A DNA stretch of 64,000 nt from a candidate division BRC1 bacterium ADurb.Bin183 (lineage in GTDB: Bacteria > Sumerlaeota > Sumerlaeia > MWCT01): positions 267,110 through 331,109 of the forward strand of contig MWCT01000001.1 of NCBI GenBank assembly GCA_002070185.1, read 5' to 3'. Below are positions 1 to 64,000 of the stretch, in pieces. Within the stretch, counting starts at the first letter, position 1, and the number at the start of each line of letters is the position of its first letter. The notes beneath the pieces were generated by a model. The model did not search any database, was not told the origin of the DNA, and was given only the letters and a program-made list of their open reading frames with translations. The translations under genes were made by a program, and so were the position numbers.

Positions 1-72
1 AAAAGGTCCGACCGTCACATCGGAATCAATCTGTGCCTCAGGTGAAATGAGCGCCGTTTGATGTTGTTTCAT
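1..72 (-). CDS. Partial CDS (N-terminal 24 codons; continues beyond the window start): hexapeptide-repeat acyltransferase, LpxA-like
   Basis: Reverse complement of 1..72 reads MKQHQTALISPEAQIDSDVTVGPF with no stop, resembling the N-terminal left-handed beta-helix start of LpxA/LpxD-type acyltransferases. Too short for a firm call. Confidence 0.3.
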   Translation of the reverse strand, partial: MKQHQTALISPEAQIDSDVTVGPF

Positions 73-299
73 AAATCGCTCCAAAAACAAAACAAATCGA
101 ATCTCGCGGTTGTGCATTCAAAAAGATGAGAAATCATAAACAAGCCCTTTCATGGCGTAAAGATTTTTTTCAAAAAATCGCTTCATTTGCAGCTATGAGA
201 TTTCCAGCTGGTCAAAAGGGCAAGCCGTAAAAAAAAGTTGACGAATGGCGGAAGCGGATAAATCTTTTCCTAATTTAATTTTTGCAAAGGTTTTATGAA

Positions 300-2219
300 A
301 TGGAAATAAAAATTACCTTTCCGGATGGAAAGGAACAATCATACCCTGCCGGCGTTACACCCCGCCAGATTGCCGAAGGCATCGGTCCAGGTCTTGCGAA
401 AGCCGCGCTGGCTGCGCAGGTGGACGGACTGAATGTGGATTTGGATGTCCCCATTAACAAGGACGCCGCTTTAAGACTGCTCACCTTCAAAGACCCCGAA
501 GGGCGCGATATTTACCGACACTCCAGCTCGCACATCATGGCGCAGGCGGTGCTGCGGCTCTATCCGAAGGCGCTTCTTGCCATCGGTCCCGCCATTGAGG
601 ACGGTTTTTATTATGACATCGAATTCCCCGAACCTATCACGCCGGAGGCGCTGCCCGCTATCGAAAAGGAGATGGAAAAGATAATCAAGGAGGATATCGT
701 ATTTAAGCGGCGCGAGCTGCCCCGCGATGAGGCAATACGATTTTTTGCAGATGCGGGCAATAAGTTCAAAGTTGAACTTATCCGCGAACTTCCCGACGAC
801 GCCGTTGTCTCCATCTATCATCAGGGCGAATTTGCCGACCTCTGCCGCGGTCCCCACATCCCCAGCACAAAACATCTCAAGGCGTTCAAACTGACCGGGC
901 TGGCGGGCGCATATTGGCGAGGCGATGAAAAACGCGAGATGCTCACGCGCATCTACGGCACATCCTTTGCCGACCCAAAGGAGCTCAAGGAGCATCTTGC
1001 CCTTATTGAAGAAGCCAAAAAACGCGATCATCGCGCGCTGGGCAAAGAACTGGACCTCTTCAGCTTTCACGGCGAAGGTCCGGGTTTTCCTTTTTTCCAT
1101 CACAATGGTCTTGTGCTTTACAACCAGCTCATCTCCTTTTGCCGCGCCGAGCTTTATAAACGCGGTTACATGGAAATCAAAACGCCCATCATCCTGAACG
1201 AGGAACTCTGGCATCGCAGCGGGCACTGGGACCACTATCGCGATAACATGTATTTCACCGATATTGATGAAAAGGCTTATGCCGTCAAACCGATGAACTG
1301 TCCGGGCGGGTTGCTGATTTATCGAAGCCGTCTCCATAGCTACCGCGAGTTTCCCATCAAAGTTGCCGAATTCGGGCAAGTGCATCGCCACGAAAAAAGC
1401 GGCGTCCTGCACGGACTTTTCCGCGTCCGCACCTTCACTCAGGATGATGCCCACGTCTTTTGCCTGCCCGAGCAGCTGGAAGATGAAATCGGCAAACTTG
1501 TGGAATTAATCCTTTATTTTTACAAAGTGTTTGGATTTGAAGATGTGCGGATTGAACTCAGCACCCGCCCCGAATCCTCCATCGGCTCCGATGAGATGTG
1601 GGACAGGGCGACCAGAGCGCTCCAGAACACGCTCGAAAAAATGAAAATTGCGCATAAAATAAATCCGGGCGATGGGGCGTTTTACGGTCCGAAGATAGAC
1701 TTCCATATCCGAGACTGTCTGAAACGCACATGGCAATGCGCCACAATACAGGTGGACTTTTCCATGCCTGAACGTTTTGACCTCACCTATGTGGGCGAGG
1801 ATGGAAAAGAGCATCGCCCTGTGATGATTCACCGCGCTATCTTCGGCTCATTGGAGCGATTTCTCGGCATCCTGATTGAGCATTACGCCGGAAATTTCCC
1901 GCTGTGGCTTGCGCCGGTTCAGGCGGCGGTTCTGCCCATTTCAGAAAAACATTTCGGTTGGGCGGAGGAGGTTCGGAAAAAATTGGAAGAGGCGGGCATC
2001 CGCGCCGCAACGAATCTCTCCGATGAAAAAATCACACGCAAGGTGCGCACGGCGGAGATGCAGAAAATCCCCGCGATGCTGATTGTGGGCGATAAAGAGA
2101 TGGAAAGCCGAAGCGCCGCCGTTCGCCGACACGGCGCCGGCGACTTGGGCGCAAAACCGCTTGAGCAGATTATCTCCGATATGTTGAAGGAAATCGCCGA
2201 AAAGCGCATCAAGCCCTGA
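300..2219 (+). CDS. thrS: Threonine--tRNA ligase (ThrRS)
   Basis: Track ORF 282..2219 begins at TTG; the in-frame ATG at 300 gives MEIKITFPDG, a typical ThrRS TGS-domain start. Class II aaRS core and C-terminal anticodon-binding region are recognisable (e.g. FYYDIEF, MNCPGG, HRA..GS.ERF). Confidence 0.9.
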   Translation: MEIKITFPDGKEQSYPAGVTPRQIAEGIGPGLAKAALAAQVDGLNVDLDVPINKDAALRLLTFKDPEGRDIYRHSSSHIMAQAVLRLYPKALLAIGPAIEDGFYYDIEFPEPITPEALPAIEKEMEKIIKEDIVFKRRELPRDEAIRFFADAGNKFKVELIRELPDDAVVSIYHQGEFADLCRGPHIPSTKHLKAFKLTGLAGAYWRGDEKREMLTRIYGTSFADPKELKEHLALIEEAKKRDHRALGKELDLFSFHGEGPGFPFFHHNGLVLYNQLISFCRAELYKRGYMEIKTPIILNEELWHRSGHWDHYRDNMYFTDIDEKAYAVKPMNCPGGLLIYRSRLHSYREFPIKVAEFGQVHRHEKSGVLHGLFRVRTFTQDDAHVFCLPEQLEDEIGKLVELILYFYKVFGFEDVRIELSTRPESSIGSDEMWDRATRALQNTLEKMKIAHKINPGDGAFYGPKIDFHIRDCLKRTWQCATIQVDFSMPERFDLTYVGEDGKEHRPVMIHRAIFGSLERFLGILIEHYAGNFPLWLAPVQAAVLPISEKHFGWAEEVRKKLEEAGIRAATNLSDEKITRKVRTAEMQKIPAMLIVGDKEMESRSAAVRRHGAGDLGAKPLEQIISDMLKEIAEKRIKP

Positions 2220-2375
2220 AAGGAGGGCGCGCCCATGAAGGAGATGAAATGCGCTCAGACTATCATCGGCGCCGCCTCCCCGAAATCGTTGAGCAAGTTT
2301 TTCGCGCCCTCCGAATTTGGAGGCAGGCGCAATCAGGATATTTCGCTCAATACCTTTTGACGGAGAAAAACAAGG

Positions 2376-3221
2376 ATGATAAAAGGCATTTCCTACTGGG
2401 CGTTTGCGCCGGAGACGGACGGCTCTCCCTGCGATATAACAAAAGCCATGCGCAGGGCAAAGACTCTCGGCTTTGACGCCATTGAATTGACGATTGACAA
2501 CGGGGGGCGTCTTTCCCTTTCGACCACGCAAAAGGAGGCGGAAGCCATCCGCCAAGCCGCCGATGAAATCGGCATCGCCCTCAAGACCGTATGCTCGGGC
2601 ATCGCGTGGGAATGCTCGCCCACACATCCGGATGCCGCCGTTCGAGCGCAGGCTGTGAAGAATGCAAAAAAGATGATTCAGATTGCATCATGGCTCGGCG
2701 CTGAGACGCTGCTCTACATTCCGGGCATGGTGTCTGCGCCGTTTGTGGCGGATTTTATTCCGCAACCTTATGATGCGGTGGACGCCCGCGCCCGCAAGGC
2801 GCTCAGGCAAATCCTTCCCCTTGCCGAAAAATGCGGCGTCCGCCTCGGCGTGGAAAATGTCTGGAACCGCTACCTGCTTACCCCGCTCGAAATGCGCGAT
2901 TTTATTGACTCTTTCGATTCGCCCTTTGTGGGCTCCTATTTCGATGTTGCCAACATTATGCTTTATGGACATCCCGAGCACTGGATTAAAATTCTCGGCA
3001 GGCGCATCTTTGCCGTTCATATCAAAGACTTCAAGGTTGAGGTCGGCAATCTAAACGGATTTGTTGATATTTTAACCGGCGACGTGTATTATCCGGCGGT
3101 TATGCAAATGTTCAAAAAGACTGGATATAAGGGAGCTTTCACAGCGGAAGTTTTCGCCTCCCCAAAGCGCGACATGCCCGCCATAGCCATTCAAGCGCTT
3201 AAAAAAATCGAAGAAATGTAA
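2376..3221 (+). CDS. Sugar phosphate isomerase/epimerase (xylose isomerase-like TIM barrel)
   Basis: 281-aa ORF; GFDAIEL, LGVENVWNRYL and HIKD-type segments match AP endonuclease 2 / xylose isomerase-like TIM-barrel proteins. ATG at 2376. Confidence 0.65.
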   Translation: MIKGISYWAFAPETDGSPCDITKAMRRAKTLGFDAIELTIDNGGRLSLSTTQKEAEAIRQAADEIGIALKTVCSGIAWECSPTHPDAAVRAQAVKNAKKMIQIASWLGAETLLYIPGMVSAPFVADFIPQPYDAVDARARKALRQILPLAEKCGVRLGVENVWNRYLLTPLEMRDFIDSFDSPFVGSYFDVANIMLYGHPEHWIKILGRRIFAVHIKDFKVEVGNLNGFVDILTGDVYYPAVMQMFKKTGYKGAFTAEVFASPKRDMPAIAIQALKKIEEM

Positions 3222-3229
3222 TTAGATTA

Positions 3230-4744
3230 TTATAGCACCTTCAGGACAAGAAGCGTTAAATCATCGGGCTGGGGGCTGTCGCCGATGAAGAGGCGGACTT
3301 CCGATTGAATTTTTTCGAGAAGCGCCTGCGCGCTGAGGGCGTGATTCTCGCGGATAACTTTTACCAGCCGCTCCATCCCGAACATCTCCAGCGCCTTTCC
3401 ATGGCGCGCGCCGCCGTCCGGCGCTTCCGGCGCCGCTTCCGTCACGCCGTCCGTATAGAGCACAAGAACATCGCCCGGCTCAAGTTCCGTCTCGTCCTCT
3501 TTCAAGCGAAATCCGAAATCCCCATTTTCCAAAACTCCCAGAACCGGTCCAAGCGGGTTAAGGTATTTGATGGCGGATTGGGAATGTTGGTAAAGTATGG
3601 GGGGATTATGCCCTGCGTTGGTATAGCGCAGCCATCTTTTTTTCGGGTCAAGCACGCCATAAAAAAGTGTGACAAACATACCCGATGAATTATCCGCCAG
3701 CATCTTTTGATTCACATCCTCCATCACCTCGGCAATGTGCCATGGGCGGGCGCATGCCTTGACGAGGGTGCGGGACATCGCCATGAATATAGCCGCGGGA
3801 ATCCCTTTGCCGGAGACGTCCGCTATAACGATTCCCAACCGCGGGTCAACGATAGGGTTATCAGGAGCGGGAGGGGAATCGCCGGCAATAGCATGCTCCC
3901 GATAGCCGTCCGGCGGTGGCGGATTTTCACTCAACGGGATGAAATCATAAAAATCGCCGCCGATTTCCTTTGCGGGCCACATGTCCGCCGCCATGTCGTA
4001 ACCCGGCAAGGCGGGAGGCGAGGCGGGGAGGATGCTCCGCTGAATTTCGCGGGCGATGAGCAGTTCATGGGATTTGACCTCCAATTCAATTCGCAACGCA
4101 TCTTTTTCAGATTCTATCTCCTTTTCTCTGATAAGGTTGCGAATAATGAAGGCGAAGACGCACATGCCCATTGTGTTGACCACTATCATGGGCGGACCCA
4201 CATTGCTGGCGATTTCAAGGGCGTGGTCAAAGGGTTTGAGGATAATGAGCGCCAGTCCGACATGTCCGATTTCCATAACGGCGGCAAAGACAACAGCCCA
4301 AAAAAAACCGATGAATTTTCCCTTATTCAGTTTATAGACCAGACCGGAGATTAACCCGATAAGGATTGTGGCAAGGGCGCAGTTTAGGCGGGTTTCGCCG
4401 CCCAGAAAATAGCGATGGATTCCGCCCACAAGCCCTGCGCCAAAACCAACAATGGGACCCGCGATAAGTCCGGCGATCATAGGTCCCAAATCCCGAAAGT
4501 TCACAATCGCTTTGTTGGGCATGACGATGCCGGTGTATGTGCCGAAGATGGAAAAGAGTCCGAAAATGATGACGGGGATGATATAGGTTTTCCATGTTGG
4601 ACGGCGTTCCCAGATTTCCGGGATGTGGCGGGTGTGCATGGCAAGGTAGCCCACCAAAGAGATGACAAATATTTTCTGGATTAGGTCAGCCAGAAGTTTG
4701 AAAAGAGCCATGCCTGCATTTTGATCACGGAAAATCTCATCCAT
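3230..4744 (-). CDS. Membrane-anchored PP2C-type serine phosphatase (RsbU/SpoIIE-like) with N-terminal 5TM LytS-type domain
   Basis: N-terminal ~190 aa contain several hydrophobic helices (5TMR-LYT-like). C-terminal half carries PP2C motifs GGDFYDF, IADVSGKGIPAA and LYTDGVTEA. Confidence 0.75.
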   Translation of the reverse strand: MDEIFRDQNAGMALFKLLADLIQKIFVISLVGYLAMHTRHIPEIWERRPTWKTYIIPVIIFGLFSIFGTYTGIVMPNKAIVNFRDLGPMIAGLIAGPIVGFGAGLVGGIHRYFLGGETRLNCALATILIGLISGLVYKLNKGKFIGFFWAVVFAAVMEIGHVGLALIILKPFDHALEIASNVGPPMIVVNTMGMCVFAFIIRNLIREKEIESEKDALRIELEVKSHELLIAREIQRSILPASPPALPGYDMAADMWPAKEIGGDFYDFIPLSENPPPPDGYREHAIAGDSPPAPDNPIVDPRLGIVIADVSGKGIPAAIFMAMSRTLVKACARPWHIAEVMEDVNQKMLADNSSGMFVTLFYGVLDPKKRWLRYTNAGHNPPILYQHSQSAIKYLNPLGPVLGVLENGDFGFRLKEDETELEPGDVLVLYTDGVTEAAPEAPDGGARHGKALEMFGMERLVKVIRENHALSAQALLEKIQSEVRLFIGDSPQPDDLTLLVLKVL

Positions 4745-4776
4745 GATGGCGCCTCTTCAATCTTGGCTTCCTCGTT

Positions 4777-5646
4777 TTAGAACGAGGTTTTGAGGTTGGA
4801 AAGGTGCTTCTGGGCGCGGTCAATGTGTTTCTGGTCGCCCACCGACTGGCTGAGCTCAAGAACCTTTTCCCATGTTTCAATCGCTTTTGAGCGCCAAGAG
4901 GGGCGTTTTTCATAAACAATTGCCAGATTGTTATAGGCTGGGAGAAATTCGGGGTCAATCTTGATGGCGTCCAGATAATGCTCCACCGCCTTTTCGTAAT
5001 CGCCCTGCCGCATTAACTCCACCGCTTTGCGGCATAATTCATCCACCAAGTCTTTGGTGGAGCGTCCGGGAACGGCTGAGGGCGCGCCTGAAGCGGGCGG
5101 GGGAGATGGCTCCGCTTTTGGCGGATAGGACGGAGCGACGGCGGTGGGGGACATAGAGTCGGGAGTTAAGACGATTGGCGGCGTGGCGGAGGCGGGTTTT
5201 TTGGGGAGCACCTCCTCTGTAGGTCCCGCTATTTTTACCGGTGTTTTGCGAGTGACGGCGGGTTCATCTTCGCCGAGGTGCTTGATTAAATACTCTTTCA
5301 CCACCAGCGTTCGCCGGAGCAATTCCGCCTCAGAGCCGGTTAGGATGTCAAAAATGCTTTGCAGTTTGGATACAAAAAGGATATCGCTGACGCTGTTGGA
5401 TGGGGAAATGAGAACCACGCGCGCCTTGTTTTTGTTGGCGGTCATCTTGAGCCCGACGAGCACGCCCAGTCCGGCGCTGTCAATGAAGTCCACGTTTGAA
5501 AGGTCAACATAAACCTGATTAATCCCTTTATCAATAAGGGAAACAGCGGCGTTTTTGAGCTGCTCACAATAATCAAGAACCACACGCCCTTGAATATCAA
5601 TATACAGGTTATTGTTGGTTCTATAGATATTGATGTCCATGCGCAC
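4777..5646 (-). CDS. STAS-domain anti-sigma-factor antagonist fused to a C-terminal TPR domain
   Basis: N-terminus has the STAS signature VDLSNVDFIDSAGLGVLVGL, followed by a Pro/Ala-rich linker and a TPR-like C-terminus (YEKAVEHYLDAIKIDPEFLPAYNNLAIVY). Ends 32 nt upstream of the PP2C gene on the same strand. Confidence 0.7.
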   Translation of the reverse strand: MRMDINIYRTNNNLYIDIQGRVVLDYCEQLKNAAVSLIDKGINQVYVDLSNVDFIDSAGLGVLVGLKMTANKNKARVVLISPSNSVSDILFVSKLQSIFDILTGSEAELLRRTLVVKEYLIKHLGEDEPAVTRKTPVKIAGPTEEVLPKKPASATPPIVLTPDSMSPTAVAPSYPPKAEPSPPPASGAPSAVPGRSTKDLVDELCRKAVELMRQGDYEKAVEHYLDAIKIDPEFLPAYNNLAIVYEKRPSWRSKAIETWEKVLELSQSVGDQKHIDRAQKHLSNLKTSF

Positions 5647-5674
5647 CTGCCCTTTCCTTCCCCGAGGGGATGCG

Positions 5675-5848
5675 TCAATCTTTTGCTATGGGCTTTGCCC
5701 GCTCAATAAGAAGTTCTGGAATTCCGTCAGTTATCGGGTATTCCAGCCGGCATGAACCGCACGCAAGGGCATCGTTTTCTTTTTTCCATTCGAGCCGTCC
5801 CTTGCATTTGGGACATGCCAATATTTCCAATAATTCTTTAGAAATCAT
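5675..5848 (-). CDS. Trm112-like small protein (UPF0434/YcaR family), 57 aa
   Basis: Not in the supplied track (under 60 aa). My hand translation of the reverse strand gives MISKELLEILACPKCKGRLEWKKENDALACGSCRLEYPITDGIPELLIERAKPIAKD, with the CPxC...PI.DGIP pattern of Trm112/YcaR proteins. Confidence 0.6.
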   Translation of the reverse strand: MISKELLEILACPKCKGRLEWKKENDALACGSCRLEYPITDGIPELLIERAKPIAKD

Positions 5849-5883
5849 TCAACCCTCCGTTTCAAGACCTTTGCCCGCTCTGA

Positions 5884-7284
5884 CTAAATCCCTTCCTCCC
5901 TTTGCATGTGCATAACGCCCGGGGGAATGGCTCCAGGGGGCGGCGGCGCCGCCTCGCCAAGTCCGGGCGGCGGAGGAACGGGCGCTGCCGCCACGCCGCT
6001 TTCGCTTGGTTTTTCTTCCCAGATGGTATCCAGATCCACGACCACACCCTCAACCATGCGGAGGACGTTGAGAAAGGCGTAGGCGTCCAGAACGCCTTCC
6101 CGTTCTTTTATGGTGTTGATAATCAGCGAATCGAGCTCGTAAGAACGGGAGACGTGGGAGACGTTGTAAAGGAAGTGGGTGATGTTGAAGTTTGAGCCGG
6201 TGAATCTCATTAGGATTGGAATTCCTGTGGCGATGATGTTTTGCGGAGGGGGCGCCTGCGCTCCGAGAGAAGCGGGGCGCGGTCGTCCAATCATGCCGAC
6301 TCTGCCGCCTTCGCCCATTTCGCCGTGCATCATCATCAAGTATTCGGGGTCTTCCGCCATCGCGAAAGGCATCGCTTCCGGCATAGGCGCGTTTTGTTCG
6401 CCCGGTTCAGGTGTTTCGCCGGGTTTGGGCGGTTCTTTGATAATATTCATTTCCTTCAGTTGCACTTCTGTTATGTCCTCAATCTTGTTAGTTTCCGCCA
6501 TTTGGATAATATCGTTGAGGGCGAAGAGTTGTTTATTGAGAGCCAGAAGGTCGTCATTGGGATAGGAAAGACGGAGAAATTCCTGAATCTGTTCGTCGGT
6601 GAATTTAATATCTTTAGGTTTGGCGCTGATGATGAGTTTGTAATGGCATTCGCGATTAATCAAAGGAACAAATTTGCCGTATTTATTGAGCCCCTCAATG
6701 GCGGGTTCATCAATGCCGATTTCCTCAAGGAGTTTGCTATACTGGCGCAAATTCTGGTCGCGGACGTTGGGGTTGTCCACGACCTTCAAAATGGCGCTGA
6801 TACCGCTGAGCGAACTCATAACGTCCCAAAGACGTTCGGGGCGTTTTCGGATATTTTCCGGCAGCTCGCGCGGGAGGTTCCATCCTTTTTCGCCGATAAA
6901 GCTGAGTTTTGTATTTTTTAAAGAATCCTGAAACCCGAGAAGAGTATCAATGCATTTTGTAAATTCCTCTTGGCGTTTTTTGATGGCTTCCGGGCTGGGG
7001 TCAATATAAGTTTTGGGAAGGTCTATTCTTAATTGTTCAATGACATCCTCGAATTCTTTTTTGTTCGTATCAACGCGGGCTTCGACCTTTTTTAATTCCT
7101 CAGGATTTTTTACCTTCGGGATAACCTGCTCATAGTTATCGCGGGAAGATTTCCAGTCATTCATGACAAGGGTGTATTCTGTGGCTTTGCGGGAAAAGAC
7201 CATGAAATGAAGACCGGCAAGAAAAAGAATTGTGGCAATTAAGCCAAACACCTTTTTCTCTCGATTGCGTAATACCATCTTCAT
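5884..7284 (-). CDS. Hypothetical membrane-anchored protein with Pro-rich C-terminus
   Basis: Track ORF starts at TTG 7305; the ATG at 7284 (MKMVLRN...) has an AGGAG upstream. One N-terminal hydrophobic helix, a coiled-coil-like middle and a PPPPG-rich tail. No family recognised. Confidence 0.45.
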   Translation of the reverse strand: MKMVLRNREKKVFGLIATILFLAGLHFMVFSRKATEYTLVMNDWKSSRDNYEQVIPKVKNPEELKKVEARVDTNKKEFEDVIEQLRIDLPKTYIDPSPEAIKKRQEEFTKCIDTLLGFQDSLKNTKLSFIGEKGWNLPRELPENIRKRPERLWDVMSSLSGISAILKVVDNPNVRDQNLRQYSKLLEEIGIDEPAIEGLNKYGKFVPLINRECHYKLIISAKPKDIKFTDEQIQEFLRLSYPNDDLLALNKQLFALNDIIQMAETNKIEDITEVQLKEMNIIKEPPKPGETPEPGEQNAPMPEAMPFAMAEDPEYLMMMHGEMGEGGRVGMIGRPRPASLGAQAPPPQNIIATGIPILMRFTGSNFNITHFLYNVSHVSRSYELDSLIINTIKEREGVLDAYAFLNVLRMVEGVVVDLDTIWEEKPSESGVAAAPVPPPPGLGEAAPPPPGAIPPGVMHMQREEGI

Positions 7285-7495
7285 GGGATGACATCTCCTT
7301 ATCAAAAACCGTCTTTTCTGCGGCGGTTTTCAAAAGTGCAAATATTTTGGCAAACTTCATTCACATATACCAGACGATTGTAAACGCGTTGCCTGCTCCG
7401 TTGTCAATAAAATATTGTTGGGTTCTTGGGTCACCTTGATTTTTCAAAAAAATAGATGTGTCCGTTGGAAGATGAAAAATGGGAGAAGGCGGAGG

Positions 7496-7530
7496 AATCT
7501 GGGCATGGCATGCCGCACGCGCCGACAGCG
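7496..7530. repeat. 35-nt motif, copy A of an imperfect direct repeat (31/35 identical to 11954..11988)
   Basis: aatctgggcatggcatgccgcacgcgccgacagcg versus aatccgggcatggcttgccgcatgcgccggcagcg. Both copies are intergenic and in the same orientation. Confidence 0.6.
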
Positions 7531-7617
7531 TGAATAAAAGCCCCGCCGATGTTTTGTTTGGCTCATCATCGGAGACTCTTTCTTTAAATGGTTTGTTGAT
7601 TTACTCCATGTATTTTA

Positions 7618-8886
7618 TTAATTATTTTGAGACGGTTTTGCGGAGGAAATAAGGAACAGTCTGCCGGTGCCGGCGGGTATAAATAACTGCACGCCCGGAA
7701 GTTTGGGGCTGCTGTCCCGAACGGTGATTTCCTCGCCAGATATCTTATCAATCTCACAAACTTGAGACATGTCGGATCTAAATTCCACTGTGGGCCAGGC
7801 GTTGTAAGCAATATGATAATTGTTTATCAAAACGGCTTGCCTACCGTCGGCATGTTTAAAAACGCCAACAAGATAATCCATATCAGGGTCTTCCTTGGAC
7901 TTTGATATTCGTTTTAAAGGCGTGCTGGTTAGGATGTCTTCAGAATTGCAGCCGGGAGGGATTCGATAGACGTCTGTGCTTGTGAGCTGCATGATGACGG
8001 CGCCGAGGTTTTTCAACTCTCCATTAATTCGCAATGCCTCATCATAGTGGTGAGTCTGGGTTCCATCAATAGCGATAATGGCGCCGCCTTTTGGAAATTC
8101 ATCCCCCGTGGGAGTGAAGTAACAAAAATAAAGAACGCCCTTTGCGCCATAAGCTAAAGAGGTGTATATCTGCCATCTAATTTGCGCTTCTGTGGGGTCG
8201 GTATGAGATCCGTAGGGCATAACGTTGAAAAAATTCCAAAAAGGGATGTTAAACTTAAGAGAGTATTTTCGCATTGTTTCAAGGTTGCTACAATAAAGAT
8301 CCCTGCCATCGCCATCAGGTCTGAAAATGGGGTAATGATCCATGCAAAGGACATCGGGATTCACAATTTTCATAAAATCAGATATATATTTCTCATAGGT
8401 ATTTTTTCCGAGCATACCAGAATTGGCGTAATTCGGATAGAGATTGATGAAGGATAGCTTGCCCGGATAACGTTCCCTATTTTTCTCAACCTTGCGAGCC
8501 AGATTTTTAAAATCAGCAGCAGAAGGCTCGTCTTTCAACAAATACCCCCAACAAGCAGAAGAAGAAGTTGGATAGTCTTCGGCATTTAAACCCCGCGTTC
8601 TAACAAGGGTTTTTAAATTATATTTTTCACAAAGTTCAAGTTGTTTATAGATTTCCTTAGGTGTTCTTGCTTTGACGCCAACCACCAGTGTAAAATTGGC
8701 ATCGGCAATTTCCTTATAACGCACGTCCGCTTTTTCGTCTAAGGGCGGATCTACCCAGAAACCGATTGCAAACCGATCCTGATGAAATCGGGCAATTTCC
8801 TCAGCAAGGGCGGGGTTTAAGAAATTGCAAATATACAGGAAGCATAGTGCAAATGCGATGGCTAATAAAAATAAATTTTTAGTCAA
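7618..8886 (-). CDS. Secreted glycoside hydrolase-like protein (TIM-barrel type, family uncertain)
   Basis: 422-aa ORF with an N-terminal signal peptide (MTKNLFLLAIAFALCFLY...ALA). Composition and motifs (GFWVDPP, LCMDHYP) suggest a GH-like TIM barrel. Visibly more AT-rich than flanking genes. Confidence 0.4.
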   Translation of the reverse strand: MTKNLFLLAIAFALCFLYICNFLNPALAEEIARFHQDRFAIGFWVDPPLDEKADVRYKEIADANFTLVVGVKARTPKEIYKQLELCEKYNLKTLVRTRGLNAEDYPTSSSACWGYLLKDEPSAADFKNLARKVEKNRERYPGKLSFINLYPNYANSGMLGKNTYEKYISDFMKIVNPDVLCMDHYPIFRPDGDGRDLYCSNLETMRKYSLKFNIPFWNFFNVMPYGSHTDPTEAQIRWQIYTSLAYGAKGVLYFCYFTPTGDEFPKGGAIIAIDGTQTHHYDEALRINGELKNLGAVIMQLTSTDVYRIPPGCNSEDILTSTPLKRISKSKEDPDMDYLVGVFKHADGRQAVLINNYHIAYNAWPTVEFRSDMSQVCEIDKISGEEITVRDSSPKLPGVQLFIPAGTGRLFLISSAKPSQNN

Positions 8887-9034
8887 TGGACTTCTCTTTC
8901 ATTTTAGAATTCGACTCATATATTGATCATTTCGTTTGGAAGAGTGAAAGTATGGGGAGCAGATTTAAATTTTCCTAGATTCTGCAAAATAGCGATAAAA
9001 ATAAAAACTTCCAATCGCTCTGAGAATCGCCGGG

Positions 9035-11875
9035 CTATTTCTGTTTCATAATATGAATGATATCCGCAACGTCTATGATATTGTCCTTGTTATCATCGGC
9101 GGCATTTTTTTCTTCAGGTGTGAACGGTTTTTTGCCCAGAATATGCGAAATAATTGCGGGGATTGACGGAATATATTCGTATGCTCCCATATCATAACCA
9201 GAGCCCTGAGGACGCTTTACGCCGAGAATATCATAATCCGGCGCGCCTTCGGATGTCCCCTTGTCAATACAGGGGGAATTCGGCTGAAGCCGCAAATCCC
9301 ATTTTGTTGGGTCATCGCCGGATACATTGACAAACATAGGATTATCAGAAATATTGCCCCCGCCTGATATCCCACCGCTGAAACAACTGTACTTCACCAC
9401 ACCGCCGGAAAATTTAAAGTCTTCAGTATAATTATCCCATACTATACAGTTGGTCACTGTGCCTTTGTTATAAATCCCGCCGCCGTCTATTGCTCTGTTA
9501 TTATAGACTGTGCAATTGGTCACTGCGCCTTTGTTATAAATCCCGCCGCCGCGAGTTTTTGCGTTGTTTCCATAGACTGTGCAGTTGATCACCGTGCCGG
9601 AGTCGTAGTTATAAATCCCGCCGCCGCTATATTTTGCGCTGTTTCCATATATTGTGCAGTTGGTCACCGTGCCGTAGTTAGAAATCCCTCCGCCGTCATC
9701 TGCGTTGTTATTATAGACTATGCAATTGGTCACTGTGCCTTTGTTATAAATCCCGCCGCCGCAGAAGTCTTTGGCTATGACGTGTGTGCTTGATCTATTT
9801 CCATAGATTGTGCAGTTGGTCACCGTGCCTTTTTCGTAGTTATAAATCCCGCCGCCGTAATCTGCTTTGTTTTCATAGACGGTGCAGTTGGTCACCGTGC
9901 CGGAGTCGTAGTTATAAATTCCGCCGCCGCTATATTTTGCGCTGTTTCCATAGACTGTGCAGTCGGTCACCGTGCCTTTTTCGTCGTTATAAATCCCGCC
10001 GCCGATGTCTGTTGAGGTGTTATTATAGACTGTGCAGTTGGTCATCGTGCCGGAGTTATCTATCCCGCCGCCGTTTTTGGTTGCACTGTTTTCATAGACT
10101 GTGCAGTTGGTTACCGTGCCGTAGTTATAAATCCCACCGCCATCAGATACTGCGCTGTTTCCATAGACTGTACAGTTGGTCACCGTGCCTTGCCAGCTAT
10201 CAATCCCGCCGCCAACGTCTGCGTTATTTCCATAGACTGTGCAGTTGGTTACCGTGCCGTATTTGTTACTAATCCCGCCGCCGCTGCCAAATTGGCTTAA
10301 TACTTTGTTTCCATAGATTGTGCAGTTGGTCACTGTGCCAGTATTGTAAATCCCGCCGCCGTAATTTTCAGTTTTGCCTCTTGTAATATGAAAGCCGTCC
10401 AAAAATCCTGAGTTTTGGACGCAACGGCAAGCATCCTCTCCATCTATGATTGTGGGATGCGAGGAAATGTTCCGTTGTGAAAGTTGTGATTCCGTTCCCG
10501 CAAAGCCGCCATAAAGTGTAACGCGAATAGGAATTATTAATGTCTGCCCCTCAGCGTATGTTCCTTCCGCAACCCAGATTTGATAAATATCATCAGAATC
10601 CGCAATCTTATTCAAGGCGGCATTGATGGTTTTCAAAGCCGTCTTCCACGAGAGCCCATTATTGGCGTCGTTTCCGGATTTAGAAACATAAAGAGGACCC
10701 AAAGCTCGAGGCGGTTGAGGCTCATATTCATTGGGAGATTCATAGGCTCCCATGCAGACTTTGCCATCGGCGCCCGGTCGAGGATTGCCCATAATGTCTG
10801 TCTCCGGTGCGTCCTTCGTGCTCCCCGTATCCACACAAGGAGAGCCATTTTGCAATCGAAAATCCCATGTTGATAAATCGCCTGATGTGTTGACGAAAAG
10901 GGGATTCCCCCGTATATTTCCGTCATTTCCATCAGCCTCTTCGAAACAGCTATATTTCACAGATACTCTATTCCAAATATCTCCAAGCGAGTTTTTCCAT
11001 GAGATACAGTTGGTCACCGTGCCTTTGTTATAAATCCCGCCGACGATGTCCGTTGCGCTGTTATTATAGACTGTGCAGTTGGTCACCGTGCCTTTGTTAT
11101 AAATCCCGCCGCCGCCATATTTTGCGTTGTTGCTATAGACTGTGCAGTTAGTCACTGTGCCTTTTTCGTCGTTATGAATCCCGCCACCGTAATTTGCTTT
11201 GTTTTCATAGACTGTGCAATTGGTCAGCGCGCCGGAGTCGTAGTTATAAATCCCGCCGCCGTAACTTGTTGCGCTGTTATTATAGACGGTGCAGTTGGTC
11301 ACCGTGCCGGAAGAATCGTTATAAATCCCGCCGCCGTAACTTGTTGCGCTGTTATTATAGACTGTGCAGTTGGTCACCGTGCCGGAAGAGTTATAAATCC
11401 CGCCGCCGTAACTTGTTGCGCTGTTATTATAGACTGTGCAATTGGTCACCCTGCCGTAATTGTTATAAATCCCGCCGCCTAAGCCATATATCCCTCTTGT
11501 AATATGAAAGCCGTCCAAAACTCCTGAGTTATGGACGCATTGACGGGCATCCTCTCCATCTATGATTGTAGGATGTGCGGAAATGTTCCGTTCTGAAAGT
11601 TGTGATTCCGTTCCCGCAAAGCCGCCATAGAGCGCAACATCTTCACGATTACTAACGGTTTTAGATTCTGCATAGGTCCCTTTTGCGACCCAAACCTCAT
11701 CGCCTTCTTGTGCCTTTTCTGTTGCCTTTACAATTGTTTTTAAGGCGGCATCCCATGAAACTCCCGAATTAGTATCCTTGCCGGTGGTTTTCACATAATA
11801 CCGCGCCGCAAAGGTGGAAGTTGACATAATCACCCAAAATGCAATTACCGGGAAGATGCCTCGAGTAGATTTCAT
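9035..11875 (-). CDS. Secreted right-handed parallel beta-helix repeat protein, internally duplicated, with a dockerin-like C-terminal tail
   Basis: Track ORF 9035..11905; the ATG at 11875 (MKSTRG...) has a GGAG-type RBS. Two homologous ~450-aa modules, each with many GTVTNCTVYNNSA..GGGIYN rungs. C-terminus DDNKDNIIDVADIIHI resembles one dockerin/EF-hand-like Ca-binding loop. Confidence 0.7.
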   Translation of the reverse strand: MKSTRGIFPVIAFWVIMSTSTFAARYYVKTTGKDTNSGVSWDAALKTIVKATEKAQEGDEVWVAKGTYAESKTVSNREDVALYGGFAGTESQLSERNISAHPTIIDGEDARQCVHNSGVLDGFHITRGIYGLGGGIYNNYGRVTNCTVYNNSATSYGGGIYNSSGTVTNCTVYNNSATSYGGGIYNDSSGTVTNCTVYNNSATSYGGGIYNYDSGALTNCTVYENKANYGGGIHNDEKGTVTNCTVYSNNAKYGGGGIYNKGTVTNCTVYNNSATDIVGGIYNKGTVTNCISWKNSLGDIWNRVSVKYSCFEEADGNDGNIRGNPLFVNTSGDLSTWDFRLQNGSPCVDTGSTKDAPETDIMGNPRPGADGKVCMGAYESPNEYEPQPPRALGPLYVSKSGNDANNGLSWKTALKTINAALNKIADSDDIYQIWVAEGTYAEGQTLIIPIRVTLYGGFAGTESQLSQRNISSHPTIIDGEDACRCVQNSGFLDGFHITRGKTENYGGGIYNTGTVTNCTIYGNKVLSQFGSGGGISNKYGTVTNCTVYGNNADVGGGIDSWQGTVTNCTVYGNSAVSDGGGIYNYGTVTNCTVYENSATKNGGGIDNSGTMTNCTVYNNTSTDIGGGIYNDEKGTVTDCTVYGNSAKYSGGGIYNYDSGTVTNCTVYENKADYGGGIYNYEKGTVTNCTIYGNRSSTHVIAKDFCGGGIYNKGTVTNCIVYNNNADDGGGISNYGTVTNCTIYGNSAKYSGGGIYNYDSGTVINCTVYGNNAKTRGGGIYNKGAVTNCTVYNNRAIDGGGIYNKGTVTNCIVWDNYTEDFKFSGGVVKYSCFSGGISGGGNISDNPMFVNVSGDDPTKWDLRLQPNSPCIDKGTSEGAPDYDILGVKRPQGSGYDMGAYEYIPSIPAIISHILGKKPFTPEEKNAADDNKDNIIDVADIIHIMKQK
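9400..10350 (-). repeat. Degenerate tandem coding repeats (~70-75 nt period) encoding beta-helix rungs, C-terminal module
   Basis: Recurring near-identical stretches such as tgtgcagttggtcaccgtgcc...tataaatcccgccgcc appear roughly every 70-80 nt. Confidence 0.7.
10990..11480 (-). repeat. Degenerate tandem coding repeats encoding beta-helix rungs, N-terminal module
   Basis: Same repeat family as 9400..10350; several units are near-identical at the DNA level (e.g. gctgttattatagactgtgcagttggtcaccgtgccggaag). Confidence 0.7.
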
Positions 11876-11953
11876 TTTTATCCCCTCTCCAAATGTTCGA
11901 TACATTCAAATTCTCGACAAATAGAGAAACCAATTGCAATAAATATTTAGGGA

Positions 11954-11988
11954 AATCCGGGCATGGCTTGCCGCATGCGCCGGCAGCG
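11954..11988. repeat. 35-nt motif, copy B of an imperfect direct repeat (see 7496..7530)
   Basis: 31/35 identity to copy A, same orientation, intergenic between the stop of the GT39-like gene and the start of the beta-helix gene. Confidence 0.6.
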
Positions 11989-12107
11989 CCGATTATTCTC
12001 TTTTATAAATCTCAACAATTTTGAGGAATCAGGGTAGGGCGAGAGGGCTTGGGGTTTTAAGACGCTCTGGACACGATGACTTATCTGCCGTTGGCAAAGG
12101 CAAAAGT

Positions 12108-14078
12108 TTACTCCATTGTTTTCATTTCTATTTGTTCAACCCATATGGAAAGTTCGCGGGTATCCGCATCAAGAGGGTCGAGGCGCTGGGGCGATTGGGT
12201 GCGGCTGGAAAGGATGCGCGCCTCATTGACTCCGCTGAAAAGGGCTTCCGGCTCGATTTCCCATGCGATGTCCTGCCAACCTTGATGAAGCGTTCGGGAT
12301 GTGAGCAGGGTATCATTCACCATCAGATTCAGTTGGAGGGCGGGGTTCATTGCCTGATTGTAAGGGAAAACGCGGACGGACACCGCGAGCGGCTGCGCGT
12401 TTTCCAGAGTAAAAAAGAAAAAGCCTTCTTTGCCGTCCATGGCTCGGAGGGCTTTCCCCTCCCAGATTTCGCGCCCGCTCCAGCCCATGCCAAGATAGGG
12501 GCATTTTTCCTTTCCGGGAAAGATGATAAGATGGGGATTCGAATTGCCCAGAGGCGCGGTTTCAATGCGGGCGGAGTGTTTCTGCCAGATGGAGAGTCCC
12601 CAGAATTGAGGCGCTTCTTTATGCATGCCATTTTCTAAAATCTGCCGGTATCGAAGATTCGGGATATGCGCCGTTTCGATATAGGAGGGCAGAACAATTA
12701 AATGATTTCCGCGGCTGCGCAAAATATTCTCGAGCGTTTTTGTATCATCAAAATCAGTTTTTATGACCGTGTTTGTGCCGCAAAAAATGTTTTGATAGTA
12801 AGGAGCGACAAGAAAGTCTGCCTCCGTTCCCACAACCACAATTTTGTTTTTATGCTCCTCGCGGGCAAGTCTTTGGAAAAACCCGCGCCAGTCTGCGCGG
12901 TTGACGGGATACGCAAGGATATAGTAAAGCCCCGCCCCGAGACATAATGCGCCCAAAAATAAAGCCGCCGATGTCGCGGCGGCGGGCGCTGGCTTTTTGA
13001 AAAAGCGCCGAACAATGACTCCTGTAATCCACCCAAGCGTTTCGATTCCCATAGCGGCAAGCGCAAGAGCCGCCGGCAACGCCGCAAGGACATATCGCAC
13101 CTCCATCCAGTGATTGATGGCGTAATAAAACCCGAACATCCCTGCGAAAAAAACCGTGAATAAAAAAAAGCAAAAAAGGGCGGCGGGTCTTTTGTCGCGT
13201 CTGATAATCCAGCCTGCCAGACCAATCGCCATCAATGCCAAAAGCGCCCAGCCGCTCCCCGCAACGTATTGCCACCAATCATAGCCCAGCGCAAAAATAT
13301 CCAGATAAAGGCGCGCCCGTTCCCATGAGGCGGCGTCAAAGGGGGCGTAGTATTGAGTCTGAATGGCGCCGGCGCCCCGCTGCATGAGCGGAATCATGCT
13401 TAAAAGCGTCAAGAGAAGGAGGGCGGCGGGAAAAAGCCATTGCCGTTTTTGGGCGAACATCTCCCGCGGTTTATAAGGATGTTCTTTTTTCATAAGAAAC
13501 CAGCCCGCGCCAAAAAGAAGAGCCGCAAAGCAGACCAGCCCTGTCCAGTAAAGCGACCAGAGGCAAATCGCCATCGTGAAAATCAAAAAAGACATCTGGC
13601 GCGGACGGGGCGGCGCTGGCGATTTTGCCACACTCCAGAATGCGCCAAGGAACAGGCTTTCGGAAAAAAGCATCAAGGCATAGGGGCGCCCCTCTTGAGA
13701 ATATCGCGCCATCAAAGGGTTGCCAAGCGCCAGAATCAAGACGATAAGCCCGAGGGCGCTTCCGCCCATTTTCCATGCCCACCACCCCAGCGCCGCAACC
13801 GCCGCCGAACCGATGATGCAGGCATGCAAACGCGCGCGCGCCTCCGATGTTGGGGCATCCTTTTTCATAAAAAACCACTGAATGTAATAATCCAGCGGAG
13901 GTTTGTCGCTTGGGGATTGAGACCATATTTTGCCAAACCGCCCGCTTGTTGTCCGCATTTGAAGAATCTCATCCTGCCAAAAGGAGGCGCGGTCAATATG
14001 GGGCAAACGCGTAAAAAACGCTGCGATAAAACCGAGCAGAAGATAAACTATGAAAACCGGTTTTTTAACGGGAAACAT
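12108..14078 (-). CDS. Membrane glycosyltransferase, GT39/GT83-like (ArnT/PMT family) with C-terminal extracytoplasmic domain
   Basis: 656 aa, many TM helices in the first ~450 aa, an early DE motif in the first loop (FWQDEIL) and a soluble C-terminal domain. Typical of ArnT/PMT-type glycosyltransferases. Confidence 0.55.
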   Translation of the reverse strand: MFPVKKPVFIVYLLLGFIAAFFTRLPHIDRASFWQDEILQMRTTSGRFGKIWSQSPSDKPPLDYYIQWFFMKKDAPTSEARARLHACIIGSAAVAALGWWAWKMGGSALGLIVLILALGNPLMARYSQEGRPYALMLFSESLFLGAFWSVAKSPAPPRPRQMSFLIFTMAICLWSLYWTGLVCFAALLFGAGWFLMKKEHPYKPREMFAQKRQWLFPAALLLLTLLSMIPLMQRGAGAIQTQYYAPFDAASWERARLYLDIFALGYDWWQYVAGSGWALLALMAIGLAGWIIRRDKRPAALFCFFLFTVFFAGMFGFYYAINHWMEVRYVLAALPAALALAAMGIETLGWITGVIVRRFFKKPAPAAATSAALFLGALCLGAGLYYILAYPVNRADWRGFFQRLAREEHKNKIVVVGTEADFLVAPYYQNIFCGTNTVIKTDFDDTKTLENILRSRGNHLIVLPSYIETAHIPNLRYRQILENGMHKEAPQFWGLSIWQKHSARIETAPLGNSNPHLIIFPGKEKCPYLGMGWSGREIWEGKALRAMDGKEGFFFFTLENAQPLAVSVRVFPYNQAMNPALQLNLMVNDTLLTSRTLHQGWQDIAWEIEPEALFSGVNEARILSSRTQSPQRLDPLDADTRELSIWVEQIEMKTME

Positions 14079-14243
14079 ATTTTTTAATTCCTGTTAACAC
14101 TTATGGTTCAAACGAAAAATATAGTTGCAGCGGCGTCCGGCAATATACAAGAATTTTTGCAATTCGTGACGCCGATATTTTATCGGCATATTTTTTGCCT
14201 TGATATATCGCAGTTATATTTCACGGGCGGAGAAAGGCGTTTG

Positions 14244-15185
14244 GCGATGTCTCTTTGGACAAAGAGGAACAAAGGCTGGCTGATAATTGTTCCATTTGGG
14301 ACACTTTTTATCTTTGCCCTGATGCTTTCCCGTCCGATTTTATCCGACGAATCTACAACAGGCGTGAAAACCGTCCAAATACAGGATAAATCCGCGCCCT
14401 CGTCTCCGCAGCCCGAGAAAATCCGCGCCACTATCCGCCGTCTTGGAGATGTGGGAATGCGGCGCTCCATGCTTCATAAACGCCGCAATTCCCTGATGAA
14501 GGAAATGGGAAAAGCCAGAAGAGGCGCTAACTTTGACAAGCCCGGTCTTCGGCAATTCTTTTTCAAAAGAGGGTTCGAAAAAAAGGCGTCAGATTTGCAT
14601 CTTGTCCTCGAAGAAGAGCGGGAACTATCCATCGAACAACGCCTCCTCCTTCGAAAACTTCTCGAAAATAAAACCCTGACAAATGATTTAATTAATGAAG
14701 AAATAGCATCTATTGAAAAGGCGGGAAAACCATCGGCGGGCGATAAAAAAACCGCTGCGCAGGATAATAAATTCCGAGCCGCCAGACGCATCGAATCCCT
14801 CAGACAGATTCGCGAAGCCCTTGATTATCTGGAAAAAAATCCGCGCCAGCCCGCGCCGGCGGAAAAAATCTCAAAGACCGAAGAAACGGCGCAGACTGCC
14901 GGCGCCCCTCAGCCGCGTTCGCCGCGTCCCCGCAGCCGTATGAGGGCGCGCCCTGAAACCGGCGATGAAAAGGAATGGGCGCAAAATTTTGTCGGACAAA
15001 AAATGCGGCGTCTCCAAAATCAGATGCAGGAGCTCCGCATCAATTTGGAACGCTCCCAACGGGAAATGGAAGACCTGAAACGAATCATCAAAACGCTTCG
15101 CGAGCGCCGTCCGGAAATCTTTGAGGAGATTGAAAAAGAGGGACGGGAGCAAAAAATAAATCCCGAAAGCGAAAAGAAGAATTAA
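14244..15185 (+). CDS. Hypothetical membrane-anchored coiled-coil protein
   Basis: Track ORF starts at 14103, only 25 nt from the divergent gene start. The internal ATG at 14244 (MSLWTKRNKGWLIIVPFGTLFIFALML) gives one TM helix followed by a charged, coiled-coil-like sequence. Confidence 0.4.
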   Translation, partial: AMSLWTKRNKGWLIIVPFGTLFIFALMLSRPILSDESTTGVKTVQIQDKSAPSSPQPEKIRATIRRLGDVGMRRSMLHKRRNSLMKEMGKARRGANFDKPGLRQFFFKRGFEKKASDLHLVLEEERELSIEQRLLLRKLLENKTLTNDLINEEIASIEKAGKPSAGDKKTAAQDNKFRAARRIESLRQIREALDYLEKNPRQPAPAEKISKTEETAQTAGAPQPRSPRPRSRMRARPETGDEKEWAQNFVGQKMRRLQNQMQELRINLERSQREMEDLKRIIKTLRERRPEIFEEIEKEGREQKINPESEKKN

Positions 15186-17785
15186 CGTCCGCGAATTTTT
15201 TTCCCATAGGGCGTGACTGTCATGCCCAAATTCTCAATCTTTTCGATGCGCGCGACCACATCTTTAAAACCGGCGTCCACACGGAAAATCTGCTTGTATA
15301 GTTTGAGCGCTTTTTGGTGCTCCAGTTCCTTTTCGAATTGAATGGCGGTGTCCAGAAAATAGGACTTAATCTCTTCCTGATGGGGGTTATCCGATAAAGA
15401 GAGTTTGATTTCGCCCAGCGTCTCCTCGGCAAGGTCGAGCATCCCGCGCCGGGCAAGACAGTAAGCGAGTTTCGCCTTGCAGATATCGGGCTGAGGGGCG
15501 AGCTGCGCGGCTCGCTGGTAATGTTTGACCGCTTCCGTAAAATCCTCAAAAAAGCAAAGCAAGTCGCCCGCCTCCTCGCGGAGTTCGGAATTGTCCGGTT
15601 CGGCTTCGAGCCTTTGAATCGCTTCGTCCAACTTGCGCTTTTTTTCGCTGCTGAGGGCTTTTTCGAGGAGTTTGGTATTATCTTTGTCGGCGGGCGCCAG
15701 CGCCTTTGCCTTGTCGAAAAGCTCCATAGCATCGGGGAAGCGTTTGCAATCCAGATAAAGTTTGCCGAGCTTAGTCAGGAGTTTTGGATTTTCCGGAGAA
15801 CGTGCAATCATGCGCTGTCCGGCGATAAGCGCCTCCGCCTGATTGCCGACGGCGCAAAGGGCGTCAAAGAAGATGTCCAATCGGTCGGCAATCAATTCCT
15901 CGTTGCGCTCAAAACATATGCGCCAGTGGCGGACGAGCGTCTCCCAGTCTTTTTCTTCCAACGCAAGTTCGCCGAATTTTTTATGGGCGGGGAGGTAGTC
16001 GGGGTCAATGCGGAAGATTTTTTCGCAGCAGGATTTCATAACCGACCGCGGTTCGAGGACGCGGGAAGAGGCGCGTTCATAGATGGCAAGCGCCTTGTCC
16101 AATTCTTTATCCTTCAAGCACATATCGGCAAGGTAATCAAGGAGCAAAAAGTTTTGCTCATACTTTGATGCCAGATTTTCGATGAATGCTCGGATCTCCT
16201 CCTTCATCTCCGGATGGAAATAAAGGAAGGTGTCAATCTCGCTTGTCACGCGTTCAAAATAGGAATTGACCATGAGACGCTCAATCAGGTCGTAACGGAG
16301 TTTTGTGTTTTTAGGGTCGGCGTCAATTTTATCGCGCAGGTCTTTTATCTGGGCGTTCACGATAGCGCCCTCAATCTTGCGTGCAAGAATCTGCAGCTCG
16401 TCCTTTTTTTCCTGCGGGGCGATTTTAATAGCCTCGGCGAGTTCCTCCCGCGCGCGGTCATATTCCTTGTGGTCATAGTAGAGCTGGGCGAGCAGCTGCG
16501 GGAACTGGTATTCTTCCGGATAGCGTTCCCGCGCCTTGTTGAGATGCTCGATGGCGCCCTCGTAATTTTCTTTCTGGATGAGCAGCTGTGCGTATTCCTT
16601 GAGGATGAGGGGGGACATTTCGCCCTGCCGCAGCAGGTGTTCGATGTGTTTTTCGACCATGGCAACGTTCAACGTTTCAAGGTGATACTGGAGGAGCATA
16701 CGGCGCAGGTCTTTGTTATCGGATTCAAGGGAAAGCAGCCGTTCGTAATATTCCGCGCCTTCGCCTTTTTTGCCGAGTTCCCAGCAAAGGTCGCCGATAT
16801 CGCGGAGGAGTTGGGTATCGTCGGGCGATGCTTGCAGGATGCGGCGATACTCAAAGAGCGTTTTGGCGCAGGGCGCTTCCTCCACGCGGGCGGCTTGGGC
16901 GAGGAGTTCGCGCACGCGGCTGGTGTTTCCCACTTTCAGATAAAGGCGCTCGAGCCGGAGAATCTCATCCAGCGAGTTGAAGTCTGTGCGCGCCTCAATC
17001 AGCGGGATGGCAAGATCCACCTGCTCTGTTTTAAGGTAAAGGTCAGAAAGGCGCAAGGAAAGCGACAGGTCATCCGGATGGCGCGTCTGCAGGTCTTGAT
17101 AAAATGAAATAGCCTCCTCGGGTCTGCCGCTTTTTTCAAACCCTTCGGCAAGAAGATAAAGCGAATCATCGGAAAGGGGGATCGCCTTCATCAACGGAAT
17201 CAAAACGGCGCGGGCGGAGGAGAGGCGTCCGCTTCTGTGGAGGCATTGCCCTTGCGCCTCAATGAGTTGCGGGTCAGCCGGTTTTAAGAGCAGCGCCTTG
17301 TGAATAAAAAAAGAGGCGGCGCGATACCATTTCATACGCATGCCAAAAAAGCCCAGCCCGCCGAAAATTTTGAACAGCAGCGCCTCAAAAGAAAAGATTA
17401 AAAAAGGAGACGCAAAGGCGATAATCAGCGCGACCGGGATGGAGATAACCGCCGTGACCGCGTTTTCCAGCAGGGCGCCCGCCAGCGCCGCCGCTTGAAT
17501 CGAAAGGTTCAAAAAACACAGATACAAAAGCGTTGAGGGGCGTTTGGCGCGTTTGGAATCCATCGTGAGCAGATAGGCAATAATAGAAAAAAATGCCGTG
17601 GCTCCAAAGCCGATAAAAGTATACAGACCGATGACATCCGTCTCCAAATCTCCGATATATTCCCTGATGATGGACAGATGGTCGTATGAGTTCCAATAGG
17701 CGAAATAAAAAAGCGCGAGCGCAACTCCGAGAACAAGAAGCAGCGCCGCAAGCATAATGCTGAAAAAATTCCGCGTTCGATTCAT
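15182..17785 (-). CDS. TPR-repeat protein with N-terminal multi-TM domain
   Basis: 867 aa; N-terminal ~140 aa hydrophobic, the remainder built from many TPR-like helical repeats. Its stop overlaps the stop of the convergent upstream gene by 4 nt. Confidence 0.6.
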   Translation of the reverse strand: MNRTRNFFSIMLAALLLVLGVALALFYFAYWNSYDHLSIIREYIGDLETDVIGLYTFIGFGATAFFSIIAYLLTMDSKRAKRPSTLLYLCFLNLSIQAAALAGALLENAVTAVISIPVALIIAFASPFLIFSFEALLFKIFGGLGFFGMRMKWYRAASFFIHKALLLKPADPQLIEAQGQCLHRSGRLSSARAVLIPLMKAIPLSDDSLYLLAEGFEKSGRPEEAISFYQDLQTRHPDDLSLSLRLSDLYLKTEQVDLAIPLIEARTDFNSLDEILRLERLYLKVGNTSRVRELLAQAARVEEAPCAKTLFEYRRILQASPDDTQLLRDIGDLCWELGKKGEGAEYYERLLSLESDNKDLRRMLLQYHLETLNVAMVEKHIEHLLRQGEMSPLILKEYAQLLIQKENYEGAIEHLNKARERYPEEYQFPQLLAQLYYDHKEYDRAREELAEAIKIAPQEKKDELQILARKIEGAIVNAQIKDLRDKIDADPKNTKLRYDLIERLMVNSYFERVTSEIDTFLYFHPEMKEEIRAFIENLASKYEQNFLLLDYLADMCLKDKELDKALAIYERASSRVLEPRSVMKSCCEKIFRIDPDYLPAHKKFGELALEEKDWETLVRHWRICFERNEELIADRLDIFFDALCAVGNQAEALIAGQRMIARSPENPKLLTKLGKLYLDCKRFPDAMELFDKAKALAPADKDNTKLLEKALSSEKKRKLDEAIQRLEAEPDNSELREEAGDLLCFFEDFTEAVKHYQRAAQLAPQPDICKAKLAYCLARRGMLDLAEETLGEIKLSLSDNPHQEEIKSYFLDTAIQFEKELEHQKALKLYKQIFRVDAGFKDVVARIEKIENLGMTVTPYGKKIRGR

Positions 17786-17862
17786 ATTCTCATTCAGTTA
17801 TTCACATAATATAAAATAATGAATCAGAAGCGCGGATTAAAAATCAACATGAATTCAAAAGT

Positions 17863-18678
17863 TTATTTGATGTGCGGGGCGATCATCTCGTCAACGCGGA
17901 TGAAACTATAGCCGCGTTTTTCGAGTTCCTTGAGCAGCGCATCAAGCCGCACAAAGAATTTATCCTTGCGCCCCGGTCCCGCCCCGATGTGAATCAGCAG
18001 GAAAAATCCGTTCAGTCCGTTCGGGTCTTTTTCCTCCTTTTCCAGAATCTTTCCGTAAATGAAATCGGAAGAGCGGAAGTTGCTGTCCTCCTCCCCCGTG
18101 TAGTCTGCATTTGAATAGGAGCCGGGGGAATAGTTGAAAAGCACCAGCCCCATCTCATTGCTCCAGCGGGAGATGTCTTCGTTATACCATTCATAGGGCG
18201 GAATCCAATATTTATTGACCTTTGGGTTTACGCCGTATTTTTCCAGATATTTAAAGCTGGATTTGACGTCTTCGGTGAATTCCTCTTTGGTGACGAGCGT
18301 TTTATTGACGTCCTCCCATGGGCAATATAGCGGGTGCTTATCCGAGTGCGTGCCGAGGTAATGCCCCTCGTTCACGATGCGGCGGATGATGGGGTCAAAT
18401 TCACGCATGCGGAAAAAGTCTCCCGTAAAAAAGAAAGAGCCTTTGATGCCGTGTTTTTTGAGCACATTGAGGATGTGCTCGCCGCCTTCGCCGAATGAGC
18501 CGCCTGTGAAAACAAGGGAGATTTTCTTTTCATCTGTTGGACCGCGCTCAATGCCGCCGCGCACCCATGTCAGTTTGCCGCCGCCCAAAAGGGAGGCGCA
18601 TCCTGTTTCGGAGAATAAAAGCCCCAGCGCCATCAGTTTAATCATAATCCCGTCGCCTTCCAAAATGGAATAAAGCAT
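17863..18678 (-). CDS. Polysaccharide deacetylase-like (CE4/NodB-homology) lipoprotein
   Basis: Lipoprotein-like signal (LLFSETGCAS). NodB-type motifs HSDKH and PPYEWY are present, but motif 1 is divergent (SLVFTGGS rather than TFDDG). Confidence 0.5.
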   Translation of the reverse strand: MLYSILEGDGIMIKLMALGLLFSETGCASLLGGGKLTWVRGGIERGPTDEKKISLVFTGGSFGEGGEHILNVLKKHGIKGSFFFTGDFFRMREFDPIIRRIVNEGHYLGTHSDKHPLYCPWEDVNKTLVTKEEFTEDVKSSFKYLEKYGVNPKVNKYWIPPYEWYNEDISRWSNEMGLVLFNYSPGSYSNADYTGEEDSNFRSSDFIYGKILEKEEKDPNGLNGFFLLIHIGAGPGRKDKFFVRLDALLKELEKRGYSFIRVDEMIAPHIK

Positions 18679-18745
18679 GTTAGTGTCTCTCCAGTATATT
18701 GAATGTTTAAATAAACCCAGCTCGCAGCGGATTCAAGAAAAATTT

Positions 18746-20794
18746 TTATTCCGCAACGCCCTGCCAGTCATCCGTTCGGAAAGGCGATGCGGGCAGTCCG
18801 GCTCCGTTATAAAGATTGCATGATGGATTGCCAGCCCAGCCGAATCGGACGGCGGCTGGATGGGCGACTTTTTCGCTGCGGACAAAAACGCTTTCGCCCT
18901 CTATGCGCGCATCAGCCCAGTAGAATTTTTTATCCGCGCCCGCGATGGCAAAGCCGGTGAGAGGTTCGCCGTTTTTTGAGACCAAGCCGCCATCGGCATA
19001 GTCAAAAAAAACACGCGCGCCGCCGTTTTCAATTTTTAGAGAGTCTTTTTTGTAAATCGGACCCGAATGCGTTATCTTTTCGCCGTAGGCGATTTTTCGC
19101 GCGGCAAGGGCAAGGCGGCGCCCCACCTCTTGCTTGTTGCGGGGATGGATGTCCGCCGCATCGCCGATATCAATCGCCACCGCCATGCCTGTGTTCGGTT
19201 CCGCAAGCGCCATCGTCTGCGCCTCGCGCAGCTCAGCCCAAGCGTCCTCCGCCGGTTCGGGCAGCGCCGCGCCGAAATTGGCAAGCTGCACGAAAAGGAA
19301 AGGGAAATCGCCCGCGCCCCACTTTCCCCGCCAGTCGCGGATGAGGAGCGGAAAGAGCGTGCGATATTGGCGCGCGCGCCCCGCATTGCTTTCGCCCTGA
19401 TACCAGATGACGCCCCTTATCCCATAGGGAAGAATCGGAGAAATCATGCCGTTGAAAAGAACGGCTGGATGCCCGCTATAATTTGGCGGGAGCGGGCGGG
19501 GCGGAAGAACTTTCAAATCCAGCGAAGGTTTGTAATGCCACTCGCCCGCAAGCGATATGCGCGCATTTCCGCCCGCTGTTGGACAATGGATATGCAAATC
19601 TTCCGGCTTGGCGGTAAAACCGCCCGGTCCGCCTGTATCAAGGACGCGGATGGCGATGGTGTTTTCGCCCTCGCGCGCAAGAGCGGCTGGGATTTCATAT
19701 CTTCTATTTTCAAAAAAGATTTCTTTTGCGCCGACCAATTCGCCGTTGAAATATGTTTTATCCTCATCGTCAATCGCGCCGAGGTTGATGACGAGGTGTT
19801 TGCCCGCCCATTCGCGCGGGAGGCTGACCTTTTTATAGAACCAGACCACGCCGTCAAAATTCGGCAGACCGGCGGGTTCCCATTGCGAAGGCAGTTGCAT
19901 AGTCTGCCAATCGGAAACATCCAGTGTTGGTTTTGCCCATACAGGGACGCCGCTGCTCATGCCCGCATCGCACTTTTCAATCTCATCCTTCCATGCCGCC
20001 ATATTTGTTTCGTAAACCCTTTTTGCCGTTTCCATGTCCGGCGGCAACCCGCCGATTTTTTCCAAATCAGATGCAAATTCGGGAATAACGCGGAGGGAAT
20101 CGGCGCTAATCCATGATTCAATCGGCGTTCCGCCAAAGGAGCTGTGGATGAGCCCCACCGGCACGCCGTATCGTTTGTGAATCTCGCGCCCAAAAAAATA
20201 TGCGGCGGCGGAAAATGACGGCGATGTTTTGGGGCTGCATTCGACCCACCCGTCGGTGTTTGCATCCGGCTGCGGCGTGAAACTTATTTGATGAGGGATG
20301 GTAATCAATCGAATTTGCGGATAGTCGGACTCGGCGATTTCGCGCTCATAATCGAGAACCTTCCCCCACTCGTCTCCGATATGCATCTCCATATTGGATT
20401 GACCCGAGCAAGCCCAGACCTCGCCCGCGAGCACGTTTTTGAATGCGATGATTTTGATGCTGTCCGAGATATTCAAAGTCCACGGACCGCCTGCGCTTAA
20501 CGGACCGATGGCGACGCTCCATCTGCCGTCGCTTCCCGCCTTGCCCGACCAAGTTTTCCCATCCAGAATAATTACAACCTTTTCCCCCGGCGCGTCCCAT
20601 CCCCAGATTTGGATTATTTTATCCCGCTGAAGAACCATGTTGTCGCTGAAGATGGCGGGCAGGCGTAGTTCGCCGGCTGCGGGCGTCTCGCGAACGGTTT
20701 TGATTCTGCCGCATTGGAAAAAAAGAAAACAGCAAACCGGAATCATTAACATTCGCGCAAGGCAGGTCAGCGTGTTGAAAAGTGTGCGATTCAT
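18746..20794 (-). CDS. Sialate O-acetylesterase family protein (SASA-like)
   Basis: Hallmark segments DNMVLQRD and GEVWACSGQSNME of sialic acid-specific 9-O-acetylesterases; N-terminal signal sequence. Confidence 0.7.
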   Translation of the reverse strand: MNRTLFNTLTCLARMLMIPVCCFLFFQCGRIKTVRETPAAGELRLPAIFSDNMVLQRDKIIQIWGWDAPGEKVVIILDGKTWSGKAGSDGRWSVAIGPLSAGGPWTLNISDSIKIIAFKNVLAGEVWACSGQSNMEMHIGDEWGKVLDYEREIAESDYPQIRLITIPHQISFTPQPDANTDGWVECSPKTSPSFSAAAYFFGREIHKRYGVPVGLIHSSFGGTPIESWISADSLRVIPEFASDLEKIGGLPPDMETAKRVYETNMAAWKDEIEKCDAGMSSGVPVWAKPTLDVSDWQTMQLPSQWEPAGLPNFDGVVWFYKKVSLPREWAGKHLVINLGAIDDEDKTYFNGELVGAKEIFFENRRYEIPAALAREGENTIAIRVLDTGGPGGFTAKPEDLHIHCPTAGGNARISLAGEWHYKPSLDLKVLPPRPLPPNYSGHPAVLFNGMISPILPYGIRGVIWYQGESNAGRARQYRTLFPLLIRDWRGKWGAGDFPFLFVQLANFGAALPEPAEDAWAELREAQTMALAEPNTGMAVAIDIGDAADIHPRNKQEVGRRLALAARKIAYGEKITHSGPIYKKDSLKIENGGARVFFDYADGGLVSKNGEPLTGFAIAGADKKFYWADARIEGESVFVRSEKVAHPAAVRFGWAGNPSCNLYNGAGLPASPFRTDDWQGVAE

Positions 20795-20809
20795 AAAAGT
20801 TCCTTTCGA

Positions 20810-22813
20810 TTATTCAATAAGCCCTTCCGATTTATGCCTGAGCAGCCGAAGCCGCCGACAGGCAAGGATATCGGCGGGCTCAATTGCGAGAATCTTCCGC
20901 AATGTTTGGTAACACTCGTCGTAGCGTCCCATGAATGCGTAAGCGGAGGCGGCGCCGTTCATGGCGATAAGCAGCTGCCTGCCTTTCAGCCGATTGGCGG
21001 ATTTGTGGAAAAAATCGAGGGCGGTTTCCAATCGCGGCGGCACGCGTTTCAGATTAATTAGTCCGATATAGTAATACATGACATAACGGACTTCGCCTAA
21101 TGTTCCGCTATATCGCAGCCCCTCCATAAGAAATTCTTCCGCGCGGTCAAGGTCGGGCTCCAACATCTCCACGCAAAGCCCGCTGTAGTTGTAATAATTC
21201 TGAAGAGTTTGCGGGTCCTCTTTCATGGCAAGTTCAAGGGTTTTAATCGCCTGCGCCTCATAATAGCGCGCCAGTTCAAGATAATGAGCCGCCTTTTTGA
21301 AATCGCCCCGTTCGCGCCAGATGTTTCCATTCACAATATTCTCCCGCCGCGCTAAGCTATATTCGGCGCCCAAGGCGGAATAGCGCCCCGCGCTGCGCGG
21401 GTTCAGCCGCAACTCCGCCTCCCAGAGGGCAACGCCGGAACGCCAATTCAAATTTCTCATATAAGTTCTAATGGAATAAAATATCATGAGAAAACAAAAA
21501 ACGCCGAACGCCCATTTCCGCCATTTCATTTTTTGATGGGCGCGGGCATAGAAAATACCCGCTGCCAAAGAAACCGAAACCGATGGAAGGTAAAGGAATC
21601 GCTCGGCGATGAAGTCCCCAAATGGCATAATATTGGAAAATGGAAACATGACAATGGGGAAAAATATCAAGGGATAGGCGAGCGCGCTTTTGTTTTTAAC
21701 GGCGCGGTATGCCAGCGCCGCGTAGAGGAAGCCCACGGCGACGCCGGCAAGCGCCCAGCCGTTCAAAAAACCGCCCGGCTGCTGCGCCCAGAACGGACCC
21801 CAAATGCGAACCGGAAAATTGTAATCTGGGCTCATAGCCACAGGCAGCGTTAAAAGACGCCAGTATGCCAGCGACCCCGCGCTCATCGCCGCCAGACGCT
21901 GCGCCGTTGTCTCTTTCCAGAAATACCACCCATCCGGATTAATGCCGATGACGCCCAAAACTTTGAGGCGTATGATGAGATACAGGATAAATACTGCGGT
22001 AAAGGGGAGAAGGCGGATGATGGCGTTTTTTGCGAACAAAAGGAAATTTTCCCTCTCCCCGCCATCATCTTTTTGGCGCAACCAAAAAAACCAATCCGTT
22101 AAAAGAATCGCCGGCGGGAGCGTGACTGCGGTTTCTTTGGACATTAAGGAAGCCGCAAAAAAAAACCAAGATAGAATGCGCAAAGGCGCAAACAGCCGTT
22201 TTTCCTTTCGCGCCCCGATATGCGCAACCAGCGAGAGTAAAAAGAAAAAGGCGCAAAGCGATTCGGCGCGTCCCACCAGCGAGGCAACCGCCTCCACATG
22301 AACAGGATGCGCCGAAAAAATCAACGCCGCGGCAAAGGCGGCTCGCTCGCTTCCTAAAAGCCGCCGCGCCAGAAACAAAAGCGCCAGAACAGTCCCGATA
22401 TGGATTAAGATGTTGGTGAGGTGAAAGAAGGGCGTTTCCGCGCGGTCGTTGAAATTCATATCCGCAAATTCACTCGGGCGCAGGCTGCGGCACCAATCAA
22501 GAAGATAGGTCAGGGACACAATCGGACGATATAGCGAAAGATTCGGGCGATGCGGCGGATAAGGCTCGGCAAAAAGTTTTAAAATCTTTGCCGGATTCTG
22601 AATGGAGGCGTTGCCGACAATATATTCCATATCGTCATATGTGAAACGATTGGGCAATGTATTGATGAAGAGAAGGAGGTTGAAAATGATGAGGGCGTAA
22701 ATCTGCCGGCGCGTTGTTTTGAAAAAATAAAGCGGCGCCTCGCCTTCTTGCGGAGTTTGAGACGGCTTGGAAGGCGCGTTCGGCTGGATTATTACTTTGC
22801 CGGAAGGCTTCAT
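20810..22813 (-). CDS. TMTC-like membrane glycosyltransferase (GT39-related, DUF1736-type) with C-terminal TPR repeats
   Basis: N-terminal multi-TM domain with the FTYDDMEYIVGN motif typical of TMTC/PMT_2-like O-mannosyltransferase-type proteins; TPR repeats in the C-terminal ~250 aa. Confidence 0.6.
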   Translation of the reverse strand: MKPSGKVIIQPNAPSKPSQTPQEGEAPLYFFKTTRRQIYALIIFNLLLFINTLPNRFTYDDMEYIVGNASIQNPAKILKLFAEPYPPHRPNLSLYRPIVSLTYLLDWCRSLRPSEFADMNFNDRAETPFFHLTNILIHIGTVLALLFLARRLLGSERAAFAAALIFSAHPVHVEAVASLVGRAESLCAFFFLLSLVAHIGARKEKRLFAPLRILSWFFFAASLMSKETAVTLPPAILLTDWFFWLRQKDDGGERENFLLFAKNAIIRLLPFTAVFILYLIIRLKVLGVIGINPDGWYFWKETTAQRLAAMSAGSLAYWRLLTLPVAMSPDYNFPVRIWGPFWAQQPGGFLNGWALAGVAVGFLYAALAYRAVKNKSALAYPLIFFPIVMFPFSNIMPFGDFIAERFLYLPSVSVSLAAGIFYARAHQKMKWRKWAFGVFCFLMIFYSIRTYMRNLNWRSGVALWEAELRLNPRSAGRYSALGAEYSLARRENIVNGNIWRERGDFKKAAHYLELARYYEAQAIKTLELAMKEDPQTLQNYYNYSGLCVEMLEPDLDRAEEFLMEGLRYSGTLGEVRYVMYYYIGLINLKRVPPRLETALDFFHKSANRLKGRQLLIAMNGAASAYAFMGRYDECYQTLRKILAIEPADILACRRLRLLRHKSEGLIE

Positions 22814-22900
22814 ATTAAAAAATTCCCATTGCGCGGGATTCGGGCGTTTATTAAGAAAATTTTTCCAATATCATTTTGACGCATTACAAAGAGAATTAAA

Positions 22901-23299
22901 TTGAATTTTGGCAAAAGAAATCAAGAAGAAACAAAAAGGCGGGCAATCCTCCCGGCAATCATCTTGGCTGCGCTGTGCGGTTTTTTGCTCTGGAGAGGCA
23001 ATAACTATTTTATCATCCCTTTATTTTTGTGCCTTTATTTTTTGGCGGGAATCGCCATTCATCCCGCGCTTCTGAAGCCGGCTGATGCCCTTGCGCGCAG
23101 AGTATCAAACGCGCTTCTTTGGCTTGCCACGCGGTTGGTTCTTATTTTAATTTATTATCTTATTATCACGCCGATTGCCCTCTGGTTCCGCCTCCGCGGA
23201 CGAGACCGATTGCGGCTGAAATTTCCATCGGGCGAAGCCTCCTTCTGGCGAAGGCGTCCGCCGGAGGAACAGGAGCCGAAGCTGGAAAAGCAGTATTGA
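22901..23299 (+). CDS. Small membrane protein, SxtJ-like family (hypothetical)
   Basis: 132 aa with two hydrophobic helices; LLWRG...PALLKP...LWLATRLVLILIYYLIITPIALWFRLRGRD resembles the SxtJ-type small membrane protein pattern. Called from memory only. Confidence 0.4.
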   Translation: MNFGKRNQEETKRRAILPAIILAALCGFLLWRGNNYFIIPLFLCLYFLAGIAIHPALLKPADALARRVSNALLWLATRLVLILIYYLIITPIALWFRLRGRDRLRLKFPSGEASFWRRRPPEEQEPKLEKQY

Positions 23300-23353
23300 A
23301 ATCGGGGGAAAAAAGAAAAATGTATAAGGATAAAAGACGGGAAGAGCGGGTGA

Positions 23354-24379
<1,026 letters not shown>

Positions 24380-24507
24380 AATAAATTTTTCCCGCCCGCA
24401 AAGAGTCCATCGTTTTTGCCTTTAATATTCCGGTGCAGACGGGGGGCACAGGCGGCAGATGAACGGCGATTCGGAGCGCGATGCAACGTCCGCATCAAAT
24501 CGGCGGG

Positions 24508-25785
24508 TCATCCCTTCCTGATGTTCTTTATATGATAACGCAATGAATCAAACGATAGCGCGCCTTCGCGCAGGATGGTATAGGGTTCTTTGATGACGGA
24601 AAGGACTGTGGAGACTAGCTCGCAACGCATCTCTCCAGCATCAAGGATGATGTCCACTTTTCCGCCAAAGTATTCCTTCACCTGTTCGGCGGTGCGGGCG
24701 GGCGGTTGACCTGATGGATTGGCGCTGGTGACTGCGAGCGGGCGCGCCGCCATGTTAATGACGCCCAGCGCAACTGTGCAATCGGGGATGCGGATGCCGA
24801 TAGTATCGCCGTTGGAAACGGCGGAAAGCATAGTCTCAGGTTTGGAGAAGATGACCGTCAGCGCTCCAGGCCAGAGTTCATCCAGCATTTCTTCCACATC
24901 TTTTGGAATTTTGCGGACAAGGCGGCTGAGCGTTTTCATGCTGTCAATCAGCAAGGGGATGGGCTTGCTCTCTTTGCGCCCCTTGATGTCGTAAAGTTTA
25001 TGAACGGCTTTTTCGTTGGTTGAATCGCAGGCAAGACCATAGACGGTGTCTGTGGGGATGGCGACAATCTTTCCTTCCAAAATGGCATCCGCCACGCGTT
25101 CGATTGCCTCAAAGGAGGGGTTATCGGGATCAACGCGGAGGATTTGTCTGCTTTTAGGCGCGGGCGATGCGGCGGGGATATTGGGTCTTTTTGAGATAAT
25201 AGACGCAGGCGCGGGCTTTGGCTGCGGCGCAACTGGAGCGGCTTTGGGTTTCTCTTGCACTTTTGCGGGCGCGGGATTCAGCGCCAGATGAGGGAAACGG
25301 CTCATCAACTCCTGCTGATCCGTCTCGATTTTATCCATGCGGTTTTTGCGGAACGCCACCAGACGCTTGCGGAGTTCGCAATCATGGAGGGCAATAATCT
25401 CCGCCGCCAAAAGCAACGCATTTTGGACGCTATTGATTCCCACGGCGGCGACCGGGATGCCGGGCGGCATCTGCACGATGGAATAAAGGGCGTCCTGTCC
25501 GCGCAATGCGTCCGCCTCGACGGGAACGCCAATGACGGGCAGAAGCGTCTGCGCCGACACAACGCCGGGCAAGGCGGCAGCCATTCCGGCGACGGCGACA
25601 AATACCTGAACGCCCGCCTCTTCCGCTTCCTTTATCCAGCGCATGACGGCTTCCGGCGTTCGATGCGCCGATGCGATGCGCGCGGCACAGCGCAGATTCA
25701 ATTCCGCAACAGCCTCCAGCGCTTTTTCCACCAGATGCCAGTCCGATTTGCTCCCAATGATAATACCGATAGCAGGCTCGCCCAT
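24508..25785 (-). CDS. Fusion protein: N-terminal PurE-like (N5-CAIR mutase family) domain and C-terminal YrdC/TsaC-like (threonylcarbamoyl-AMP synthase family) domain
   Basis: Residues ~1-160 carry PurE signatures (IGIIIGSKSDW, SAHRTPE, AGMAAALPGV). A Pro/Ala-rich linker follows, then a YrdC domain (IVAIPTDTVYGLACD...RIPDCTVALGVINMAARPLAVTSANPSGQP). Confidence 0.75.
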   Translation of the reverse strand: MGEPAIGIIIGSKSDWHLVEKALEAVAELNLRCAARIASAHRTPEAVMRWIKEAEEAGVQVFVAVAGMAAALPGVVSAQTLLPVIGVPVEADALRGQDALYSIVQMPPGIPVAAVGINSVQNALLLAAEIIALHDCELRKRLVAFRKNRMDKIETDQQELMSRFPHLALNPAPAKVQEKPKAAPVAPQPKPAPASIISKRPNIPAASPAPKSRQILRVDPDNPSFEAIERVADAILEGKIVAIPTDTVYGLACDSTNEKAVHKLYDIKGRKESKPIPLLIDSMKTLSRLVRKIPKDVEEMLDELWPGALTVIFSKPETMLSAVSNGDTIGIRIPDCTVALGVINMAARPLAVTSANPSGQPPARTAEQVKEYFGGKVDIILDAGEMRCELVSTVLSVIKEPYTILREGALSFDSLRYHIKNIRKG

Positions 25786-26140
25786 TGTTTCCCCTCATTA
25801 AATAAAGATGGCAGTTAATCAATACTCAAATAACTGCGGACGTGTTTATGAAATTTTTTAAAAGAGCATCGTTGAAAACGCGGAAGAAATCTACCATGGA
25901 ATCGTGCAAAATTTTATATGTATCCGCGCATGTCAAAATATACCCTTATTCTTCAAAGTTATATTTTTTCTTATATTGGCTTCAACGGCGGATGCAAGGA
26001 TATTCTAAATTCATCCCACCCCAAAATTTTTTGAAGATGTTAAAGCAACTGATTCTGAATTAAGAATCTGTTTGACGATGATTGCCCCGCCAAAGTAAGT
26101 GGAATCCTCTTATGTTTTTTGATTAAAAAGGAGTCCCGAC

Positions 26141-27544
26141 GTGCAAAATAAAAACCTTGTTCTGGGTCCGACTTTTGAGGAGATGCTCAATCCTTCGAAG
26201 ATAGAACCGGATATACGCAAACGGGCGCTCAAGGCGCTGACGGAAGACCCGCTCGACCCGATAAATCTTTTCAATATCACATGGAAAAATGCGGAGAATC
26301 AGATTAATTATCAGGTTCTGCCAAAGGAACTCACCGGCGTGGAGGCGCCCATCGTGGTTCTTTATGCGAAGGATTTTCCTACCGGCAGCCATAAGGTCGG
26401 CGCGGCGTATTCCGTTTTGGTGGACCTGGAGCTCCTGGGCGAGGTTGACCCGGCGCGCCACACGCTTGTTTGGCCCAGCACGGGCAATTATGGCATCGGC
26501 GGGGCATGGGTTGGCTGCCGCATGAAGTTCGACTCCATCGTCATCCTGCCTTTGGGCATGAGCGCCGAGCGTTTTGAGAAGATAAAATGTTACGGCGCAA
26601 GGTTGATTCAGACGCCCGGCTGCGAGTCCAACGTCAAAGAGATTTACGATAAATGCCACGAGTTGCGGCGCAGCAGCCCCAATATCCGCATTCTGAATCA
26701 GTTTGAGGTTTGGGGAAATTACCGCTTTCACTATTATGTTACAGGCAATACAATTGTTGAGCTTGCCGATGAGCTGAAAAAGCGGGGCATCGGAAACGGG
26801 CGTATCGCCGCCTTTTGCTCCGCTATGGGCTCCGCCGGCACCATCGCCGCGGGCGACCGTCTGAAACAGGTCTGGCAAGACCACAAGATTGTGGGGTTGG
26901 AACCGATTCAATGCCCAACGCTATTTAATAACGGTTACGGCGCGCATGATATTCAGGGAATCGGCGACAAACATGTCACGTGGATTCACAACGTCAAGAA
27001 CATGGACGCCATCATGTGCCTTGATGATGTCGAGTGCAAAAAGGGTTTGCAGCTTCTCACAGAAGAGGCGGGCTTGAACGCTTTAACGCGCCGCTTTGGC
27101 GTCGGCAGCGAGGACGCCTGCATGATGTCCCAAATCTTCGGCATCAGCGGCGTTTGCAATGTGCTGGGCGCCATCAAGACGGCAAAATTCTACGGGCTCG
27201 GAAAGAACGACCCCATCGTCACCATCTGCACGGATTCGTTGGATCGCTACCATTCCGTCATGGAGCAGATGACCGAGCAATACGGCAAAATGGATGAGGC
27301 GGAAGCCGCCACGCGCGTTGTCTCGATTTTTCATGGACAAAAAACCGACTGGATTTCCGAAGGCACCCGCGACGCGCGCGAACGCTGGCATAATCTCAAA
27401 TATTACACATGGGTGGAGCAGCAGGGGAAAACGGTTGAGGAACTCAACGCCCAGCGCACGGCTGAATACTGGATAGAAAAACAGCGGCATATTGCAAAAG
27501 ACGATAAGATGATTTTAGAAGCAAGAAAAAATAGTAGGGAGTAA
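26141..27544 (+). CDS. PLP-dependent enzyme, tryptophan synthase beta-like fold type II (function unknown)
   Basis: GTG start with AAGGAG RBS. The segment PTGSHKVGAAYS resembles the PLP-lysine region of the TrpB/threonine synthase/cysteine synthase superfamily. 467 aa; ends 3 nt before argC. Confidence 0.55.
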   Translation: MQNKNLVLGPTFEEMLNPSKIEPDIRKRALKALTEDPLDPINLFNITWKNAENQINYQVLPKELTGVEAPIVVLYAKDFPTGSHKVGAAYSVLVDLELLGEVDPARHTLVWPSTGNYGIGGAWVGCRMKFDSIVILPLGMSAERFEKIKCYGARLIQTPGCESNVKEIYDKCHELRRSSPNIRILNQFEVWGNYRFHYYVTGNTIVELADELKKRGIGNGRIAAFCSAMGSAGTIAAGDRLKQVWQDHKIVGLEPIQCPTLFNNGYGAHDIQGIGDKHVTWIHNVKNMDAIMCLDDVECKKGLQLLTEEAGLNALTRRFGVGSEDACMMSQIFGISGVCNVLGAIKTAKFYGLGKNDPIVTICTDSLDRYHSVMEQMTEQYGKMDEAEAATRVVSIFHGQKTDWISEGTRDARERWHNLKYYTWVEQQGKTVEELNAQRTAEYWIEKQRHIAKDDKMILEARKNSRE

Positions 27545-27547
27545 AAT

Positions 27548-28579
27548 ATGAGCGCATTGAAAGTTGCCATCATTGGAGCAAAAGGATACGCCGCCCGCGA
27601 ATTGATTGCCATTCTTTTGCGGCATCCCAAAGTCGAACTTGTGGCGTTGGCGGATAAATTGGATCAACCGGAGCCGCTTCTGGATTGTTTCCCCGAATTT
27701 CGAGGGCGCACCAATCTGAATTTCACGCCGGCGGACATCCCGAGTCTTATCAGCGGCGCGGAGACGTTTTTCCTCGCCTTGCCGCACAAGGCGGCGCAGG
27801 ATTATGCCGTTCCATTATGCGCCGCGGGCAAGACGGTCATTGACCTGAGCGCCGATTTCCGTTTTGAGGATTTGAGCGTTTATGAAAAAACCTACGCCAT
27901 CAAACACATCGCCGCCGAGCTCAATAAACAGGCGGTTTATGGGATGCCGGAGCTCAACCGAGAAAAAATCAAAAAAGGGCGCATCATCGGCAACCCCGGC
28001 TGCTATCCCACCAGCGTCATCCTTGCATGCGCGCCGCTCATGCAAACTGACTGGATTGACCGCGCCTCCATCATCGCAGATTCCAAATCGGGCGTTTCCG
28101 GAGCGGGCAGAGCCGCAACGCCGGTCACGCATTACGTCTCCTGCAACGAAAGCATCCGCGCCTATTCCATCGCCGCCCACCGCCACACGCCGGAAATCGA
28201 AGAGAAACTCTCGCTTTTAGCGGGCGAGCCGATTGCCGTCCAATTCACTCCTCATCTGACTCCGATGGACAGAGGCATCCTCAGCACGATTTACATCAAT
28301 ATGAAAAAGGATGTCGGCGAGCCGGAGATTCGCTCCCTTTATGAAAAATTTTACCGCGGCGAACCGTTCACGCGCGTCCTGCCTGAAGGGCAGACTCCCG
28401 CCACTAAAACAGTCGCCTGCACCAATTATTGCGACATCGGTATGAAACTGGATAAGCGCACGGGACGCCTCATCCTTGTAAGCGCCATTGACAATCTTTT
28501 AAAAGGCGCATCCGGTCAAGCCGTCCAATGTTTGAACATCCTTTATGATTTTGAAGAAACCGCGGGTCTTTTGGTGTAG
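27548..28579 (+). CDS. argC: N-acetyl-gamma-glutamyl-phosphate reductase
   Basis: N-terminal Rossmann motif VAIIGAKGYAAREL and catalytic-cysteine region GNPGCYPTSVILA; typical ArgC length of 343 aa. Confidence 0.85.
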   Translation: MSALKVAIIGAKGYAARELIAILLRHPKVELVALADKLDQPEPLLDCFPEFRGRTNLNFTPADIPSLISGAETFFLALPHKAAQDYAVPLCAAGKTVIDLSADFRFEDLSVYEKTYAIKHIAAELNKQAVYGMPELNREKIKKGRIIGNPGCYPTSVILACAPLMQTDWIDRASIIADSKSGVSGAGRAATPVTHYVSCNESIRAYSIAAHRHTPEIEEKLSLLAGEPIAVQFTPHLTPMDRGILSTIYINMKKDVGEPEIRSLYEKFYRGEPFTRVLPEGQTPATKTVACTNYCDIGMKLDKRTGRLILVSAIDNLLKGASGQAVQCLNILYDFEETAGLLV

Positions 28580-28594
28580 AAAGGAAAAGATTCG

Positions 28595-29788
28595 ATGGAA
28601 GAGATAAAAGTTCCAAAGGGGTTTTCCGCCGCGGGCGCTATCTGCGGCATCAAAAAAAGCGGCAAAAAAGATTTTGCCCTTATCGTTTCAGATTCGCCCT
28701 GTCAGGCGGCGGGGTTTTTCACGCAGAATGCCTTTGCCGCCGCGCCGGTTGAACTCTGCCGACAGCATCTGAAAAAATCCTCCGGCATCCGCGCCATCGC
28801 AATCAATAGCGGATGCGCCAATGCCTGCACGGGAAAAAAGGGGCTTGCCGACGCCCGCGAAATGGCGCGCCTTGTTTCAAAAGCTGTGGGGTGCAAAACA
28901 GAAAATGTTCTCGTTGCCTCCACCGGCGTCATCGGTCCCTATCTGCCTATGGAAAAAATCTCCGCAGGCGTCAACATGACAGCGCAAGGGCTTAGCCCAA
29001 ATGGATTTCGAGACGCCGCCGAGTCTATCATGACCACCGACACAAAGATGAAAATCGCCTCGCTTGACCTTGAAATCGGCGGGCGCACCATCGCTTTTTT
29101 AGGCATAGCAAAAGGCTCGGGCATGATTCATCCGCAAATGGCGACCATGCTCGCTTTTATCACAACGGACGCCGCCATCTCCGGCGCGGCTCTCCGCAAG
29201 GCGGGCAAGCGCGCTGTCGCCCTCTCTTTCAATTGCGTGACTGTGGATGGCGACACCAGCACGAACGACACTCTTCTTATTCTTGCCAACGGACGGGCGG
29301 GCAACAAAACCATCGCCTCATCGGGCAGGGATTATGAAATTTTCCAATCTGCTTTGACGGATATTTGTCAGGCGCTCGCCCGCATGATTGCCGAAGATGG
29401 CGAAGGCGCCACTCGAGTTATCCGCATCAACGTAGCCGGCGCCCGCAACGAAAAAGATGCCCAACGCGCCGCTAAAGCTGTGGCAACTTCCAATCTGGTC
29501 AAGACCGCCATCTTTGGGCGTGACGCAAACTGGGGGCGAATCATCTGCGCCGTCGGCAACTCTGGCGCGGCTTTTATTCCCGATAAAATAACCGTTCACA
29601 TGGGCGACGTGCTTCTTTTTGCCAAAGGCGCGCCGCAGGTCAAATCGGAAGAAGATTTGCGCCGCGTTATGGAAAATAGGGAAGTGCCAATTGCCATTGA
29701 CCTCAAAAACGGCGCGGCTTCCGCCATGTGCTGGACGTGCGACCTCACCTATGATTATATTAAAATCAACGCCGATTATCGGACGTGA
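28595..29788 (+). CDS. argJ: Bifunctional glutamate N-acetyltransferase / amino-acid acetyltransferase
   Basis: ArgJ-like N-terminus (VPKGFSAAGAICGIKKSGKKDFALI) and a C-terminal region with the self-cleavage-site type sequence (ATMLAFITTDA); 397 aa. Confidence 0.85.
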   Translation: MEEIKVPKGFSAAGAICGIKKSGKKDFALIVSDSPCQAAGFFTQNAFAAAPVELCRQHLKKSSGIRAIAINSGCANACTGKKGLADAREMARLVSKAVGCKTENVLVASTGVIGPYLPMEKISAGVNMTAQGLSPNGFRDAAESIMTTDTKMKIASLDLEIGGRTIAFLGIAKGSGMIHPQMATMLAFITTDAAISGAALRKAGKRAVALSFNCVTVDGDTSTNDTLLILANGRAGNKTIASSGRDYEIFQSALTDICQALARMIAEDGEGATRVIRINVAGARNEKDAQRAAKAVATSNLVKTAIFGRDANWGRIICAVGNSGAAFIPDKITVHMGDVLLFAKGAPQVKSEEDLRRVMENREVPIAIDLKNGAASAMCWTCDLTYDYIKINADYRT

Positions 29789-29996
29789 TGAACGTTTATT
29801 AGGTCTTATTCATGCGGCGACAATTTGGCTTTAATGCAGCTGTCCTGATTTTGGGATGCGCGTTTTGCGCCTCCTGATAACTGGGCATCTGCTGATGCGA
29901 AAATAAAGCGGCTTGCCGAATACGGCAACTTATATTTTTGAATCATTCCTTTGTTGTCTTGACTCCCATCGGGCGTTGTTTTATCACCTTTTCATC

Positions 29997-31283
29997 ATGG
30001 TGGATAACGTTCAAAGAGACCGCGCCGAGCGCAAGAATTCGTGGCTTTATGGACTCATGGTGTTGATTTTGGTGTTTGGTCTTGCCGTGCTTATATATCT
30101 TGAACGGCAGATAGTTTCCGACCGCCGCATCGCCTTTGAAAATGCCGCCACTCTTTTAAGTCGGGAACTCGTGCTGAAAAATCCGGATAATGTCCGCATC
30201 TCTTCCGACGGGCTTAAAACGCTTGCGGCAACAATCCGCAAAAATCCTTTCATCAAAGATATCTATGTTTCAAAAATAATTGCCGGACGCGGCGAGCATA
30301 TCGTTTTCCCCTTTCATTACGAAACGCTTCTGCCGCCTCGGAAAAAAAACTTAAAACGCCTCATTCGGGCGCCGCTTGAGGAAAATGGAAATGTTTGGGG
30401 CTATCTTTATATTGAACCGAATAATAACATCATTGTAAGCGTGCGGGCGGCAGCGGCGGCTTTTTCCCTGCTGCTAATACTCTCGCTTGTCTCCTTTTAC
30501 AGGCGCGTCCACACGCAGGAGCGGGTCATCACGGAAACCTCATTCGCCCTTGATGAACGCCGGCGCGAATTAATCCGTCTGGAACGCCTTGCCCTTGCAG
30601 GAATGCTCACTGCCAACATCCTCCACGATATTAAAAAACCTGTTTTGAACATCAAGCAGGAGGCGCAGGACATGGAGCGCCAGCCCGATGAAAAAACGGC
30701 GCGGGCGGCGGCGCGAAGCATTCAGGAACAGGTGGAACTTTTTTTCAACATCCTGCGGGATTTGGGGTTGGAACGGTTTGTGAAGGCGCGCGAGGGCGGC
30801 GAGGAGTTTGTGGATGTGAATGAAATTTTGGAACGCGCCTGCCGCCTTGTGCGCTATGAATGCGGAAGCTCGGAAGTGGTTTTTGATTTGGCGGAAAAAC
30901 TACCCGCCCTGTTAGCCCGCCCGACCAGACTGATTCAACTATTTTCCAATTTGATTCTGAATGCATTTCAGGCGATGAAAGGAAGCGGGAAACTCGCCAT
31001 ACGCACAGCATTTCAAGACGGCGCGATTCATGTTGAAATAACCGACACGGGTCCCGGCATTCCGCCCGAGTTGATAAAAAAGATTTTCAATCCGTTTTTC
31101 AGCACGCGGGGCGGAGAAACCGGCGGAGAGGAAGGCTCCGGACTCGGGCTCTTTATCTCCAAAAATATTGTGGATGACATGAAGGGCGAATTGCGCGTTG
31201 AAAGCGCTCCCGGCAAAGGCGCAAAGTTTGCGGTTGTTCTGCCCGTTCATTCTCAAAACGAAAAGGAAGCGCAAAAAATATAA
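29997..31283 (+). CDS. Sensor histidine kinase
   Basis: Track ORF starts at TTG 29913; ATG at 29997. N-terminal TM helix, H-box (LAGMLTANILHDIKKP) and HATPase_c motifs (ITDTGPGIPPELIKKIFNPFFSTR, GSGLGLFISKNIV). Confidence 0.75.
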   Translation: MVDNVQRDRAERKNSWLYGLMVLILVFGLAVLIYLERQIVSDRRIAFENAATLLSRELVLKNPDNVRISSDGLKTLAATIRKNPFIKDIYVSKIIAGRGEHIVFPFHYETLLPPRKKNLKRLIRAPLEENGNVWGYLYIEPNNNIIVSVRAAAAAFSLLLILSLVSFYRRVHTQERVITETSFALDERRRELIRLERLALAGMLTANILHDIKKPVLNIKQEAQDMERQPDEKTARAAARSIQEQVELFFNILRDLGLERFVKAREGGEEFVDVNEILERACRLVRYECGSSEVVFDLAEKLPALLARPTRLIQLFSNLILNAFQAMKGSGKLAIRTAFQDGAIHVEITDTGPGIPPELIKKIFNPFFSTRGGETGGEEGSGLGLFISKNIVDDMKGELRVESAPGKGAKFAVVLPVHSQNEKEAQKI

Positions 31284-31285
31284 AT

Positions 31286-32704
31286 ATGAAAGACAAACCC
31301 GCCATATTGCTTGTTGAGGATGATGAAGCGTATGCTCGCCGGCTTGGGCGGAATCTTGAAATGGACGGCTTTGAGGTGGAGATTGCCTTTGGCGGTAAAG
31401 CCGCGCTCGAAACCCTTGCCCGCGCCTCTTTTGACCTTATCATCACCGACGTCAAAATGCCCGACCTCAACGGTATGGATTTGATCGAGATTATCCGCCG
31501 CGAAGGTCATCCCGGCGTGGAGCCGGACGTCCCCATCGTGGCGTTATCCTCAGTCAATTCTGTGGATACCGCAGTCGCCTGCATGAAACTCGGCGCCGCC
31601 GATTACATCACAAAGGAATCGGAACGTCCGGAAATAGTCCTTCGTCTGAAAAAGGCGCTCGAACAGGAACGTCTGCGGACGGAAAACCGATACCTGCGCG
31701 ACCAGCTGGCGCAGTCCAATGAGTTCAACGAATTTATCGGCGAGAGCGAAGCCATCCAGCGCATCAAACAGGAGATTGCCGACCTATCGCGTCAGGCGGT
31801 CTCGGTGATTCTTATGGGCGAAACGGGCGTGGGCAAGGAGCTCGTGGCGCGGGCGCTGCACCATTTGCGTGGCGCACACGCCGGTCCGTTTGTGGATGTG
31901 AACTGCGCCGCTCTGCCGGATGACAGCTTGATTCAATCTGAATTATTCGGGCACGAAAAAGGGGCGTTCACGGGAGCGGACGCCATGCGCAAAGGCAAAT
32001 TTGAATTGGCGGAAAACGGCAGTCTTTTTCTGGATGAAATCTCCGAACTGTCGCGCAACTCTCAAGGCAAACTCTTAAAGGTTTTAGAAAATCGGACATT
32101 CACCCGCCTTGGCGGCACAAGGGAAATCAAAGTCAATTGCCGGTTCCTCTTTGCCACAAACAAGGATTTATTTCAGGAAACGCGCTCGGGTCGTTTTCGA
32201 GAAGACCTTTATTATCGTGTGAATATTTATCCTATTGTCATCCCTCCGCTTCGGGAACGCCGCGAAGATATCGCCCCGCTGGCGCGGTTTTTCCTCTCGT
32301 TTTTTTGCCGCCGTTATAATAAGCCCGTCAAAAAATTGGAGCCGCGCGCCTTCGACCGGCTCATGTCCCATCCTTGGCTCGGCAACGTGCGCGAATTGCG
32401 AAATATCATAGAGCGGCTTGTGATTCGCGCGCCGGGGGAGGAAATCACGGCGGCGGATCTGGTTTCTTGCGGATTGGCGCTCGAGCCCGGGCGCAGCGGA
32501 ACGGTCATCTTGCCGCCGCAGGGCGTGCACTTAGACCAGCTGGAGGAGGACTTGACTCGTCAGGCGCTGGAGCGCGCCGGATGGAATCAGAAAAAAGCCG
32601 CCGACCTGCTCGGCATCTCCGTTGACCGCATGAACAGCCGCGTCCGCAAATACGGACTCACTCATCCCTCATGGCTGAAACACAAACCGTCTTTGAATGA
32701 TTGA
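31286..32704 (+). CDS. Sigma-54-dependent response regulator (NtrC/AtoC family)
   Basis: REC domain (ILLVEDDE...[14 protein letters not shown]), AAA+ sigma-54 activator motifs ([30 protein letters not shown]) and a C-terminal Fis-type HTH. Starts 3 nt after the kinase stop. Confidence 0.85.
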
Positions 32705-32712
32705 TATATCCT

Positions 32713-34020
32713 TTATCCGCCCAGCAGCGGAGAGTATTTGGCGGAGAGGCACAAGCCCGCAACAGCGGCTGTTTGGAAACAGGCAAGGTTCGCCGCCAAA
32801 AGCGCGCGCGGTCCCAACGCCACCAAATCCTTCCGCCGCTCCGGCGCCAGCGCCGCCGTCCCGCCCACGAATATCGCCATCGCCGCCACGTGCGCAAATC
32901 CGCATAATCCATAAGCGGCAATCACCGCAGCGCGCCGGCTTAAGCCCGCCTTTATAGCATCGCCCAGTTGAATATAGGCGGGCACCTCTGTTGCGACGGC
33001 GCGCAAACCCCAGAGGCGCGCCACAGTTTCCGATTCCGCCGCGTTCAACCCGCACATCCGCACAATCGGATAACATAACCAGCTCAACATCCGTTCAATC
33101 GAAAGCCCCTGCACGCCCAGACGCGTCCCGCCATAACCGATAACGGCGTTGACAAGCGAGAGAATGCCGAGGAACGCAATCAAAAGCCCGCAGATGCCGA
33201 TGATTAATTTCACGCCTTCCATAGCCCCTTGAAGCGCGGCGTCCATGATGCTTGCCGGCGGCGCGCCCTCCGATGTGAAAATATCGCGCCCGACGCGGAC
33301 GCTTTTGCCCAGCGTCAGCGGTTGTTCCTCCTCTGGATATAGCACCTTTGCCATCACAGCCGCCGCCGGCGCGGAGAGCAGCGAGGCGGAAATAAGATGC
33401 GCCGCAATGTTGGGCATCTGTTCCTTGAGTATCAGCGTATAAAATCCCAGCACAGACGAAGCCAGCGTCGCCATTCCCGCCGTCAAAAGCAGATGCAGCT
33501 CGGACATGGTCATCTTTTGCAAATAGGGGCGAACGCCAAAAACTGATTCAATCCCCGTAAAAATATTATTTGCCGTGACCAGCGATTCCGCGCCGGATGT
33601 TTTTAACAAACGGCTGAAAACCCATGCGAAGAATCCCACCACCCGAGGCATAATGCCCACATAATATAGAATGGACATCACCGAAGCCACAAAGATGATA
33701 ATCGGAAATCCCTGAAAAAAAAGGAAAAAGCCGAGCGATTGCTCGCCGCTGCTGCCGGTCTGTCCGGGCGGCACGGCAAGAGCGCCGAAAATCAGCTCCG
33801 CCCCTTTTCGCCCATGCGAAAGCGTCTTATCCACAAGGATGTTGATTTTTTGAAAAGCAAAACTTCCCGCGCTCGACTGCAGAAAAAAGGAGGCGATGAC
33901 AATCTGCAACGCAATGCCCATCAGCGCCGTTCTCCATGGAAACTTCCGACGATTGCGCGAAAATACCCACGCCAGCCCAACCAAGAAAATGACGCCCCAC
34001 AAACTTGCCAGACGCTCCAT
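32713..34020 (-). CDS. Nucleoside transporter, NupC/CNT family
   Basis: 435-aa polytopic membrane protein whose length and hydrophobicity pattern resemble concentrative nucleoside transporters. Confidence 0.55.
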   Translation of the reverse strand: MERLASLWGVIFLVGLAWVFSRNRRKFPWRTALMGIALQIVIASFFLQSSAGSFAFQKINILVDKTLSHGRKGAELIFGALAVPPGQTGSSGEQSLGFFLFFQGFPIIIFVASVMSILYYVGIMPRVVGFFAWVFSRLLKTSGAESLVTANNIFTGIESVFGVRPYLQKMTMSELHLLLTAGMATLASSVLGFYTLILKEQMPNIAAHLISASLLSAPAAAVMAKVLYPEEEQPLTLGKSVRVGRDIFTSEGAPPASIMDAALQGAMEGVKLIIGICGLLIAFLGILSLVNAVIGYGGTRLGVQGLSIERMLSWLCYPIVRMCGLNAAESETVARLWGLRAVATEVPAYIQLGDAIKAGLSRRAAVIAAYGLCGFAHVAAMAIFVGGTAALAPERRKDLVALGPRALLAANLACFQTAAVAGLCLSAKYSPLLGG

Positions 34021-34138
34021 GCGGATACCTCCACGAAAAGGTTTTTATGAAACAGTTTTTTTCCAGATTCAGTTAATAACGCAATCAGATATGTCCGTAG
34101 AAAATCAAGAACGTTATGAGCGGCAGACTCAAAAAGAA

Positions 34139-34174
34139 ATCGCGGCGTGCCGGGTGGAAGAGCGTCGCCGCGAT
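34139..34174 (+). promoter_or_regulatory. Perfect 9-bp inverted repeat with 18-nt loop in a divergent intergenic region (candidate operator or RNA hairpin)
   Basis: atcgcggcg (34139..34147) pairs with cgccgcgat (34166..34174). Lies between the divergent NupC-like gene start (34020) and the phosphoesterase gene start (34458). Confidence 0.2.
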
Positions 34175-34457
34175 TCGGGAAAAGAAAGGGTTGAGCCTTG
34201 CTTTTTTTGGCGAAAGAAAGAGTGCGGCATCGCTGATATTTCCCGCGCCCCCTCTTATAATCTCAGATTAACTCCTGATATGTTTGTCGAGAAAAATCAA
34301 AAAAGGTTTACTTAATCGAAAAAATTATTCGGCTTCTTTGGGGAAACATGTTGAATTGTAATTTTTCGCAGTTGTAGAAGAATAATAAATTCTGGATATT
34401 CCGTTTTAAGCATGCAAACCCACCGCCAAACCGAGTGCATGCGGAAAGGATCAAACA

Positions 34458-36638
34458 ATGAAGGAAAAATTGAACATCAGACTCATTATCATTGCCGCTT
34501 ATTTCATCGCCGCGGCTCTTATGCTGCCGGCGCAGCCGCCCGTCGGGGAGTTTTCGTTTCTCCATGTGAGCGACTCGCATATTTCTTATAGCTTTGAAAT
34601 GCCGCAACAATGGGACAACCTGCGCAGCTATGCCTGCATCAGCACCATCAAAAACCTTGGCAACGTTGAAATGCCCGCTTATAAAACGACCGCCCCCGCG
34701 CCTTCTTTCATCATCCATACCGGAGATGTGTCCGAGTTCGGTTTTGCGGGCGTAACGCAGCAAATTGTGAAAGAATATTTCAAGGGGTTCAAAGGCGAGT
34801 TTTATTACGTTCCGGGCAATCATGACAACACGTGGGTCAGCGATATGGCGTATATGCGCAAAAAATACGGCGGAATGAATTATTCCTTTGATTACGGCGG
34901 TTGCCATTTTATCGGACTTTCCAGCGCCACATTGCAAGACCCGGTTCCCTCCTTCGGCAGAGAGGTTATCCTTTTTGTGCAAAACGATTTAAAAAAAGTG
35001 AATCCTCAAACGCCTGTGTTTGTCTATTTTCATCATCCGTTGGATAGCAACGAATTTTGTTCTCCTTACGATCCCGCCCGCCTTGTAGATTGCCTGCGCG
35101 GACACAATATCGCATTGATTCTGGACGGGCACGGACATCAGGCTGTGAAGCATAATTTCTGGGGACTGGACGGCATAGAGGGCGGCTCCCCCTTTGCCGC
35201 CGGCAAGGCGCGGACGGAAGGCTTTAATATTGTGTATGTGAAAAACAACGAACTTTATGCGGCTTATAAATTATGCTCGGAAACAAGCGCTACAAAGGCG
35301 CTTGTTCAGAAAAAAATCTTTCCCTCTGAGCCATATCCGGAGATAATTGTCCGCTCCCCTTCCGAAGATTTGATAGTCGGCGATGGATATCTGCCCCTTG
35401 ATATCGAATATCATGCCCATGCCGCGCCCGCCGTTAAAGCCTCCTTCATTTTGGATGACGATACAACCGGAGAGCTGAACATAAAAAATTCCCGCATCCA
35501 CGGCAATGTCGCCGTCGGTTCTTTATGCAACGGCGTTCACAATATGCGGGTTAATATTACGGATGCCGCCGAAAAAAAGTTTGAGAAGAGTCTGCAGTTT
35601 ATTGTTGATAAACCGCTCGCGCCAAAAATGGGGCAGGGGAAATGGCGTTTTCGGATGAACGGGGCGTCAAAAGCCGCGCCGCTTCTTCTTGGCGGCGTGG
35701 TTTATGCCGGCTCGAATGACGGCTTTTTTTACGCGGTGAACGCCGAAACGGGTGAATTGAAATGGTCGTTTGATGCCGGCGCGGAAATCCTTGCCTCCGC
35801 CGCCGCATGGCAGAATCTGATTCTCTTCGGCGCGGGCGATGGAAAGTTCTATGCCCTTACCCCCGCAAAAGAAGTGAAATGGACTTATGATGTCGGTGTC
35901 GCCATTTATTCATCCCCGGTTGTGGATGAAAACGGTACGGTTTATTTTGGAACAAACGACGCCCGTCTTATCGCCCTTGATGCCGCATCGGGAAAACCTG
36001 TCTGGACTAACAGCGACGCTCGGCTATGCGTGGAATCCCAACCCTTTGTTCGGGGCGACCGCGTATATTTCGGCGCGTGGGATGGTTACCTTTATTGCCT
36101 GAACCGCAAGGACGGCAAGATGATTTGGAAAAAGCCGGGACCCAAAAACCAAAGCCGCGTCAACACCTACTACGCCCCTGCCGATAACGGTCCCGCCGCG
36201 ACCGATGCCGCAATATATCTGACAGACCGCGGTTATATTGCCGGACAATACGCGCTTGACGGTTCATACGTCAAAACTCTGGACGAAAAATGCTCCGCGC
36301 TTGCGCTTTCGGCTGATGGAAAAGCCCTTTATCTGCGCAGACTGAGCGAGCCAGTCAAAAAAATCAATGCCGACACAGGCGCCGATATCTGGGAATCTAA
36401 AGTTACCGCCGGGCGCATCCCCGTCTCGCCGATGGAAAAGGACGGCGTCCTTTATGTGTGCACCAATTCCGGACGCCTTTATGCCCTTGACGCACAATCC
36501 GGCGCGGTGCGATGGGAATATCAGGTAACGCCCAAGTTGTATGTTATGTCCGGAGTTGCCGTTGCCGGCGATAAAATCGTCTATACCACAGACATGGATG
36601 GCGTGATAACCGCCATCGAGCCTTGGCGCGAGAAATAA
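34458..36638 (+). CDS. Secreted metallophosphoesterase fused to a PQQ-like beta-propeller domain
   Basis: Signal peptide; calcineurin-like phosphoesterase motifs (LHVSDSH, HTGDVSE, GNHDNTW, GHGH); C-terminal repeated PQQ/BamB-like blades (e.g. VVYAGSNDGFFYAVNAETGELKW). Confidence 0.65.
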   Translation: MKEKLNIRLIIIAAYFIAAALMLPAQPPVGEFSFLHVSDSHISYSFEMPQQWDNLRSYACISTIKNLGNVEMPAYKTTAPAPSFIIHTGDVSEFGFAGVTQQIVKEYFKGFKGEFYYVPGNHDNTWVSDMAYMRKKYGGMNYSFDYGGCHFIGLSSATLQDPVPSFGREVILFVQNDLKKVNPQTPVFVYFHHPLDSNEFCSPYDPARLVDCLRGHNIALILDGHGHQAVKHNFWGLDGIEGGSPFAAGKARTEGFNIVYVKNNELYAAYKLCSETSATKALVQKKIFPSEPYPEIIVRSPSEDLIVGDGYLPLDIEYHAHAAPAVKASFILDDDTTGELNIKNSRIHGNVAVGSLCNGVHNMRVNITDAAEKKFEKSLQFIVDKPLAPKMGQGKWRFRMNGASKAAPLLLGGVVYAGSNDGFFYAVNAETGELKWSFDAGAEILASAAAWQNLILFGAGDGKFYALTPAKEVKWTYDVGVAIYSSPVVDENGTVYFGTNDARLIALDAASGKPVWTNSDARLCVESQPFVRGDRVYFGAWDGYLYCLNRKDGKMIWKKPGPKNQSRVNTYYAPADNGPAATDAAIYLTDRGYIAGQYALDGSYVKTLDEKCSALALSADGKALYLRRLSEPVKKINADTGADIWESKVTAGRIPVSPMEKDGVLYVCTNSGRLYALDAQSGAVRWEYQVTPKLYVMSGVAVAGDKIVYTTDMDGVITAIEPWREK

Positions 36639-36649
36639 GGAGAAAAACC

Positions 36650-37969
36650 ATGAGCCAGCCACAAACGCCCGGCTTGCTTGCGCAACCCAAAAAGCGCATC
36701 GAGTCCATAGACGCCTTTCGCGGTTTTACTATCCTTGCCATGTTATTCGTCATTCAGGTAGCGGGATACCGCAACCTCCCTCTCACCTTTCCGCATTTCA
36801 ATAGCGCACCTGTCTCCACATTCAAACATGCGGGGGAAGATGGCGACGCGCGGGAGTGGGCATTCTGGGAGGGCAAAAAACACTCCGCCATTTATCGCAA
36901 TGCAAAAATCGAATCTAAGATTTCCAATACCGTTTATAACGTTGCCCTTTTGGATGAAAAAGGCAATATTGAAAAAACATACGAAAAAGCAAAAGTTGTC
37001 CACGCCAAACCCCTTGCCAAAGGCGACGCCATCATCGCGATAAATCGCCCCGGCGCGGCGCAGCCGGAGTTCCGCGGCATAGGCAACGGCTGCACATTCA
37101 CAGACCTTGTCGCCCCGTTTTTTGTTTTTATTGTGGGGCTGTGCATCCCTTTGAGCAAACAGCGGCGCGGGATGGCTTGGTGGAAACATGTGGGGACGCG
37201 CACGCTGCTTTTGATTCTTGCGGGCGTTATCTATATCTCGCTCATCTTAAAAACCTCCTACTGGTGGGGCATTCTGCAAGCCATCGGTGTCTCCTATTTC
37301 ATGGGCGCGGCATTTATGCGTTTGCCTGCAAAGGGGCGTTGGGTTGCCATCGCCGCCATCGCCGCCTTCCATGCCTTTATGTCATGGAAATTTAATTGGT
37401 GGCTGGAACTGGGCGACAAGAGCCGTCCTTTTTTAACCATCGGCAACCTTTCGGGCGATCCGCTCCGTCCGCTGACCGTCCACTGCACGCCGTGGGCTTC
37501 CATCTCTTACGGACTTTGCACTATAGCAGGCACGCTTCTGGGCGATGCCATCGTCACACGCGACCGGAGAAAAATCATTCGGCAGAGCCTGATTGTGGGA
37601 ATTGTTTTTTCCGCGGCGGGCTATCTGCTTCATCTTTATCAAGCGCCGATGAACAAGGATTATGTCTCGCCTTCCTATTCCATTTTCACCTCCGGCATCG
37701 GCGCGCTCACGTTTTTGCTTTTTTACGCAATCATAGACATTGGCGGGTTCAAGGCGTGGGCGTTTCCGCTGAATGTGTTCGGCGCGAACGCCCTCCTTGC
37801 ATACTTCATGCAGCCGGTGGTGCGGATATTTATCCGCGCGCTGGGCTTCCTTGAATTCTTCGGCAATCAAGCCGGATGGAGCGGCGTCTATGCCGGACTC
37901 CTCTGGACGGCTCTCCTTTGGTGTGTTGTCCTTTGGTGCAACAAAAAAGAAATTTATTGGAAATTATGA
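36650..37969 (+). CDS. Membrane acyltransferase-like protein, HGSNAT/DUF1624-like
   Basis: ATG at 36650 with AGGAG RBS. IESIDAFRGFTILAMLFV is typical of the heparan-alpha-glucosaminide N-acetyltransferase catalytic (DUF1624) family. There is an unusual ~110-aa hydrophilic insertion between TM1 and TM2, then ~9 TM helices. Confidence 0.5.
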   Translation: MSQPQTPGLLAQPKKRIESIDAFRGFTILAMLFVIQVAGYRNLPLTFPHFNSAPVSTFKHAGEDGDAREWAFWEGKKHSAIYRNAKIESKISNTVYNVALLDEKGNIEKTYEKAKVVHAKPLAKGDAIIAINRPGAAQPEFRGIGNGCTFTDLVAPFFVFIVGLCIPLSKQRRGMAWWKHVGTRTLLLILAGVIYISLILKTSYWWGILQAIGVSYFMGAAFMRLPAKGRWVAIAAIAAFHAFMSWKFNWWLELGDKSRPFLTIGNLSGDPLRPLTVHCTPWASISYGLCTIAGTLLGDAIVTRDRRKIIRQSLIVGIVFSAAGYLLHLYQAPMNKDYVSPSYSIFTSGIGALTFLLFYAIIDIGGFKAWAFPLNVFGANALLAYFMQPVVRIFIRALGFLEFFGNQAGWSGVYAGLLWTALLWCVVLWCNKKEIYWKL

Positions 37970-40900
37970 ACAAGCCGCTTATCCATTTTTTGTTGGCAAC
38001 CAATTTTCTTTTATTGCTTTTTTTTGAATCGAATGCGGCGGTGCTGGTTAAACTGGAGCCGGCGGGAGAAGGCAAAGGCGCGGAGGCGCGCACCCTGCTC
38101 ATGCGCAAGGGGGCGGCGCATGTTCGCTCTTTTTCGCATATTGGCTGGGAATCGTGGTCGCCGCCAAAGGGGATGTCCGATGAAACCTTCGCGGATGCCA
38201 TCGCCCATCTTCCCGGTGTAAAAAAAGTTCAAAAGCCCGTTCGCATTCAATTATTTGATGTGTTCCCCAACGACCCGGCATTTTTCAAATGGCAGTGGGC
38301 GCTCTATAACGAGAACAAGCCGGAATACGATTTAGATGCTCCCGCCGCATGGGACATCGCAACCGGCTCGCCGGATATTGTTGTCGCCGTTATTGACACC
38401 GGCATTGACCCCACCCACCCCGACCTCATCCCCAACATCTGGACGAACCCGCTTGAAATTCCGAATAACGATACGGATGACGACGGCAACGGTTTTATAG
38501 ATGACGACATGGGTTGGGATTTTGCCAACAACAACAATCTCCCTTATGACAATCTGGGGCATGGGACGCACGTCTCCGGCATCATCGGCGCGGCGGGAAA
38601 TAATGGCATCGGAATTTGCGGCGTCAACTGGAACGTCTCGCTCCTCACAATCAAGACGTTCGAAGGGCGCGAGGCGACCGATGAACAGATTTTGCCCGCT
38701 TTTGATTACATCCTTGGTCTGGGTCAAAAGGTTCATGTGATTAACGCCAGCTGGGGCGGTTCAACTCCTTCGCTGGCGATGCGCGACGCCATCGCCGAAT
38801 GCGGCAGACGCGGCATCCTTTTAATTGCGGCGGCGGGCAACGAAAAGGTCAATACGACGGAAAATCCAATGTATCCCGGTGCCTTTGACCTCCCCAACAT
38901 AATCACAGTCGGAGGCTCCACAAAGGATGGATTCAAATATACAAACACAAATTTTGGACCTTTTGTGCATATATGCGCGCCCGGTGATATGATTTACAGC
39001 GCCTATCCCCAGCCCACGCTTTATGGGACTCTCAGCGGCACGTCAATGGCGGCGCCCCATGCGGCAGGCGCTGCGGCGCTTCTCCTTTCCGAACGCGGCA
39101 GCCTTTCCCCTGAATATATACGAAATCTTTTCATCGGCAGCGCAAAGCCGGTTGCGTATCTTTCGGATATTTCCCTCTCGCAGGGTTTGCTCAATCTCCC
39201 CGCCCTGTTTGCGGAAGATGGCTCTCCGCCGCAGCCGGCGGCAAACGCCCGCATAGACGGAGTCGGGCTGACAACGGCAACGTTCTCTTTTGAGCTGCCC
39301 CTTGATGACGCTCCGGAGGAACTGGCGCGCATTGTGGAGTGGCGATACTCGACCGCGCCCATCAGCGAAGAAAATTGGTGGAACGCCGTCCGCATCCCCG
39401 CCATTCTCCCGCAGGGGGCGCCGCAGGGAAGATGGCAAACGATTAACGCGGACAGACTCGAGCCGGATACCCTTTATTATTTTGCCGCGCGCAGTCTTGA
39501 TGAAGGCGGGAATGTTTCGCCTGTTTCCATCCCTTTGACCGCGCGCACCGCGCCCGCTGAGCTTATTTGGCTGGAGGATTTTGAAAACGGCGCGCCCGAT
39601 TGGCAATTGATGCCGGGATTTTGGGATGTTGCCACATCGCCCAGCCTTGCCGCCAACGGCAGCAGATTTTTGTTTCATCCTGAACGAATGGGCGAATATC
39701 CGCTGATTGATGACGCTGTTTCGCCGCTGATTGATCTGACCGTTTGCGCGGCTCCCTATCTTTTTTTCCGGCATCAAAATGAATTTTTTGGTTTTCAACG
39801 TTTGACCAATGAAGGCTTGGTTGAAGTTCGAGCGGAGGGGGCTGCCAACTGGGAGAGTATTGCATCGTATAAAATGTTTTATTATCCGTGGCGGACGGAC
39901 TGCCTTTCTCTGGGCAAATGGCGCGGACGGCGCATTCATGTGCGGTTTCGTTTCAGACATGTTTTTTCCTCCGGCGATTTGAATGATGAAATTGGATGGT
40001 GGATTGACGACGTCCGCATCCTTGACGCCCGCCCCTCAATTTTTGCGGATTGGAAAAGCGCGGGAGAGATACCGCCTTTTGAGCCGCCCGATTATTGCGC
40101 CGCGGGCGGATGTCTTGAAATGCAGGTCAACTCATCGAACACATACGGGTTTTGGTATAAGGAAGGCGCAATTGAGTATGCCGAGCCCAACACCCTTTAC
40201 CGCGCGCGGTTCGGCATTCGCAGCGACCAGCCCGACCCCGCGCGCACGCCCACATTCCGCATCCGCCACAACGCTTCCAACTTTATGCAGGGCGACTCCC
40301 TTACCATTAACAGCAACGATGCAGGCGAATCTTCCTGCGGCGCCGCCTTCAAGGATTACGACCTTTATTTTCAACCGCAGGGCGATGCCCTTGCGCCCGG
40401 CGTTAACGGCGCGCTCTCCTTTGATGTGATGAACGTTGCCAATCTGACGGACGCCGAATCGGCAAAACTTGTTTTAGGTTATGTTGAAGTCGAGCGATTC
40501 CCCATAGAATCTTTGGGTGAGCCGCTGAGCCGCCATCTTTACACATTTGATAGCGGGCATGAAATGTGGACGCCTTCGCCGGCGCTCGGCGCTTTTGACG
40601 CCCCTGATTTCAGCTGGGAAGAGAGCGGCGGATTTTTAATAATGCGCAGCGCGGGCAATACCAATTGCTACGGTTTTTGGCAAAATAGCCAAACCGAATT
40701 GAGCCTGCGGCGGGATGCGCTATATCAATTGCGCGCGCGAGCCGGCGGAGCGGGCGATCCCGCAAAAGCCGTAGCGGCGCCGACCATGCGGATTCGCGCG
40801 TATGACCATCCGAATAATCACGCCGTCGCCGTGTTTCAATCGCCCGTCTGGCGAAAATATGAGCAGCCGAGTTCGGAGGGAACCGCCGTTTATGTCTTGA

Positions 40901-41049
40901 ATGATTATTACGCTTTTTTCCACAACCGGCAGGGCGCAGGCGAGCATCTGGGGATAGCCGTTGAACTCATCAACCTTGACGCGCTTGCGCCATCGGATGC
41001 CGCTATCGGCGTTGATGAAGTTGAAATAATCGCCTTTCCGCTTCCCTAA
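37966..41049 (+). CDS. Secreted subtilisin-like serine protease (peptidase S8) with large C-terminal extension
   Basis: ATG at 37966 overlaps the upstream stop (ATGA). Signal peptide MNKPLIHFLLATNFLLLLFF; catalytic triad motifs VAVIDTGID, HGTHVSGIIG and GTSMAAPHAAG. About 650 aa of extra C-terminal beta-rich domains. Confidence 0.85.
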   Translation: MNKPLIHFLLATNFLLLLFFESNAAVLVKLEPAGEGKGAEARTLLMRKGAAHVRSFSHIGWESWSPPKGMSDETFADAIAHLPGVKKVQKPVRIQLFDVFPNDPAFFKWQWALYNENKPEYDLDAPAAWDIATGSPDIVVAVIDTGIDPTHPDLIPNIWTNPLEIPNNDTDDDGNGFIDDDMGWDFANNNNLPYDNLGHGTHVSGIIGAAGNNGIGICGVNWNVSLLTIKTFEGREATDEQILPAFDYILGLGQKVHVINASWGGSTPSLAMRDAIAECGRRGILLIAAAGNEKVNTTENPMYPGAFDLPNIITVGGSTKDGFKYTNTNFGPFVHICAPGDMIYSAYPQPTLYGTLSGTSMAAPHAAGAAALLLSERGSLSPEYIRNLFIGSAKPVAYLSDISLSQGLLNLPALFAEDGSPPQPAANARIDGVGLTTATFSFELPLDDAPEELARIVEWRYSTAPISEENWWNAVRIPAILPQGAPQGRWQTINADRLEPDTLYYFAARSLDEGGNVSPVSIPLTARTAPAELIWLEDFENGAPDWQLMPGFWDVATSPSLAANGSRFLFHPERMGEYPLIDDAVSPLIDLTVCAAPYLFFRHQNEFFGFQRLTNEGLVEVRAEGAANWESIASYKMFYYPWRTDCLSLGKWRGRRIHVRFRFRHVFSSGDLNDEIGWWIDDVRILDARPSIFADWKSAGEIPPFEPPDYCAAGGCLEMQVNSSNTYGFWYKEGAIEYAEPNTLYRARFGIRSDQPDPARTPTFRIRHNASNFMQGDSLTINSNDAGESSCGAAFKDYDLYFQPQGDALAPGVNGALSFDVMNVANLTDAESAKLVLGYVEVERFPIESLGEPLSRHLYTFDSGHEMWTPSPALGAFDAPDFSWEESGGFLIMRSAGNTNCYGFWQNSQTELSLRRDALYQLRARAGGAGDPAKAVAAPTMRIRAYDHPNNHAVAVFQSPVWRKYEQPSSEGTAVYVLNDYYAFFHNRQGAGEHLGIAVELINLDALAPSDAAIGVDEVEIIAFPLP

Positions 41050-41100
41050 TAAACCGCGTTATTTGGCGCCAATCTATTAAAAATTCTTTAAAATGTTTTT

Positions 41101-44100
41101 TTATTTTTTTGCGCCGGCAAGGGAAAGAGCCATCGCTTTTATGGCGCGCAGGTCGAGTTTGCCCGTTCCTAAAATCGGCAGGGCTTCCACGCGGAAAAAG
41201 TCGCTCCATTTGGGAATCCAGAGCGGCGGCAGCCCCATATTCTGAATCTCCTCCGCTGCCCGCCGCGCTTTCTCCTCCCGTGCGGCATATAAAACAACGA
41301 GCCGTTCGCCTTTTTTTTCATCGGGAACACCGGTTACCGCAAAAATCATGTCGGTTGCGCCGATGGCGTTGTGGAGCGTCTCTTCGATCCGAATGTGCGG
41401 CGCCATCTCGCCGCCAATCTTGGAAAATCGCGAAAGCCTGTCTGTGATGGTGATGAACCCTTCTTCGTCAATCTGCGCAATATCCCCTGTAACATACCAC
41501 CCATCTTTCATAACCTCTGCGGTTTTTTCCGGCAGATGGTAATATCCGTGCATGATATTATGCCCGCGAACATGCAGCATTCCGGGTTCATTGACGCCGA
41601 GCGGCGCGCCGGTTTCCGGGTCAACAACGCGCACCGTCACGCCGGGTGCGGGATGCCCGACCGTTCCATATTTCACGCCTTTTTGATAAAAGGACGGTTG
41701 GCGGAAATCGGGTGTGTTGAGGCAGACGATGGGGGAGCATTCCGTTGCGCCGTAGCCTTCTATCGGGCGGATGCCGAATCGTTTTTCAAACGCCTCTGAG
41801 ACGTTGGCGCGCAGCTTTTCCGCGCCGGTCAGCGCCATGCGGAGCGAACCGAATTGCTCCGGCTGGACGCGCCGCGTGTATATGTTCAAAATGGTGGGCG
41901 TTGCGAAAAGATGCGTGATTTTATGTTTCTGCACAAGCTCTCCTATCTCGCGCCCATGAAGCGGGTTCGGGTGGTATATCACCCGAAACCCTGTCAGCAT
42001 CGGCAGCCAGAGCGCCACTGTGTTTCCGAACGAGTGGAAAAATGGAAGAATGCCCAGCAGGCATCCATCAGGCGGAAAATCCACCATGTGATAAGCCGAT
42101 GCGACATTTGCCCAGATGTTCCAATGCGTGAGTTCCACGCCTTTGGGCGCGCCGGTGCTGCCGCTGGAAAAAATAATCGTGGCAACATCGTCCATTGATG
42201 CGGATTTTTTTCTGCCAAGCAGTTTATCAAACGAGTTGGTTTTTTGCCGGATAAAAATATGAAAAAAGGCTTTGGATGTATCCCAGAATGAGATTTCGTT
42301 TCGAATATCTTCAAGGTAAACAATATCGCATTTTGCGGGGAGGGCGATTTTGATTTTTTTCATGAACAAACGCGATGTGATAATAAGGCGGATGCCCGCA
42401 TTGGCGCAGATTTCCTCGATAACGGCAGCGGCGGCGGTGTAGTTCAGATTGATGGGGATGCGCCCCGACCATGTTGCGGCAAGATTCGTTGCTGCCGCGC
42501 CTGCGGACGGCGGAAGCAAGATGCCGATATTTTCATCGTCCTGCCATTTGCGGCGGAGTTTCCTCCCCAGTGCAATCGTCCCCGCCAGCATCTTATACTG
42601 GGCAAACGAACCATTGCGCAGAGTGTTGACCGCTTCCAGATGCAAAGGCAGCGCGCGCTCTTTACGTATGGCAAAGGCGTCCACCATCAAATCCATAATC
42701 GCGACGCGCAATTGCGGATGTTTTGTATCGGCGGGCATCGGCTTTCCGAAGACAACGCACAAAACCGGCTTTTTTGCCCGAGGATTAAAAAAGATGGGTT
42801 TTCGGCGACCGCCCGGCAGCGCAAAGATTGTTTCATAAGCGCCGTCAATCGCCGCAGGGATAATCGGCTCTTGGATTCCCCGCATGATATGCTCAAAACC
42901 GCGGCGGAATGGCAGCATCATTCCCAACCGCGTCATCTGACCTTCTGGGAAGATGCAGACCAGCCCGCCTTGGCGGATCTCCTCGCGAGCCTCCCGCAGC
43001 GCCTTTATCAAATCCCTAACGGAGCCCAGCCCTTTTATGGGAATTGTGTTCGTTATTCGGGCAAAGGGATAGATAAACCATTTGCGGTATAGGTCTTCCG
43101 TCATAATAAAACGTACAGGGCGCTCGATGACGACGCTTAATAAGAGGGCGTCTATATAGGACTGATGATTCGATGTTATGAGCGCGCCGCCTTTGGCGGG
43201 GATATTCTCCGCGCCCTTCACGTTCACACGGTAAATCATTTTGAAAAGAACAACCGCAAGGAAACGCAAAGGGATGCGCGGGAATTTGACGCAAATGACA
43301 ATCCCTGTCAAAAGCATGAGAACCCCGCCCGCAAAAAACACATCCCCCGGAGAAGCGGTCGCCTGAACTATTAACCCCCTTGCGCCCGCCCCCGCCATCA
43401 TCCCAATGGAGGTGAACACATTAGAAACCGACCAGACGCCGCCGCGTTTATCGGGGCGAGTTTCCTGAATCACAAACGCCTGCAGAGGCACAATGAAAAA
43501 ACCGCAGACCAGACCGACAAGCCCCATCATCGCAGGGACAATGTATCGAATATGCTGCAACTGTTCCGAGCTCATGCGGCTCAATTCCGCAAAATTTGGC
43601 GTCAGCCGCCACACCAGCATCGAGGCGGAAAACATCGCCAGCGCGCCGAACGGCACAAGTCCCAACTCGATCCGATTCTTTGAAACCATCCCGGCAAGAA
43701 CGCACCCCGCCCCCATGCCCACCACAATCGGAAGCAACGCCAGCCCTGTCTGAGACGGAGATAAACCCAACACCTGCACCGCAATCAGCAACGCCGCTCC
43801 CTGCATCATCACGCCCGCCATCCACCAGACGCTCATGCCCACCACGCCCCACAAAATTCCCGTGTTGGAAAGAATTTCACGTCCATATAGGGAGACCATC
43901 GGAACGGGATTGATTTCGAATCGCTGCGCGGGATTGCCGACCGGCGTGGGCGCCATTTGAAGGGCAAGCAAAGCTCCCCCTCCCGCAAGCCCAACAAGAA
44001 TCAATCCATTAATCCAAAGCGATTGATTAAAACATTGAAAAAGCGACGGTCCAAGAATCGTACCCAAAATGATGGCAAGAAACGTCCCGCCCTGAAGGAT

Positions 44101-44574
44101 GCCATTCCCCCATGCCGTTTGCTCCTCCGGCAGAATCTCCGGCAGGATGCCGTATTTGGACGGGCTGAAAAGAGCGGATTGGAATCCCATGAAAAAGAGA
44201 ACAATAATAGCTCCGGAAATATAACCCAGCGCAAACATCGCCATCCCCGCCGCCATCACAATAATTTCCAGAATCTTTGTCCATAGGGTTACGCGGCTTT
44301 TGGCAAAACGATCGGAAAGCCAACCGGCAATGGTTGCGCTTACAATAAAAGGCAGAATAAACGCACCCTCCGCGATGGATGTCCATGTATTTCCCAGCGC
44401 GGTGGCATCTGATGGCGATTGCGGAAACCGCTCGTTGGCGTGTTTCAGAATCAGCATCATCACAATAAATTTGAAAATGTTGTCGCTCAGCGCGCCTTGA
44501 AACATCACGCCAATGAGCGCCCAGAAGGAGCGCAGGCTTCTTGGTTGAGGGAAGGGTTGTTTCGCGTCATTCAT
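41101..44574 (-). CDS. Tripartite fusion: MFS lysophospholipid transporter (LplT-like), 1-acyl-glycerol-3-phosphate acyltransferase-like (PlsC-type) domain and acyl-ACP/acyl-CoA synthetase (AMP-binding) domain; Aas-like
   Basis: Track ORF extends to 44715; probable start is ATG at 44574 (MNDAKQPF). N-terminal ~420 aa is a 12-TM MFS domain; the middle has the acyltransferase NHxxxxD motif (SNHQSYIDALL); the C-terminus has the AMP-binding signature IFSSGSTGAPKGV. Confidence 0.75.
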   Translation of the reverse strand: MNDAKQPFPQPRSLRSFWALIGVMFQGALSDNIFKFIVMMLILKHANERFPQSPSDATALGNTWTSIAEGAFILPFIVSATIAGWLSDRFAKSRVTLWTKILEIIVMAAGMAMFALGYISGAIIVLFFMGFQSALFSPSKYGILPEILPEEQTAWGNGILQGGTFLAIILGTILGPSLFQCFNQSLWINGLILVGLAGGGALLALQMAPTPVGNPAQRFEINPVPMVSLYGREILSNTGILWGVVGMSVWWMAGVMMQGAALLIAVQVLGLSPSQTGLALLPIVVGMGAGCVLAGMVSKNRIELGLVPFGALAMFSASMLVWRLTPNFAELSRMSSEQLQHIRYIVPAMMGLVGLVCGFFIVPLQAFVIQETRPDKRGGVWSVSNVFTSIGMMAGAGARGLIVQATASPGDVFFAGGVLMLLTGIVICVKFPRIPLRFLAVVLFKMIYRVNVKGAENIPAKGGALITSNHQSYIDALLLSVVIERPVRFIMTEDLYRKWFIYPFARITNTIPIKGLGSVRDLIKALREAREEIRQGGLVCIFPEGQMTRLGMMLPFRRGFEHIMRGIQEPIIPAAIDGAYETIFALPGGRRKPIFFNPRAKKPVLCVVFGKPMPADTKHPQLRVAIMDLMVDAFAIRKERALPLHLEAVNTLRNGSFAQYKMLAGTIALGRKLRRKWQDDENIGILLPPSAGAAATNLAATWSGRIPINLNYTAAAAVIEEICANAGIRLIITSRLFMKKIKIALPAKCDIVYLEDIRNEISFWDTSKAFFHIFIRQKTNSFDKLLGRKKSASMDDVATIIFSSGSTGAPKGVELTHWNIWANVASAYHMVDFPPDGCLLGILPFFHSFGNTVALWLPMLTGFRVIYHPNPLHGREIGELVQKHKITHLFATPTILNIYTRRVQPEQFGSLRMALTGAEKLRANVSEAFEKRFGIRPIEGYGATECSPIVCLNTPDFRQPSFYQKGVKYGTVGHPAPGVTVRVVDPETGAPLGVNEPGMLHVRGHNIMHGYYHLPEKTAEVMKDGWYVTGDIAQIDEEGFITITDRLSRFSKIGGEMAPHIRIEETLHNAIGATDMIFAVTGVPDEKKGERLVVLYAAREEKARRAAEEIQNMGLPPLWIPKWSDFFRVEALPILGTGKLDLRAIKAMALSLAGAKK

Positions 44575-44608
44575 TGGCGAAAAATCATGCTGAAACAAAC
44601 CTCGCGGT

Positions 44609-47110
44609 TCAAGGAAATATTTCAATCGCCGCAGTTCCCAGAATGTCGTCGCCGTTGAAGCGGAAGAAAATTTCCGATAGCCCCGTTTTTTCTGGCATGG
44701 CGAGCTCGAAATCAAAAAGGGCGCAGTCGCCCGCCCCCACGGTTCGCTCCAGCGGGATATTATGAAGAATGTTCGTCTGATTGTTCCGGCGAATTTCCAA
44801 AATCAATTTCCGCCCGCTGTCCCATGCATCCCAGCCGTCGTTGCGCACGGCAATCTGAACGCGCCTTATCTCTCCTACCTTTGCCCGCGGCGGCAAGGTA
44901 TCAAAGAGGCAGGAGGCAAACCCCTGATTTTTTCCGCCGAGGCGCAGCCGCGTCAAATAAGAGAACATCGCCGCATCGCAAATAACGTAATTAAGGTCCG
45001 GACGTTCTTCAATCAATCGGCGGTTGAGCGCCTGATAATAGGGGATGTCTTTGAGCACGCTGCGGAAAATAAGAAAGCGTGTTTCTCCCGCCTTTGCCCG
45101 CGCGTGAATTTTTACGGCATCCTTCGCCGTATTGCCGGAAAGGTCTTCGCACATCACATAGACCGGCATATTCTCAACAAGATGAAGCGGGGCATATTCA
45201 AATTCCATCTGCTGCACAACGCCCCCGCGTGAAAAGGGGAGGAACATCCGAACCGAATTTGGCGTGATAGTTCCCGCCCTTCCATTAATCAGAAATCCCG
45301 TAAAGTTGTAACCGAATTTTTGATAATAATATCGGCAATGCGATTGCCAAAGAGCGTCCGCGGCGGGCGCGCCGGAGGGCTCCCTTGGCGGCAGCAGCTG
45401 CGTGACATTCACATACCCCGCGCCGGAGTCGCCGGAAATAAAAACGTCCTGCGCTGTGCGTGTGCGATAGGCATATTCAAAAAACTGCCGCGCACGCTCG
45501 GAAAGATTGGGATTGACCGCCCAAGACATTTTCAGACTGCCGCGTTCGGGGGCGTCCCATCGGCTAAAGAGCGAGTTGACCGTCCACGCCGCCGCATCGT
45601 AATCGCCCACATAATGCAATAGATATGTTTTTGCCGCAGGGGCGCCCTTTTCATCAAGGAGACCTTGCCTCCGCAGCTCCTCCTCCATAGGCGGCAGCGG
45701 CTGCGCGTATCGGCTCGGCAGCGGCAGATGCTGGAAGACGGAGGCATTTGCCAGCGCCGAAAGATGCAGCGCATCGGCGTCAATATAGGCATTATAGGCG
45801 GAAAGAATCCGCACCGTTTCCCACTCCGTCTCCACGCCGCCGCGGCGTCCGCCCGCGCCTTTGGAGTCCGTGTATTTGAATGCCCAAGGCGTGAACCCGC
45901 CCACATGAATAAACGCGCGGTGATTGCTCAGACGGAGCGATTCGGCGAGGATTTCTTGCAGGATTTTGAAATCCGACCCAAGAGGTTGGCAGGGATCATC
46001 AATCGGCGTTTCATCCGCCCAGACGGATAAATCCCAGAAGAAGCCTTTATGCGAAATAAAATAATCATGATTCGTCAGCGTGTGATTTTGAAAATCGTGC
46101 CCCGGCGCCGGATTTTTTATCCAGAAAGAGTCAATATAATAGCCCTGATAAAGCGGATTGCACAAACCCGTTTTGAGATATTTTTCCATCGCCCAAATGT
46201 AGGCGTCGCACTTTTTCGACCCGGTGGAAGTGCGGTTTGTGTCCGGAATCATGCTCCTGCCTGTAAATTTGTTGCAAAGGTCGAGCCGCACGGGCAGGTT
46301 TATTTTGCCGGAAATTAACCGCTGATAGAGCGAATCGGGCGAAGGGTTTTTGGGAATGGGCAAGAGATTTTCCGCGCCCGCCGCTGTGGAGGCAACGTTG
46401 GACGTGGCGGGAACATCCGGATCCCAAAGAACAACGCCGTTTATTTCATCGGCAAAAATTTTCACAAGCGACTCAATATCGCCAACCGGTTTCAATGTTA
46501 TTTTTTCCAGCCAGCAGCCGGGCTCCCGCATGCGGCGCAGCCAGTATTCATCCACATTTTCTTTTGCAAGCTCGCTCTGAACAAAATAAACATAAAGGCG
46601 CGGATGGCGCCGGTTCGCGATTCCTTGCAACGCCGCCGCGAGATGCGCGTGTTCAAAAGCCCGCCACGCAGGCAGGGCGCGCGTGTAGCGCAAATCGTAT
46701 GTGTATAAAACACCGGCGGCTTGTTCGATGGGATGAATCCGAAACGGCGCGCGCCGCGCGCTCCACCCGCTCCAGCCCGCTGCAGAGCGCGCCCTTGCCC
46801 ACGTAAAAAGAGTTGTATGCTCGGGAAATTTTTGAGAGGATGTGAAAAAGAATTTTTCGCTTTGCATCTCGCCGGAGTCCCAGATAATTTCCGATTCCGG
46901 ACTCTCGCCGGATGTGATGCGGAGATGAAAAGCCTCGTGCGACTCGCCGCGCCATTCGATGCGCGGGGGATTGGCTGTCGAGATTCCCGCTGGCAACGCC
47001 ACAATGGGAGGCAGCGGTGGCTGAGCAGCGCAAATGGAATTTTCTGCCATAAAAAATCCTTTTCCAAAAAGTATGAGTAGAATTAGTATATACATATCCG
47101 CGCCTGTCAA
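44609..47110 (-). CDS. Hypothetical secreted protein (833 aa), possibly glycoside-hydrolase-like
   Basis: Long ORF with an N-terminal hydrophobic signal-like segment (MYILILLILFGKGFF). No confident family; the YVGDYDAAAW / GDSGAGYVN segments weakly recall GxGYxYP-type putative glycosidases. Confidence 0.4.
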   Translation of the reverse strand: MTGADMYILILLILFGKGFFMAENSICAAQPPLPPIVALPAGISTANPPRIEWRGESHEAFHLRITSGESPESEIIWDSGEMQSEKFFFTSSQKFPEHTTLFTWARARSAAGWSGWSARRAPFRIHPIEQAAGVLYTYDLRYTRALPAWRAFEHAHLAAALQGIANRRHPRLYVYFVQSELAKENVDEYWLRRMREPGCWLEKITLKPVGDIESLVKIFADEINGVVLWDPDVPATSNVASTAAGAENLLPIPKNPSPDSLYQRLISGKINLPVRLDLCNKFTGRSMIPDTNRTSTGSKKCDAYIWAMEKYLKTGLCNPLYQGYYIDSFWIKNPAPGHDFQNHTLTNHDYFISHKGFFWDLSVWADETPIDDPCQPLGSDFKILQEILAESLRLSNHRAFIHVGGFTPWAFKYTDSKGAGGRRGGVETEWETVRILSAYNAYIDADALHLSALANASVFQHLPLPSRYAQPLPPMEEELRRQGLLDEKGAPAAKTYLLHYVGDYDAAAWTVNSLFSRWDAPERGSLKMSWAVNPNLSERARQFFEYAYRTRTAQDVFISGDSGAGYVNVTQLLPPREPSGAPAADALWQSHCRYYYQKFGYNFTGFLINGRAGTITPNSVRMFLPFSRGGVVQQMEFEYAPLHLVENMPVYVMCEDLSGNTAKDAVKIHARAKAGETRFLIFRSVLKDIPYYQALNRRLIEERPDLNYVICDAAMFSYLTRLRLGGKNQGFASCLFDTLPPRAKVGEIRRVQIAVRNDGWDAWDSGRKLILEIRRNNQTNILHNIPLERTVGAGDCALFDFELAMPEKTGLSEIFFRFNGDDILGTAAIEIFP

Positions 47111-47208
47111 TTTTTTTATGCGAACTTTTTAATTTGACACATAACCCAAAATTAAAACATTATATATATTTGTGTATAAAAAGAAGTTTTTTGAAGGGTG
47201 AATTTTTT

Positions 47209-47757
47209 ATGCGCAATCCATTTTGTATAAAAATCGTATTTGTTCTCGCTTTATTGATGTTATTCTCTTTTGGTTTTGCACAGACGGAGTCCGATAAACC
47301 AACGCCTAAAATCTTCAGCACATGGAACGGTTTCATGGAGCCCGACCGCTGCGCCTCCGCATGGGCAATCAAAAAATTTGCCGAAAAGGATGCCGTGTTC
47401 AAAATCTACCCTGTGCAAACGACCGCCATGGATGGTGTCTCTTTTGATGTCCCACTGCCCGGCATCTATGCAAGGCAGCGCAATAAAACCATCATGGAGG
47501 CTATCCTTTCCCATCACAAGGTTGAGGACGCCGCCGCATGGCGCGTCGCCTCCATCATCAGGGACATCGAGCTCAATCGTTGGGATAGCCGCGCCACGCC
47601 GGAAGCCGCGGGAGTTGAAGCCGTTATCAATGGGCTGAATAAAATTTCCCGCGATGAAATGGATTGTCTTGAAAAAAGCATGTTAATATTTGATGCCTTA
47701 TACGCCTCATTCCAAAAGGAGGAAAAACCCGTTTCAGCGGAAAAATCCAAACGATGA
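47209..47757 (+). CDS. Small exported protein, possibly chromate-resistance-exported-protein-like (Chrome_Resist family)
   Basis: ATG at 47209 with RBS GAAGGGTG. Signal peptide; the segment WNGFMEPDRCASAWAIKKFAEKDAVFKIYP resembles the conserved core of that family as I recall it. Confidence 0.35.
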   Translation: MRNPFCIKIVFVLALLMLFSFGFAQTESDKPTPKIFSTWNGFMEPDRCASAWAIKKFAEKDAVFKIYPVQTTAMDGVSFDVPLPGIYARQRNKTIMEAILSHHKVEDAAAWRVASIIRDIELNRWDSRATPEAAGVEAVINGLNKISRDEMDCLEKSMLIFDALYASFQKEEKPVSAEKSKR

Positions 47758-48671
47758 AAATAATTTACCGGTTCATACTCCTTTGCCTTTTTGTTATCAT
47801 AGGCAGCCGCATCCAAGCCGATGAGGTCATCCTTTATTCCTCCTTTGAATCGGGCAATTGGGATATTTGGATGATTCACCCCGATAAAAGCAACGCACGA
47901 ATTTTAATCAATTCGCCGCTGGATGAAAAGGCTCCCGCGCTTTCGCCCGACGGCGCATATATCGCCTATCATGATAACAGAGGGAGCGTTCGTATTGCCG
48001 GTCTTGACGGCTCATCGAGCGATGTCCTTGCGCAGTCGCCGGGGCTGAACAGCTATCCCTGTTGGACGCCCGACGGCGCGGGGATTGTGTATTGTTCCCG
48101 CCCATCGCCGACAAAGGAAGCGGCAGGCATTTTTTATAACAAGATTCAGCCGGTCGCCGCCGCAACTCCTATAACGCTGGTTGAGCCGATGGAATCGAAT
48201 AATTTCCCCGCGCTTTCGCCGGACGGCAAGCGCCTTGTTTTTTCGCGTTTTCTGGCGCAGGAAAAACCGCTGAAGCTCCCGCGCGAGCCTCTTATTGAGG
48301 AACTCTACATCCTTGATATAACCAGCGGCAAAATATCGCAGATAACCAACCTGAAAAAAAATAGCGCGCACCCTCGATGGGCGCCCGACGGCGCAAAAAT
48401 AGTTTTCTCATCAAACGCCGCAGGCAGCTATGACCTGTGGCTTGTTGATATTGGAGAAAAAATATCGGAGCCGCGGCGGCTTACTGAGGATCCGGGATTT
48501 GAAGGCTTTCCCGCATGGTCACCCGACGGGGAGAAAATCGTCTTTATCTCGTCGCGCACTGGAAATATGGAACTGTGGATTCTGGATGTTTCAAGCGGAG
48601 GCTGGACGCAGCTCACTAATTCGGAAAAGAAAAGAGATTCGATGGAGCCCTGCTGGGGCAGGCTCCCTTAA
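47754..48671 (+). CDS. TolB-like WD40 (PD40) beta-propeller protein, secreted
   Basis: Start overlaps the upstream stop (ATGA). Repeated PD40 blades: ALSPDGAYIAY, PCWTPDGAGIVYCS, PALSPDGKRLVFSR, PRWAPDGAKIVFSS, PAWSPDGEKIVFISSR. Confidence 0.7.
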   Translation: MKIIYRFILLCLFVIIGSRIQADEVILYSSFESGNWDIWMIHPDKSNARILINSPLDEKAPALSPDGAYIAYHDNRGSVRIAGLDGSSSDVLAQSPGLNSYPCWTPDGAGIVYCSRPSPTKEAAGIFYNKIQPVAAATPITLVEPMESNNFPALSPDGKRLVFSRFLAQEKPLKLPREPLIEELYILDITSGKISQITNLKKNSAHPRWAPDGAKIVFSSNAAGSYDLWLVDIGEKISEPRRLTEDPGFEGFPAWSPDGEKIVFISSRTGNMELWILDVSSGGWTQLTNSEKKRDSMEPCWGRLP

Positions 48672-48695
48672 ATATAGCGGTTTGGAGGGTTTATC

Positions 48696-49865
48696 ATGAG
48701 GCGGCAAATTATTATTTTTACTCTCATTTTCGCCGCTGCGCTTTTGCAGACGGCGGGCGCTTTGGCGCAAATCGAAGCGGAGCCATCGGGATTTTTATCG
48801 AATGTTCAAGTTAGCTCCGATGAACTAAACATCGCCGCAAATGAAAAAACTCGCATCGAATTCAGATTAACACAATCCGCCAAAGTCACGCTCGTGATTT
48901 ACAACGCCGGACATGTTCCTGTTCGGACGCTGGCAACAGACCTGCCATGCGCGGCGGGAGTGAATGCGCTCGAATGGAACGGACGCGATGACGCCGGCGC
49001 GCCGGTTCCCGATGAGGCGTATTATTTTACCATCTCTGCGGTGGGCTCTCGGCAGCAGGTCGCCTCATTTGATCCCGCGCTCACATCCGGCGGCGAACGC
49101 ATCAAGTTCGGCGACGACAACCTGAAGTTTGACGCCGAGGCAGGCGGGATTGTTTATGAGCTCCCGTATGCCGCGCGAGTTCAAATCCGCATCGGCGTTA
49201 CAAACGGTCCTCTTTTGAAAACCCTTGTGCAATGGGCGCCAAGAAAAAAGGGGCGCCATTGCGAGCCGTGGGATCGCAAAGACGCCAGCGGTAGTATCAC
49301 GTTGACTGAGTTGAAAAATTTACGCATTCTGGGACGCGCCATGGCGCTGCCCGAAAAAAGCATCATCGTCAAAGGCGGCGGCGCGGCAAGCGCATCAACC
49401 GAACCCGTTACGCAGGACACGGCATTGCGCAGAACCGCCGTGGATGCCTCTCTGGCAAAAAGGGCGCGCCCCATCGAACCCGCCGCATGGACGCCTTTCG
49501 GCAAAAACACAGACCCTGTTTTTTCGCTCTCGCTGAAATCGGATAAGAACGCCGTTGATACTAAATCCGCGCCCCCATCATCCGAAAAAGGCGTCGCCGT
49601 TCGCGGAGAAACGGCATTCGAAATCGCCCTTGATGACGCCGCGCGCATGGCTCTTATGGAGCAGCGCTTTGAGATAGTATTTTTCGTTGATTATTCCCTT
49701 ATAGGAGAAGTGGAGCAGGGCTACTCGCCCTATACTTGGGTTTGGGACTCGACATCTGTTGCGGATGGACAGCATGTGATAACATTCAACGTTTCCGGTA
49801 TGAACGATCAGATAGGCGCCCAGTCTCTGATTGTTGATGTGCAAAACGGCATCGCTGAAAAGTGA
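48696..49865 (+). CDS. Secreted protein with FlgD-Ig-like beta-sandwich domain(s)
   Basis: Signal peptide; VTLVIYNAGHVPVRTLA...LEWNGRDDAGAPVPDEAYYFTISA resembles the FlgD immunoglobulin-like domain pattern. Confidence 0.4.
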   Translation: MRRQIIIFTLIFAAALLQTAGALAQIEAEPSGFLSNVQVSSDELNIAANEKTRIEFRLTQSAKVTLVIYNAGHVPVRTLATDLPCAAGVNALEWNGRDDAGAPVPDEAYYFTISAVGSRQQVASFDPALTSGGERIKFGDDNLKFDAEAGGIVYELPYAARVQIRIGVTNGPLLKTLVQWAPRKKGRHCEPWDRKDASGSITLTELKNLRILGRAMALPEKSIIVKGGGAASASTEPVTQDTALRRTAVDASLAKRARPIEPAAWTPFGKNTDPVFSLSLKSDKNAVDTKSAPPSSEKGVAVRGETAFEIALDDAARMALMEQRFEIVFFVDYSLIGEVEQGYSPYTWVWDSTSVADGQHVITFNVSGMNDQIGAQSLIVDVQNGIAEK

Positions 49866-49868
49866 GGT

Positions 49869-50420
49869 TTGGTTATGAAACAAAAACGCATCTTCATTTT
49901 ATGCGCCATGAGTTTGGGAATTCTTGCGCCGCTTTTTGCGGGCGATATCGGACTGCGGGGCGAGCTCAACGGCATCGGCGCAGAGTTTTCGCTGCATGTT
50001 TACCTCCAAAACGTTTATGATATTCATGGGCTTGCCTTTGATTTGGTCTATACCACGACGAGCCTTCAATTGAAAGACAGAGACGGCAATCTCGGCAATG
50101 GGGCGCAGCCTGTTATTCAGGAGTGGGGCGTCTTGAGCGAGGGCAATAAAGCGACCGTTCTTATGGAAGGCGCGCTGGAGATGGAACGCGCCGGACGCCT
50201 TGTTATGGGGGCAACGCGAACAGGCTCTCTTGCCGGCGTGGACATTGCCGGACAGAATTCCATCTTAAGCGTGGCAATGATTCTCTTGAAAAATCCGCCG
50301 ACTGCGCCTGTTCTTCAAAATATATATGCGGAGGATCACTGGGGCAATCCCATAGAGTTGAACATTCTGCCGACAGAACTTTATAATCTGCCGCCTATGA
50401 GCCTTTGGCTTTTGCGATAA
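49869..50420 (+). CDS. Small secreted protein, possible cohesin-like beta-sandwich
   Basis: 183 aa with signal peptide. The segment EFSLHVYLQNVYDIHGLAFDLVYTTTSLQL loosely fits the cohesin-domain pattern (V.V......I....F.L.YD...L). Weak, recognition only. Confidence 0.3.
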   Translation: MVMKQKRIFILCAMSLGILAPLFAGDIGLRGELNGIGAEFSLHVYLQNVYDIHGLAFDLVYTTTSLQLKDRDGNLGNGAQPVIQEWGVLSEGNKATVLMEGALEMERAGRLVMGATRTGSLAGVDIAGQNSILSVAMILLKNPPTAPVLQNIYAEDHWGNPIELNILPTELYNLPPMSLWLLR

Positions 50421-50441
50421 ATCATAAAAGGGTGGTTCGCC

Positions 50442-51449
50442 ATGAAATTGAAAAGTTTTTTATTGTTTCTTGTGTTTTTGCCGCTTGTGGGATGCAAGGA
50501 CGGAGCAAAGGGAAATTATGTTACCGCCTATACCGCCCACGACCAGATTTATTCCGAGCCGGTTTTTCAACTTTTCACGGAAAAGACCGGCATCGAGGTG
50601 CGGGCGGTTTATGACACGGAGGCGGTCAAGACCGCCGGTCTGGTGGCGCGTCTGATGGCGGAGGAAAAATCCCCGCAGTGCGACGTCTTTTGGAATAATG
50701 AAATCATTCGCACCATCGCCCTTAAAAAGAAAGGGATGCTGCAGCGTTACCAATCGCCGGAGGCGGCGATGTATCCGTCCGAATATCGCGACTCGGATGG
50801 TTTTTGGACCGGGTTTGGCGGCAGGGCGCGCGTGTTTATCTACAACAAGAATTTGATTAAGGATACTTCGGAGCTGCCCAATTCTATCTTTGCGCTCAAA
50901 GACCCCGCTTGGAAAGGGAAAACTGCCATCGGCAAGCCGCTCTTCGGCACAACGGCAACACATGCCGCTTTCCTTTTTGCCAAAATGGGTTCCTCCAATG
51001 CGAAACAATTTTTATTGGATATGAAAAAAAATGAAGTCATCGTAACAGCGGGCAACGCTATGGTCAGGGACATGGTCGCGCACGGGCGCGTGCCGTTGGG
51101 GCTGACGGACACCGATGATGTAAACGGCGCCATCGAGGACGGTTTTCCTGTGGATATGATTTACCCCGATTCTGACGCCGATAAAACGCTGGTTATTCCA
51201 AACACCGTTTCGCTTATCAAAGGCGCGCCGCATCCCGAAAACGGCAAACGGCTGATAGATTTTCTCCTCTCCCGAGAGACGGAGGAATTTCTAAATAGAA
51301 ATCGCGCGGCGCAGATTCCGCTTCGCACAGACGCAACATCCAATGCCCGCATTCCGGCGCTTAAAGACATCCCCTATGAGCATGTGGACTGGGAAAAGGT
51401 TGCGGACGCTCTGGATGAAAGCACGGAGTTTATTCAAAAAGAGTTTTAA
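50442..51449 (+). CDS. ABC transporter periplasmic substrate-binding lipoprotein (FbpA/iron(III)-type family)
   Basis: Lipoprotein signal (LVGCKDG); length and pattern typical of a type-2 periplasmic binding protein of the Fe3+/thiamine/polyamine cluster. Confidence 0.6.
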   Translation: MKLKSFLLFLVFLPLVGCKDGAKGNYVTAYTAHDQIYSEPVFQLFTEKTGIEVRAVYDTEAVKTAGLVARLMAEEKSPQCDVFWNNEIIRTIALKKKGMLQRYQSPEAAMYPSEYRDSDGFWTGFGGRARVFIYNKNLIKDTSELPNSIFALKDPAWKGKTAIGKPLFGTTATHAAFLFAKMGSSNAKQFLLDMKKNEVIVTAGNAMVRDMVAHGRVPLGLTDTDDVNGAIEDGFPVDMIYPDSDADKTLVIPNTVSLIKGAPHPENGKRLIDFLLSRETEEFLNRNRAAQIPLRTDATSNARIPALKDIPYEHVDWEKVADALDESTEFIQKEF

Positions 51450-53113
51450 TGAAAGAACAGATTACAATGCCCATGATTAGATGCGGCACAAAATGCGGCA
51501 AAGCCGAAAAAGGTTTTACCCGCTGGCAGCTGCGTGAGGCGGTTTTTCTTATTTTTGCCGTTCCTTTTTTACTGCCGCTTTTTGACCTTTTTATGGCATG
51601 GGGAGATATGGGGGCGCTGTGGAAAAGCCCCGCGGGCGGCGTTCGCCTTTTCAAAATTATGGGAAATAGCGCGCTTTTGAGTCTTTGCTGCGGGTTGGTT
51701 GCGGTGTGTCTGGGATGTCCAGCAGGAATTCTGGCGGCTGTATCGGGAGAAAGAATCCGCCTTGCCATCGGCGCGTCCAGTCTCATGCTCTTTGTCATTC
51801 CGTCCAACGTGCTTGTTGTGGGTCTTCTCACGCTTGCTTATTATATTCCGGCGCTGGATGTGTTTTTATATTCATTTATCGGCGCGGCGTTGATTCAGGG
51901 CTGGGCGCTGAGTCCGCTTGTCTTTTTCCCCGTTTACATGGCAACGCGCTCTTTCCCTCGCGAGTGGAACGATATGGGGCTGCTCGATTCCGGGCGCAGC
52001 GGCTTGATGCTGCGATTATGGTTTCCGCTGGCAGCCGTCCCCGCCTTGATGGGGGGCGGTCTGGCGATTCTTTTGAGTTATGGGGATTTTGTGATACCGG
52101 ATATTTTATTTTCGCGCAATCCACGATTCGGGATGGTTTTTTCAACGGAGATTCAGGCGGCGTTTGCGGGATTTTTTGATCTGGAGCGGGCGCGCAGGTT
52201 GGGCGCGCTTTTTATTCCTTTTCCGATTGCAATTGCCGCAGGGCTCCTTTTTTTGTTGCCCAGATTTCATGAGACGAGGGGGTTGGATGCTCATACGGTC
52301 GCGGAAGCCGCCGCCCCAAAGCCGCATCGGGAACGTTTTGATTTTGTAAAATTTGCCGTTTCGATTTTTCCTTTTATGTCATCTTTGCTGTTGATGATTT
52401 CGCTCGCGGCTCTGGCTTGGATGCTTCTGCGGGATGCCTCCGCATGGAAGGCGGTGTGGCGCTCCGCAAGCGATGAATTGTTTGGGTCGCTGATTGTCTG
52501 CGGGCTTTGCGCCGCGTTCATACTCTTTGCTGGAATTTTGATGAGTTCGCTTTTATTGATGAGACGCAACGGGAGGCGGGGCGCGCCATCGCCCGGTCTT
52601 GCCGTCTTCGGTTTTTCCGCCTTGCTTTCTTATTTTCTACCCGGCTCAATTGCAGGGGTTTTTCTGCTTAGAATCTTCAGCGTCCCGCATTTTGCCGATT
52701 TGAGAAGCACGGTCATTCCGCTTATTGCGCTTTATTTTTTGAGGGGGGCGGGGCTTGCGCTGCCGATTATTTTGATTTCCGCCGCGGCGGTTCCAGAGGA
52801 AAGGATTGCGCTTGCGCAAACGGACGGCTGCAGGTTTTGGGGACGGATTCGCCATGTGCTGGCTCCTTCGTGTTGGCGTTTTTGGCTTGCCGCGTTCATG
52901 TTGGTGTTCCCCGTTCTGATGGGCGAAACCGCAGGCGCCATGATTGTAAGCCCGCCGGGTTACACGCCGCTTTCTGTCCGCATCCAGACGGTGATGCATT
53001 ACGGACCGGGCGCTTATGTTTCAGTTTTGTGTTTGATGAGCGCCGCCTCCGCGCTGTCGGTTGTGGCGGCGGCGGGATATGTTTTTCGTAAAGGATTATT
53101 TATCACCGAATAA
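51449..53113 (+). CDS. ABC transporter permease with two fused permease domains (FbpB-like)
   Basis: 554 aa, ~12 TM helices in two homologous halves, as in iron(III) ABC permeases. Start overlaps the binding-protein stop by 1 nt (TAATG). No ATPase gene is adjacent on either side. Confidence 0.65.
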   Translation: MKEQITMPMIRCGTKCGKAEKGFTRWQLREAVFLIFAVPFLLPLFDLFMAWGDMGALWKSPAGGVRLFKIMGNSALLSLCCGLVAVCLGCPAGILAAVSGERIRLAIGASSLMLFVIPSNVLVVGLLTLAYYIPALDVFLYSFIGAALIQGWALSPLVFFPVYMATRSFPREWNDMGLLDSGRSGLMLRLWFPLAAVPALMGGGLAILLSYGDFVIPDILFSRNPRFGMVFSTEIQAAFAGFFDLERARRLGALFIPFPIAIAAGLLFLLPRFHETRGLDAHTVAEAAAPKPHRERFDFVKFAVSIFPFMSSLLLMISLAALAWMLLRDASAWKAVWRSASDELFGSLIVCGLCAAFILFAGILMSSLLLMRRNGRRGAPSPGLAVFGFSALLSYFLPGSIAGVFLLRIFSVPHFADLRSTVIPLIALYFLRGAGLALPIILISAAAVPEERIALAQTDGCRFWGRIRHVLAPSCWRFWLAAFMLVFPVLMGETAGAMIVSPPGYTPLSVRIQTVMHYGPGAYVSVLCLMSAASALSVVAAAGYVFRKGLFITE

Positions 53114-53132
53114 ACGAATTCGAGGGGAGCTT

Positions 53133-56100
53133 ATGAAAACCAAGTTGTTCCTTTCTGTGTATATGCTTTTTTTCTGCGCTTTGTTCCTGTCGGTTTATGC
53201 GCTGCCGCCGGATATAGACCAAACCGACCGCGTGGACGGCAAGGATTTAATCCGCTTTTCCCGCGCATGGCAGAAAAAAACGGGCGAGGAGGGATGGAAC
53301 GAGCGCGCCGACCTTGATTATTCGGGGCTTATTGACGAGGAGGATTATAAAATTCTCCAGCTTTATTTCGGATTGCAGGGGCGCGTCCGCCGTGTCTGGA
53401 TTTCGCAGGGAACGCCCAACACCATCATGCGTTTTGCCGATGATGGCGAACTCATCGGCAGTTTTAGCGGCGCGGGCAATCCCCGTTTGTTCGCCCTGTT
53501 CCCGGGCGACGGTTCCCTCTGGTCTCTCAATACATCGCAGGGCAAATTGTTTCATTATGATAGCAACGGACGGCTTCTTTCCACCGTGAGCGGCTTCAAT
53601 ACTCCAGCGGCGCTTTCCGTGAATGAAAAAACCGGACAGTGCTGGGTTGCCAACACTGTCAGAAAAAATGTCGTCCTTATTTCGCCGGATGTCCCCGCTG
53701 ACTATAATATCGCTTCGCAAACAGGATTTCATAAAACCATCGGCGGCTTCAATGAGCCCGTCTCCGTTTCTGTGGATTCGACGGACGGTTCCTGCTGGGT
53801 TGCCGACGCCAAAGTAAGCCAAATCATCAAACTGGACGCAAACGGAGATAAAGAGCTTTTGCGGATTGGCGGCTTTCCCAACGCCAGCCTTGTCATCGTA
53901 AATCCCGTTGACGGCGCCGTCTGGGTTGAAACAAATGATTACTTCATTAGACAAACCGTCAAATGTCTTACCAGCGGCGTCAGAATAAAAGCATTCGATT
54001 CAGGGGCGCTTCTTTGCGTCAGCCGCAATGATGGCTCCGTTCTTGTTCAAGGAACAACGTATAGCGAGGTCTGCCGCATCAGCGCAAATGGCGAAGAGAT
54101 TTTCCGCGTTGGAGGCTTCGGCTGGATTATAGCTGCCTTTGCCGATCCGGTCAGCGGCTGCTTCTGGCTGCTGGATCAAGAAAAAAATGAAGTGGTGAAA
54201 CTCTCCGCAGGCGGGGCGACGCTCCTGCGTATAGGCGGCGTTTTTGGGCAGCTTTCATCTGGCGCGATAGATGACGGCGAACCGACTTTTTCATCCTATC
54301 CCCGCGCCGCTGTTCAGGCGTCGCCGCTAAAAGGCGGCGTCCCTCTCAAAGTCTTTTTTGCCGCTCAAATAGAAAATGCGGGCGGCGCGATTTTAAATTA
54401 TCAGTGGGATTTTGACGGCGACGGTCTCTTTGACTGGATGTCTCAGACAACCGGCGATGTTAGCCACACATATGAAACACCGGGCATCTATAATCCCATT
54501 TTCCGCGCGGTGAATGAAAAGGGGCTCGCGGCGGTCAACACGTCCCTCCTCATAACAGCGGGGGAGCCGGAGATTCGCCTGGACGCAAGCCCCGCAAGCG
54601 GCGCGGCGCCTCTAAAGATCGCATTGAATACAATTCTGCTGAACATTCCCAGAACTGCTGTTCATGCCATTTTGTATGATTTGGATGGCGACGGCAATTT
54701 TGATGCGCTTTACGAAGGCAAAGATATATTGAAAGGCTTAAGTGTTTCTCACACATACCGCAAAATTGGCGACTTCTATCCGATGGCTAAAGTTGTCTTG
54801 CAGGAGGGCGGCGAGGTTTGCGCGTCCGCAACCGTGGAGGTTCATTCTCCCGCCCCAACCGTCAAGGCATCCGCCAAACCCGCGCAGGGCTACATGCCGC
54901 TTTCTGTGGAGCTTTCCGCGCAGGCAAAAGATGATGACGGCAGCGTTGTTTTATATGAATGGGATTTTGATAATGACGGCATATTCGACTGGCGCAGCAC
55001 AACGCAATCCAACGTCTTGAATGTGTATCGCCAAAAAGGCAATTTCACGGCATTGGTGCGCGTGACTGATAATGACGGCTTACAGGCGTCCGACGTTGTC
55101 CCGATTCGGGTCTTAAACAAACCGCCGGATGTGACGGCGGATGCCGAACCGCGCAAGGGAAACGTCCCGCTGTTGGTCAATCTCAAGGGACAGGCGACCG
55201 ATGCCGATGGGAGCGTTGTCCTGTATGAATGGTCGCCGAAGGGCGACGGCAATTTCATCTGGCAATCCCCCTCCGCCGGTCTGACCTCATATACCTATAC
55301 TGAGCCGGGGATTTATCATGCAACCTTTCGCGCCACAGATGACGAAGGCTCCAGCGCCACAAAAACCGTTGCCATTGAAGTGCGGAATGCGGGCAAGCCT
55401 TTTGCTTTGCCGGATGCCGCGCCCCGCAGCGGCGCCGCCCCGCTCAATGTCAATTTCACCGCCGCCGGTTCCGATGACGATGGCTCGATTGTCCTTTATG
55501 AATGGTTTTTTGAACTGCCCTACGAGCGCCTTGACCAGTTGTGGAAACGCCCCCTTGCCGATGATTATTCCTCGCCGGATTCTTATTGCGGCATCGCCTA
55601 CAACAAAGCGACCGGACATCTCATCTTTGCCTCTAACGGGGGCAAAAATTTTCCCGCTGGATTTTACATCATTGACCCGGCAACCGGTCGGACCATCGGC
55701 AAACTTTCGGAAAACGGTGTCTCATTTATGTCATTATCCTCTGCGCCGAGACGCAAGGCAATAGGCATTGCGCCCAGCGGGAAGATTTTCCATCAGGACG
55801 GCAACGGCGATATTGTGATGTGGGCGAACGAGGGCGCCAAGCCTGTCGTTGTTTATGACGACACGGAAAATGATGAATTCTCGCACACCATTGATGTTAT
55901 CGAACCGGCGGGCGTCGTGTATGTTTATACCTGCCGGTATGCGACGAAAGAGATAAAGATTTTTCGGCTCGATGGCGCGCTTCTTACGCATGTGAATACC
56001 GTTTCATGCAGCCCCGCCGGAAACACCGTCGGCACCGGCATCGCAGTTTCCGCCGATGGAAAGACTTTATACACCTCGTATAAATCTCTTGTTCTTTCGA

Positions 56101-59100
56101 AATGGGTCAGCCCGACCGGACCTTTGGGAACTTACACCCGCGACGCAACTTTTGCCCCGACTCAAACCGCGCCGGAATCCATCGCGCTGGGTTATGCGGA
56201 GTCTTTTCCGGAAAAGCCGACCGCGCTTCTTGGAACTCTGCATGATTCCCCGGCTGATAAGATATTCTTCTTTGATGCCGCCGGCGTAGAGTCGAGAAGT
56301 CCCGCCTTGATTGAAGGCGCGGGTTACCGTTCTTACGCATCGGATATTGATGTGGATTGGGAGAATCGCCGTATTTTTTACGGTTTTGGTGTGAACGGAA
56401 TCGGCTGCATTCATTTTTCGCCCGGCGCTTACTGGTCGTCTCCAACCCCCGGCACAATCGCGCACCAATATAACGTCTGGGGCGTTTATCATCCCATGCT
56501 CCGCGTGAGGGATAATTCCGGCTTCACGGACGAAACCGCTCTGGAGATTAACGTTCTTTCCCCTCCGTCTGCGAAAATTATTTTCCCTGAAAATAATGTG
56601 ATATCTTATCGCAACAACCTCATATTCCGCGGTTCGGGCGAGGACAAGGACGGACAGATTGTCAAATATGAATGGGACTTTGACGGCGACGGGACTTGGG
56701 ACTGGGCATCGGATAAAGAGGAGAATGCGACGTGGGCGGATGCCGATTTTGCCGAACACAACGCCTTTTTTCGCGTGACCGATTCGGACGGGCTGCAGGA
56801 TACTGTCTCGACTCATTACAAGATTGTTTCCAGCGCGCCAAAAGTTGCCGCTCAGGCGGAGCCCGCCCGAGGCAACGTCCCTGTAACCGTCACGTTCAAT
56901 GGAACCGCAACAGACGCCGATGGATGGATTCTTGATTATATGTGGGACTTTGATGGCGACGGGATTTTTGACTGGTTCAATGGAGAGCCGCGCGGCGCGG
57001 TGATTGCATGCACAAGCGAATCGCCCAATTCAAAGGCGGATAAGCTCATTGACGGCAGCCTTGCCACCAACAACTATTGGTTGAGCGCCGCTAACCCCGC
57101 CTTTCCCATTGATATCACCTTCAAACTCAAAGGCGACACCAGCCAGCAGATAGACCGAATCATACTCAGCACGAAAAACCCCATATCCGCCAACTATCGA
57201 GTAAAGGACTTTGAAGCGCATATAACCGATGAGGAAACCGCTGAAAATTTCGTCCCTTGGATTCGCGGAACAATGAACAGCGTTGCAGAAGAACAGACCT
57301 TTACATCTATCACATTAAGCGCAAAATATGTCAAACTGCGCATCCTTTCCGTCGAGAAAGGAACATCTTATGCGTCGCTGGGCGAATTTGAGGTTTATGC
57401 AGGCAAGAGAAATGTTCTCACCAATCCGGGCGCAAAAGCGACTTACATTTTCAATACACCCGGAATATACAATGCCGAACTTCGCGTCATTGATAACGAC
57501 GGTTTCGCCGGCAGCGATGTGATTCCTATCCAAGTCAATGCCAGCAATTCCCCAGCGGCGTCCATTATCGCCATGGAGCCTTCGCCGGGATGGCGAACCG
57601 AACCCATCCTTTTCATGGGTATCGGCGAGGACGCCAACGGTCAGGTGGTTAAATATGAATGGGATTTGGAGGGCGACGGGACTTACGATTTGGAGCAGAC
57701 CAAATCCGGCAGCGTTGTTTCATGGACAAGCCAATATAACACCACCACCTACGCCGCGAAAAATATTATTGACGGTCTGGCGGAGAATAGCAAGGGCTGG
57801 CGTTCCAACAGCGTCAACTTCCCGCAGGAACTTGTCATGCAGCTTGCCGATGCCGAAGGGGGCTCGCCGGTCAATCTGGCGTGTGTCGCCATCAATGTTG
57901 CGATAGGAAATCCCAATAACAATTGCGCAAAGGATTTCACTGTTTCCGTTTCCTCAACCGCCGCCGACTCCGGCTTTTCAGATGTCGGTTCATTTCAGGC
58001 GATGCGGAGCAAGGGATATCAGATTTTCACTTTTGCGCCCGCGCCGGCTCGCTGGCTGAAAATCTCCGTCACATCAAATTACGGCGGCGGATTCGTGGAG
58101 ATTGCTGAAATCTGCGCAGCGGGCAAGCCGCCTGCGCGCAACCAGCTCGCGCCCGGCGGCGCCTTTGCCCAGTATAATTTCAGCGGAAATTACAAGCCGA
58201 CCTTTCGCGTTACAGATAATGATGGTTTGATGGATTGGGCATCGCAAAAACTCGTCATCAATTCCGAGTCGCAAAAACTCGGCAGCGTCTGGGTGGCGGT
58301 TACAGGGGCGCATACGGTGAAACGGCTATCGCCTATGGGCGATGAACTCTGGTCGTTTGAATCGCTCCGTTTTCCATGGTCTGTCGCCGCCAATGTCAAC
58401 ACAAAGGATTGCTGGATTGCCAATACGCAGGGGCATAATGTTGTTAAACTCGATCCGCAGGGGGCGGAGAAGCTCCGCATTGCCGGATACAACAACCTTA
58501 AAAAAGTCGAGGTGAATCCGGTGAACGGCGTCTGCTGGGTCAGCGACACTTCCAATCATCAAGTGGTGCGATTGAGCGCGGATGGGACTCAGGAGGCGCG
58601 CATCAGCGGGTTTAGCGGTCCCACCGGGCTATCGGTATATCAGGCGGATGGCTCCTGTTGGGTGGCGGATGTGTATAATAATGGGCGCGTTGTCAAACTT
58701 GCGGCGAACACCCCTGATGGGTATGATATCAGCACGCAGACGGGTTTTCATATTTTCCGCACGGGATTCAGGGAGCCGCAAGCCCTCGCGGTCAATCAGA
58801 TGGATGGAACGTGTGTTGTGGCGGATAATAAGAACAATCAGGTCGTCCTTTTAAATGAGGAGGCAAGTGAGGAAATATGGCGCATCAGCGGCATCGGCAG
58901 CCCCATCGGCATCAGCGTCAATCCCCGAGATGGCAATATCTGGGTTGCCGACCAGTCAAGCCACCGCGTTGTGCGGCTTGCTCCCGACGGAAATGAAGTG
59001 TTTCGCGTCAGCGGTTTTAATCATCCAGGCGCTATCAGCGTTAATAACCTTGATGGAACATGCTGGGTGGCGGACACGGATAACAATCGGGTGGTAAAAC

Positions 59101-62100
59101 TTGCGCCTAATGGAAATATCATTTTGACCCAAACCGGAAACACCCAGCCGCGCGGCATTTATGTGGATTCAGGCGAGGGGGCGTTCAACCCCGCGCCGAC
59201 ATTCAAGGCAATTGCCGGAGCCTCCGCGCTGGAAGGAGCCGTGCCTCTTGTCGTCTCGTTCACCGCCGCATCGCAGGGCGGCGGAAATATCATACGTTAC
59301 GAGTGGGATTTTGAAGGCGACGGCGTTTTCGATTACAGCTCCCCAGCCACCGGCGATGTGGAACATGTGTATGAAGATTTCGGCATCTTCAATGCTGTGT
59401 TGAGAATAACCGATGAAAATCATCAGGTGGCTTATGATTATCACTTGATTCTCAAAGCACAGGGCATAAGGGCGACCGCAATCGCCATCCCCACTGAGGG
59501 TTTTGCTCCCCTGAGCGTGGTTTTTTCCCATGCGGGATTTTCGCAAAACCCAATAACAAAATATGAATGGGATTTCAACGGCGATGGAAAAATTGACAGA
59601 CAGACATCCGATGCCGCCGCCAAACTTACATATACCTATAATCGGGCGGGGACATGGACGGCGTTTCTGACTGTGACAGACTCAGCTGGCAAAACCGCCC
59701 AAACTGCCGTTGTGTTGAACATCGCTCCAAACCCGCCTGACGTGCACAATGCGTTGGTGTCAACGCGAATCGTTTTGGGACGGACGCTTGTCAGTTTTGA
59801 CGCCACAAGGGCGTTTGACTATGATGGCAGCATTGTCCTTTATGAATGGGACTATGACGGCGACGGCATTTATGATTGGCATTCAAAAACGCCTCTTATT
59901 GCGGAATATGTTTATCCCGCGCCCGGAATATACCGCCCCATATTCCGCGCCACAGATAATGACGGGTTGTCTTCAACTAAACAATTTGAATTAACCATTC
60001 CTAATTCCGCGCCAGTTGCTAAAGCCAATGCAGAGCCAGCCATCGGACGCGCCCCGCTCACCGTTCAATTCTCCGGCGATTGCGCCGATTATGATGGCAG
60101 CATCGCCCTTTATGAATGGGATTTCAACGGCGACGAGATTTACGATTGGTCGTCCAATCTGACGGCGACAGTCAGCCATTCCTACAACACGCCGGCGGAA
60201 TACACGGCAACGCTTCGCGTCACGGATAATCTGGGCGCGACCGCAACCAGCAGCGTTCCCATTTCTGTCAAGAATACAAACGACCCCATTGTGGCGCTCA
60301 ACGGCGCGCCGCTGGAAGGCGTCTTTCCGCTGCTTGTGAATTTTAACGCCGTTCCCCAAAACCCCGCAAATCCCATCGTGCGCTATGAATGGGATTTCGG
60401 CGAGGCAAAATGGACAGAGGCGGACGGCTATTTGCGACAGATGCTCTGGCTCGGCGCGTTCAAGGCAACAGGCGGCAATGATGTGACAAGCCACATGCCT
60501 GATATTGAAAAAGGCAACCCCTCTGATAAAGACACCTTTGCCGGTCGTGTCTGGTCGAAAACAAATTCATCCTCAAGCGGCATTTTCAATCTTGTGCCAA
60601 AATTCGGCGGCAAAAAGAATTTCGCTTATAGTCTTGTTTATCTTTACTCGAAAGAGGCGCAGCGCGTCCGATTTAGTTACGGCGCCAAAGACTCTGCTCG
60701 ATTCTGGATTAATGAAAGCCTTGTGGAAACAAGGGTTTTTTCCGGCTCATTTGCCTTTGACCAATTTCAGTTTGAGGCGGACCTAAAGGCGGGATGGAAC
60801 AAGGTTCTTGTTGCTGTTTCCCATGAAACGAGTTCATGGGCATTCGCCTGTCGAATCACCGACCTTGCCAACGCGCCGATTCGTTTTTTGCATTCCGTTG
60901 TGGAGCCTTATTCGGCTTCGCCCTTTGTGCAAAACGGCGCCGCCACCGCCTCGTTTGGTTATCGGCATCCGGGGGTGTATAATGTCAAAGTAACAGCTTA
61001 TGATTCTGCGGCAAAGCAGGCTTCCGCTGAACTGTCTGTCAGGGTTTTGAATAACCCCATACCGGTTGCCCTGCCAAGGGTGCATCCCCTGAGCGGACCT
61101 GCCCCTCTTTCGTGCCGATTCGAAACAAATGCAAAGGTTTCGACGGGTGTGATTTACTATTATACATGGGATCTTGGGGACGGTCGAACTTTTGACGACT
61201 GCGGCAATATTCCGCGAAATTTCAGCCATACGTATTATTTCCCCGGAGTTTATCGCGCGACGCTTTTTGTTAAGGATGACGCCGGTATAATCGGGCAGGG
61301 CAGCGTTGATATCACCGTTTTTGATGCCGAAAAAATCACTGCAGAAATAGAGGCGTCGCCTATTTCCGGCAAAGCGCCGCTCGACGTTCAATTCATCGGG
61401 CGAGTCAAAAGCATTTCTGGCATGGTTCGGCTCTTTGAATGGGATTTCAATGGCGATGGTATTTATGACCTTAACGGACCTGACGCCGCTGAACCGCTAT
61501 TCAAATTCACAACACCCGGACAATACACCGTGAAACTGCGCGTTACGGACGACCGCGGCAATAAAGCAACCGCGGAAAAGACGATTTATGCGGGCGTGTC
61601 CGCCGGACCTCAAATTCAAATCACGGCGAATCCCGAAAGCGGCGCCGCCTCGTGTATAATCGCATTTGAGGCGGATGTGAAACCGGGCGATAATTCAGAT
61701 ATTAACATCGAATGGGATTTTGACGGAAATGGAACTTATGATGAAATTACCTCGCTTGGAGCGGACGGAAAATCCGCAACTTCCCATATCTACACGCTGC
61801 CCGGGTTGTATAATGTCCGGGCTCGCGCCAAAGACGGACTGGGGCGCATCGGCGAAACCGCCCTTTCGCTGCCCATCGCCTTTTCTATCAACGCATGGCG
61901 CAGCGCCGAGGTTTTGTCCCCGCTTCTCAATCAGACTATGAGCGTGCAGTCTGTCATCGGCTCGCCTGCGCGGATAACGGTCTGGATTGAAAATGCAAAA
62001 GGCGAGGTTGTGAAATATCTGGCGCAGGATGCAGATCGCGCCGCCGGATACTACTCCGATGTCTGGGACGGATGCGACAGCGGCGGGAATTATGCGCCTC

Positions 62101-62831
62101 ATGGGACGTATTATTTTTATCTGCGTTATTCCGCGGGCGATATAACGGGGCTCATTGACCACGAAAAACCCATGACTCCGATAAAAGGTTATGAGTATGG
62201 CGACAACCCCACATTCACCTATCCCTCGCGCTTCCATGCTCTTGAAGACCGCCCCTTCTATCTTTCATACACCATGAATGAGTTTTCCGATGTGTTCTCC
62301 TTTATCAGCGATGTAGGCGCACGCAATCCCATTGACCCGTGGGTTGCGCCGCTTTCCATAAAGGAGGCGCGCCCTGCCGGTAATTATATTGATATCTGGG
62401 ACGGCACAAACGGACGAAAAAGATTCATTCCGACCCTATCTGAAGCAGCCGTTATCGGCGTCTGGTCATGGAAGCTTCCGGATAATGCCGTCCTTCTTTC
62501 GATGCGCCCGCAAATCTCCGGCGTCACCAAAGACCCCGATTATCTTTACCCTCTGCCCAGCCCCTATAAAGATACGGATGGATTGACCATACAATATACA
62601 ATCTCGTGCCCTGCGTATGTCCAGATTGATATCGAGTCGGATGACGGCGCGCTTGTGAAACGCATAGAGCAGACGCACGATACCGCCGGAGCAAAAAGCG
62701 CATTTTGGGACGGGTTTAATACAGATGGGACGCCGCCATTGCCCGGTGTCTATAAAATTCATTTATCAGCGCTCGATAGCTACGGCAATGAGTCGCTGCA
62801 TGTTTATGATCTCTTCAGGATTCAGTATTAG
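53133..62831 (+). CDS. Giant secreted multidomain surface protein (3232 aa): dockerin-like N-terminus, NHL-type beta-propellers, ~13 PKD domains, two discoidin (F5/8 type C)-like domains, a lectin-like domain and C-terminal FlgD-Ig-like domains
   Basis: ATG at 53133 with GAGGGGA RBS and signal peptide MKTKLFLSVYMLFFCALFLSVYA. Ca-binding-loop-like DIDQTDRVDGKD...DLDYSGLIDEEDY; NHL blades (DGSCWVAD..N.VVKL); recurrent YEWDFDGDG PKD cores; KLIDGSLATNNYW and NIIDGLAENSKGWRS discoidin-type starts. Confidence 0.8.
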   Translation: MKTKLFLSVYMLFFCALFLSVYALPPDIDQTDRVDGKDLIRFSRAWQKKTGEEGWNERADLDYSGLIDEEDYKILQLYFGLQGRVRRVWISQGTPNTIMRFADDGELIGSFSGAGNPRLFALFPGDGSLWSLNTSQGKLFHYDSNGRLLSTVSGFNTPAALSVNEKTGQCWVANTVRKNVVLISPDVPADYNIASQTGFHKTIGGFNEPVSVSVDSTDGSCWVADAKVSQIIKLDANGDKELLRIGGFPNASLVIVNPVDGAVWVETNDYFIRQTVKCLTSGVRIKAFDSGALLCVSRNDGSVLVQGTTYSEVCRISANGEEIFRVGGFGWIIAAFADPVSGCFWLLDQEKNEVVKLSAGGATLLRIGGVFGQLSSGAIDDGEPTFSSYPRAAVQASPLKGGVPLKVFFAAQIENAGGAILNYQWDFDGDGLFDWMSQTTGDVSHTYETPGIYNPIFRAVNEKGLAAVNTSLLITAGEPEIRLDASPASGAAPLKIALNTILLNIPRTAVHAILYDLDGDGNFDALYEGKDILKGLSVSHTYRKIGDFYPMAKVVLQEGGEVCASATVEVHSPAPTVKASAKPAQGYMPLSVELSAQAKDDDGSVVLYEWDFDNDGIFDWRSTTQSNVLNVYRQKGNFTALVRVTDNDGLQASDVVPIRVLNKPPDVTADAEPRKGNVPLLVNLKGQATDADGSVVLYEWSPKGDGNFIWQSPSAGLTSYTYTEPGIYHATFRATDDEGSSATKTVAIEVRNAGKPFALPDAAPRSGAAPLNVNFTAAGSDDDGSIVLYEWFFELPYERLDQLWKRPLADDYSSPDSYCGIAYNKATGHLIFASNGGKNFPAGFYIIDPATGRTIGKLSENGVSFMSLSSAPRRKAIGIAPSGKIFHQDGNGDIVMWANEGAKPVVVYDDTENDEFSHTIDVIEPAGVVYVYTCRYATKEIKIFRLDGALLTHVNTVSCSPAGNTVGTGIAVSADGKTLYTSYKSLVLSKWVSPTGPLGTYTRDATFAPTQTAPESIALGYAESFPEKPTALLGTLHDSPADKIFFFDAAGVESRSPALIEGAGYRSYASDIDVDWENRRIFYGFGVNGIGCIHFSPGAYWSSPTPGTIAHQYNVWGVYHPMLRVRDNSGFTDETALEINVLSPPSAKIIFPENNVISYRNNLIFRGSGEDKDGQIVKYEWDFDGDGTWDWASDKEENATWADADFAEHNAFFRVTDSDGLQDTVSTHYKIVSSAPKVAAQAEPARGNVPVTVTFNGTATDADGWILDYMWDFDGDGIFDWFNGEPRGAVIACTSESPNSKADKLIDGSLATNNYWLSAANPAFPIDITFKLKGDTSQQIDRIILSTKNPISANYRVKDFEAHITDEETAENFVPWIRGTMNSVAEEQTFTSITLSAKYVKLRILSVEKGTSYASLGEFEVYAGKRNVLTNPGAKATYIFNTPGIYNAELRVIDNDGFAGSDVIPIQVNASNSPAASIIAMEPSPGWRTEPILFMGIGEDANGQVVKYEWDLEGDGTYDLEQTKSGSVVSWTSQYNTTTYAAKNIIDGLAENSKGWRSNSVNFPQELVMQLADAEGGSPVNLACVAINVAIGNPNNNCAKDFTVSVSSTAADSGFSDVGSFQAMRSKGYQIFTFAPAPARWLKISVTSNYGGGFVEIAEICAAGKPPARNQLAPGGAFAQYNFSGNYKPTFRVTDNDGLMDWASQKLVINSESQKLGSVWVAVTGAHTVKRLSPMGDELWSFESLRFPWSVAANVNTKDCWIANTQGHNVVKLDPQGAEKLRIAGYNNLKKVEVNPVNGVCWVSDTSNHQVVRLSADGTQEARISGFSGPTGLSVYQADGSCWVADVYNNGRVVKLAANTPDGYDISTQTGFHIFRTGFREPQALAVNQMDGTCVVADNKNNQVVLLNEEASEEIWRISGIGSPIGISVNPRDGNIWVADQSSHRVVRLAPDGNEVFRVSGFNHPGAISVNNLDGTCWVADTDNNRVVKLAPNGNIILTQTGNTQPRGIYVDSGEGAFNPAPTFKAIAGASALEGAVPLVVSFTAASQGGGNIIRYEWDFEGDGVFDYSSPATGDVEHVYEDFGIFNAVLRITDENHQVAYDYHLILKAQGIRATAIAIPTEGFAPLSVVFSHAGFSQNPITKYEWDFNGDGKIDRQTSDAAAKLTYTYNRAGTWTAFLTVTDSAGKTAQTAVVLNIAPNPPDVHNALVSTRIVLGRTLVSFDATRAFDYDGSIVLYEWDYDGDGIYDWHSKTPLIAEYVYPAPGIYRPIFRATDNDGLSSTKQFELTIPNSAPVAKANAEPAIGRAPLTVQFSGDCADYDGSIALYEWDFNGDEIYDWSSNLTATVSHSYNTPAEYTATLRVTDNLGATATSSVPISVKNTNDPIVALNGAPLEGVFPLLVNFNAVPQNPANPIVRYEWDFGEAKWTEADGYLRQMLWLGAFKATGGNDVTSHMPDIEKGNPSDKDTFAGRVWSKTNSSSSGIFNLVPKFGGKKNFAYSLVYLYSKEAQRVRFSYGAKDSARFWINESLVETRVFSGSFAFDQFQFEADLKAGWNKVLVAVSHETSSWAFACRITDLANAPIRFLHSVVEPYSASPFVQNGAATASFGYRHPGVYNVKVTAYDSAAKQASAELSVRVLNNPIPVALPRVHPLSGPAPLSCRFETNAKVSTGVIYYYTWDLGDGRTFDDCGNIPRNFSHTYYFPGVYRATLFVKDDAGIIGQGSVDITVFDAEKITAEIEASPISGKAPLDVQFIGRVKSISGMVRLFEWDFNGDGIYDLNGPDAAEPLFKFTTPGQYTVKLRVTDDRGNKATAEKTIYAGVSAGPQIQITANPESGAASCIIAFEADVKPGDNSDINIEWDFDGNGTYDEITSLGADGKSATSHIYTLPGLYNVRARAKDGLGRIGETALSLPIAFSINAWRSAEVLSPLLNQTMSVQSVIGSPARITVWIENAKGEVVKYLAQDADRAAGYYSDVWDGCDSGGNYAPHGTYYFYLRYSAGDITGLIDHEKPMTPIKGYEYGDNPTFTYPSRFHALEDRPFYLSYTMNEFSDVFSFISDVGARNPIDPWVAPLSIKEARPAGNYIDIWDGTNGRKRFIPTLSEAAVIGVWSWKLPDNAVLLSMRPQISGVTKDPDYLYPLPSPYKDTDGLTIQYTISCPAYVQIDIESDDGALVKRIEQTHDTAGAKSAFWDGFNTDGTPPLPGVYKIHLSALDSYGNESLHVYDLFRIQY

Positions 62832-62858
62832 GAGAAACCGCCTAAAAGGAGGCATTCG

Positions 62859-64000
62859 ATGATTCGTTGGAGTTTTTATCAAGCGCTATGTGCGGCGATG
62901 GCGGTCTTGTTGTTGCTTGCCATCGCGCCGCGCGCATTTTCCGTGGACCATCCGTGGGACACTTGGCATGTCTATTTCCCGAGCGTACCGGATATTCCCG
63001 AGCCGGATAACGACAGGGATGATGACAAGCAAGAGGATGCCGACCCTATTCTTTCGGCGGAGGGCAATTATGTTTATCCCCACACAGATTTGTGGATAAA
63101 AGGACGCAATCCCGCGCTCAAAATTCGCCGTGTCTATGACTCTATGTATGCCTGGTATTTGGGACCCTTTGGCTATGGATGGAGTTTTATCTACGACATC
63201 ACATTCACCAAAGTTTACCGACCTATGATGGCGGGCGGCGGCAGAGCGGCAGAGGAGTCGGATAAACAGCCGGATACAAAAACAGCCTCTTTCTGGGGCG
63301 GGCTGGGCGGTGTCATCATACGTATGCCGGAGGGCAAATCTATCTTTTTCAAATGGAATGGCGGCGTCTTCGAACCTCCTGCGGGCTCCAAATACACCCT
63401 CGACAACGAACTGGTTCTTAAACACAAGGATGGAATTTATTACAAATTTCAGGGCAGCGATGATGTTCGCAAGGTCAGCTTCATCGGCAACGCCTATGGC
63501 GAGGCTTTGACGCTCACCTATGACAACAGCGGAAAACTGATAAAAGTTGCCGACCGTTTCAACCGCTTTATCAACATCTCCTATAATCTGAATAATAAAA
63601 TTTCCTCCGTCACGGATTTCACCGGACGCTCCTGCTCTTATGACTATGATGATGAGGGCAACCTTATCGCCTACACCAATCCCTGCGGCTATAAAACGTT
63701 CTATGCCTATAACGCCGAGCATAGAATAATCAGCGTCTCCAACCAATCCGGACAGGTCTGGCTCTCCAATACATACAATCAGTGGGGCAAGGTCATCCAG
63801 CAAATCCACCTCGGCGGTGTTTACACCTTTGAATATGATACCATGAACAAACGGACAACCGTCACGTATCCCAACGGCGGACAGTGGATAAAAAAATGGG
63901 ATGATTCCCGGCGCAATGTGGAAAGCACAGACCCGTATGGTTTCAAGACAATTCGGGAGTGGGATGATTTTTCCAATGCCGCAATTATCACAAATAAAAG
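62859..64000 (+). CDS. RHS/YD-repeat protein, 5' part (runs off the window end)
   Basis: Not in the supplied track because it has no stop in the window. ATG at 62859 follows AAAGGAGG. Hand translation gives MIRWSFYQALCAAMAVLLLLAIAPRAFS then YD-repeat units (YDYDDEGNLIAYTNPCGYKTFYAYNAEHRIISV, YTFEYDTMNKRTTVTYPNGG), open to nt 64000. Confidence 0.65.
   Translation, partial: MIRWSFYQALCAAMAVLLLLAIAPRAFSVDHPWDTWHVYFPSVPDIPEPDNDRDDDKQEDADPILSAEGNYVYPHTDLWIKGRNPALKIRRVYDSMYAWYLGPFGYGWSFIYDITFTKVYRPMMAGGGRAAEESDKQPDTKTASFWGGLGGVIIRMPEGKSIFFKWNGGVFEPPAGSKYTLDNELVLKHKDGIYYKFQGSDDVRKVSFIGNAYGEALTLTYDNSGKLIKVADRFNRFINISYNLNNKISSVTDFTGRSCSYDYDDEGNLIAYTNPCGYKTFYAYNAEHRIISVSNQSGQVWLSNTYNQWGKVIQQIHLGGVYTFEYDTMNKRTTVTYPNGGQWIKKWDDSRRNVESTDPYGFKTIREWDDFSNAAIITNK

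Follow-up and report, generated by a model that had tools for sequence, protein, structure and literature searches.

Known fusions of PurE and TsaC

PurE and TsaC are textbook housekeeping functions. Class I PurE catalyses step 6 of de novo purine synthesis, yielding CAIR, and TsaC uses ATP, threonine and CO2/bicarbonate to form the L-threonylcarbamoyl-AMP (TC-AMP) needed for the t6A modification of tRNA. Members of the class I PurE family are homo-octamers of 422 symmetry in which three protomers contribute to each active site (PMC10484210), and there are precedents for an octameric PurE core with a second enzyme fused to it, among them PAICS (PMC10484210, PMC3261824). These precedents comprise the animal PurC-PurE protein PAICS, the PurK-PurE proteins of fungi, plants and Dehalococcoidia, PurD-PurE, and PurE-PurE' of methanogens; in PAICS-type fusions the partner is an enzyme of the purine pathway and PurE is usually the C-terminal part. 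TsaC domains are likewise found as modules, in Sua5 (TsaC plus SUA5), in HypF and TobZ (a YrdC-like plus a Kae1-like domain) and in TsaC/HemK of Mycoplasma (PMC10321239, PMC4615747). None of these has PurE as its partner. The partner domains of HypF and TobZ act on the adenylate delivered by the YrdC-like domain; for PurE, by contrast, no use of TC-AMP is known.

The protein described here, from Candidatus Sumerlaeota (BRC1), differs from the PAICS type in that PurE is N-terminal and the partner stems from an unrelated pathway, the t6A modification of tRNA. The preliminary description of this DNA had judged the arrangement not to be a standard architecture, in keeping with its absence from the TsaC-family reviews consulted (PMC10321239, PMC4615747); a literature search for a PurE-TsaC fusion or for purine metabolism in Sumerlaeota returned nothing relevant. 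We consider the protein to be, probably, a two-enzyme fusion typical of Candidatus Sumerlaeota, in which a class-I-type PurE and a TsaC, derived from adjacent genes, are joined by a disordered tether.

The fusion gene

The gene lies in a stretch of 64 kb, hereafter the window. That a single ORF carries PurE-type and YrdC/TsaC-type domains, as proposed from first inspection, is borne out by the Pfam matches to AIRC and Sua5_yciO_yrdC.

24508..25785, minus strand: whole purE-tsaC fusion ORF, 425 aa plus stop codon (ORF list; Pfam and NCBIfam matches in both halves)
25791..25796, minus strand: GAGGGG, Shine-Dalgarno-like, 5 nt 5' of the ATG (read from the sequence)

Read from the sequence, the ORF starts with ATG and contains neither an N nor an in-frame stop. 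Its start is well defined, because an in-frame stop lies just three codons upstream of the ATG. In the DNA of the linker the longest homopolymer is 5 nt. The protein is 100% identical to OQB23060.1 from a candidate division BRC1 MAG, and an identical or at least 90%-identical protein is encoded on 24 + 13 contigs of independent assemblies, with contigs of up to 953 kb; the assemblies with OQB23060.1, HOE62242.1 and HRR31318.1 contribute contigs of 760-953 kb. A survey of the architecture, suggested early on, found both Pfam domains in every one of the best 120 database clusters (120/120), at identities down to ≈ 31%. At least 120 clusters have the PurE-TsaC architecture, the best 120 having been examined, and the best 150 at 50% identity include at least 43 two-domain representatives. 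The agreement between assemblies, and also between species, serves here as a stand-in for read-level evidence on the fusion, which is real and lineage-wide and not an assembly artefact.

The PurE domain and its active site

25297..25785, minus strand: PurE (AIRC) domain, residues 1-163, of which 136-163 form the long C-terminal helix (PF00731, TIGR01162, 1qcz, pLDDT)
25663..25665, minus strand: codon of His41 in the SAHR motif, the counterpart of catalytic His45 in E. coli PurE (alignment to 1qcz)
25573..25575, minus strand: Ala71 codon, where E. coli PurE has the class-I-specific His75 (alignment to 1qcz)

The N-terminal half matches PF00731 (AIRC) over residues 6-149 (E 4.8e-55; 185.6 bits, cut-off 30) and TIGR01162 (purE) over residues 6-160, with 187.1 bits against a curated equivalog cut-off of 149.6. 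Its best match in the PDB is E. coli PurE 1qcz with E 3.5e-39, compared with E 8e-17 to 2.5e-10 for the class II chains of T. denticola and human. With class I PurE (E. coli 1qcz/1d7a) it shares the fold, a full-length match, an identical GSKSD P-loop, the SAHR loop with the catalytic His, the QMPxG motif and a predicted long C-terminal helix, the GSKSD P-loop (residues 11-15) aligning with E. coli residues 15-19 and the SAHR loop (residues 39-42) with residues 43-46. It differs from class I PurE by the alanine at His75 and by a C-terminus that runs into the linker and a second enzyme; moreover, the gene has no purK nearby and lies outside any pur operon in the window.

The catalytic role of the universally conserved histidine, His45 in E. 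coli, is established (PMC9376930). The corresponding His41 is invariant in 206 aligned sequences, 53 of the Ala type and 153 of the His type, and G11, S12, S14, D15, S39, A40, R42 and A66 are equally invariant in both sets, as are G67, A70, L72, P73, G74, Q105, M106, P107 and G109. The set of active-site residues is complete except for the class-I-specific His75. The 70s loop reads AGMAAALPG and shares seven of nine residues with the class I loop AGGAAHLPG; owing to Ala71 it is not the class I loop proper, nor is AGMAAAL the class II sequence AGRSNGL. Of 120 fusion clusters, 29 carry the exchange of His75 for alanine, as do 24 of 120 clusters of standalone PurE. In the comparison of the 53 Ala-type with the 153 His-type sequences no residue clearly compensates for it. 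The next most class-specific columns are 46, 47 and 19, which may just reflect phylogeny.

Standalone purE genes of the Ala type reside within purine operons, in the orders purC-purS-purL-purQ-purF-purD-purE and purF-purM-purE, so that Ala-type PurE would serve purine synthesis. Because these purine-operon proteins show the same exchange, the PurE domain of the fusion is probably active as well. The preliminary description had named the lack of PurE catalytic residues as a finding that would speak against a PurE enzyme; the alignment has His41 in place and only His75 replaced, by the very alanine that also occurs in standalone PurEs of purine operons. His89 mutants of A. aceti PurE reportedly retained some activity, and a literature search on the role of PurE His75/His89 gave nothing relevant. 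Judged from these alignments, the half belongs to the PurE family and is class-I-like, with a substrate that may be N5-CAIR or AIR plus CO2. The histidine retained in characterised class I PurEs is alanine here, which counts against the preferred reading of a class-I-type PurE insofar as it leaves the substrate uncertain.

It is possible, though on balance unlikely, that the PurE half is not an N5-CAIR mutase and instead acts as a PurK-independent AIR carboxylase, with a class II-like function on a class I scaffold and direct use of CO2 in a CO2-rich anaerobic habitat. The loss of His75 would fit, since class II PurE has a glycine at this position and binds the carboxylate through its backbone NH only (PMC9376930), and class-I-like PurE without PurK is known from high-CO2 anaerobes (PMC3261824). 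In the same direction, purK was found neither in the window, which has no ATP-grasp/PurK gene, nor in three operons with Ala-type purE, nor in 87 loci searched with a PurK probe built from P0459 and P0464. On the other hand, the remainder of the 70s loop is that of class I (AGxAA-LPG) and unlike AGRSNGL, and the class II structures match far more weakly (E 8e-17 at best). An adjacent purK is missing from the closest His-type relatives too, so adjacency is uninformative and does not discriminate the Ala variant; purK could sit elsewhere in the genome, and N5-CAIR formed non-enzymatically could supply a true mutase. PurD-PurE and PurK-PurE fusions also occur among the PurE proteins; P0184 and P0252, considered as PurK-PurE fusions, were rejected, their N-terminal part being PurD.

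The TsaC domain

24511..25143, minus strand: TsaC (YrdC-type, single-domain) L-threonylcarbamoyladenylate synthase domain, residues 215-425 (PF01300, TIGR00057, PDB, pLDDT)
24976..24984, minus strand: K268-G-R270, KxR half of the TsaC tetrad (motif table)
24718..24726, minus strand: S354-A-N356, SxN half of the TsaC tetrad (motif table)

The C-terminal half matches PF01300 (Sua5_yciO_yrdC) over residues 234-408 (E 3.6e-54; 183.4 bits, cut-off 25.1) and the TC-AMP synthase model TIGR00057 over residues 219-411, with 184.7 bits against a curated equivalog cut-off of 123.2. The tetrad K268, R270, S354 and N356 is invariant in an alignment of 72 sequences; the KxR/SxN tetrad is the feature that sets TsaC/Sua5 apart from YciO (PMC4615747, PMC10321239). 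Among PDB entries, the TsaC-like domain of archaeal Sua5 matches the half more closely by sequence (E 3e-38) than E. coli YrdC does (E 1.7e-20). A C-terminal SUA5 domain (PF03481) gave no match, and the protein stops 14 residues past the end of the TIGR00057 match (411 to 425); because the SUA5 domain is absent, the half is of the TsaC and not of the Sua5 type. In the comparison with known TsaC/YrdC proteins (TIGR00057; 1hru, 1jcu) and with the TsaC-like domain of Sua5 in 6f87/6f89, the equivalog cut-off is passed, the tetrad is intact and the SUA5 domain is missing, and the fusion differs by its N-terminal PurE domain. Profile score and tetrad identify this half as a single-domain TsaC.

Two further identities were considered for this half and rejected: YciO, because of the KRSN tetrad and an E-value of 2.6e-11 for PDB YciO against 3e-38 for Sua5/TsaC; and HypF/TobZ, since the TIGR00143 score of 40.9 bits stays below the cut-off of 466.1 and covers the YrdC-like part only, and no Kae1-like domain is present. 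With both equivalog cut-offs exceeded and His41 and the KxR/SxN tetrad in place, the early proposal of a real PurE/TsaC two-domain protein appears sound as far as sequence can tell.

Linker and predicted structure

25144..25296, minus strand: Pro/Ala/Lys-rich interdomain linker, residues 164-214 (composition, pLDDT, variability across homologues)

The Pro/Ala-rich linker, previously estimated at about 25200..25330, comprises 51 residues at 25144..25296, of which 13 are proline and 11 alanine. Its low-confidence core, residues 171-209, is 54% Pro+Ala with an AlphaFold pLDDT of 44-58, compared with values above 90 for the PurE and above 95 for the TsaC domain. Across homologues, the linker varies in length from 39 to 292 residues at an identity of ≈ 23%. 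The AlphaFold model, of the monomer only (pTM 0.60), predicts no fixed interface between PurE and TsaC. The linker is predicted to be a disordered, flexible tether of ≈ 50 residues, and the two halves that it joins would most likely work independently. Because PurE enzymes are octamers, the expected product would be a PurE octamer core bearing eight tethered TsaC domains.

The fusion family and the role of the PurE module

All named members of the fusion family belong to Candidatus Sumerlaeota, and a motif-based scan of GTDB genomes has at least six Sumerlaeota and at least two Firestonebacteria loci among the matches listed. Pairwise identities of the PurE halves correlate with those of the TsaC halves (r = 0.78), and the clade containing the protein described here is monophyletic in both half-trees; the two halves therefore share one history. 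In a sister clade, the ET clade (for example P0057), the PurE P-loop is changed from GS to ET and the catalytic histidine to L/W. The mean pairwise identity of the PurE half is nevertheless 0.70 there, the same as in the intact clade of the present protein, compared with ≈ 0.23 for the linkers, and 62 of 147 PurE positions are at least 90% conserved, versus 69 of 147 in the intact clade. The PurE module of the ET clade thus seems catalytically dead yet strongly conserved, which hints at a structural role. A further family carries a weak AIRC module and, in front of TsaC, an inserted Clp_N domain, and other sister lineages lose the TsaC tetrad but keep the fusion. Judged by contig-length fingerprints, the fusion classes look mutually exclusive per genome. 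The ET, long and H-type fusion contexts have no conserved neighbours in common.

The conserved dead module of the ET clade argues against the two-enzyme reading in its plainest form, in that PurE may aid TsaC and not be a mere passenger; if the PurE module does contribute to TsaC, full independence of the halves is too simple. A functionally selected fusion with coupled halves, in which the PurE-derived octameric module would scaffold TsaC, regulate it or serve it as a ligand-binding partner, is rather doubtful, even though several features speak for it. Besides the ET clade, the family with weak AIRC and inserted Clp_N retains the module ahead of TsaC, the fusion has been kept across divergence down to ≈ 31% identity, and the fusion classes seem to exclude one another within a genome. 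Such a module might conceivably, at similarly low probability, offer the t6A machinery eight TsaC domains at once or act as a sensor of a purine intermediate. Against this stand the disordered linker, unconserved and variable in length, and the lack of a fixed interface in the AlphaFold model (pTM 0.60). Furthermore, the PurE site is intact in the protein described here, so a non-catalytic role is not needed, and conservation of a dead domain could reflect constraints of folding or solubility on the whole protein.

Taken furthest, Sumerlaeota would have recruited the PurE fold to serve TsaC permanently as a platform, either oligomeric or ligand-sensing, a proposal to which we give little weight. 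The present protein would then represent a still-bifunctional stage, and its sisters those with a dead PurE, a Clp_N insertion or a lost TsaC tetrad, a sequence of stages that seems similarly improbable. The physical coupling of purine-precursor status or CO2 handling to t6A synthesis would on this account have been selected and would be no neutral accident of gene order, which is just as speculative.

Gene context and origin of the fusion

The fusion gene is monocistronic and lies between obg and the gene of a PLP-dependent enzyme. There are no pur or t6A neighbours at the locus, and the window contains no separate purE or tsaC and no genes for TsaD, TsaB or TsaE; no lar or hyp genes were seen nearby. 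No riboswitch or other Rfam match was obtained around the gene, and scans for promoters and terminators did not rise above shuffled expectation. The local context adds nothing in favour of the two-enzyme fusion. A further point against it is that a second purE or tsaC may exist elsewhere in the genome, which would relieve the corresponding half of its housekeeping duty.

The adjacent-gene state is found in another phylum. In Firestonebacteria (locus L077), separate genes for purE (9995..10534, 179 aa) and tsaC (10531..11169, 212 aa) lie on one strand, their stop and start overlapping by 4 nt (ATGA) and no linker intervening, and this PurE is also of the Ala type (AGMAAALPG). The pair is preceded by purF-purM and followed by LMW-PTP, rpiB and glyA. 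It shares gene order, orientation, the Ala-type 70s loop and the type of TsaC with the fusion, and is unlike the fused Sumerlaeota ORF in consisting of two proteins with overlapping genes and pur genes upstream. The Firestonebacteria pair likely represents the ancestral unfused arrangement. In the proposed course of events, purE, as the last gene of a pur cluster, would have lost its stop codon at the point of overlap with the start of tsaC, which in turn headed a cluster of the tsaC-ywlE-rpiB-glyA type. Fusion of neighbouring genes at an operon junction is the simplest and most likely origin.

A metabolic coupling of the halves via CO2/bicarbonate, for example carboxyl channelling between the PurE and TsaC sites, is very improbable. 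Both reactions do use carboxyl groups derived from CO2/bicarbonate, and purE and tsaC, besides adjoining in Firestonebacteria, lie within ≈ 4 kb of each other in eight Chloroflexota loci. The two pathways have, however, no intermediate in common, the tether is long and disordered, and the neighbourhood is accounted for by abutting clusters, pur upstream and tsaC-ywlE-rpiB-glyA downstream; clades that lost one active site retain the fusion, contrary to obligate coupling. The biochemical link through CO2/bicarbonate that the preliminary description implied has accordingly found no support, and adjacent-gene fusion at an operon junction is simpler.

A LarB-like carboxylase/hydrolase joined to an adenylating domain, or a carbamoyl-handling protein of the YciO/HypF type, is scarcely to be entertained. 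It could appeal to weak matches to LarB (34.9 bits) and HypF (40.9 bits) and to the M and A of AGMAAALPG, which we take to resemble LarB loops faintly. The cut-offs of 175 (NF033503) and 466 bits are widely missed, unlike those of the purE and TsaC models; SAHR is in this context a motif specific to PurE, lar and hyp genes are lacking nearby, and YciO is excluded by the KRSN tetrad. The LarB option offered at the outset is rejected at the level of sequence by the NF033503 score.

An assembly or sequencing artefact joining two separate genes is next to inconceivable: the relative L004 does have its two halves in different frames, but its supposed frameshift was rejected as a run of Ns, an assembly gap, whereas the present ORF is free of Ns, and its linker of long homopolymers, and the identical protein on many independently assembled contigs is joined by more than 120 diverged homologues of the same architecture.

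Implications

The PurE-TsaC fusion is a curiosity and no new kind of system, and the understanding of neither pathway is changed by it. Annotation pipelines name the fusion proteins after one of the two functions only, and pathway reconstructions from Sumerlaeota MAGs will consequently report purE or tsaC as missing, wrongly. The case also counsels caution with Rosetta-stone reasoning, as a widespread and ancient two-enzyme fusion is here best explained by gene adjacency and not by a shared pathway. The family provides a natural series, from an intact PurE via the exchange of His75 for alanine and a dead but conserved PurE to loss of the TsaC tetrad. This series allows one to ask what a PurE octamer core gives when fused to an unrelated enzyme, and it could reveal whether the class-I-specific His75 is needed for the use of N5-CAIR.

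Domain architecture of the fusion protein

The ORF listing holds a single frame at precisely the position reported in the preliminary description, with the following features:

24508..25785, minus strand: purE-tsaC fusion ORF, ATG-initiated, 425 aa
5 nt upstream of the ATG, minus strand: Shine-Dalgarno-like motif GAGGGG, read from the sequence
residues 11-15: GSKSD, equivalent to E. coli PurE G15-D19
residues 39-42: SAHR, equivalent to E. coli S43-R46
residues 66-74: 70s loop AGMAAALPG, versus AGGAAHLPG; the class-I-specific His75 is Ala71
K268-G-R270 and S354-A-N356: KxR/SxN tetrad of the TsaC half

E. coli PurE numbering, to which the first three motifs were aligned, is that of the window protein plus 4. 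The frame contains no ambiguous bases, the upstream in-frame stop lies just 3 codons from the ATG, and the longest homopolymer in the linker DNA is 5 nt. The linker is indeed rich in Pro and Ala, with 13 Pro and 11 Ala among the 51 residues 164-214.

The presence of a PurE-type and a YrdC/TsaC-type domain in one protein was borne out by Pfam: residues 6-149 match AIRC (PF00731, E 4.8e-55), and residues 234-408 match Sua5_yciO_yrdC (PF01300, E 3.6e-54). In the HMM search of each half proposed in the preliminary description, the N-terminal half scored 187.1 bits against the NCBIfam purE equivalog model (cut-off 149.6), and the C-terminal half 184.7 bits against that of L-threonylcarbamoyladenylate synthase (cut-off 123.2). 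The LarB model gave 34.9 bits against a cut-off of 175, which disposes of the proposed LarB-like carboxylase joined to an adenylating domain; HypF was rejected likewise (40.9 versus 466). The best solved structure for the N-terminal half is E. coli class I PurE (1qcz, E 3.5e-39), class II enzymes matching much more weakly (T. denticola 3rg8, E 8e-17; human PAICS, E 2.5e-10). For the C-terminal half the best structures are the Sua5/TsaC TC-AMP synthases (6f89, E 3e-38); an identity as YciO was discarded, with a structure match of E 2.6e-11 and the tetrad present, a signature that tells true TsaC/Sua5 from this paralogue (PMC4615747, PMC10321239). Because the protein ends shortly past the TsaC domain, it is of the single-domain TsaC type rather than Sua5.

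Loss of the PurE catalytic residues had been named as fatal to this assignment. GSKSD is retained, as is His41, which aligns with the universally conserved catalytic His of PurE (PMC9376930); the class-I-specific His75, in turn, is replaced by Ala71. By every sequence criterion tested except this His, the protein belongs to both the PurE and the TsaC family, and since it is absent, the sub-class "N5-CAIR mutase" is not asserted for the PurE half.

Distribution of the architecture

A sequencing error creating an artificial fusion can be dismissed. The window protein matches OQB23060.1, from a digester MAG of candidate division BRC1 (Sumerlaeota), at 100% identity; the 90% cluster of that entry occurs on 24+13 contigs of independent assemblies, the longest being 760 and 953 kb. 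The database survey suggested earlier found both Pfam domains in all 120 of the best 90%-identity clusters, at identities down to 31%, all named members being Sumerlaeota or Sumerlaeia. An exhaustive HMMER search of 1.84 billion representatives clustered at 50% identity returned 726 matches at E <= 1e-30, and local half-HMMs recognized at least 43 two-domain PurE-TsaC proteins among the best 150 of these. The fusion is thus real and old. An apparent frameshift in the related locus L004 turned out to be a run of Ns.

Predicted structure and the linker

The AlphaFold2 model, computed from a 72-sequence alignment (mean pLDDT 91, pTM 0.60), predicts two folded domains, residues 1-170 and 210-425, each with pLDDT > 90, a long helix (136-163) closing the PurE domain. 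Residues 171-209 are predicted to be disordered (pLDDT 44-58). Homologue linkers, rich in Pro, Ala and Glu, range from 39 to 292 residues; within clades they share only about 23% identity, against about 70% for the domains. Low confidence in 171-209 and poor conservation together point to a flexible tether and away from a fixed two-domain machine. PurE enzymes are octamers, in which each active site is built from three protomers, and PAICS illustrates that a PurE octamer core can carry fused enzymes (PMC10484210). By this analogy, we would infer a PurE octamer at the centre, to which eight mobile TsaC domains are attached.

The His75-to-Ala variant

Among the 120 fusion clusters, 57 carry His (H-type) and 29 Ala (Ala-type) at the His75 position, the latter comprising the window's clade of 17 and one further clade; the catalytic His45 is missing from 21, with the TsaC tetrad retained, and the tetrad itself from 13. 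Standalone PurEs carry the Ala variant too: AGxxAALPG occurs in 24 of the 120 that come nearest to the Firestonebacteria PurE, and three standalone Ala-type purE genes lie in unmistakable purine contexts, namely purC-purS-purL-purQ-(purF)-purD-purE followed by pyr genes on two Elusimicrobiota-type contigs, and purF-purM-purE on a Firestonebacteria-type contig. When 53 Ala-type and 153 His-type sequences were aligned together, no obvious change compensating His75 to Ala emerged, and all other active-site positions were invariant in both groups. The class II equivalent of His75, Gly334, contacts the carboxylate through its backbone NH only (PMC9376930), so the His side chain is unneeded for the carboxylation chemistry itself. 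Given this, the Ala variant in purine operons and the invariance of the remaining active site, the PurE half very probably functions in purine synthesis, with either N5-CAIR or AIR plus CO2 as its possible substrate. A search found no purK in the 64-kb window, the Ala-type purE operons examined or any of 87 loci, and the closest His-type relatives likewise have no adjacent purK.

Origin of the fusion

Two Firestonebacteria genomes carry the two enzymes unfused, as a 179-aa PurE with the Ala-type loop and a 212-aa TsaC. Their genes lie on the same strand, and the purE stop overlaps the tsaC start by 4 nt (ATGA):

L077, 9995..13975: unfused Firestonebacteria purE-tsaC locus
L068: second unfused Firestonebacteria purE-tsaC locus

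Downstream follow genes for a low-molecular-weight phosphatase (LMW-PTP), rpiB, glyA and a dCMP deaminase gene, and on a related contig purF and purM lie upstream of the pair. From these neighbours, purE closes a pur cluster and abuts the first gene of the tsaC-ywlE-rpiB-glyA cluster, a cluster known from Bacillus ywlC. The window gene probably descends from such an unfused arrangement: the overlapping purE stop would have been lost where purE abuts tsaC, and subsequent growth of a linker would have yielded the Sumerlaeota protein. Since fusion the two halves have co-evolved: their pairwise identities correlate (r = 0.78), and quick neighbour-joining trees of either half recover identical clades for the motif classes. 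An origin from adjacent genes explains the architecture without a biochemical link between the PurE and TsaC reactions.

The window gene itself is monocistronic, with obg (convergent) on one side and a gene for a PLP-dependent enzyme (divergent) on the other, argC and argJ lying beyond; the whole 64-kb window contains no pur or t6A genes, and no riboswitch was found at the fusion gene. A second, looser purE-tsaC neighbourhood exists in another phylum, in eight Chloroflexota/Dehalococcoidia loci (L025, L026, L028, L029, L030, L047, L055, L057) with purD-purE about 4 kb from an opposite-strand tsaC.

Diverged sister classes

Judged by its motifs, the fusion family is not bifunctional everywhere.

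Diverged fusion classes
ET clade, 16 clusters: P0043, P0045, P0057, P0073, P0075, P0077, P0081, P0083, P0085, P0090, P0091, P0094, P0095, P0098, P0105, P0107; e.g. L081 10001-11413
Long-type family, Sumerlaeota, at least 65 clusters, 500-600 aa, linkers of 135-292 residues: P0092, P0111-P0120, P0402-P0451; e.g. L082 10001-11626, L005
AIRC+Clp_N+TsaC, metagenomes: P0084, P0148, P0152, P0161, P0173
Clp_N+TsaC, metagenomes: P0154, P0158, P0160, P0162, P0164

In the ET clade GSxSD has become ETxQ(E/D)F and SAHR has become SAL(K/R)SP, the catalytic His being L/W; with P-loop and SAHR motifs replaced, these proteins cannot be PurE, while the TsaC tetrad is intact. Their PurE half has the same mean pairwise identity as in the window's intact clade (0.70 versus 0.70) and a similar number of positions at least 90% conserved (62/147 versus 69/147), and has the look of a pseudo-enzyme retained by selection. 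Such purifying selection on a dead module suggests that it contributes something to the fused TsaC, for example oligomerisation or a new ligand site. This is the main rival to an explanation from gene adjacency only, albeit an unlikely one.

In 64 of 69 long-type members the TsaC tetrad is gone (Ser354 to Asn in 59, Arg often Q/H/K), and many members of the family retain the PurE His. The long-type TsaC half would therefore count as YciO-like, and the genomes concerned should need another TsaC/Sua5. In a third group (600-685 aa) the AIRC module is weak or no longer recognisable, a Clp_N domain is inserted, and the TsaC domain looks intact; Clp_N-containing relatives span 440-685 aa overall, with Clp_N lying ahead of a strong TsaC domain and behind an AIRC module that is weak or has vanished. 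An indirect comparison of records traced no long-type match to the same source as any H-, Ala- or ET-type match, and in the complete 5,996,854-bp genome OW818685.1 the H-type P0052 was the sole class traced. The classes look like lineage-specific replacements, not co-resident paralogues.

Other genes in the window

282..2219, plus strand: threonyl-tRNA synthetase
3230..4744, minus strand: membrane protein with 5TMR-LYT and SpoIIE phosphatase domains
4777..5646, minus strand: adjoining STAS+TPR protein
5884..7305 (minus), 7618..8886 (minus), 12108..14078 (minus), 14103..15185 (plus), 49869..50420 (plus): ORFs of 183-656 aa, no Pfam match at E <= 1e-5
32713..34020, minus strand: Na+-dependent nucleoside transporter, NupC type
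41101..44715, minus strand: 1204-aa ORF with MFS_1, Acyltransferase and AMP-binding domains
53061..62831, plus strand: giant ORF, 3256 aa

The SpoIIE and STAS+TPR proteins look like a partner-switching signalling pair, and the 1204-aa ORF like a triple fusion of the lysophospholipid transporter/acyltransferase/acyl-ACP synthetase type. Given the NupC-type transporter, the organism can also import nucleosides, a prediction that has a bearing on its need for de novo purine synthesis.

Comparison with known fusions

None of the known PurE fusions (PAICS, PurK-PurE, PurD-PurE, PurE-PurE') has a TsaC partner, and none of the known TsaC-domain fusions (Sua5, HypF, TobZ, TsaC/HemK) a PurE partner, in keeping with the earlier impression of a non-standard architecture; a full-text literature search found no description of it. 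The searches also returned PurD-PurE (P0184, P0252, P0462; ~585-607 aa) and Dehalococcoidia PurK-PurE fusions (P0459, P0464; ~581-596 aa), PurE being C-terminal in both. The databases carry hundreds of PurE-TsaC proteins, each named for one of its two functions only. PurE-TsaC is a genuine domain architecture, previously undescribed, whose origin is likely an ordinary one.

Follow-up and report, generated by a model that had tools for sequence, protein, structure and literature searches.

The 64,000-nucleotide stretch analyzed here (the window) contains three closely spaced genes on its forward strand, to which all coordinates below refer unless stated otherwise. Gene 1 (34458..36638) encodes an exported metallophosphoesterase-propeller protein of 726 residues, gene 2 (36650..37969) a ten-helix transmembrane acetyltransferase of the HGSNAT/DUF1624 family with 439 residues, and gene 3 (37966..41049) a secreted subtilase of 1027 residues. 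The cluster is bordered by a divergent nucleoside transporter gene (32713..34020, reverse strand) on one side and a convergent MFS-acyltransferase-AMP-binding gene (41101..44715, reverse strand) on the other. Direct reading of the open reading frames bore out the coordinates and junctions of this three-gene set. The initial annotation had described tight coupling with a 12-nucleotide gap and an ATGA overlap; the overlap at 37966..37969 is exact, but the gap between genes 1 and 2 is 11 nucleotides (36639–36649). The Shine-Dalgarno sequence GGAG precedes the ATG of gene 2 at 36650. The ATG of gene 3 at 37966 lies within the four-nucleotide overlap and yields a signal-peptide-like N-terminus, and both the start and the overlap are kept in the relative L086. 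Since four-nucleotide overlaps and short gaps are the commonest types of junction in bacterial operons, the coupling of genes 1–3 is normal and unremarkable in itself. We found no convincing internal terminator; terminator-like sites numbered 18, as compared to 14.2 ± 4.1 in shuffled sequences. The 11-nucleotide gap, the overlap, and the terminator result are compatible with one transcript, and the three genes are probably co-transcribed. Gene 2 has no paralogue in the window, nor does the window contain homologues of the genes flanking the gene 2 counterpart in L080.

A non-coding block upstream of gene 1 (34270..34375) is almost unchanged in L086, as compared to about 82% identity in the coding DNA, and it may be a promoter or a leader. 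A structured leader or riboswitch was rejected, because Rfam gave no match anywhere in the window, this block included, and the block has no stable RNA fold (z 0.27). A sigma-54 promoter was considered because genes for a histidine kinase and a sigma-54 activator lie nearby. However, no match to the sigma-54 consensus exists on the forward strand upstream of gene 1; the sole match with two mismatches (34413–34428) lies on the reverse strand and has no conserved counterpart in L086. Across the window, sigma-54 matches are rarer than in shuffles.

Gene 1 had been read as a phosphoesterase joined to a propeller, and the Pfam and NCBIfam searches confirmed both parts. Following a signal-peptide-like N-terminus, the Metallophos domain (PF00149) spans residues 33–228 (nucleotides 34554–35141; E 1e-13, 52.6 bits against a cut-off of 21.5). 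A linker that may be Ig-like connects it to a PQQ/BamB-like beta-propeller at about residues 390–720 (nucleotides 35625–36617; PQQ_2, E 1.4e-37). The calcineurin-type motifs DxH, GD, GNH(D/E), H, and GHxH are found at residues 39–41, 89–90, 120–123, 192–193, and 224–227, and the metal-binding residues within them are intact (D39-x-H41, D90, N121/H122, H192-193, and H225/H227). The full-length architecture is shared by over 100 protein clusters of Sumerlaeota, Phycisphaerae, Armatimonadota, and other groups, which match at least 95% of the length of gene 1 with 28–98% identity and often carry names such as “PQQ-binding-like beta-propeller repeat protein” or “BamB”. Gene 1 is not BamB, because its scores fall far below the equivalog cut-offs, and we know of no characterized member of this Metallophos and PQQ-propeller family.

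Gene 3 encodes, in order, a signal peptide, a pro-region, the S8 domain, a region of about 240 residues, and a C-terminal extension. Its earlier assignment as an S8 protease is upheld by the Peptidase_S8 match (PF00082) at residues 137–394 (nucleotides 38374–39147; E 3e-54, 184.7 bits against the Pfam cut-off of 21.8) and by the catalytic residues D144, H199, and S360, which are present together with the oxyanion residue N260. The first 690 residues are 50–58% identical to Sumerlaeota S8 subtilases of about 693–700 residues, which span just the first 65% of the gene 3 protein. The region at residues 451–690 (nucleotides 39316–40035), which we read as an FN3-like domain plus a beta-sandwich, is 50% identical to the corresponding part of these homologues. 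In contrast, they lack the 337-residue C-terminal extension (residues 691–1027, nucleotides 40036–41046), which is found only in the two closest relatives and shows no similarity to the high-scoring S8 proteins of 1470 residues. Residues 451–1027 matched nothing in Pfam or among PDB sequences and contain no internal repeats. As judged by these comparisons, the extension is a lineage-specific, novel tail.

What kind of enzyme is gene 2? The Pfam match to HGSNAT_cat (PF07786; 36.4 bits against a cut-off of 22, E 5.2e-9), the family profile built from 96 homologues, which finds human HGSNAT with an E-value of 3e-13, and the Foldseek search agree with its earlier description as an HGSNAT-like (DUF1624) membrane protein. 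The AlphaFold model (pLDDT 91.7, pTM 0.90) matches 13 chains of human HGSNAT (8vli, 8vkj, and 8jl4) with E-values of 1.7e-9 to 4.8e-8 and a TM-score of about 0.57, while the overall sequence identity is 16–18%. The two proteins share the transmembrane catalytic fold, the histidine of the FKHA motif, the aspartate of the DLV(A/F)P motif, and the C-terminal motif (I/V)(Y/F)WK(L/I). The N-terminal luminal domain and the extra first helix of the human protein are absent from gene 2. To our knowledge, the numerous bacterial HGSNAT/DUF1624 proteins are almost uncharacterized, and mechanistic knowledge comes solely from the human lysosomal enzyme; our literature search on DUF1624 found nothing relevant to bacterial function.

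The catalytic residues can be placed with the aid of the human enzyme, in which His297 is catalytic and forms a dyad with Asp307 (PMC11199644). In gene 2, the equivalent of His297 is His60 (codon 36827..36829) in the motif FKHA, which is identical to human F295-K296-H297-A298 and falls inside the 12 human residues (288–299) between the aligned segments. The equivalent of Asp307, with which it aligns, is Asp152 (codon 37103..37105) in the motif TFTDLVAP. Both His60 and Asp152 are invariant in the 96 homologues. A third residue differs: Asn286, which stabilizes the acetyl carbonyl in human HGSNAT, has no counterpart and aligns with Ile35 of gene 2, and the next residue, Gln36, is Gln or Met in the homologues. 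The chemistry of gene 2 may thus differ in detail. Gene 2 also belongs to the same superfamily as NagX (NF046061), the transmembrane glucosamine N-acetyltransferase of GlcNAc and chitin utilization loci. However, only the C-terminal 150 residues, a third of the protein, align with the NagX model (E 1.2e-14), and the score of 54.2 bits is so far below the cut-off of 480 that gene 2 does not qualify as an equivalog of NagX. The genes next to gene 2 in the window include no nag or chitin-utilization genes.

A further difference from the human enzyme is the loop between the first two helices. In the AlphaFold model, TM1 and TM2 comprise residues 18–37 and 150–170, leaving a loop of about 112 residues, whereas the loop of the human protein has about 13. 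Between the two catalytic residues lies an insertion of about 75 residues (36830..37078, residues 61–143), and the His–Asp spacing is consequently 92 residues in gene 2, in contrast to 10 in the human protein. The insertion contains a helix (residues 67–74), after which it is predicted with high confidence to form a small five-stranded OB/Tudor-like beta-barrel at the extracytoplasmic membrane face; its fold matches are generic OB/Tudor barrels. The predicted placement of the loop outside the cytoplasm is based on Lys14, Lys15, and Arg16, which precede TM1, together with the HGSNAT topology. A conserved acidic and aromatic motif, GEDG...EW, directly follows the catalytic His60, and Glu63, Asp64, and Trp70 are among the conserved residues.

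The initial annotation had regarded the loop, estimated at about 110 residues, as unusual for the family. The oversized loop is real and indeed departs from the family description based on human HGSNAT, but the insertion is common among close family members: in the 181 homologues that could be scored, the loop at this site has 70–134 residues in about 93, 34 residues in 18, and 11–12 residues in 70. The long-loop proteins come mostly from Sumerlaeota, and also from Methylomirabilia, UBP4, and unclassified bacteria. The short-loop sisters (about 365–380 residues; Bacteroidota, Ignavibacteriota, and some Sumerlaeota) lack the barrel, and the spacing between their His motif and TFTD motif is 11–12 residues, as compared to 87 in gene 2. 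Nevertheless, their core is 60–67% identical to gene 2 from residue 145 onward, with the same catalytic motifs. Their neighborhoods are unlike that of gene 2 and vary among themselves. On the evidence of these alignments, gene 2 is a member of an unnamed transmembrane acetyltransferase subfamily that carries the insertion.

How might such an enzyme work with a folded domain between its catalytic residues? By homology to HGSNAT, acetyl-CoA would enter the pore from the cytoplasm, and the His60–Asp152 dyad at the outer pore mouth would pass the acetyl group to the amino group of a sugar, probably of the glucosamine type, in an extramembrane glycan. Since the barrel is a self-contained domain, its ends should lie close together, so that the dyad could still form. 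The barrel would then form an accessory cap above the outer pore mouth and either bind or select a polymeric substrate. The extra luminal domain of animal HGSNAT has been proposed to aid polymer binding (PMC11199644), and we propose that the barrel is analogous to it in role, but not homologous. The barrel probably helps to bind an extracytoplasmic glycan.

The barrel could instead have a structural or regulatory role, as a plug or gate of the pore, as an interface for oligomerization, or as the site where a partner protein or the cell wall docks. Its site directly between the two catalytic residues would be ideal for gating, the conserved GEDG...EW motif right after the catalytic histidine would suit such a role, and the OB/Tudor folds that it resembles often contact protein or nucleic acid, and not sugar alone. 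However, the short-loop sisters presumably work without any such element, which suggests that the insertion is accessory rather than essential to the mechanism, and the role proposed for the animal luminal domain points to polymer binding. We therefore consider a barrel that does not bind substrate unlikely.

Are the three genes kept together in other genomes? The trio is found only in the near relatives L086, L087, and L095, with protein identities of 79–93% or more. In L086, the proteins of genes 1, 2, and 3 are 82, 93, and 79% identical, and the junctions are unchanged while the flanks are partly different, as expected of a unit under selection, so that some functional link is possible. Farther away, each gene occurs in other contexts: the gene 2 homologues at 63–78% identity, the gene 3 homologues at 55%, and the gene 1 homologues at 55–57%. 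The sister lineage at 78% identity has a conserved context of its own, in which a gene for a 603-residue protein and an AP_endonuc_2 gene precede the gene 2 homologue. In none of the 79 species-level genome loci did a relative of gene 1 or gene 3 lie within 10 kb of the gene 2 homologue; the matches there were limited to a generic S8 gene (L043) and to weak hits for Metallophos (L004 and L082–84). Outside the near relatives, the trio is absent from these 79 loci as well as from 8 gene 2, 4 gene 3, and 3 gene 1 metagenome contexts. The neighborhood conservation that had been put forward as a check on the gene set thus does not extend beyond the near relatives. Both outcomes that the initial annotation had named as refuting its finding, a neighborhood not kept in relatives and an insertion common in family alignments, were largely borne out. 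The earlier statement that the combination has no assigned role stands, and it applies to each of the three proteins singly.

In a census of 94 neighbors from 15 independent contexts of long-form gene 2 homologues, no Pfam family occurred more than three times, and S8 was not recurrent. A Metallophos gene adjoins a long-form homologue in at least two other, unrelated contexts, L012 (same strand, 63-nucleotide gap) and L082–84 (convergent), which hints faintly at a link of the acetyltransferase with a phosphoesterase, and beta-propeller genes lie immediately upstream of the homologue in L005, L026, and L084. After clustering and scanning, the recurrent neighbor families reflected clade-specific synteny only, and none informs function: a starch-synthase-like GT5 and DUF3078 in Bacteroidota, saccharopine or alanine dehydrogenases and an SNF2 helicase in KSB1/Cytophagia, and PCuAC and a nitroreductase in Ignavibacteria. 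The long gene 2 homologues in L009, L020, L043, and L071, which might have served as fusion (Rosetta-stone) evidence, are ORF-calling artefacts in high-GC DNA.

These observations bear on whether the three proteins form a true functional module on one extracellular substrate, for example, a phosphorylated amino-sugar glycoprotein or wall polymer. In such a module, the subtilase would cleave the protein portion, phosphate would be removed by the phosphoesterase-propeller, and gene 2 would N-acetylate the exposed glucosamine, allowing ordinary hexosaminidases or GlcNAc uptake to proceed, much as in the lysosomal breakdown of heparan sulfate. The module would accord with the predicted extracytoplasmic or membrane-bound location of all three products, the tight junctions kept in L086 while the flanks changed, the weak recurrence of Metallophos genes near long-form homologues, and the upstream beta-propeller genes. 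However, neither the trio nor any pair is conserved past the closest relatives, the sister lineage at 78% identity included; S8 never recurs in the census; no fusion proteins join the families; and two Metallophos genes among 94 neighbors are probably only marginally above what such a common superfamily would give. We therefore regard the module as quite unlikely. Similarly doubtful is the reading in which the insertion-bearing proteins would form a functionally distinct class of transmembrane acetyltransferases, with a barrel that recognizes or gates a polymeric glycan, such as de-N-acetylated peptidoglycan, chitosan, or an exopolysaccharide, with the exported gene 1 protein as partner in this lineage, and with the recurrent Metallophos neighbors reflecting a real, if loosely conserved, partnership.

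Finally, it is very unlikely that gene 2 is something other than a glucosamine-type N-acetyltransferase, whether an enzyme of O-acylation, one of lipid- or GPI-type acylation like GWT1, or a catalytically impaired protein: the lost Asn286 equivalent, the low NagX score, and the next-best structural match, to the acyltransferase GWT1 (Foldseek E 1e-5), would fit such an activity, but the HGSNAT matches are much stronger, and FKHA, DLVAP, and a large number of other residues do not vary among the 96 homologues, which speaks for an active, conserved enzyme.

On balance, we lean toward the reading that the gene set comprises three independent envelope enzymes, lineage-restricted within Sumerlaeota and probably co-transcribed, and is not a conserved functional module. 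Genes 1 and 3 represent separate, widespread Sumerlaeota families that were recently brought beside gene 2. As a recent local arrangement, the operon itself carries little weight, and the finding, although real, is for the most part ordinary.

Of the three genes, gene 2 is the informative one. A subfamily with a folded domain between its two catalytic residues shows where the HGSNAT fold tolerates elaboration, and it also offers a natural test of substrate selection outside the membrane. Sumerlaeota have been described as degraders of polysaccharides and chitin, so an outward-facing sugar N-acetyltransferase could matter for amino-sugar recycling.

Gene 2 passes the HGSNAT_cat threshold in Pfam and lies far under the NagX equivalog threshold (54 vs 480 bits). 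Its AlphaFold model, made with 96 homologues, has high confidence scores (pLDDT 91.7, pTM 0.90) and places TM1 at residues 18–37 and the next membrane helix at residues 150–170. The cryo-EM structures of human HGSNAT match the whole model (E 1.7e-9, TM 0.57), followed by the GWT1 acyltransferase as second-best structural match. Human HGSNAT has N286, H297, and D307 as catalytic residues, and its active site lies at the luminal mouth of an acetyl-CoA pore (PMC11199644). In sequence and profile alignments, the human protein up to residue 287 corresponds to gene 2 up to residue 36, and Gly145–Asp152 of gene 2 corresponds to human Trp300–Asp307, while Phe58-Lys59-His60-Ala61 repeats the human motif Phe-Lys-His297-Ala. 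By these equivalences, 92 residues separate the dyad His from the Asp in gene 2, as compared to 10 in human HGSNAT. His60 and Asp152 are kept in 96 of 96 homologues. In contrast, human N286 aligns with Ile35, and the Asn is not conserved. That gene 2 performs a different acyl-transfer chemistry, lacking this Asn and retaining the dyad, is a less supported reading.

What lies between the two residues? The extra residues are modelled as one helix (67–74) and five strands (82–143), with pLDDT values of 95–98, and match no Pfam family. A profile of the 82-aa insertion, searched against 1.84 billion representative proteins, retrieved 130 proteins, mostly long tandem-repeat proteins; most of the matches scanned have Tudor/Agenet/SGF29-Tudor repeats, and SprB repeats were seen in one. 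The significance of these matches comes from summed repeats, and we therefore take them to support only the fold class of the insertion, which would be a small β-barrel. The matches (P0361–P0489) include very long proteins with 5–30 tandem Tudor/Agenet-like repeats (P0361, for example, has 7637 residues and 30 matched stretches). The positively charged N-terminus (Lys14, Lys15, and Arg16) and the HGSNAT topology suggest that the loop is outside the cytoplasm.

The initial annotation regarded this loop as unusual, which holds in comparison with the human enzyme and the Pfam model, but not among the relatives of gene 2, where it is common. We scored the loop as the distance from the His motif to the TFTD motif in 181 homologues, drawn from a protein search and 79 genome loci: 70 have 11–12 residues, 18 have 34, and about 93 have 70–134, with 87 in gene 2. 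The long forms occur mainly in Sumerlaeota, with a few in Methylomirabilia, UBP4, and unclassified bacteria, while the short forms, 60–67% identical in the core, belong to Bacteroidota and Ignavibacteriota, plus two Sumerlaeota. A rough neighbour-joining tree puts the long forms basal to the short-loop clade, with a clade of 38-aa loops outside both. As far as the searched literature shows, a folded barrel inside an HGSNAT-like catalytic segment is undescribed.

Gene 2 (+ strand, 439 aa) follows gene 1 (34458..36638, + strand, 726 aa), and its best start is the ATG at 36650, preceded by GGAG. The junction is as tight as first described, although the gap after the gene 1 stop codon is 11 nt rather than 12. 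The start codon of gene 3 (+ strand, 1027 aa), the ATG at 37966, shares the sequence ATGA with the stop codon of gene 2, just as claimed. The three genes are probably co-transcribed, yet co-transcription does not equal a pathway. The trio is bounded by a divergent Na+/nucleoside transporter gene (32713..34020, − strand) and by a gene convergent to gene 3 (41101..44715, − strand). The 1204-aa product of the latter joins an MFS transporter, a PlsC-type acyltransferase, and an AMP-binding (acyl-ACP synthetase-like) domain in one chain, as do lipid recycling proteins of the lysophospholipid transporter/Aas type.

Just beyond the transporter gene come genes for a histidine kinase and a sigma-54 activator (29913–32704), and the other neighbours are likewise unrelated (ArgJ of arginine biosynthesis, a semialdehyde dehydrogenase, a PLP-dependent enzyme, and a GxGYxYP hydrolase). 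A giant 3256-aa ORF (53061–62831, + strand) has multiple PKD repeats (up to nine matched stretches), NHL/Vgb-lyase-like propellers, an F5/8 type C domain, and FlgD-Ig domains; its product is presumably a large adhesin of the cell surface or a protein that binds glycans. The window has no tRNAs and no Rfam matches, and the promoter-like and terminator-like sites in the region are not more numerous than in shuffled sequence. A sigma-70-like site, CTGATA-17-TATAAT (10 of 12 positions, 34233–34261), lies just upstream of a non-coding block (34270–34375) 5′ of gene 1 that is more conserved with the metagenome contig L086 than the coding sequence is. The block has no Rfam match, stable fold, or recognisable + strand sigma-54 site. 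A sigma-54-like sequence, TGGCGGTGGGTTTGCA (34413–34428, − strand, two mismatches), is directed at the transporter gene; it is not kept in L086, and the window shows no enrichment of such sequences.

Pfam and NCBIfam searches bore out all four domains originally proposed for the three proteins. Gene 1 combines a signal-peptide-like N-terminus with a Metallophos domain, whose metal-binding motifs are all intact, and a PQQ/BamB-like β-propeller; more than 100 clusters share this architecture. Gene 3 has a signal peptide and an S8 domain with Asp144, His199, Asn260, and Ser360, followed by ~630 residues without a Pfam match. Its C-terminal 337 residues (691–1027; 40036–41046) occur only in the two closest relatives, P0121 (97%) and P0122 (80%), and have no Pfam match, PDB sequence match, or internal repeat; other Sumerlaeota homologues stop at ~693–700 residues.

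Only very close relatives share this neighbourhood. L086, about 82% identical to the window in DNA sequence, carries the trio too, with identical junctions (an 11-nt gap and an ATGA overlap), and the encoded proteins share 82%, 93%, and 79% identity with those of genes 1, 2, and 3. Downstream, a Pirin gene in L086 replaces the Aas-like gene of the window. Between the nucleoside transporter and gene 1, L086 has an extra 1293-aa NosD/β-helix gene (503–4384), where the window (34200–34266) has intergenic DNA only. Two near-identical variants, L087 and L095 (98–99% DNA identity), are probably the same species as the window. Compared over 30650–43965, L095 (ERZ795047 NODE-1, a 906,613-bp contig) has one mismatch from 30650 to about 38612 and differs by about 1.5–2.5% beyond mid-gene 3, with one indel near 41000; such a sharp boundary is as expected from strain recombination or mosaic strain assembly.

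In none of the more distant contexts examined is the trio kept, and by the criteria of the initial annotation the proposed operon is mostly refuted. The sister-lineage homologues of gene 2 (78% identity; L080, L081, and L068) come after a 603-aa protein and then AP_endonuc_2; the 72% homologues lie between an upstream Kelch propeller and a downstream, convergent Metallophos gene, and the 70% and 75% homologues have still other neighbours. The 55% homologues of gene 3 stand alone, those of gene 1 (55–57%) are followed by GT9 glycosyltransferase or GH123-like genes, and the Sumerlaeota MAG CAZGKP01 has its gene 1 and gene 2 homologues on separate contigs. When segments of genes 1 and 3 were used as tblastn queries against the 79 loci (up to 10 kb on each side), the sole hits were an S8 gene of generic type in L043 and weak matches to Metallophos in L004 and L082–84. 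A Pfam census of 94 neighbours, taken from 15 independent long-form contexts, counted each family three times at most, with two counts for Metallophos and with S8 missing from the recurrent families.

In two or more contexts that are otherwise unrelated, stand-alone Metallophos genes adjoin long-form homologues: on the same strand in L012 (8209–9387) and convergently in L082 (4486–5604; also L083 and L084), with a weak match in L004 (about 7615–8124). Assorted β-propeller proteins (FG-GAP, Kelch, and NHL) lie directly upstream of other long-form homologues. This only recurring theme hints faintly at a loose functional association and is not statistically convincing. The window also encodes, 16 kb from gene 2 (18746–20794, − strand), a 682-aa protein that combines SASA carbohydrate-esterase and GH2_N domains, and in L072 the same architecture (7967–9961) is directly upstream of a gene 2 homologue. 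The families of all three genes are widespread in Sumerlaeota and beyond, and their dispersal in other genomes argues for a recent juxtaposition. A true degradative module, with which the coupling in L086 would agree, is less well supported.

The locus has no categorically new element: all three proteins are already in public databases under generic names (‘PQQ-binding-like beta-propeller repeat protein’, ‘DUF1624 domain-containing protein’, and ‘S8 family serine peptidase’). By homology, the best-supported mechanistic statement is that gene 2, as an HGSNAT-type enzyme, would take acetyl-CoA from the cytoplasm and acetylate an amino sugar on the extracytoplasmic side. A predicted β-barrel specific to the subfamily sits between its catalytic His and Asp; a gating or docking role for it is also conceivable, with less support. 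Since sister enzymes manage without the barrel, and since the animal enzyme independently gained a luminal domain with a suggested polymer-binding role (PMC11199644), we propose that the barrel may serve as an accessory substrate-binding cap.

Follow-up and report, generated by a model that had tools for sequence, protein, structure and literature searches.

What would bring together, in a single gene cluster, a Sec-exported Rhs toxin, a giant adhesin, a cohesin-dockerin pair, a TolB-like propeller and a nutrient importer? Such a combination is predicted from a 64,000-nucleotide stretch of DNA (the window) of the candidate division BRC1 bacterium ADurb.Bin183 (Sumerlaeota), in which eight genes (g1 to g8) follow one another on the + strand from position 47209 to the window end. 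We found no paper describing this gene combination. An earlier sequence-only reading had taken the cluster for an uncharacterised cell-surface assembly or contact-dependent system, an interpretation that our analysis supports and that withstood every refutation test applied: the cluster seems to encode a cell-surface system, not described so far, that would serve contact and antagonism.

A cluster of tightly spaced genes for exported proteins

The eight consecutive open reading frames described in the sequence-only reading are all in place, with junctions of -4 to +27 nt (ORF coordinates). The sequence, read directly, contains both of the overlaps previously proposed (ATGA at 47754-47757 and TAATG at 51447-51451), and the remaining intergenic gaps measure 24, 3-9, 21, 19 and 27 nt. 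On the source contig, read past the window end, the Rhs gene g8 is the last gene of the cluster. At the opposite end, the AT-rich gap of 98 nt located 5′ of g1 contains a promoter-like site on the + strand (47134..47163; TTGACA, an 18 nt spacer and CATTAT, 10/12 consensus matches), which is a consensus match only, and an AAGGG ribosome-binding-like motif is found 8-10 nt 5′ of the g1 ATG at 47209.

All products were expected to be exported or membrane proteins, and signal peptides or transmembrane segments are indeed found in all of them: by eye, g1-g4, g7 and g8 have N-terminal signal peptides, g5 a lipobox (LVGC), and g6 is polytopic. Domains of g1-g3 and g5-g8 were assigned by Pfam and NCBIfam scans. 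The first gene, g1 (47209..47757), encodes an exported ChrB_C-domain protein of 182 aa (PF09828, 9.6e-24). Public gene calls give g1 a later start and 140 aa; because homologue alignments begin at residue 8-12, the start at 47209 and the signal peptide are supported. It is followed by g2 (47754..48671), which encodes an exported PD40 (TolB-like) beta-propeller of 305 aa (PD40 1.1e-40; matches to TolB models are far under cut-offs), and g3 (48696..49865), which encodes an exported FlgD_ig/Big_7 protein of 389 aa (FlgD_ig 2.4e-12, Big_7 3.1e-4).

A divergent cohesin and a dockerin in the same cluster

The gene g4 (49875..50420, alternative start 49869) encodes a stand-alone protein of 181 aa, called "hypothetical protein" in public records, with a signal peptide, a cohesin domain and a conserved tail (PPMSLWLLR); no membrane or wall anchor is recognisable in it. 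Neither Pfam (including PF00963) nor NCBIfam gives a match, even at E up to 10, and direct phmmer against the PDB returns a chance match only. Three other lines of evidence agree with the earlier suggestion that this small protein, then counted as 183 aa, is cohesin-like. First, the Cohesin family PF00963 is found on 43 of the 52 phmmer homologues of g4, and syntenic orthologues match across the aligned region (residues 29-167 in related locus L007 and 42-162 in L010). Second, all 21 PDB matches of the g4 family profile (A3) are cohesins or cohesin-like modules, the best being 3l8q (2.7e-9). Third, the AF2 model based on a 38-sequence alignment reaches a pLDDT of 92.9 and a pTM of 0.82 (pLDDT 29.8 with only three near-identical sequences). 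This alignment was built from an exhaustive HMMER search; with a word-indexed homologue search, g4 had only 2 relatives and g6 only 3. The predicted structure is the nine-stranded beta-sandwich (jelly-roll) of a cohesin, and the best 50 matches listed by Foldseek in the PDB are all cohesins (E down to 4.4e-9, TM 0.6-0.76 normalised by target). Family and model together indicate that g4 is a cohesin.

The putative partner is located on the giant secreted surface protein g7 (53133..62831; 3232 aa), for which we scanned the whole protein and ten segments. From the N-terminus, its domains are a signal peptide, a dockerin, an NHL propeller, PKD repeats, F5_F8_type_C, an NHL propeller, PKD repeats and two FlgD_ig. 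In line with its earlier description as a giant PKD/NHL protein, Pfam and NCBIfam identify at least 11 PKD domains and two NHL/Vgb_lyase propellers, the second at 58374..59171 (PF24684, residues 1748-2013; NHL 1.5e-16). The F5/8 type C (discoidin) domain is found at 57003..57386 (PF00754, residues 1291-1418) and the two C-terminal FlgD_ig at 61944..62786 (PF13860, residues 2938-3001 and about 3163-3218).

The dockerin module of g7 (residues 25-83; 53205..53381) has the two F-hand loops of dockerin type I, DIDQTDRVDGKD and DLDYSGLIDEED, which were read from the sequence alone and carry acidic or polar residues at the calcium-binding loop positions 1, 3, 5, 9 and 12. Pfam Dockerin_1 (PF00404) covers it from 3 to 55 of 57 profile positions with E=0.024 and 15.3 bits, under the cut-off of 22.9. 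Its best sequence match is chain B of the Pseudobacteroides cellulosolvens type II complex 2y3n, found with the single sequence (phmmer 6.6e-5) and with a four-sequence profile (A5; 3.8e-10), nearly all of whose 19 matches are named dockerins or dockerin-bearing cellulosomal proteins. By these matches, the calcium-binding loops previously noticed at the start of the giant protein form a genuine two-loop dockerin. Thus, among the profile matches that had been anticipated, PKD, NHL, F5_F8_type_C and RHS were obtained, whereas the cohesin gave no direct match and the dockerin remained under its cut-off.

Proteins closest to the giant in its N-terminal part retain the order signal peptide-dockerin-NHL-PKD; for distant giant orthologues, dockerin status is read from two N-terminal fragments (P0057 and P0059) and a dockerin-less protein of locus L043. 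The window has a single cohesin and a single dockerin, and they lie 2.7 kb from each other within the cluster.

Rhs proteins with variable C-terminal ends

The Sec-signal Rhs toxin gene g8 (62859..64000) is cut by the window end and encodes 1257 aa in full length on the source contig (L051). It has DUF6531 and 12 RHS repeat stretches, and its RHS core ends in ...NNPQLFRDPSG; these RHS/YD repeats and the DPxG-type end of the core identify it as an Rhs protein, and one public record names it "WapA precursor". Matches to TEN_YD-shell are weak. The region past the core consists of 135 aa, is Cys- and Gly-rich and matches no Pfam family. Rhs lengths of 1244 and 1257 aa in a public cluster were considered as toxin polymorphism and rejected, as they reflect differing start calls only.

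Orthologous Rhs proteins differ at the C-terminus: we found Phospholip_A2_3 (phospholipase A2) in L005, Ntox16 in L044, a lipase-like AHSHGG motif in L047 and further ends with no assigned family. By domain assignment, these orthologues bear different C-terminal toxins, which strengthens the contact-dependent interpretation. Rhs toxins are known to be delivered via type VI secretion, Tc-toxin injectors or wall-anchored WapA-like proteins. Type VI features are absent here: g8 has a Sec-type signal peptide and DUF6531 in place of a PAAR/VgrG-type N-terminus, and no type VI family is found among the annotated genes.

On the source contig, g8 is followed after 80 nt by a GAF-GGDEF-EAL gene in convergent orientation, and therefore no immunity gene directly follows g8; this absence is unusual for kin-directed toxins. 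The gene after Rhs starts within 115 nt in L005 and 23 nt in L010. Small variable ORFs are found 3′ of Rhs in some loci.

An importer with no in-cluster ATPase in this lineage

The gene g5 (50442..51449) encodes a lipoprotein substrate-binding protein (SBP) of the FbpA/PhnS/AfuA group (335 aa) and g6 (51449..53113) a fused double ABC importer permease (554 aa; two BPD_transp_1 stretches). Matches of g5 are to SBP_bac_1/6/8/11, with PhnS models below cut-off, and its nearest PDB chains are HitA, YfuA, PhnS-like, P5PA and AfuA. With EAA-type coupling loops in g6 (second half by pattern, first half by eye), the two genes have the binding protein and permease of a type I ABC importer. In one pairwise alignment, 'NNYYW' of HitA, whose tyrosines we take to be the iron ligands, falls on 'TDTDDV' in g5. 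A classical ferric-ion transporter was rejected on account of these missing Tyr-Tyr ligands.

The sequence-only reading had described a binding protein and permease without ATPase, and the ABC signature LSGGQ is indeed absent from the whole 64 kb window; on the source contig, the 10 kb that follow the giant gene, up to the gene after Rhs, contain no ABC ATPase either. Seven related loci (L007, L010, L019, L030, L033, L039 and L043) have an ATPase in the cluster, and relatives carry the series SBP-permease-ATPase-ChrB_C inside it and not in an unrelated context, with the ChrB_C gene usually after the ATPase. Since the ATPase lies within the cluster in relatives, its absence here appears to be a lineage-specific loss from the cluster and no sign of unrelated genes, and the ABC transporter appears to belong to the system. 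The g6 protein has only 22-27% identity to the permeases of ATPase-bearing relatives, which share 29-53% among themselves.

Three modules recur in changing order

In a close relative, g1-g7 are found in identical order with 76-88% protein identity gene by gene. We gathered related loci more widely with an alignment (A4) of g3, the marker gene of the conserved core. Among the 40 loci obtained, the arrangement recurs, invariably on a single strand, in at least 27 distinct g3 homologue groups (30-81% identity), of which six are single-gene fragments. The sources are sediments, groundwater and digesters. Weak partial matches in L013, L014 and L015, the last two being Nitrospirae MAGs, were not counted as clusters. 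Over the 27 groups, PD40 is found in 22, in each adjoining g3, Rhs in 13, the cohesin in 12, SBP in 11, the giant in 10, ChrB_C in 9 and the ATPase in 6; these counts are lower bounds because many loci are truncated. Gene order conservation, which had been suggested as a check, thus extends far beyond close relatives. Because it recurs in 27 distinct groups and always on one strand, the arrangement is not due to chance, and the eight genes make up an operon-like cluster that is also conserved in numerous other uncultured bacteria.

The genes fall into three modules, each of which returns on the same strand as the others while their order varies. The anchoring module would consist of the PD40 propeller g2, the FlgD_ig protein g3 and the cohesin g4; the second, of the giant PKD/NHL/discoidin adhesin g7 and the Sec-exported Rhs polymorphic toxin g8; the third, of the FbpA-family ABC importer g5/g6 and the exported ChrB_C protein g1. 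For example, L010 has all three (giant-Rhs-SBP-permease-ATPase-ChrB_C-PD40-g3-cohesin), while L005 has giant-Rhs-ChrB_C-PD40-g3-cohesin and L007 SBP-permease-ATPase-ChrB_C-PD40-g3-cohesin. We give an even chance to the reading that the eight genes form one conserved cell-envelope system made of these three modules.

Alternatively, the modules could be independent envelope functions that merely tend to co-locate, with g4 binding another dockerin or none and the g7 dockerin having another partner. We consider this rather unlikely, although several loci speak for it. No giant or Rhs gene is found within 9 kb upstream in L007, ABC genes are absent from L005, and L050 and L037 have only the PD40-g3-cohesin trio, in other contexts with no giant, Rhs or ABC genes nearby. 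As the trio occurs by itself and the cohesin is missing in about half of the related clusters with room for one, the modules can probably work apart. Moreover, the cohesin protein of L010, L023 and L037 has its own dockerin (Cohesin 57.9 bits and Dockerin_1 40.7 bits on the single L010 protein, similar in L023), so that self-association or another partner is possible there. Against independence, many divergent lineages (g3 identity 30-46%) combine these three modules on a single strand in changing order, a pattern that functional linkage would produce and inherited adjacency would not. Furthermore, the sole cohesin and sole dockerin of the window are both in the cluster, cohesin and dockerin are also co-located within clusters of relatives, and the cohesin-less cluster of L043 has a PKD protein without dockerin. 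Given that about half of the clusters lack the cohesin and that the dockerin is sometimes on the cohesin protein itself, we only infer the pairing of g4 with g7.

Another explanation, which we regard as improbable, is that the PD40-g3-(cohesin) core is part of a type IX-like secretion or attachment pathway reading C-terminal FlgD_ig as sorting signals, with g7 as cargo and its dockerin secondary. In its favour, the C-terminus of g7 consists of two FlgD_ig and its last segment gives a weak CHU_C match (20.6 bits, cut-off 27), the short PKD protein of L043 has the same kind of end, the cohesin protein of L007 ends in FlgD_ig with a weak Por_Secre_tail match (22 bits), and the N-terminal part of g3 resembles the C-terminal FlgD_ig region of g7. 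Nevertheless, every type IX match is under its curated cut-off, including a very weak PorE match of g2 (18 bits against 600), and no type IX secretion gene is found among the annotated proteins (the window from about 29.9 kb on, and some loci). Finally, a cellulosome-like polysaccharide-degrading assembly is very improbable and was rejected: one cohesin and one dockerin are present, discoidin domains may bind sugars and a GxGYxYP glycoside-hydrolase-like gene is located just upstream on the opposite strand, but there is no multi-cohesin scaffoldin, none of the eight proteins has a catalytic carbohydrate-active domain and the conserved partner is an Rhs toxin.

A possible mechanism

We return to the reading of one envelope system. 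Its basis is what was established above, namely which domains the proteins contain, that g4 folds as a cohesin and g7 bears a dockerin, that the modules are conserved but shuffled, and that the Rhs ends vary; the g4-g7 cohesin-dockerin pairing, the surface location, the toxin delivery and any link between killing and uptake are predictions. Sec would export all parts. The g4 cohesin would bind the N-terminal g7 dockerin in a Ca-dependent manner and hold the giant protein at the cell surface, where its propellers, PKD and discoidin domains may bind a target surface. The Rhs shell would carry the 135-residue C-terminal toxin, which is probably membrane-active. The importer would take up a small charged solute, other than classical Tyr-ligated Fe3+, powered in this lineage by an ATPase encoded elsewhere.

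A bolder version, which we find unlikely as a whole, is that several uncultured lineages share a hitherto unrecognised, type VI-independent apparatus for Rhs toxin delivery. The giant adhesin, held by a cohesin-dockerin joint and a PD40/FlgD_ig base, would present the Rhs capsule to a target cell, and a dedicated ABC importer would harvest what the damaged target releases, making a compact machine for predation or contact-dependent killing and feeding.

If the parts work together, uncultured bacteria would have a new means of both attaching to and attacking their neighbours. Cohesin-dockerin joints, known mainly from cellulosomes, would gain a role beyond polysaccharide breakdown, and hundreds of 'hypothetical' divergent cohesins missed by profile libraries would gain a function. 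Anaerobic digesters commonly harbour ADurb.Bin183-like organisms and could thus supply transcript and protein data.

Comparison with known systems

Single cohesins and dockerins on non-cellulolytic secreted proteins are likewise found in non-cellulosomal pairs such as those of Archaeoglobus fulgidus (cohesin 2xdh) and Clostridium perfringens NagJ (cohesin-like module 2jh2). The fold matches of g4 include both structures, and NagJ chains appear in the profile search with weak E of 0.14-0.32. Unlike in those pairs, the dockerin here is N-terminal on a PKD/NHL protein of 3232 residues, the cohesin is a stand-alone protein clustered with an Rhs toxin, PD40 and an ABC importer, and the partnership is predicted only. 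The 2y3n complex, to whose chain A both the g4 family profile (8.4e-4) and the g4 model point although identity to g4 is only about 14%, joins cellulases to a multi-cohesin scaffoldin, whereas the cluster has neither enzymes nor scaffoldin.

Compared with FbpABC/AfuABC/PhnSTUV importers, the SBP family, the fused double permease and the adjacent ATPase (in relatives) all match. The differences are the missing in-cluster ATPase of this lineage, the apparent replacement of the Tyr-Tyr iron ligands, the setting amid surface-protein and toxin genes and the exported ChrB_C that follows.

Teneurin-like proteins (PMC13018210) and WapA-type Rhs toxins similarly have Sec-exported YD/Rhs shells, small polymorphic C-terminal toxins, adhesion domains and NHL propellers, and no type VI parts. 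In teneurin-like proteins the C-terminal domains are about 15 kDa, one of which damages membranes, and adhesion domains, NHL propeller and shell form one polypeptide followed by an immunity gene (PMC13018210). Here, in contrast, one gene (g7) encodes the NHL/adhesion part and another (g8) the YD shell, an immunity gene after g8 is absent, and nothing in the teneurin-like systems corresponds to the conserved PD40, FlgD_ig, cohesin and ABC genes.

Finally, the dockerin-type giants of Omnitrophota, which are uncultured bacteria too, are likewise extracellular, very large and equipped with dockerin and discoidin modules, and attachment to other cells has been proposed for them (10.1101/2023.11.21.568195). 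They exceed 30,000 residues, contain numerous dockerin/TSP3 repeats, are membrane-anchored at the C-terminus and come with a type II secretion-like locus (10.1101/2023.11.21.568195), whereas the giant described here has a single dockerin at its N-terminus, its cohesin is encoded by a gene of its own and its partner is an Rhs protein.

Cluster layout and domain content

The window derives from an uncultured bacterium of Candidatus Sumerlaeota (candidate division BRC1); in public records its proteins also appear under several MAGs, ADurb.Bin183 among them. The eight genes of the cluster (g1 to g8, 47209-64000) are found where the sequence-only reading had placed them, and direct reading of the sequence confirmed the two tight junctions that it had described, an ATGA overlap at 47754 and TAATG at 51447-51451. 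The remaining intergenic gaps measure 24, 3-9, 21, 19 and 27 nt, and a scan of the window found no terminator-like sites in the cluster gaps. The cluster is preceded by a divergent GxGYxYP glycoside-hydrolase-like gene on the minus strand, ending at 47110. The 98-nt AT-rich gap between this gene and g1 contains a sequence match to a promoter-like site, TTGACA-18-CATTAT (47134-47163). Public gene calls begin g1 at a later Met (47335), giving 140 aa with the signal peptide removed; alignments with homologues of 186-210 aa favour the start at 47209. At the other end, the Rhs gene g8 is cut by the window end. On the source contig (locus L051) it encodes 1257 aa at full length and is followed after 80 nt by a convergent GAF-GGDEF-EAL gene, so the cluster consists of exactly eight genes.

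Domain scans assigned ChrB_C to g1, a PD40/TolB-like propeller to g2, FlgD_ig and Big_7 to g3, an FbpA/PhnS-type substrate-binding protein (SBP) with a lipobox to g5, a fused double BPD_transp_1 permease to g6, and a signal peptide, DUF6531 and RHS repeats to g8; g4 had no family match in the profile libraries. The giant protein g7 consists, in order, of a signal peptide, a dockerin-like segment, an NHL propeller, PKD repeats, discoidin domains, a second NHL propeller, further PKD repeats and two C-terminal FlgD_ig domains. The N-terminal ~230 residues of g3 (48696-49400) are paralogous to this C-terminal FlgD_ig region (61900-62560; BLAST identity 22-34%), a possible sign of homotypic interaction or of a common recognition module.

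Further upstream, the minus strand (41101-44715) encodes a 1204-aa protein in which an MFS transporter, an acyltransferase and an AMP-binding enzyme are fused, an architecture of Aas/LplT-like lysophospholipid recycling; this ORF and the beginning of the adjoining GxGYxYP gene overlap. Two large secreted-looking proteins are encoded on the plus strand: a fusion of a metallophosphoesterase with a PQQ/BamB-like propeller (34458-36638) and a subtilase of 1057 aa (37876-41049). Among the relatives examined, these two genes do not accompany the cluster.

A cohesin and a dockerin in one cluster

When 1.8 billion representative proteins were searched exhaustively with phmmer, g4, which is labelled hypothetical in public records, had 52 matches. 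Pfam Cohesin is found on 43 of these homologues, and the region homologous to g4 is the N-terminal domain of those proteins. Used as a profile, a 38-sequence alignment of the domain (A3) matched 21 PDB chains, all of them cohesins or cohesin-like modules (best chain 3l8q, 2.7e-9). The AlphaFold2 model of g4 obtained with A3 is a beta-sandwich (pLDDT 92.9, pTM 0.82), and all 50 of the 50 PDB matches listed by Foldseek are cohesins, among them types I and II as well as archaeal and Clostridium perfringens non-cellulosomal ones. Pfam Cohesin does match the syntenic g4 orthologues of other lineages directly. Homology, PDB profile and predicted structure thus bear out the cohesin-like pattern noticed in the sequence: g4 is a cohesin.

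The C-terminus of g4 (50388-50420; also in L001, L004 and L025) carries a tail, PP-x-S/T-L/M-W-L/M-L-R, conserved in the stand-alone cohesins of the lineage. It reads PPMSLWLLR in g4 and PPVTMWMLR in a 43% relative, is shorter than a membrane helix needs and is modelled at lower confidence (pLDDT about 73-79). To our knowledge, the tail matches no known sorting signal.

The giant protein had been proposed to open with dockerin-like Ca-binding loops, and residues 25-83 of g7 do contain two canonical calcium-binding loops, DIDQTDRVDGKD and DLDYSGLIDEED. Pfam Dockerin_1 matches with nearly full-length coverage at 15.3 bits, under the cut-off of 22.9. Among PDB chains, phmmer matched g7 to the 2y3n dockerin (chain B; 6.6e-5), which improves to 3.8e-10 with a four-sequence profile; of the 19 matches of this profile, nearly all carry the name dockerin or are cellulosomal proteins with a dockerin. 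The closest N-terminal homologues (27-32% identity) retain the order signal peptide, dockerin, NHL and PKD. Based on these matches, we conclude that g7 opens with a dockerin.

The one cohesin and the one dockerin of this cluster are the only ones in the whole window. Because the cohesin protein of some relatives bears its own C-terminal dockerin, we regard the pair as a cluster-internal feature with variable placement among the proteins. Such proteins support a partner within the cluster and would also allow self-association instead of anchoring of the giant protein.

Locus L016 (2-5616) encodes a smaller protein of dockerin-NHL-PKD-FlgD_ig architecture that is broken into three ORFs, probably through frameshifts in the assembly; another gene, with a dockerin at its end, precedes it. 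Neither Rhs nor cohesin is found within the 7.5 kb of this contig.

Conserved modules in shifting order

The gene order is kept in relatives: g1-g7 are found in identical order in a close relative, whose g4 is 83% and whose other products are 76-88% identical, and modules of the cluster recur in distant loci. In a relative at 43% identity, g3, cohesin, SBP and permease are followed by about 700 nt without a giant gene. At 33-37% identity, L005 contains giant, Rhs, ChrB_C, PD40, g3 and a 1229-aa cohesin protein. L007 contains SBP, permease, ATPase, ChrB_C, PD40, g3 and a cohesin protein. In L010 all nine genes share a strand, and their junctions are short or overlap.

Genome and metagenome searches with an alignment of g3 recovered 40 loci, which fall into 27 groups at 85% identity; the median identity to g3 of the window is 34%. 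With many contigs short, the counts are lower bounds: PD40 is found in at least 22 of the 27 groups, Rhs in at least 13, cohesin in at least 12, SBP in at least 11, giant in at least 10, ChrB_C in at least 9 and the ATPase in at least 6. The counted genes lie on one strand throughout. Across the related loci they form three modules of fixed internal order and shifting relative order: giant and Rhs; SBP, permease, ATPase and ChrB_C; and PD40, g3 and cohesin. This arrangement argues for functional linkage over inherited adjacency.

Modules are also found separately. L050 and L037 have PD40, g3 and cohesin only, adjoining further large surface proteins rich in Ig domains, or a TonB-dependent receptor. 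In L037 (12161-14449) this receptor follows the cohesin-dockerin protein, at the place of the FbpA-type ABC importer elsewhere, and is a second tie of the PD40/g3/cohesin core to nutrient uptake.

An importer without an ATPase in its cluster

The permease and binding protein had been described as lacking an ATPase, and indeed no ABC ATPase signature is found in the 64 kb window or in the 10 kb past the giant gene on the source contig. In relatives the ATPase is positioned between permease and ChrB_C; therefore the ABC genes are part of the system. Comparison of the loci indicates that the ATPase is gone from the cluster in the window lineage only (window, L001, L004). Since g6 (51449-53113) retains an EAA-type coupling loop, a partner ATPase encoded elsewhere is expected. 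This permease shares 22-27% identity with those of ATPase-bearing clusters (L007, L010, L019, L030, L033), which share 29-53% among themselves. The binding proteins have no comparable gap (45-55% between the window lineage and ATPase-bearing clusters against 49-71%). The disproportionate divergence of the permease fits adaptation to a different ATPase.

The ligand of the closest solved relatives of g5 is Fe3+, 2-aminoethylphosphonate, a sugar phosphate or PLP. In g5, TDTDDV aligns where HitA has NNYYW, which makes binding of iron by classical Tyr ligands unlikely.

The Rhs protein

All Rhs orthologues in related clusters have DUF6531 and RHS repeats, and their C-terminal ends differ (phospholipase A2, Ntox16, a lipase-like motif, or unassigned). 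Varying C-terminal ends behind a common shell are a hallmark of polymorphic toxins. The g8 core terminates in ...NNPQLFRDPSG, and the next 135 residues (L051 23088-23500, about 66220-66632 in window numbering, past the window end) are Cys-rich with a glycine-zipper-like, glycine-rich hydrophobic stretch, AADFAAGGVVGVIGGCAAGAAIPG. This region has no Pfam match; from its composition only, we infer a putative membrane-active toxin. The g8 signal peptide is of the Sec type, and no type VI secretion features were seen among the annotated genes. On L051 no immunity gene comes after g8, the next gene being the convergent GGDEF-EAL regulator.

Between Rhs and PD40, L024 (8602-9033) and L033 (4165-5004) encode small exported proteins with a common motif, YP-x-L-x-DDGTHGD, and other loci have at this position unrelated small ORFs, which could encode immunity or accessory proteins.

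Proposed mechanism and relation to known systems

The finding is real, and the sequence-only reading is supported in every testable element. The domain identities, folds and conservation are observed; from them we infer how the parts may bind, where they would sit, how the toxin would be delivered and what the importer may do: an exported cohesin-based anchoring module would hold the dockerin-tagged giant adhesin at the cell surface, the Rhs capsule would be the payload and the importer would be co-inherited.

Reading the cluster as a cellulosome is rejected, since it has neither scaffoldin nor enzymes; it is similar to non-cellulosomal cohesin-dockerin pairs. Literature searches found no published description of the cluster, in which such a putative pair is joined to a type VI-independent Rhs toxin, a variant combination of known kinds. 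Like WapA and the bacterial teneurin-like proteins (PMC13018210), it has a Sec-dependent Rhs protein. Unlike in these systems, one gene encodes the adhesion/NHL part and another the YD shell, and no counterpart exists there for several of the conserved cluster partners. The 'dockerin-type giant proteins' of Omnitrophota (bioRxiv 10.1101/2023.11.21.568195) are a looser parallel.

Follow-up and report, generated by a model that had tools for sequence, protein, structure and literature searches.

A giant PKD-rich protein with nested domains, a predicted N-terminal dockerin, and a conserved Rhs-type gene neighbor in an uncultured Sumerlaeota bacterium

Bacterial teneurin-like toxins combine PKD or Ig adhesion domains with NHL repeats and a YD shell (bioRxiv 10.1101/2025.11.11.687626; for teneurin structures, see PMC5851990). 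In another setting, that of bacterial cell-cell interaction, a cohesin-dockerin pair links neighboring giant Ig proteins (bioRxiv 10.64898/2026.03.19.712371). Little is understood of how Rhs/YD toxins are delivered where there is neither a T6SS nor a Tc-type injector, and for the uncultured phylum Sumerlaeota there are hardly any functional data. Here, we describe a locus with likeness to both systems. The window, a stretch of 64,000 nucleotides from the Sumerlaeota (formerly BRC1) bacterium ADurb.Bin183 of an anaerobic digester, encodes a 349-kDa all-beta modular protein, and the gene that follows is predicted to encode an Rhs toxin (Table 1).

Reading frame and repeats of the giant gene

The preliminary description reported one uninterrupted 9.7-kb ORF for a protein of 3,232 aa, and both the coordinates and the codon count match. 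The frame starts at ATG 53133, behind the ribosome-binding site gaggggag, and closes with a stop codon ending at 62831; its 3,232 codons contain no internal stop, a run expected by chance at ~1e-67. Scanning for promoters around the locus gave matches no better than those in shuffled sequence, and a terminator scan at the gene junctions gave nothing decisive. NCBI entries for the protein carry generic names only, and one public record labels it "PknD kinase"; a scan with domain models found no catalytic domain in it.

Six distinct full-length variants, each exactly 3,232 aa long and at least 99.7% identical, were assembled from various sources on 33 or more contigs, and an identical copy of the gene was also found on a 906-kb contig. 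One orthologue has 3,230 aa, is 80% identical, and is collinear with the giant protein domain by domain. Purifying selection is uniform along the whole chain (dN/dS against this orthologue is 0.16 overall and 0.12 to 0.27 across 12 domain blocks). The giant gene is a genuine gene with the correct repeat number.

PKD-core strings do recur in the DNA, as had been described: all 11 listed positions were recovered within a few bases, and the string tatgaatgggattttga occurs 12 times at no more than 3 mismatches versus 0.36 expected, a count that no shuffle reached. The claim that the gene is recombination-prone and easily collapsed in assembly fails, since identity among the 12 contiguous PKD units is just 12 to 46% in protein and 33 to 54% in DNA. 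The longest exact direct repeat inside the gene measures 23 nt, and Tandem Repeats Finder detected no array in it.

Table 1. Coordinates of the giant gene, its domains, and its neighbors in the window
Feature	Position	Strand	Evidence or remark
ChrB_C protein gene	47335-47757	+	Conserved companion
TolB-like PD40 propeller gene	47754-48671	+	Conserved companion
389-aa FlgD_ig protein gene	48696-49865	+	Conserved companion
181-aa secreted cohesin-like protein, candidate dockerin partner	49875..50420	+	Profile vs PDB
Complete giant-protein CDS, 3,232 aa + stop	53133..62831	+	NCBI OQB23079.1 / HRR98918.1
Sec-type signal peptide, aa 1-23, MKTKLFLSVYMLFFCALFLSVYA	53133..53201	+	Cleavage site read from sequence
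Predicted dockerin module, aa 24-88	53202..53396	+	Orthologue profile vs PDB
Beta-propeller 1, NHL / Vgb_lyase-like, aa 89-390	53397..54302	+	Paralogous to propeller 2
PKD 1-4, contiguous, aa 392-753	54306..55391	+	Pfam
PKD5, split, aa 759-793 + 1101-1143	55407..56561	+	Encloses insert 1
Insert 1, third six-bladed NHL-type propeller, aa 794-1100	55512-56432	+	Nested in PKD5
PKD6, contiguous, aa 1148-1235	56574..56837	+	
PKD7, split, aa 1237-1283 + 1431-1471	56841..57545	+	Encloses insert 2
Insert 2, F5/8 type C discoidin domain, aa 1284-1430	56982-57422	+	Pfam
PKD8, split, aa 1478-1534 + 1680-1711	57564..58265	+	Encloses insert 3
Insert 3, discoidin-like, aa 1535-1679	57735-58169	+	Insert 2 paralogue; Pfam Sad1/UNC match
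Beta-propeller 2, NHL repeats, aa 1712-2024	58266..59204	+	Pfam
PKD 9-12, contiguous, aa 2025-2383	59205..60281	+	
PKD13, split, aa 2389-2424 + 2601-2641	60297..61055	+	Encloses insert 4
Insert 4, conserved domain, aa 2425-2600	60405-60932	+	Matches no known family
PKD 14-16, contiguous, aa 2646-2916	61068..61880	+	
C-terminal region, aa 2917-3232	61881..62828	+	FlgD_ig domains
1257-aa putative Rhs/YD-repeat toxin gene, start	62859..64000	+	Runs past window end

Domain architecture and nested inserts

From the N terminus, the chain consists of a signal peptide, a dockerin, an NHL propeller, a stalk of 16 PKD domains with a second NHL propeller midway, and FlgD-type Ig domains. Its sole hydrophobic segment spans aa 1 to 26 at the N terminus, in keeping with the secreted protein first proposed; the chain is predicted to be Sec-exported, and its mature form has a mass of 348.5 kDa and a pI of 4.8. 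The module directly behind the signal peptide, overlooked in the preliminary description, is a dockerin as judged by profile comparison. A profile of five orthologues searched against the PDB has 2y3n_B as its best match (E = 3.9e-7), followed by 13 further dockerin chains at E < 0.01, and these matches cover both of the Ca-loop-like repeats (DIDQTDRVDGKD and DLDYSGLIDEED) that were read from the sequence. Pfam Dockerin_1 (PF00404) gives 15.3 bits (E = 0.023) on the single giant sequence, below the cut-off of 22.9.

Domain annotation with HMMs bore out the PKD, NHL, and discoidin content of the protein, with Pfam scores of 380.8 bits for PKD_4 over 11 stretches and 324.3 bits for PKD on the whole chain. 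The number of PKD domains had been put at about 13 and has to be raised to 16: 12 contiguous ones and 4 interrupted by inserts. Standard tools see only half-domains at the split PKDs; once the halves are stitched, each of the four is one continuous PKD_4 match (31.1 to 46.9 bits versus a cut-off of 27). All four nested domains (the third propeller, the discoidin-like pair, and a 176-aa domain without a family match) occupy one and the same PKD loop, just past the WDFDGDG motif. Orthologues differ in what this loop carries: an extra insert is found in PKD4 of P0024, P0026, and P0028, and PKD8 of the P0024 orthologue has no insert. Insert 1 is only 34 to 38% identical in some orthologues, yet the domain order of the giant protein is kept.

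Two NHL propellers had been counted previously; three six-bladed ones are present, the third being nested in PKD5. Within propeller 2, Pfam assigns 71.6 bits to NHL over 4 stretches and 64.8 bits to Vgb_lyase; the above-cut-off match to PF01436 goes with a six-bladed fold. The propeller of insert 1 is a distant relative of a DUF4623-type domain, and a contig scan with it returned no relatives. The discoidin-like domains described earlier are confirmed as one clear F5/8 type C domain and one paralogous discoidin-like domain. Insert 2 matches F5/8 type C (PF00754) at 37.7 bits against a cut-off of 28.2, insert 3 passes for Sad1_UNC only (23.8 bits versus a cut-off of 22), and the two cross-match in orthologues at E values of 1e-11 to 1e-13.

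Insert 4 had been called lectin-like, a label that no family match upholds. There is no Pfam match across four orthologues, no PDB match by sequence or profile search, and no assignment from an hhalign comparison with the GH2_N-containing protein of the window; a metagenome scan with its profile returned the identical copy only, and an AF2 model of PKD13 plus insert 4 from the single sequence reached a pLDDT of only 33.6, too low for use. A jelly roll of the PA14 or GH2_N-like kind would be our guess. At the C terminus, FlgD_ig domains, also overlooked before, lie at aa 2938 to 3001 and about 3160 to 3221, with a possible third in between, and a DNA-level repeat was also detected in this region.

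Conserved gene cluster

Collinear orthologues of the giant protein were found in only five lineages among the 1.84 billion protein representatives searched. The loci available for synteny are the window, L083, L082, L085, and L086 (n = 5), a small sample because only five lineages are known. In five of the five, an Rhs/YD gene with a signal peptide of its own lies directly 3' of the giant gene. The window's copy starts 27 nt past the giant-gene stop behind the ribosome-binding site aaaggagg, and its product scores 245.9 bits for RHS_repeat and 68.1 bits for Rhs_assc_core (aa 1036 to 1118; cut-off, 32.5). Variants of 1,244 and 1,257 aa differ in the choice of start codon and have the same payload. 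Among loci the payload varies, being Peptidase_M91 in L082 and L085 and an unrelated one (aa 1119 to 1257) in the window. By its repeats, its Rhs-associated core, and this variable C-terminal payload, the downstream gene is classified as a putative Rhs polymorphic toxin gene. In this genome, no immunity gene candidate lies directly 3' of it, the next gene being a convergent GGDEF/EAL gene. Behind the Rhs genes of L085 and L082 come lipoprotein genes of 204 and 236 aa.

Upstream, the genes for the ChrB_C, PD40, and 389-aa FlgD_ig proteins recur in the distant locus L082 at 42 to 49% identity and in permuted order, and FlgD_ig domains are common to the giant protein and its 389-aa companion. The same cluster encodes a small secreted protein of 181 aa that resembles cohesins. 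A 3-sequence profile of it matches the PDB cohesins 1tyj_A and 2y3n_A at an E value of 0.005, with the next match at 0.68, and 2y3n_A comes from the same PDB entry as the best dockerin match, 2y3n_B. Pfam Cohesin (PF00963) does not match the 181-aa protein of the window, and its L082 homologue gives an E value of 0.086, below the cut-off. Each locus has exactly one dockerin and one cohesin-like ORF. No membrane or wall anchor is recognizable in the 181-aa protein, so the tethering of the assembly to the cell remains a proposal.

Only the window and L083, which is closely related to it, have genes for an ABC binding protein and a permease directly upstream; L086 has a minus-strand gene there instead, and for L082 and L085 the sequence on that side is missing. 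The window also encodes a GxGYxYP putative glycosidase and an SASA esterase with a GH2 sugar-binding domain. Conserved adjacency, such as that of the Rhs gene, shows a functional link between neighbors, the kind of link being beyond its reach.

Proposed function and comparison with known systems

What might such a protein do next to an Rhs toxin? Glycan or cell-surface binding, as first suggested, is the natural reading of PKD, NHL, and discoidin domains. The dockerin-cohesin pair and the conserved Rhs neighbor, both overlooked in the preliminary description, change what is most likely: the giant protein would attach the cell, or else its toxin, to the surface of a target. More specifically, we give an even chance to its being an adhesion or targeting arm, docked by cohesin, that acts together with the Rhs toxin, a partnership suggested by gene order alone. 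After export, the N-terminal dockerin would bind the cohesin protein of the cluster, and the giant protein would thereby be held in a surface assembly. The PKD stalk would then display the propellers and lectin-like inserts outward, where they could attach to glycan or protein ligands of another cell or a particle, and the arm would position or target the presumably co-transcribed Rhs toxin. The giant protein and the Rhs protein might thus act as a bacterial teneurin-like protein split over two genes.

A bolder version, to which we assign a rather low probability, is that the giant protein, the cohesin, and the Rhs cocoon, with the PD40 and FlgD_ig proteins as possible further parts, make up an undescribed contact-dependent toxin apparatus that is Sec-exported, free of a T6SS, and teneurin-like in two genes. 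The docked stalk would recognize the target cell and present or release the YD-shell toxin, and the insert-accepting PKD loop would be where the lineage swaps its target recognition modules.

It is possible, if doubtful, that the Rhs neighbor is incidental and that the giant protein is a noncatalytic scaffold capturing polysaccharide or particles as food, be it chitin, extracellular polymer, or other glycans. Insert 2 is an F5/8 type C domain, a classic type of carbohydrate-binding module; dockerin and cohesin are cellulosome parts; and the window holds the GxGYxYP glycosidase, the SASA/GH2 esterase, and the ABC binding protein and permease. The ADurb.Bin183 lineage is reported, moreover, to encode two types of chitinase (PMC8092238). 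The giant protein itself, however, has no catalytic domain, and the window has a single cohesin and no other dockerin matching the profile of the giant-protein family, so no multienzyme assembly would form. A cellulosome was rejected for the same reasons, with one cohesin and one dockerin per locus. The ABC genes, too, are limited to the window and L083, whereas Rhs adjacency extends to all five loci.

A structural role in the envelope, matrix, or cell-cell cohesion, as an S-layer-like protein or biofilm adhesin with no specific link to a toxin, seems to us quite unlikely. The giant protein is very large, acidic, all-beta, and Ig-rich, like many surface-layer and matrix proteins, and its 389-aa companion also carries FlgD_ig domains. 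Nevertheless, it has no SLH, S-layer, or known anchor modules; the rarity of the family, confined to five lineages in so large a search, is easier to square with an accessory trait than with a core component of the envelope; and the conserved Rhs neighbor would be left without explanation.

Very improbable is type IX secretion, with the last FlgD_ig-like domain serving as the C-terminal sorting signal. Type A C-terminal domains do cross-match FlgD_ig (P0030, for one, is hit by Por_Secre_tail as well as by FlgD_ig), a weak CHU_C match exists in the giant protein (E = 0.00035), and distant homologues of insert 1 occur in T9SS cargo proteins. Yet the CHU_C match is to the first of the FlgD_ig domains, some 230 aa short of the C terminus; the C-terminal domain is absent from the other secreted proteins of the window; and no T9SS gene is among the window proteins scanned. 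We rejected the candidate, as the giant protein has no C-terminal sorting domain (PF18962, Por_Secre_tail, or TIGR04183). Finally, there is practically no chance that misassembly has collapsed the repeats or made them chimeric, or that the gene is a pseudogene in decay. Short motifs do recur in its DNA, but six variants of one length on at least 33 contigs, the identical copy on the 906-kb contig, the collinear 3,230-aa orthologue, the dN/dS of 0.16, and the shortness of the longest exact repeat (23 nt) all speak against either reading.

With its Sec-exported Rhs cocoon, its giant adhesion array bearing a dockerin, and its single-module cohesin, the conserved cluster offers a concrete model that is testable module by module, through separate expression and assay. 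If the Rhs link is incidental, what remains is another large surface protein with PKD domains, of modest importance. The locus is, in addition, a clear natural case of the PKD fold taking up nested domains repeatedly at a single loop, and the gain and loss of inserts between orthologues are useful for protein engineering and domain annotation.

Among known systems, T1SS/RTX adhesins of the LapA, SiiE, and MpIBP type are likewise very large and extracellular, consisting mostly of Ig-like repeats with ligand-binding modules. The giant protein differs from them in its Sec signal peptide, in having neither a C-terminal T1SS signal nor RTX, and in repeats that are not near-identical. A T1SS/RTX giant adhesin was thus rejected: there are no RTX matches, the Sec signal is N-terminal, and the repeats are only 12 to 46% identical.

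Teneurin-like proteins carry their adhesion and NHL domains and the YD shell on one chain, whereas here they are on two separate polypeptides. The giant ORF is without TTR, FN-plug, or TIP domains and without RHS/YD repeats, the YD shell being encoded by the next gene; for this lack of RHS/YD repeats, a single-chain bacterial teneurin-like protein (FN-plug, NHL, YD shell, and toxin) was rejected. Three propellers, 16 PKD domains, and the dockerin-cohesin pair further set this locus apart, and no immunity gene is seen after the Rhs gene in this genome.

The likeness to Cag_2037/Cag_2038 of Chlorobium chlorochromatii lies in clustered genes that encode a cohesin, a dockerin, and very large Ig-domain proteins (bioRxiv 10.64898/2026.03.19.712371). 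It may extend to a noncellulolytic setting of cell-cell interaction, and both cases lie outside Clostridia and Bacteroidia. In Cag_2037/Cag_2038, the dockerin is C-terminal, and the cohesin sits on a T1SS/RTX protein that also has an enzyme domain. The dockerin of our protein instead comes straight after the Sec signal peptide, at the N terminus, and its partner would be a minimal single module of 181 aa.

With PKD-rich surface proteins of bacteria and archaea (PF00801 / PF18911), the giant protein shares tandem PKD domains, the WDFGDG motif, and the character of an extracellular stalk or binding array. Unlike them, it hosts a nested domain in 4 of its 16 PKDs, always at one loop, and these inserts vary among orthologues.

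Integrity and source of the giant gene

The giant PKD gene is a single uninterrupted reading frame preceded by gaggggag, with the start, stop, and length of the preliminary description; the chance probability of a stop-free run this long is ~1e-67. Six distinct variants of the protein, each exactly 3232 aa and ≥99.7% identical, are found on at least 33 contigs, and identical copies are encoded on a 906-kb metagenome contig and on NCBI contig JAKJGI010000001.1 (GCA_022704465.1, 297.7 kb). Compared to the 80%-identical ortholog P0023 of locus L083, a close relative of the window, dN/dS is 0.16 overall and 0.12 to 0.27 in each of 12 domain blocks. Given variants of equal length and low dN/dS in all blocks, the gene is real, intact, and constrained along its entire length. 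Five of the 8 to 9 variable residues among the six variants (aa 911, 944, 988, 1018, and 1077; window ~55863-56363) lie in insert 1, a nested six-bladed propeller that makes up 9.5% of the protein; this clustering could be a single recombination tract or local diversification.

The same preliminary description held that PKD cores recur at the DNA level, making the gene recombination-prone and easily collapsed in assembly. The recurrence was confirmed: TATGAATGGGATTTTGA occurs 12 times with ≤3 mismatches versus 0.36 expected, and every position listed there was recovered. The consequence drawn from it finds no support, since the 12 contiguous PKD units share 33 to 54% DNA identity (12 to 46% protein identity, median 28%), the longest exact direct repeat within the gene is 23 nt, and Tandem Repeats Finder detects no array in it; a repeat finder returns only 21- to 87-nt families of 60 to 85% identity. 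The recurrence is that of conserved YEWDFDGDG codons, nothing more.

ADurb.Bin183 is a Sumerlaeota MAG from an anaerobic digester (PMC8092238). The 90% cluster of the giant protein holds NCBI records from this candidate division BRC1 bacterium and from Candidatus Sumerlaeota/Sumerlaeia MAGs, named "PKD domain-containing protein" and, in one case, "Serine/threonine-protein kinase PknD." No kinase domain was matched in Pfam or NCBIfam, and the PknD label looks like a misnaming derived from the NHL propeller. In a pattern scan of 185,579 species genomes, the best matches to the threonyl-tRNA synthetase of the window belonged to mixed phyla and had ≤60% identity; this collection covers the lineage poorly.

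Nested domains in the PKD loops

Pfam and NCBIfam assign PKD_4 or PKD (10 to 11 stretches), NHL or Vgb_lyase, F5/8 type C, Sad1_UNC, and two FlgD_ig domains to the giant protein. An HMM made from the 12 contiguous PKD units revealed four more PKD domains as complementary half-matches. Once the insert is deleted, stitched PKD5, PKD7, PKD8, and PKD13 each give a single continuous PKD_4 match of 31.1 to 46.9 bits (gathering score, 27), meaning that the protein has 16 PKD domains, not the ~13 counted before. All four nested domains are in the same loop, immediately past the WDFDGDG motif. Inserts 2 and 3 substantiate the discoidin-like domains reported earlier, and insert 4 has no family match by any route tried. 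The sole hydrophobic segment is aa 1-26; the mature protein has a mass of 348.5 kDa and a pI of 4.8. Overall, the preliminary description concerned a real and correctly located protein that it under-described and partly misread. Domain nesting is in itself common, with ~20% of multidomain proteins showing it (PMC13114784); the main text of that paper makes no mention of PKD, immunoglobulin, propeller, or galactose-binding domains.

Features of the giant protein (aa) and of its neighborhood (nucleotides of the window unless a locus is named)
Feature	Position	Strand	Description
Giant gene	53133-62831	+	3232 aa
PKD5 halves	aa 759-793, 1101-1143		PKD-unit HMM
PKD7 halves	aa 1237-1283, 1431-1471		PKD-unit HMM
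PKD8 halves	aa 1491-1534, 1680-1711		PKD-unit HMM
PKD13 halves	aa 2389-2424, 2601-2641		PKD-unit HMM
Insert 1	aa 794-1100		Third six-bladed propeller, in PKD5
Insert 2	aa 1284-1430		F5/8 type C (Pfam), in PKD7
Insert 3	aa 1535-1679		Discoidin-like paralog of insert 2, in PKD8
Insert 4	aa 2425-2600		39-79% identity among orthologs, in PKD13
Rhs/YD gene	62859-64000, on to ~66632 in source contig; L001 (source-contig locus) 19727-23500	+	1257 aa
Minus-strand ORF	62886-63809	-	307 aa, without family match
Cohesin-like gene	49875-50420		181 aa, secreted
ChrB_C, TolB-like PD40 propeller, 389-aa FlgD_ig protein	47335-49865		
MFS transporter + acyltransferase + AMP-binding enzyme	41101-44715	-	1204-aa fusion, resembles LplT-Aas lysophospholipid recycling fusion
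S8 subtilase	37876-41049	+	1057 aa, probably secreted
Metallophosphoesterase fused to PQQ-type propeller	34458-36638	+	Probably secreted
Beta-helix/Chlamydia-PMP-repeat protein	9035-11905	-	956 aa, probably secreted
Threonyl-tRNA synthetase	282-2219		
P0028	L084 5073-8231		1052 aa, N-terminal part only
Lipoprotein-like gene	L082 13950-14660		236 aa
Lipoprotein-like gene	L085 12482-13096		204 aa

Among 1.84 billion representative proteins, a HMMER search with insert 1 gave 24 matches, five of which are giant proteins or fragments thereof: P0023 (3230 aa), P0025 (3226 aa), P0026 (3430 aa), P0024 (2891 aa, N terminus cut by the contig end), and P0028. All five have the same order of dockerin, nested inserts, and C-terminal region, as far as the partial P0024 and P0028 extend. 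An extra, weakly Reelin-subrepeat-B-like insert is present in PKD4 of P0024, P0026, and P0028, and P0024 has no PKD8 insert; the PKD loop has therefore gained or lost domains repeatedly. Three matches (P0027, P0045, and P0046) are repeat-driven chance hits; the remaining proteins are shorter and contain insert-1-like domains, frequently in tandem, with KSB1 and Gracilimonas as named sources and T9SS sorting domains on several (e.g., P0030). P0028, which has a divergent tail, ends after ~1020 aa, within insert 1. Its neighborhood differs, with a DDE transposase among the genes; a disrupted copy or a chimera of the contig may explain this.

Neighboring Rhs toxin and probable cohesin genes

Only 27 nt separate the stop of the giant gene from the next gene, Rhs/YD (RBS aaaggagg), whose product has a signal peptide, DUF6531, RHS repeats, and an Rhs-associated core (aa 1036-1118). 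In each of the five loci with visible downstream sequence (window, L083, L082, L085, and L086, the last with a 60-aa N-terminal fragment), the gene directly after the giant gene is an Rhs gene. L082 and L085 have a Peptidase_M91 domain as payload and the window an unrelated one, and such variation between loci is a hallmark of polymorphic toxins. The window payload (aa 1119-1257) has no Pfam match and passes from an acidic through a Cys-rich to a glycine-rich hydrophobic C-terminal stretch (AADFAAGGVVGVIGGCAAGAAIPGL); a membrane-active toxin is possible. No immunity-like gene is found beside this Rhs gene, the next gene being a convergent GGDEF/EAL gene. Lipoprotein-like genes directly after the M91-type Rhs genes of L082 and L085 encode candidate immunity proteins, with no homolog at the corresponding position in the window. 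The minus-strand ORF wholly within the Rhs gene is most likely no gene but a shadow ORF.

At aa 24-88, the giant protein has a Pfam Dockerin_1 match below threshold. A profile of the five orthologous N-terminal modules searched against solved structures retrieved dockerins, with 2y3n_B as the best (E 3.9e-7) and 13 further dockerin chains at E < 0.01, spanning both Ca-loop repeats; an N-terminal dockerin is thus well supported. Three genes upstream, the 181-aa protein has no Pfam match; a profile built from it and its two homologs matches cohesin structures 1tyj_A and 2y3n_A at E 0.005 (next match, E 0.68), and a distant homolog in L082 has a faint Pfam Cohesin match in the same region, giving moderate support to a cohesin assignment. 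Each locus has a single dockerin and a single cohesin of this kind, which we read as a dedicated pair predicted to bind each other. No anchor is visible in the cohesin protein.

The cohesin, ChrB_C, PD40, and 389-aa FlgD_ig genes are also conserved nearby (30 to 49% identity); they precede the giant gene in the window and in L083 but are downstream of Rhs in L082; in L085, ChrB_C is likewise downstream of Rhs, before the contig ends. The latter three accompany the giant and Rhs genes even at 34 to 38% insert 1 identity, with permuted gene order. Directly upstream of the giant gene, the window and L083 alone encode an ABC binding protein and a permease, which are therefore probably outside the conserved unit. 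None of the beta-helix, subtilase, and metallophosphoesterase-PQQ proteins has the dockerin or C-terminal domain of the giant protein.

Interpretation and known systems

Domain content and the export signal make this a predicted extracellular binding protein. A nutritional adhesin is plausible, considering its discoidin modules, the glycan-active neighbor genes, and the chitinases reported for the ADurb.Bin183 lineage. The conserved cluster, with synteny supported by five lineages only, argues for a joint function of the binding protein, the Rhs toxin, and the cohesin protein. Taken alone, the binding protein is a new addition to a large class, that of PKD-rich surface proteins; what sets it apart is its nested-domain architecture, together with the dockerin-cohesin pair and an Rhs toxin adjacent in five of five loci. 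Two Sumerlaeota papers, PMC8092238 among them, make no mention of PKD, dockerin, cohesin, or Rhs. A cohesin-dockerin link of neighboring giant Ig proteins has been reported in bacterial cell-cell interaction (bioRxiv 10.64898/2026.03.19.712371). The closest described analog is the bacterial teneurin-like protein (bioRxiv 10.1101/2025.11.11.687626), a single Sec-dependent chain that combines adhesion domains (PKD included) and an NHL propeller with a YD shell and a toxin; in the present cluster, one gene encodes the adhesion and NHL part and another the YD shell.
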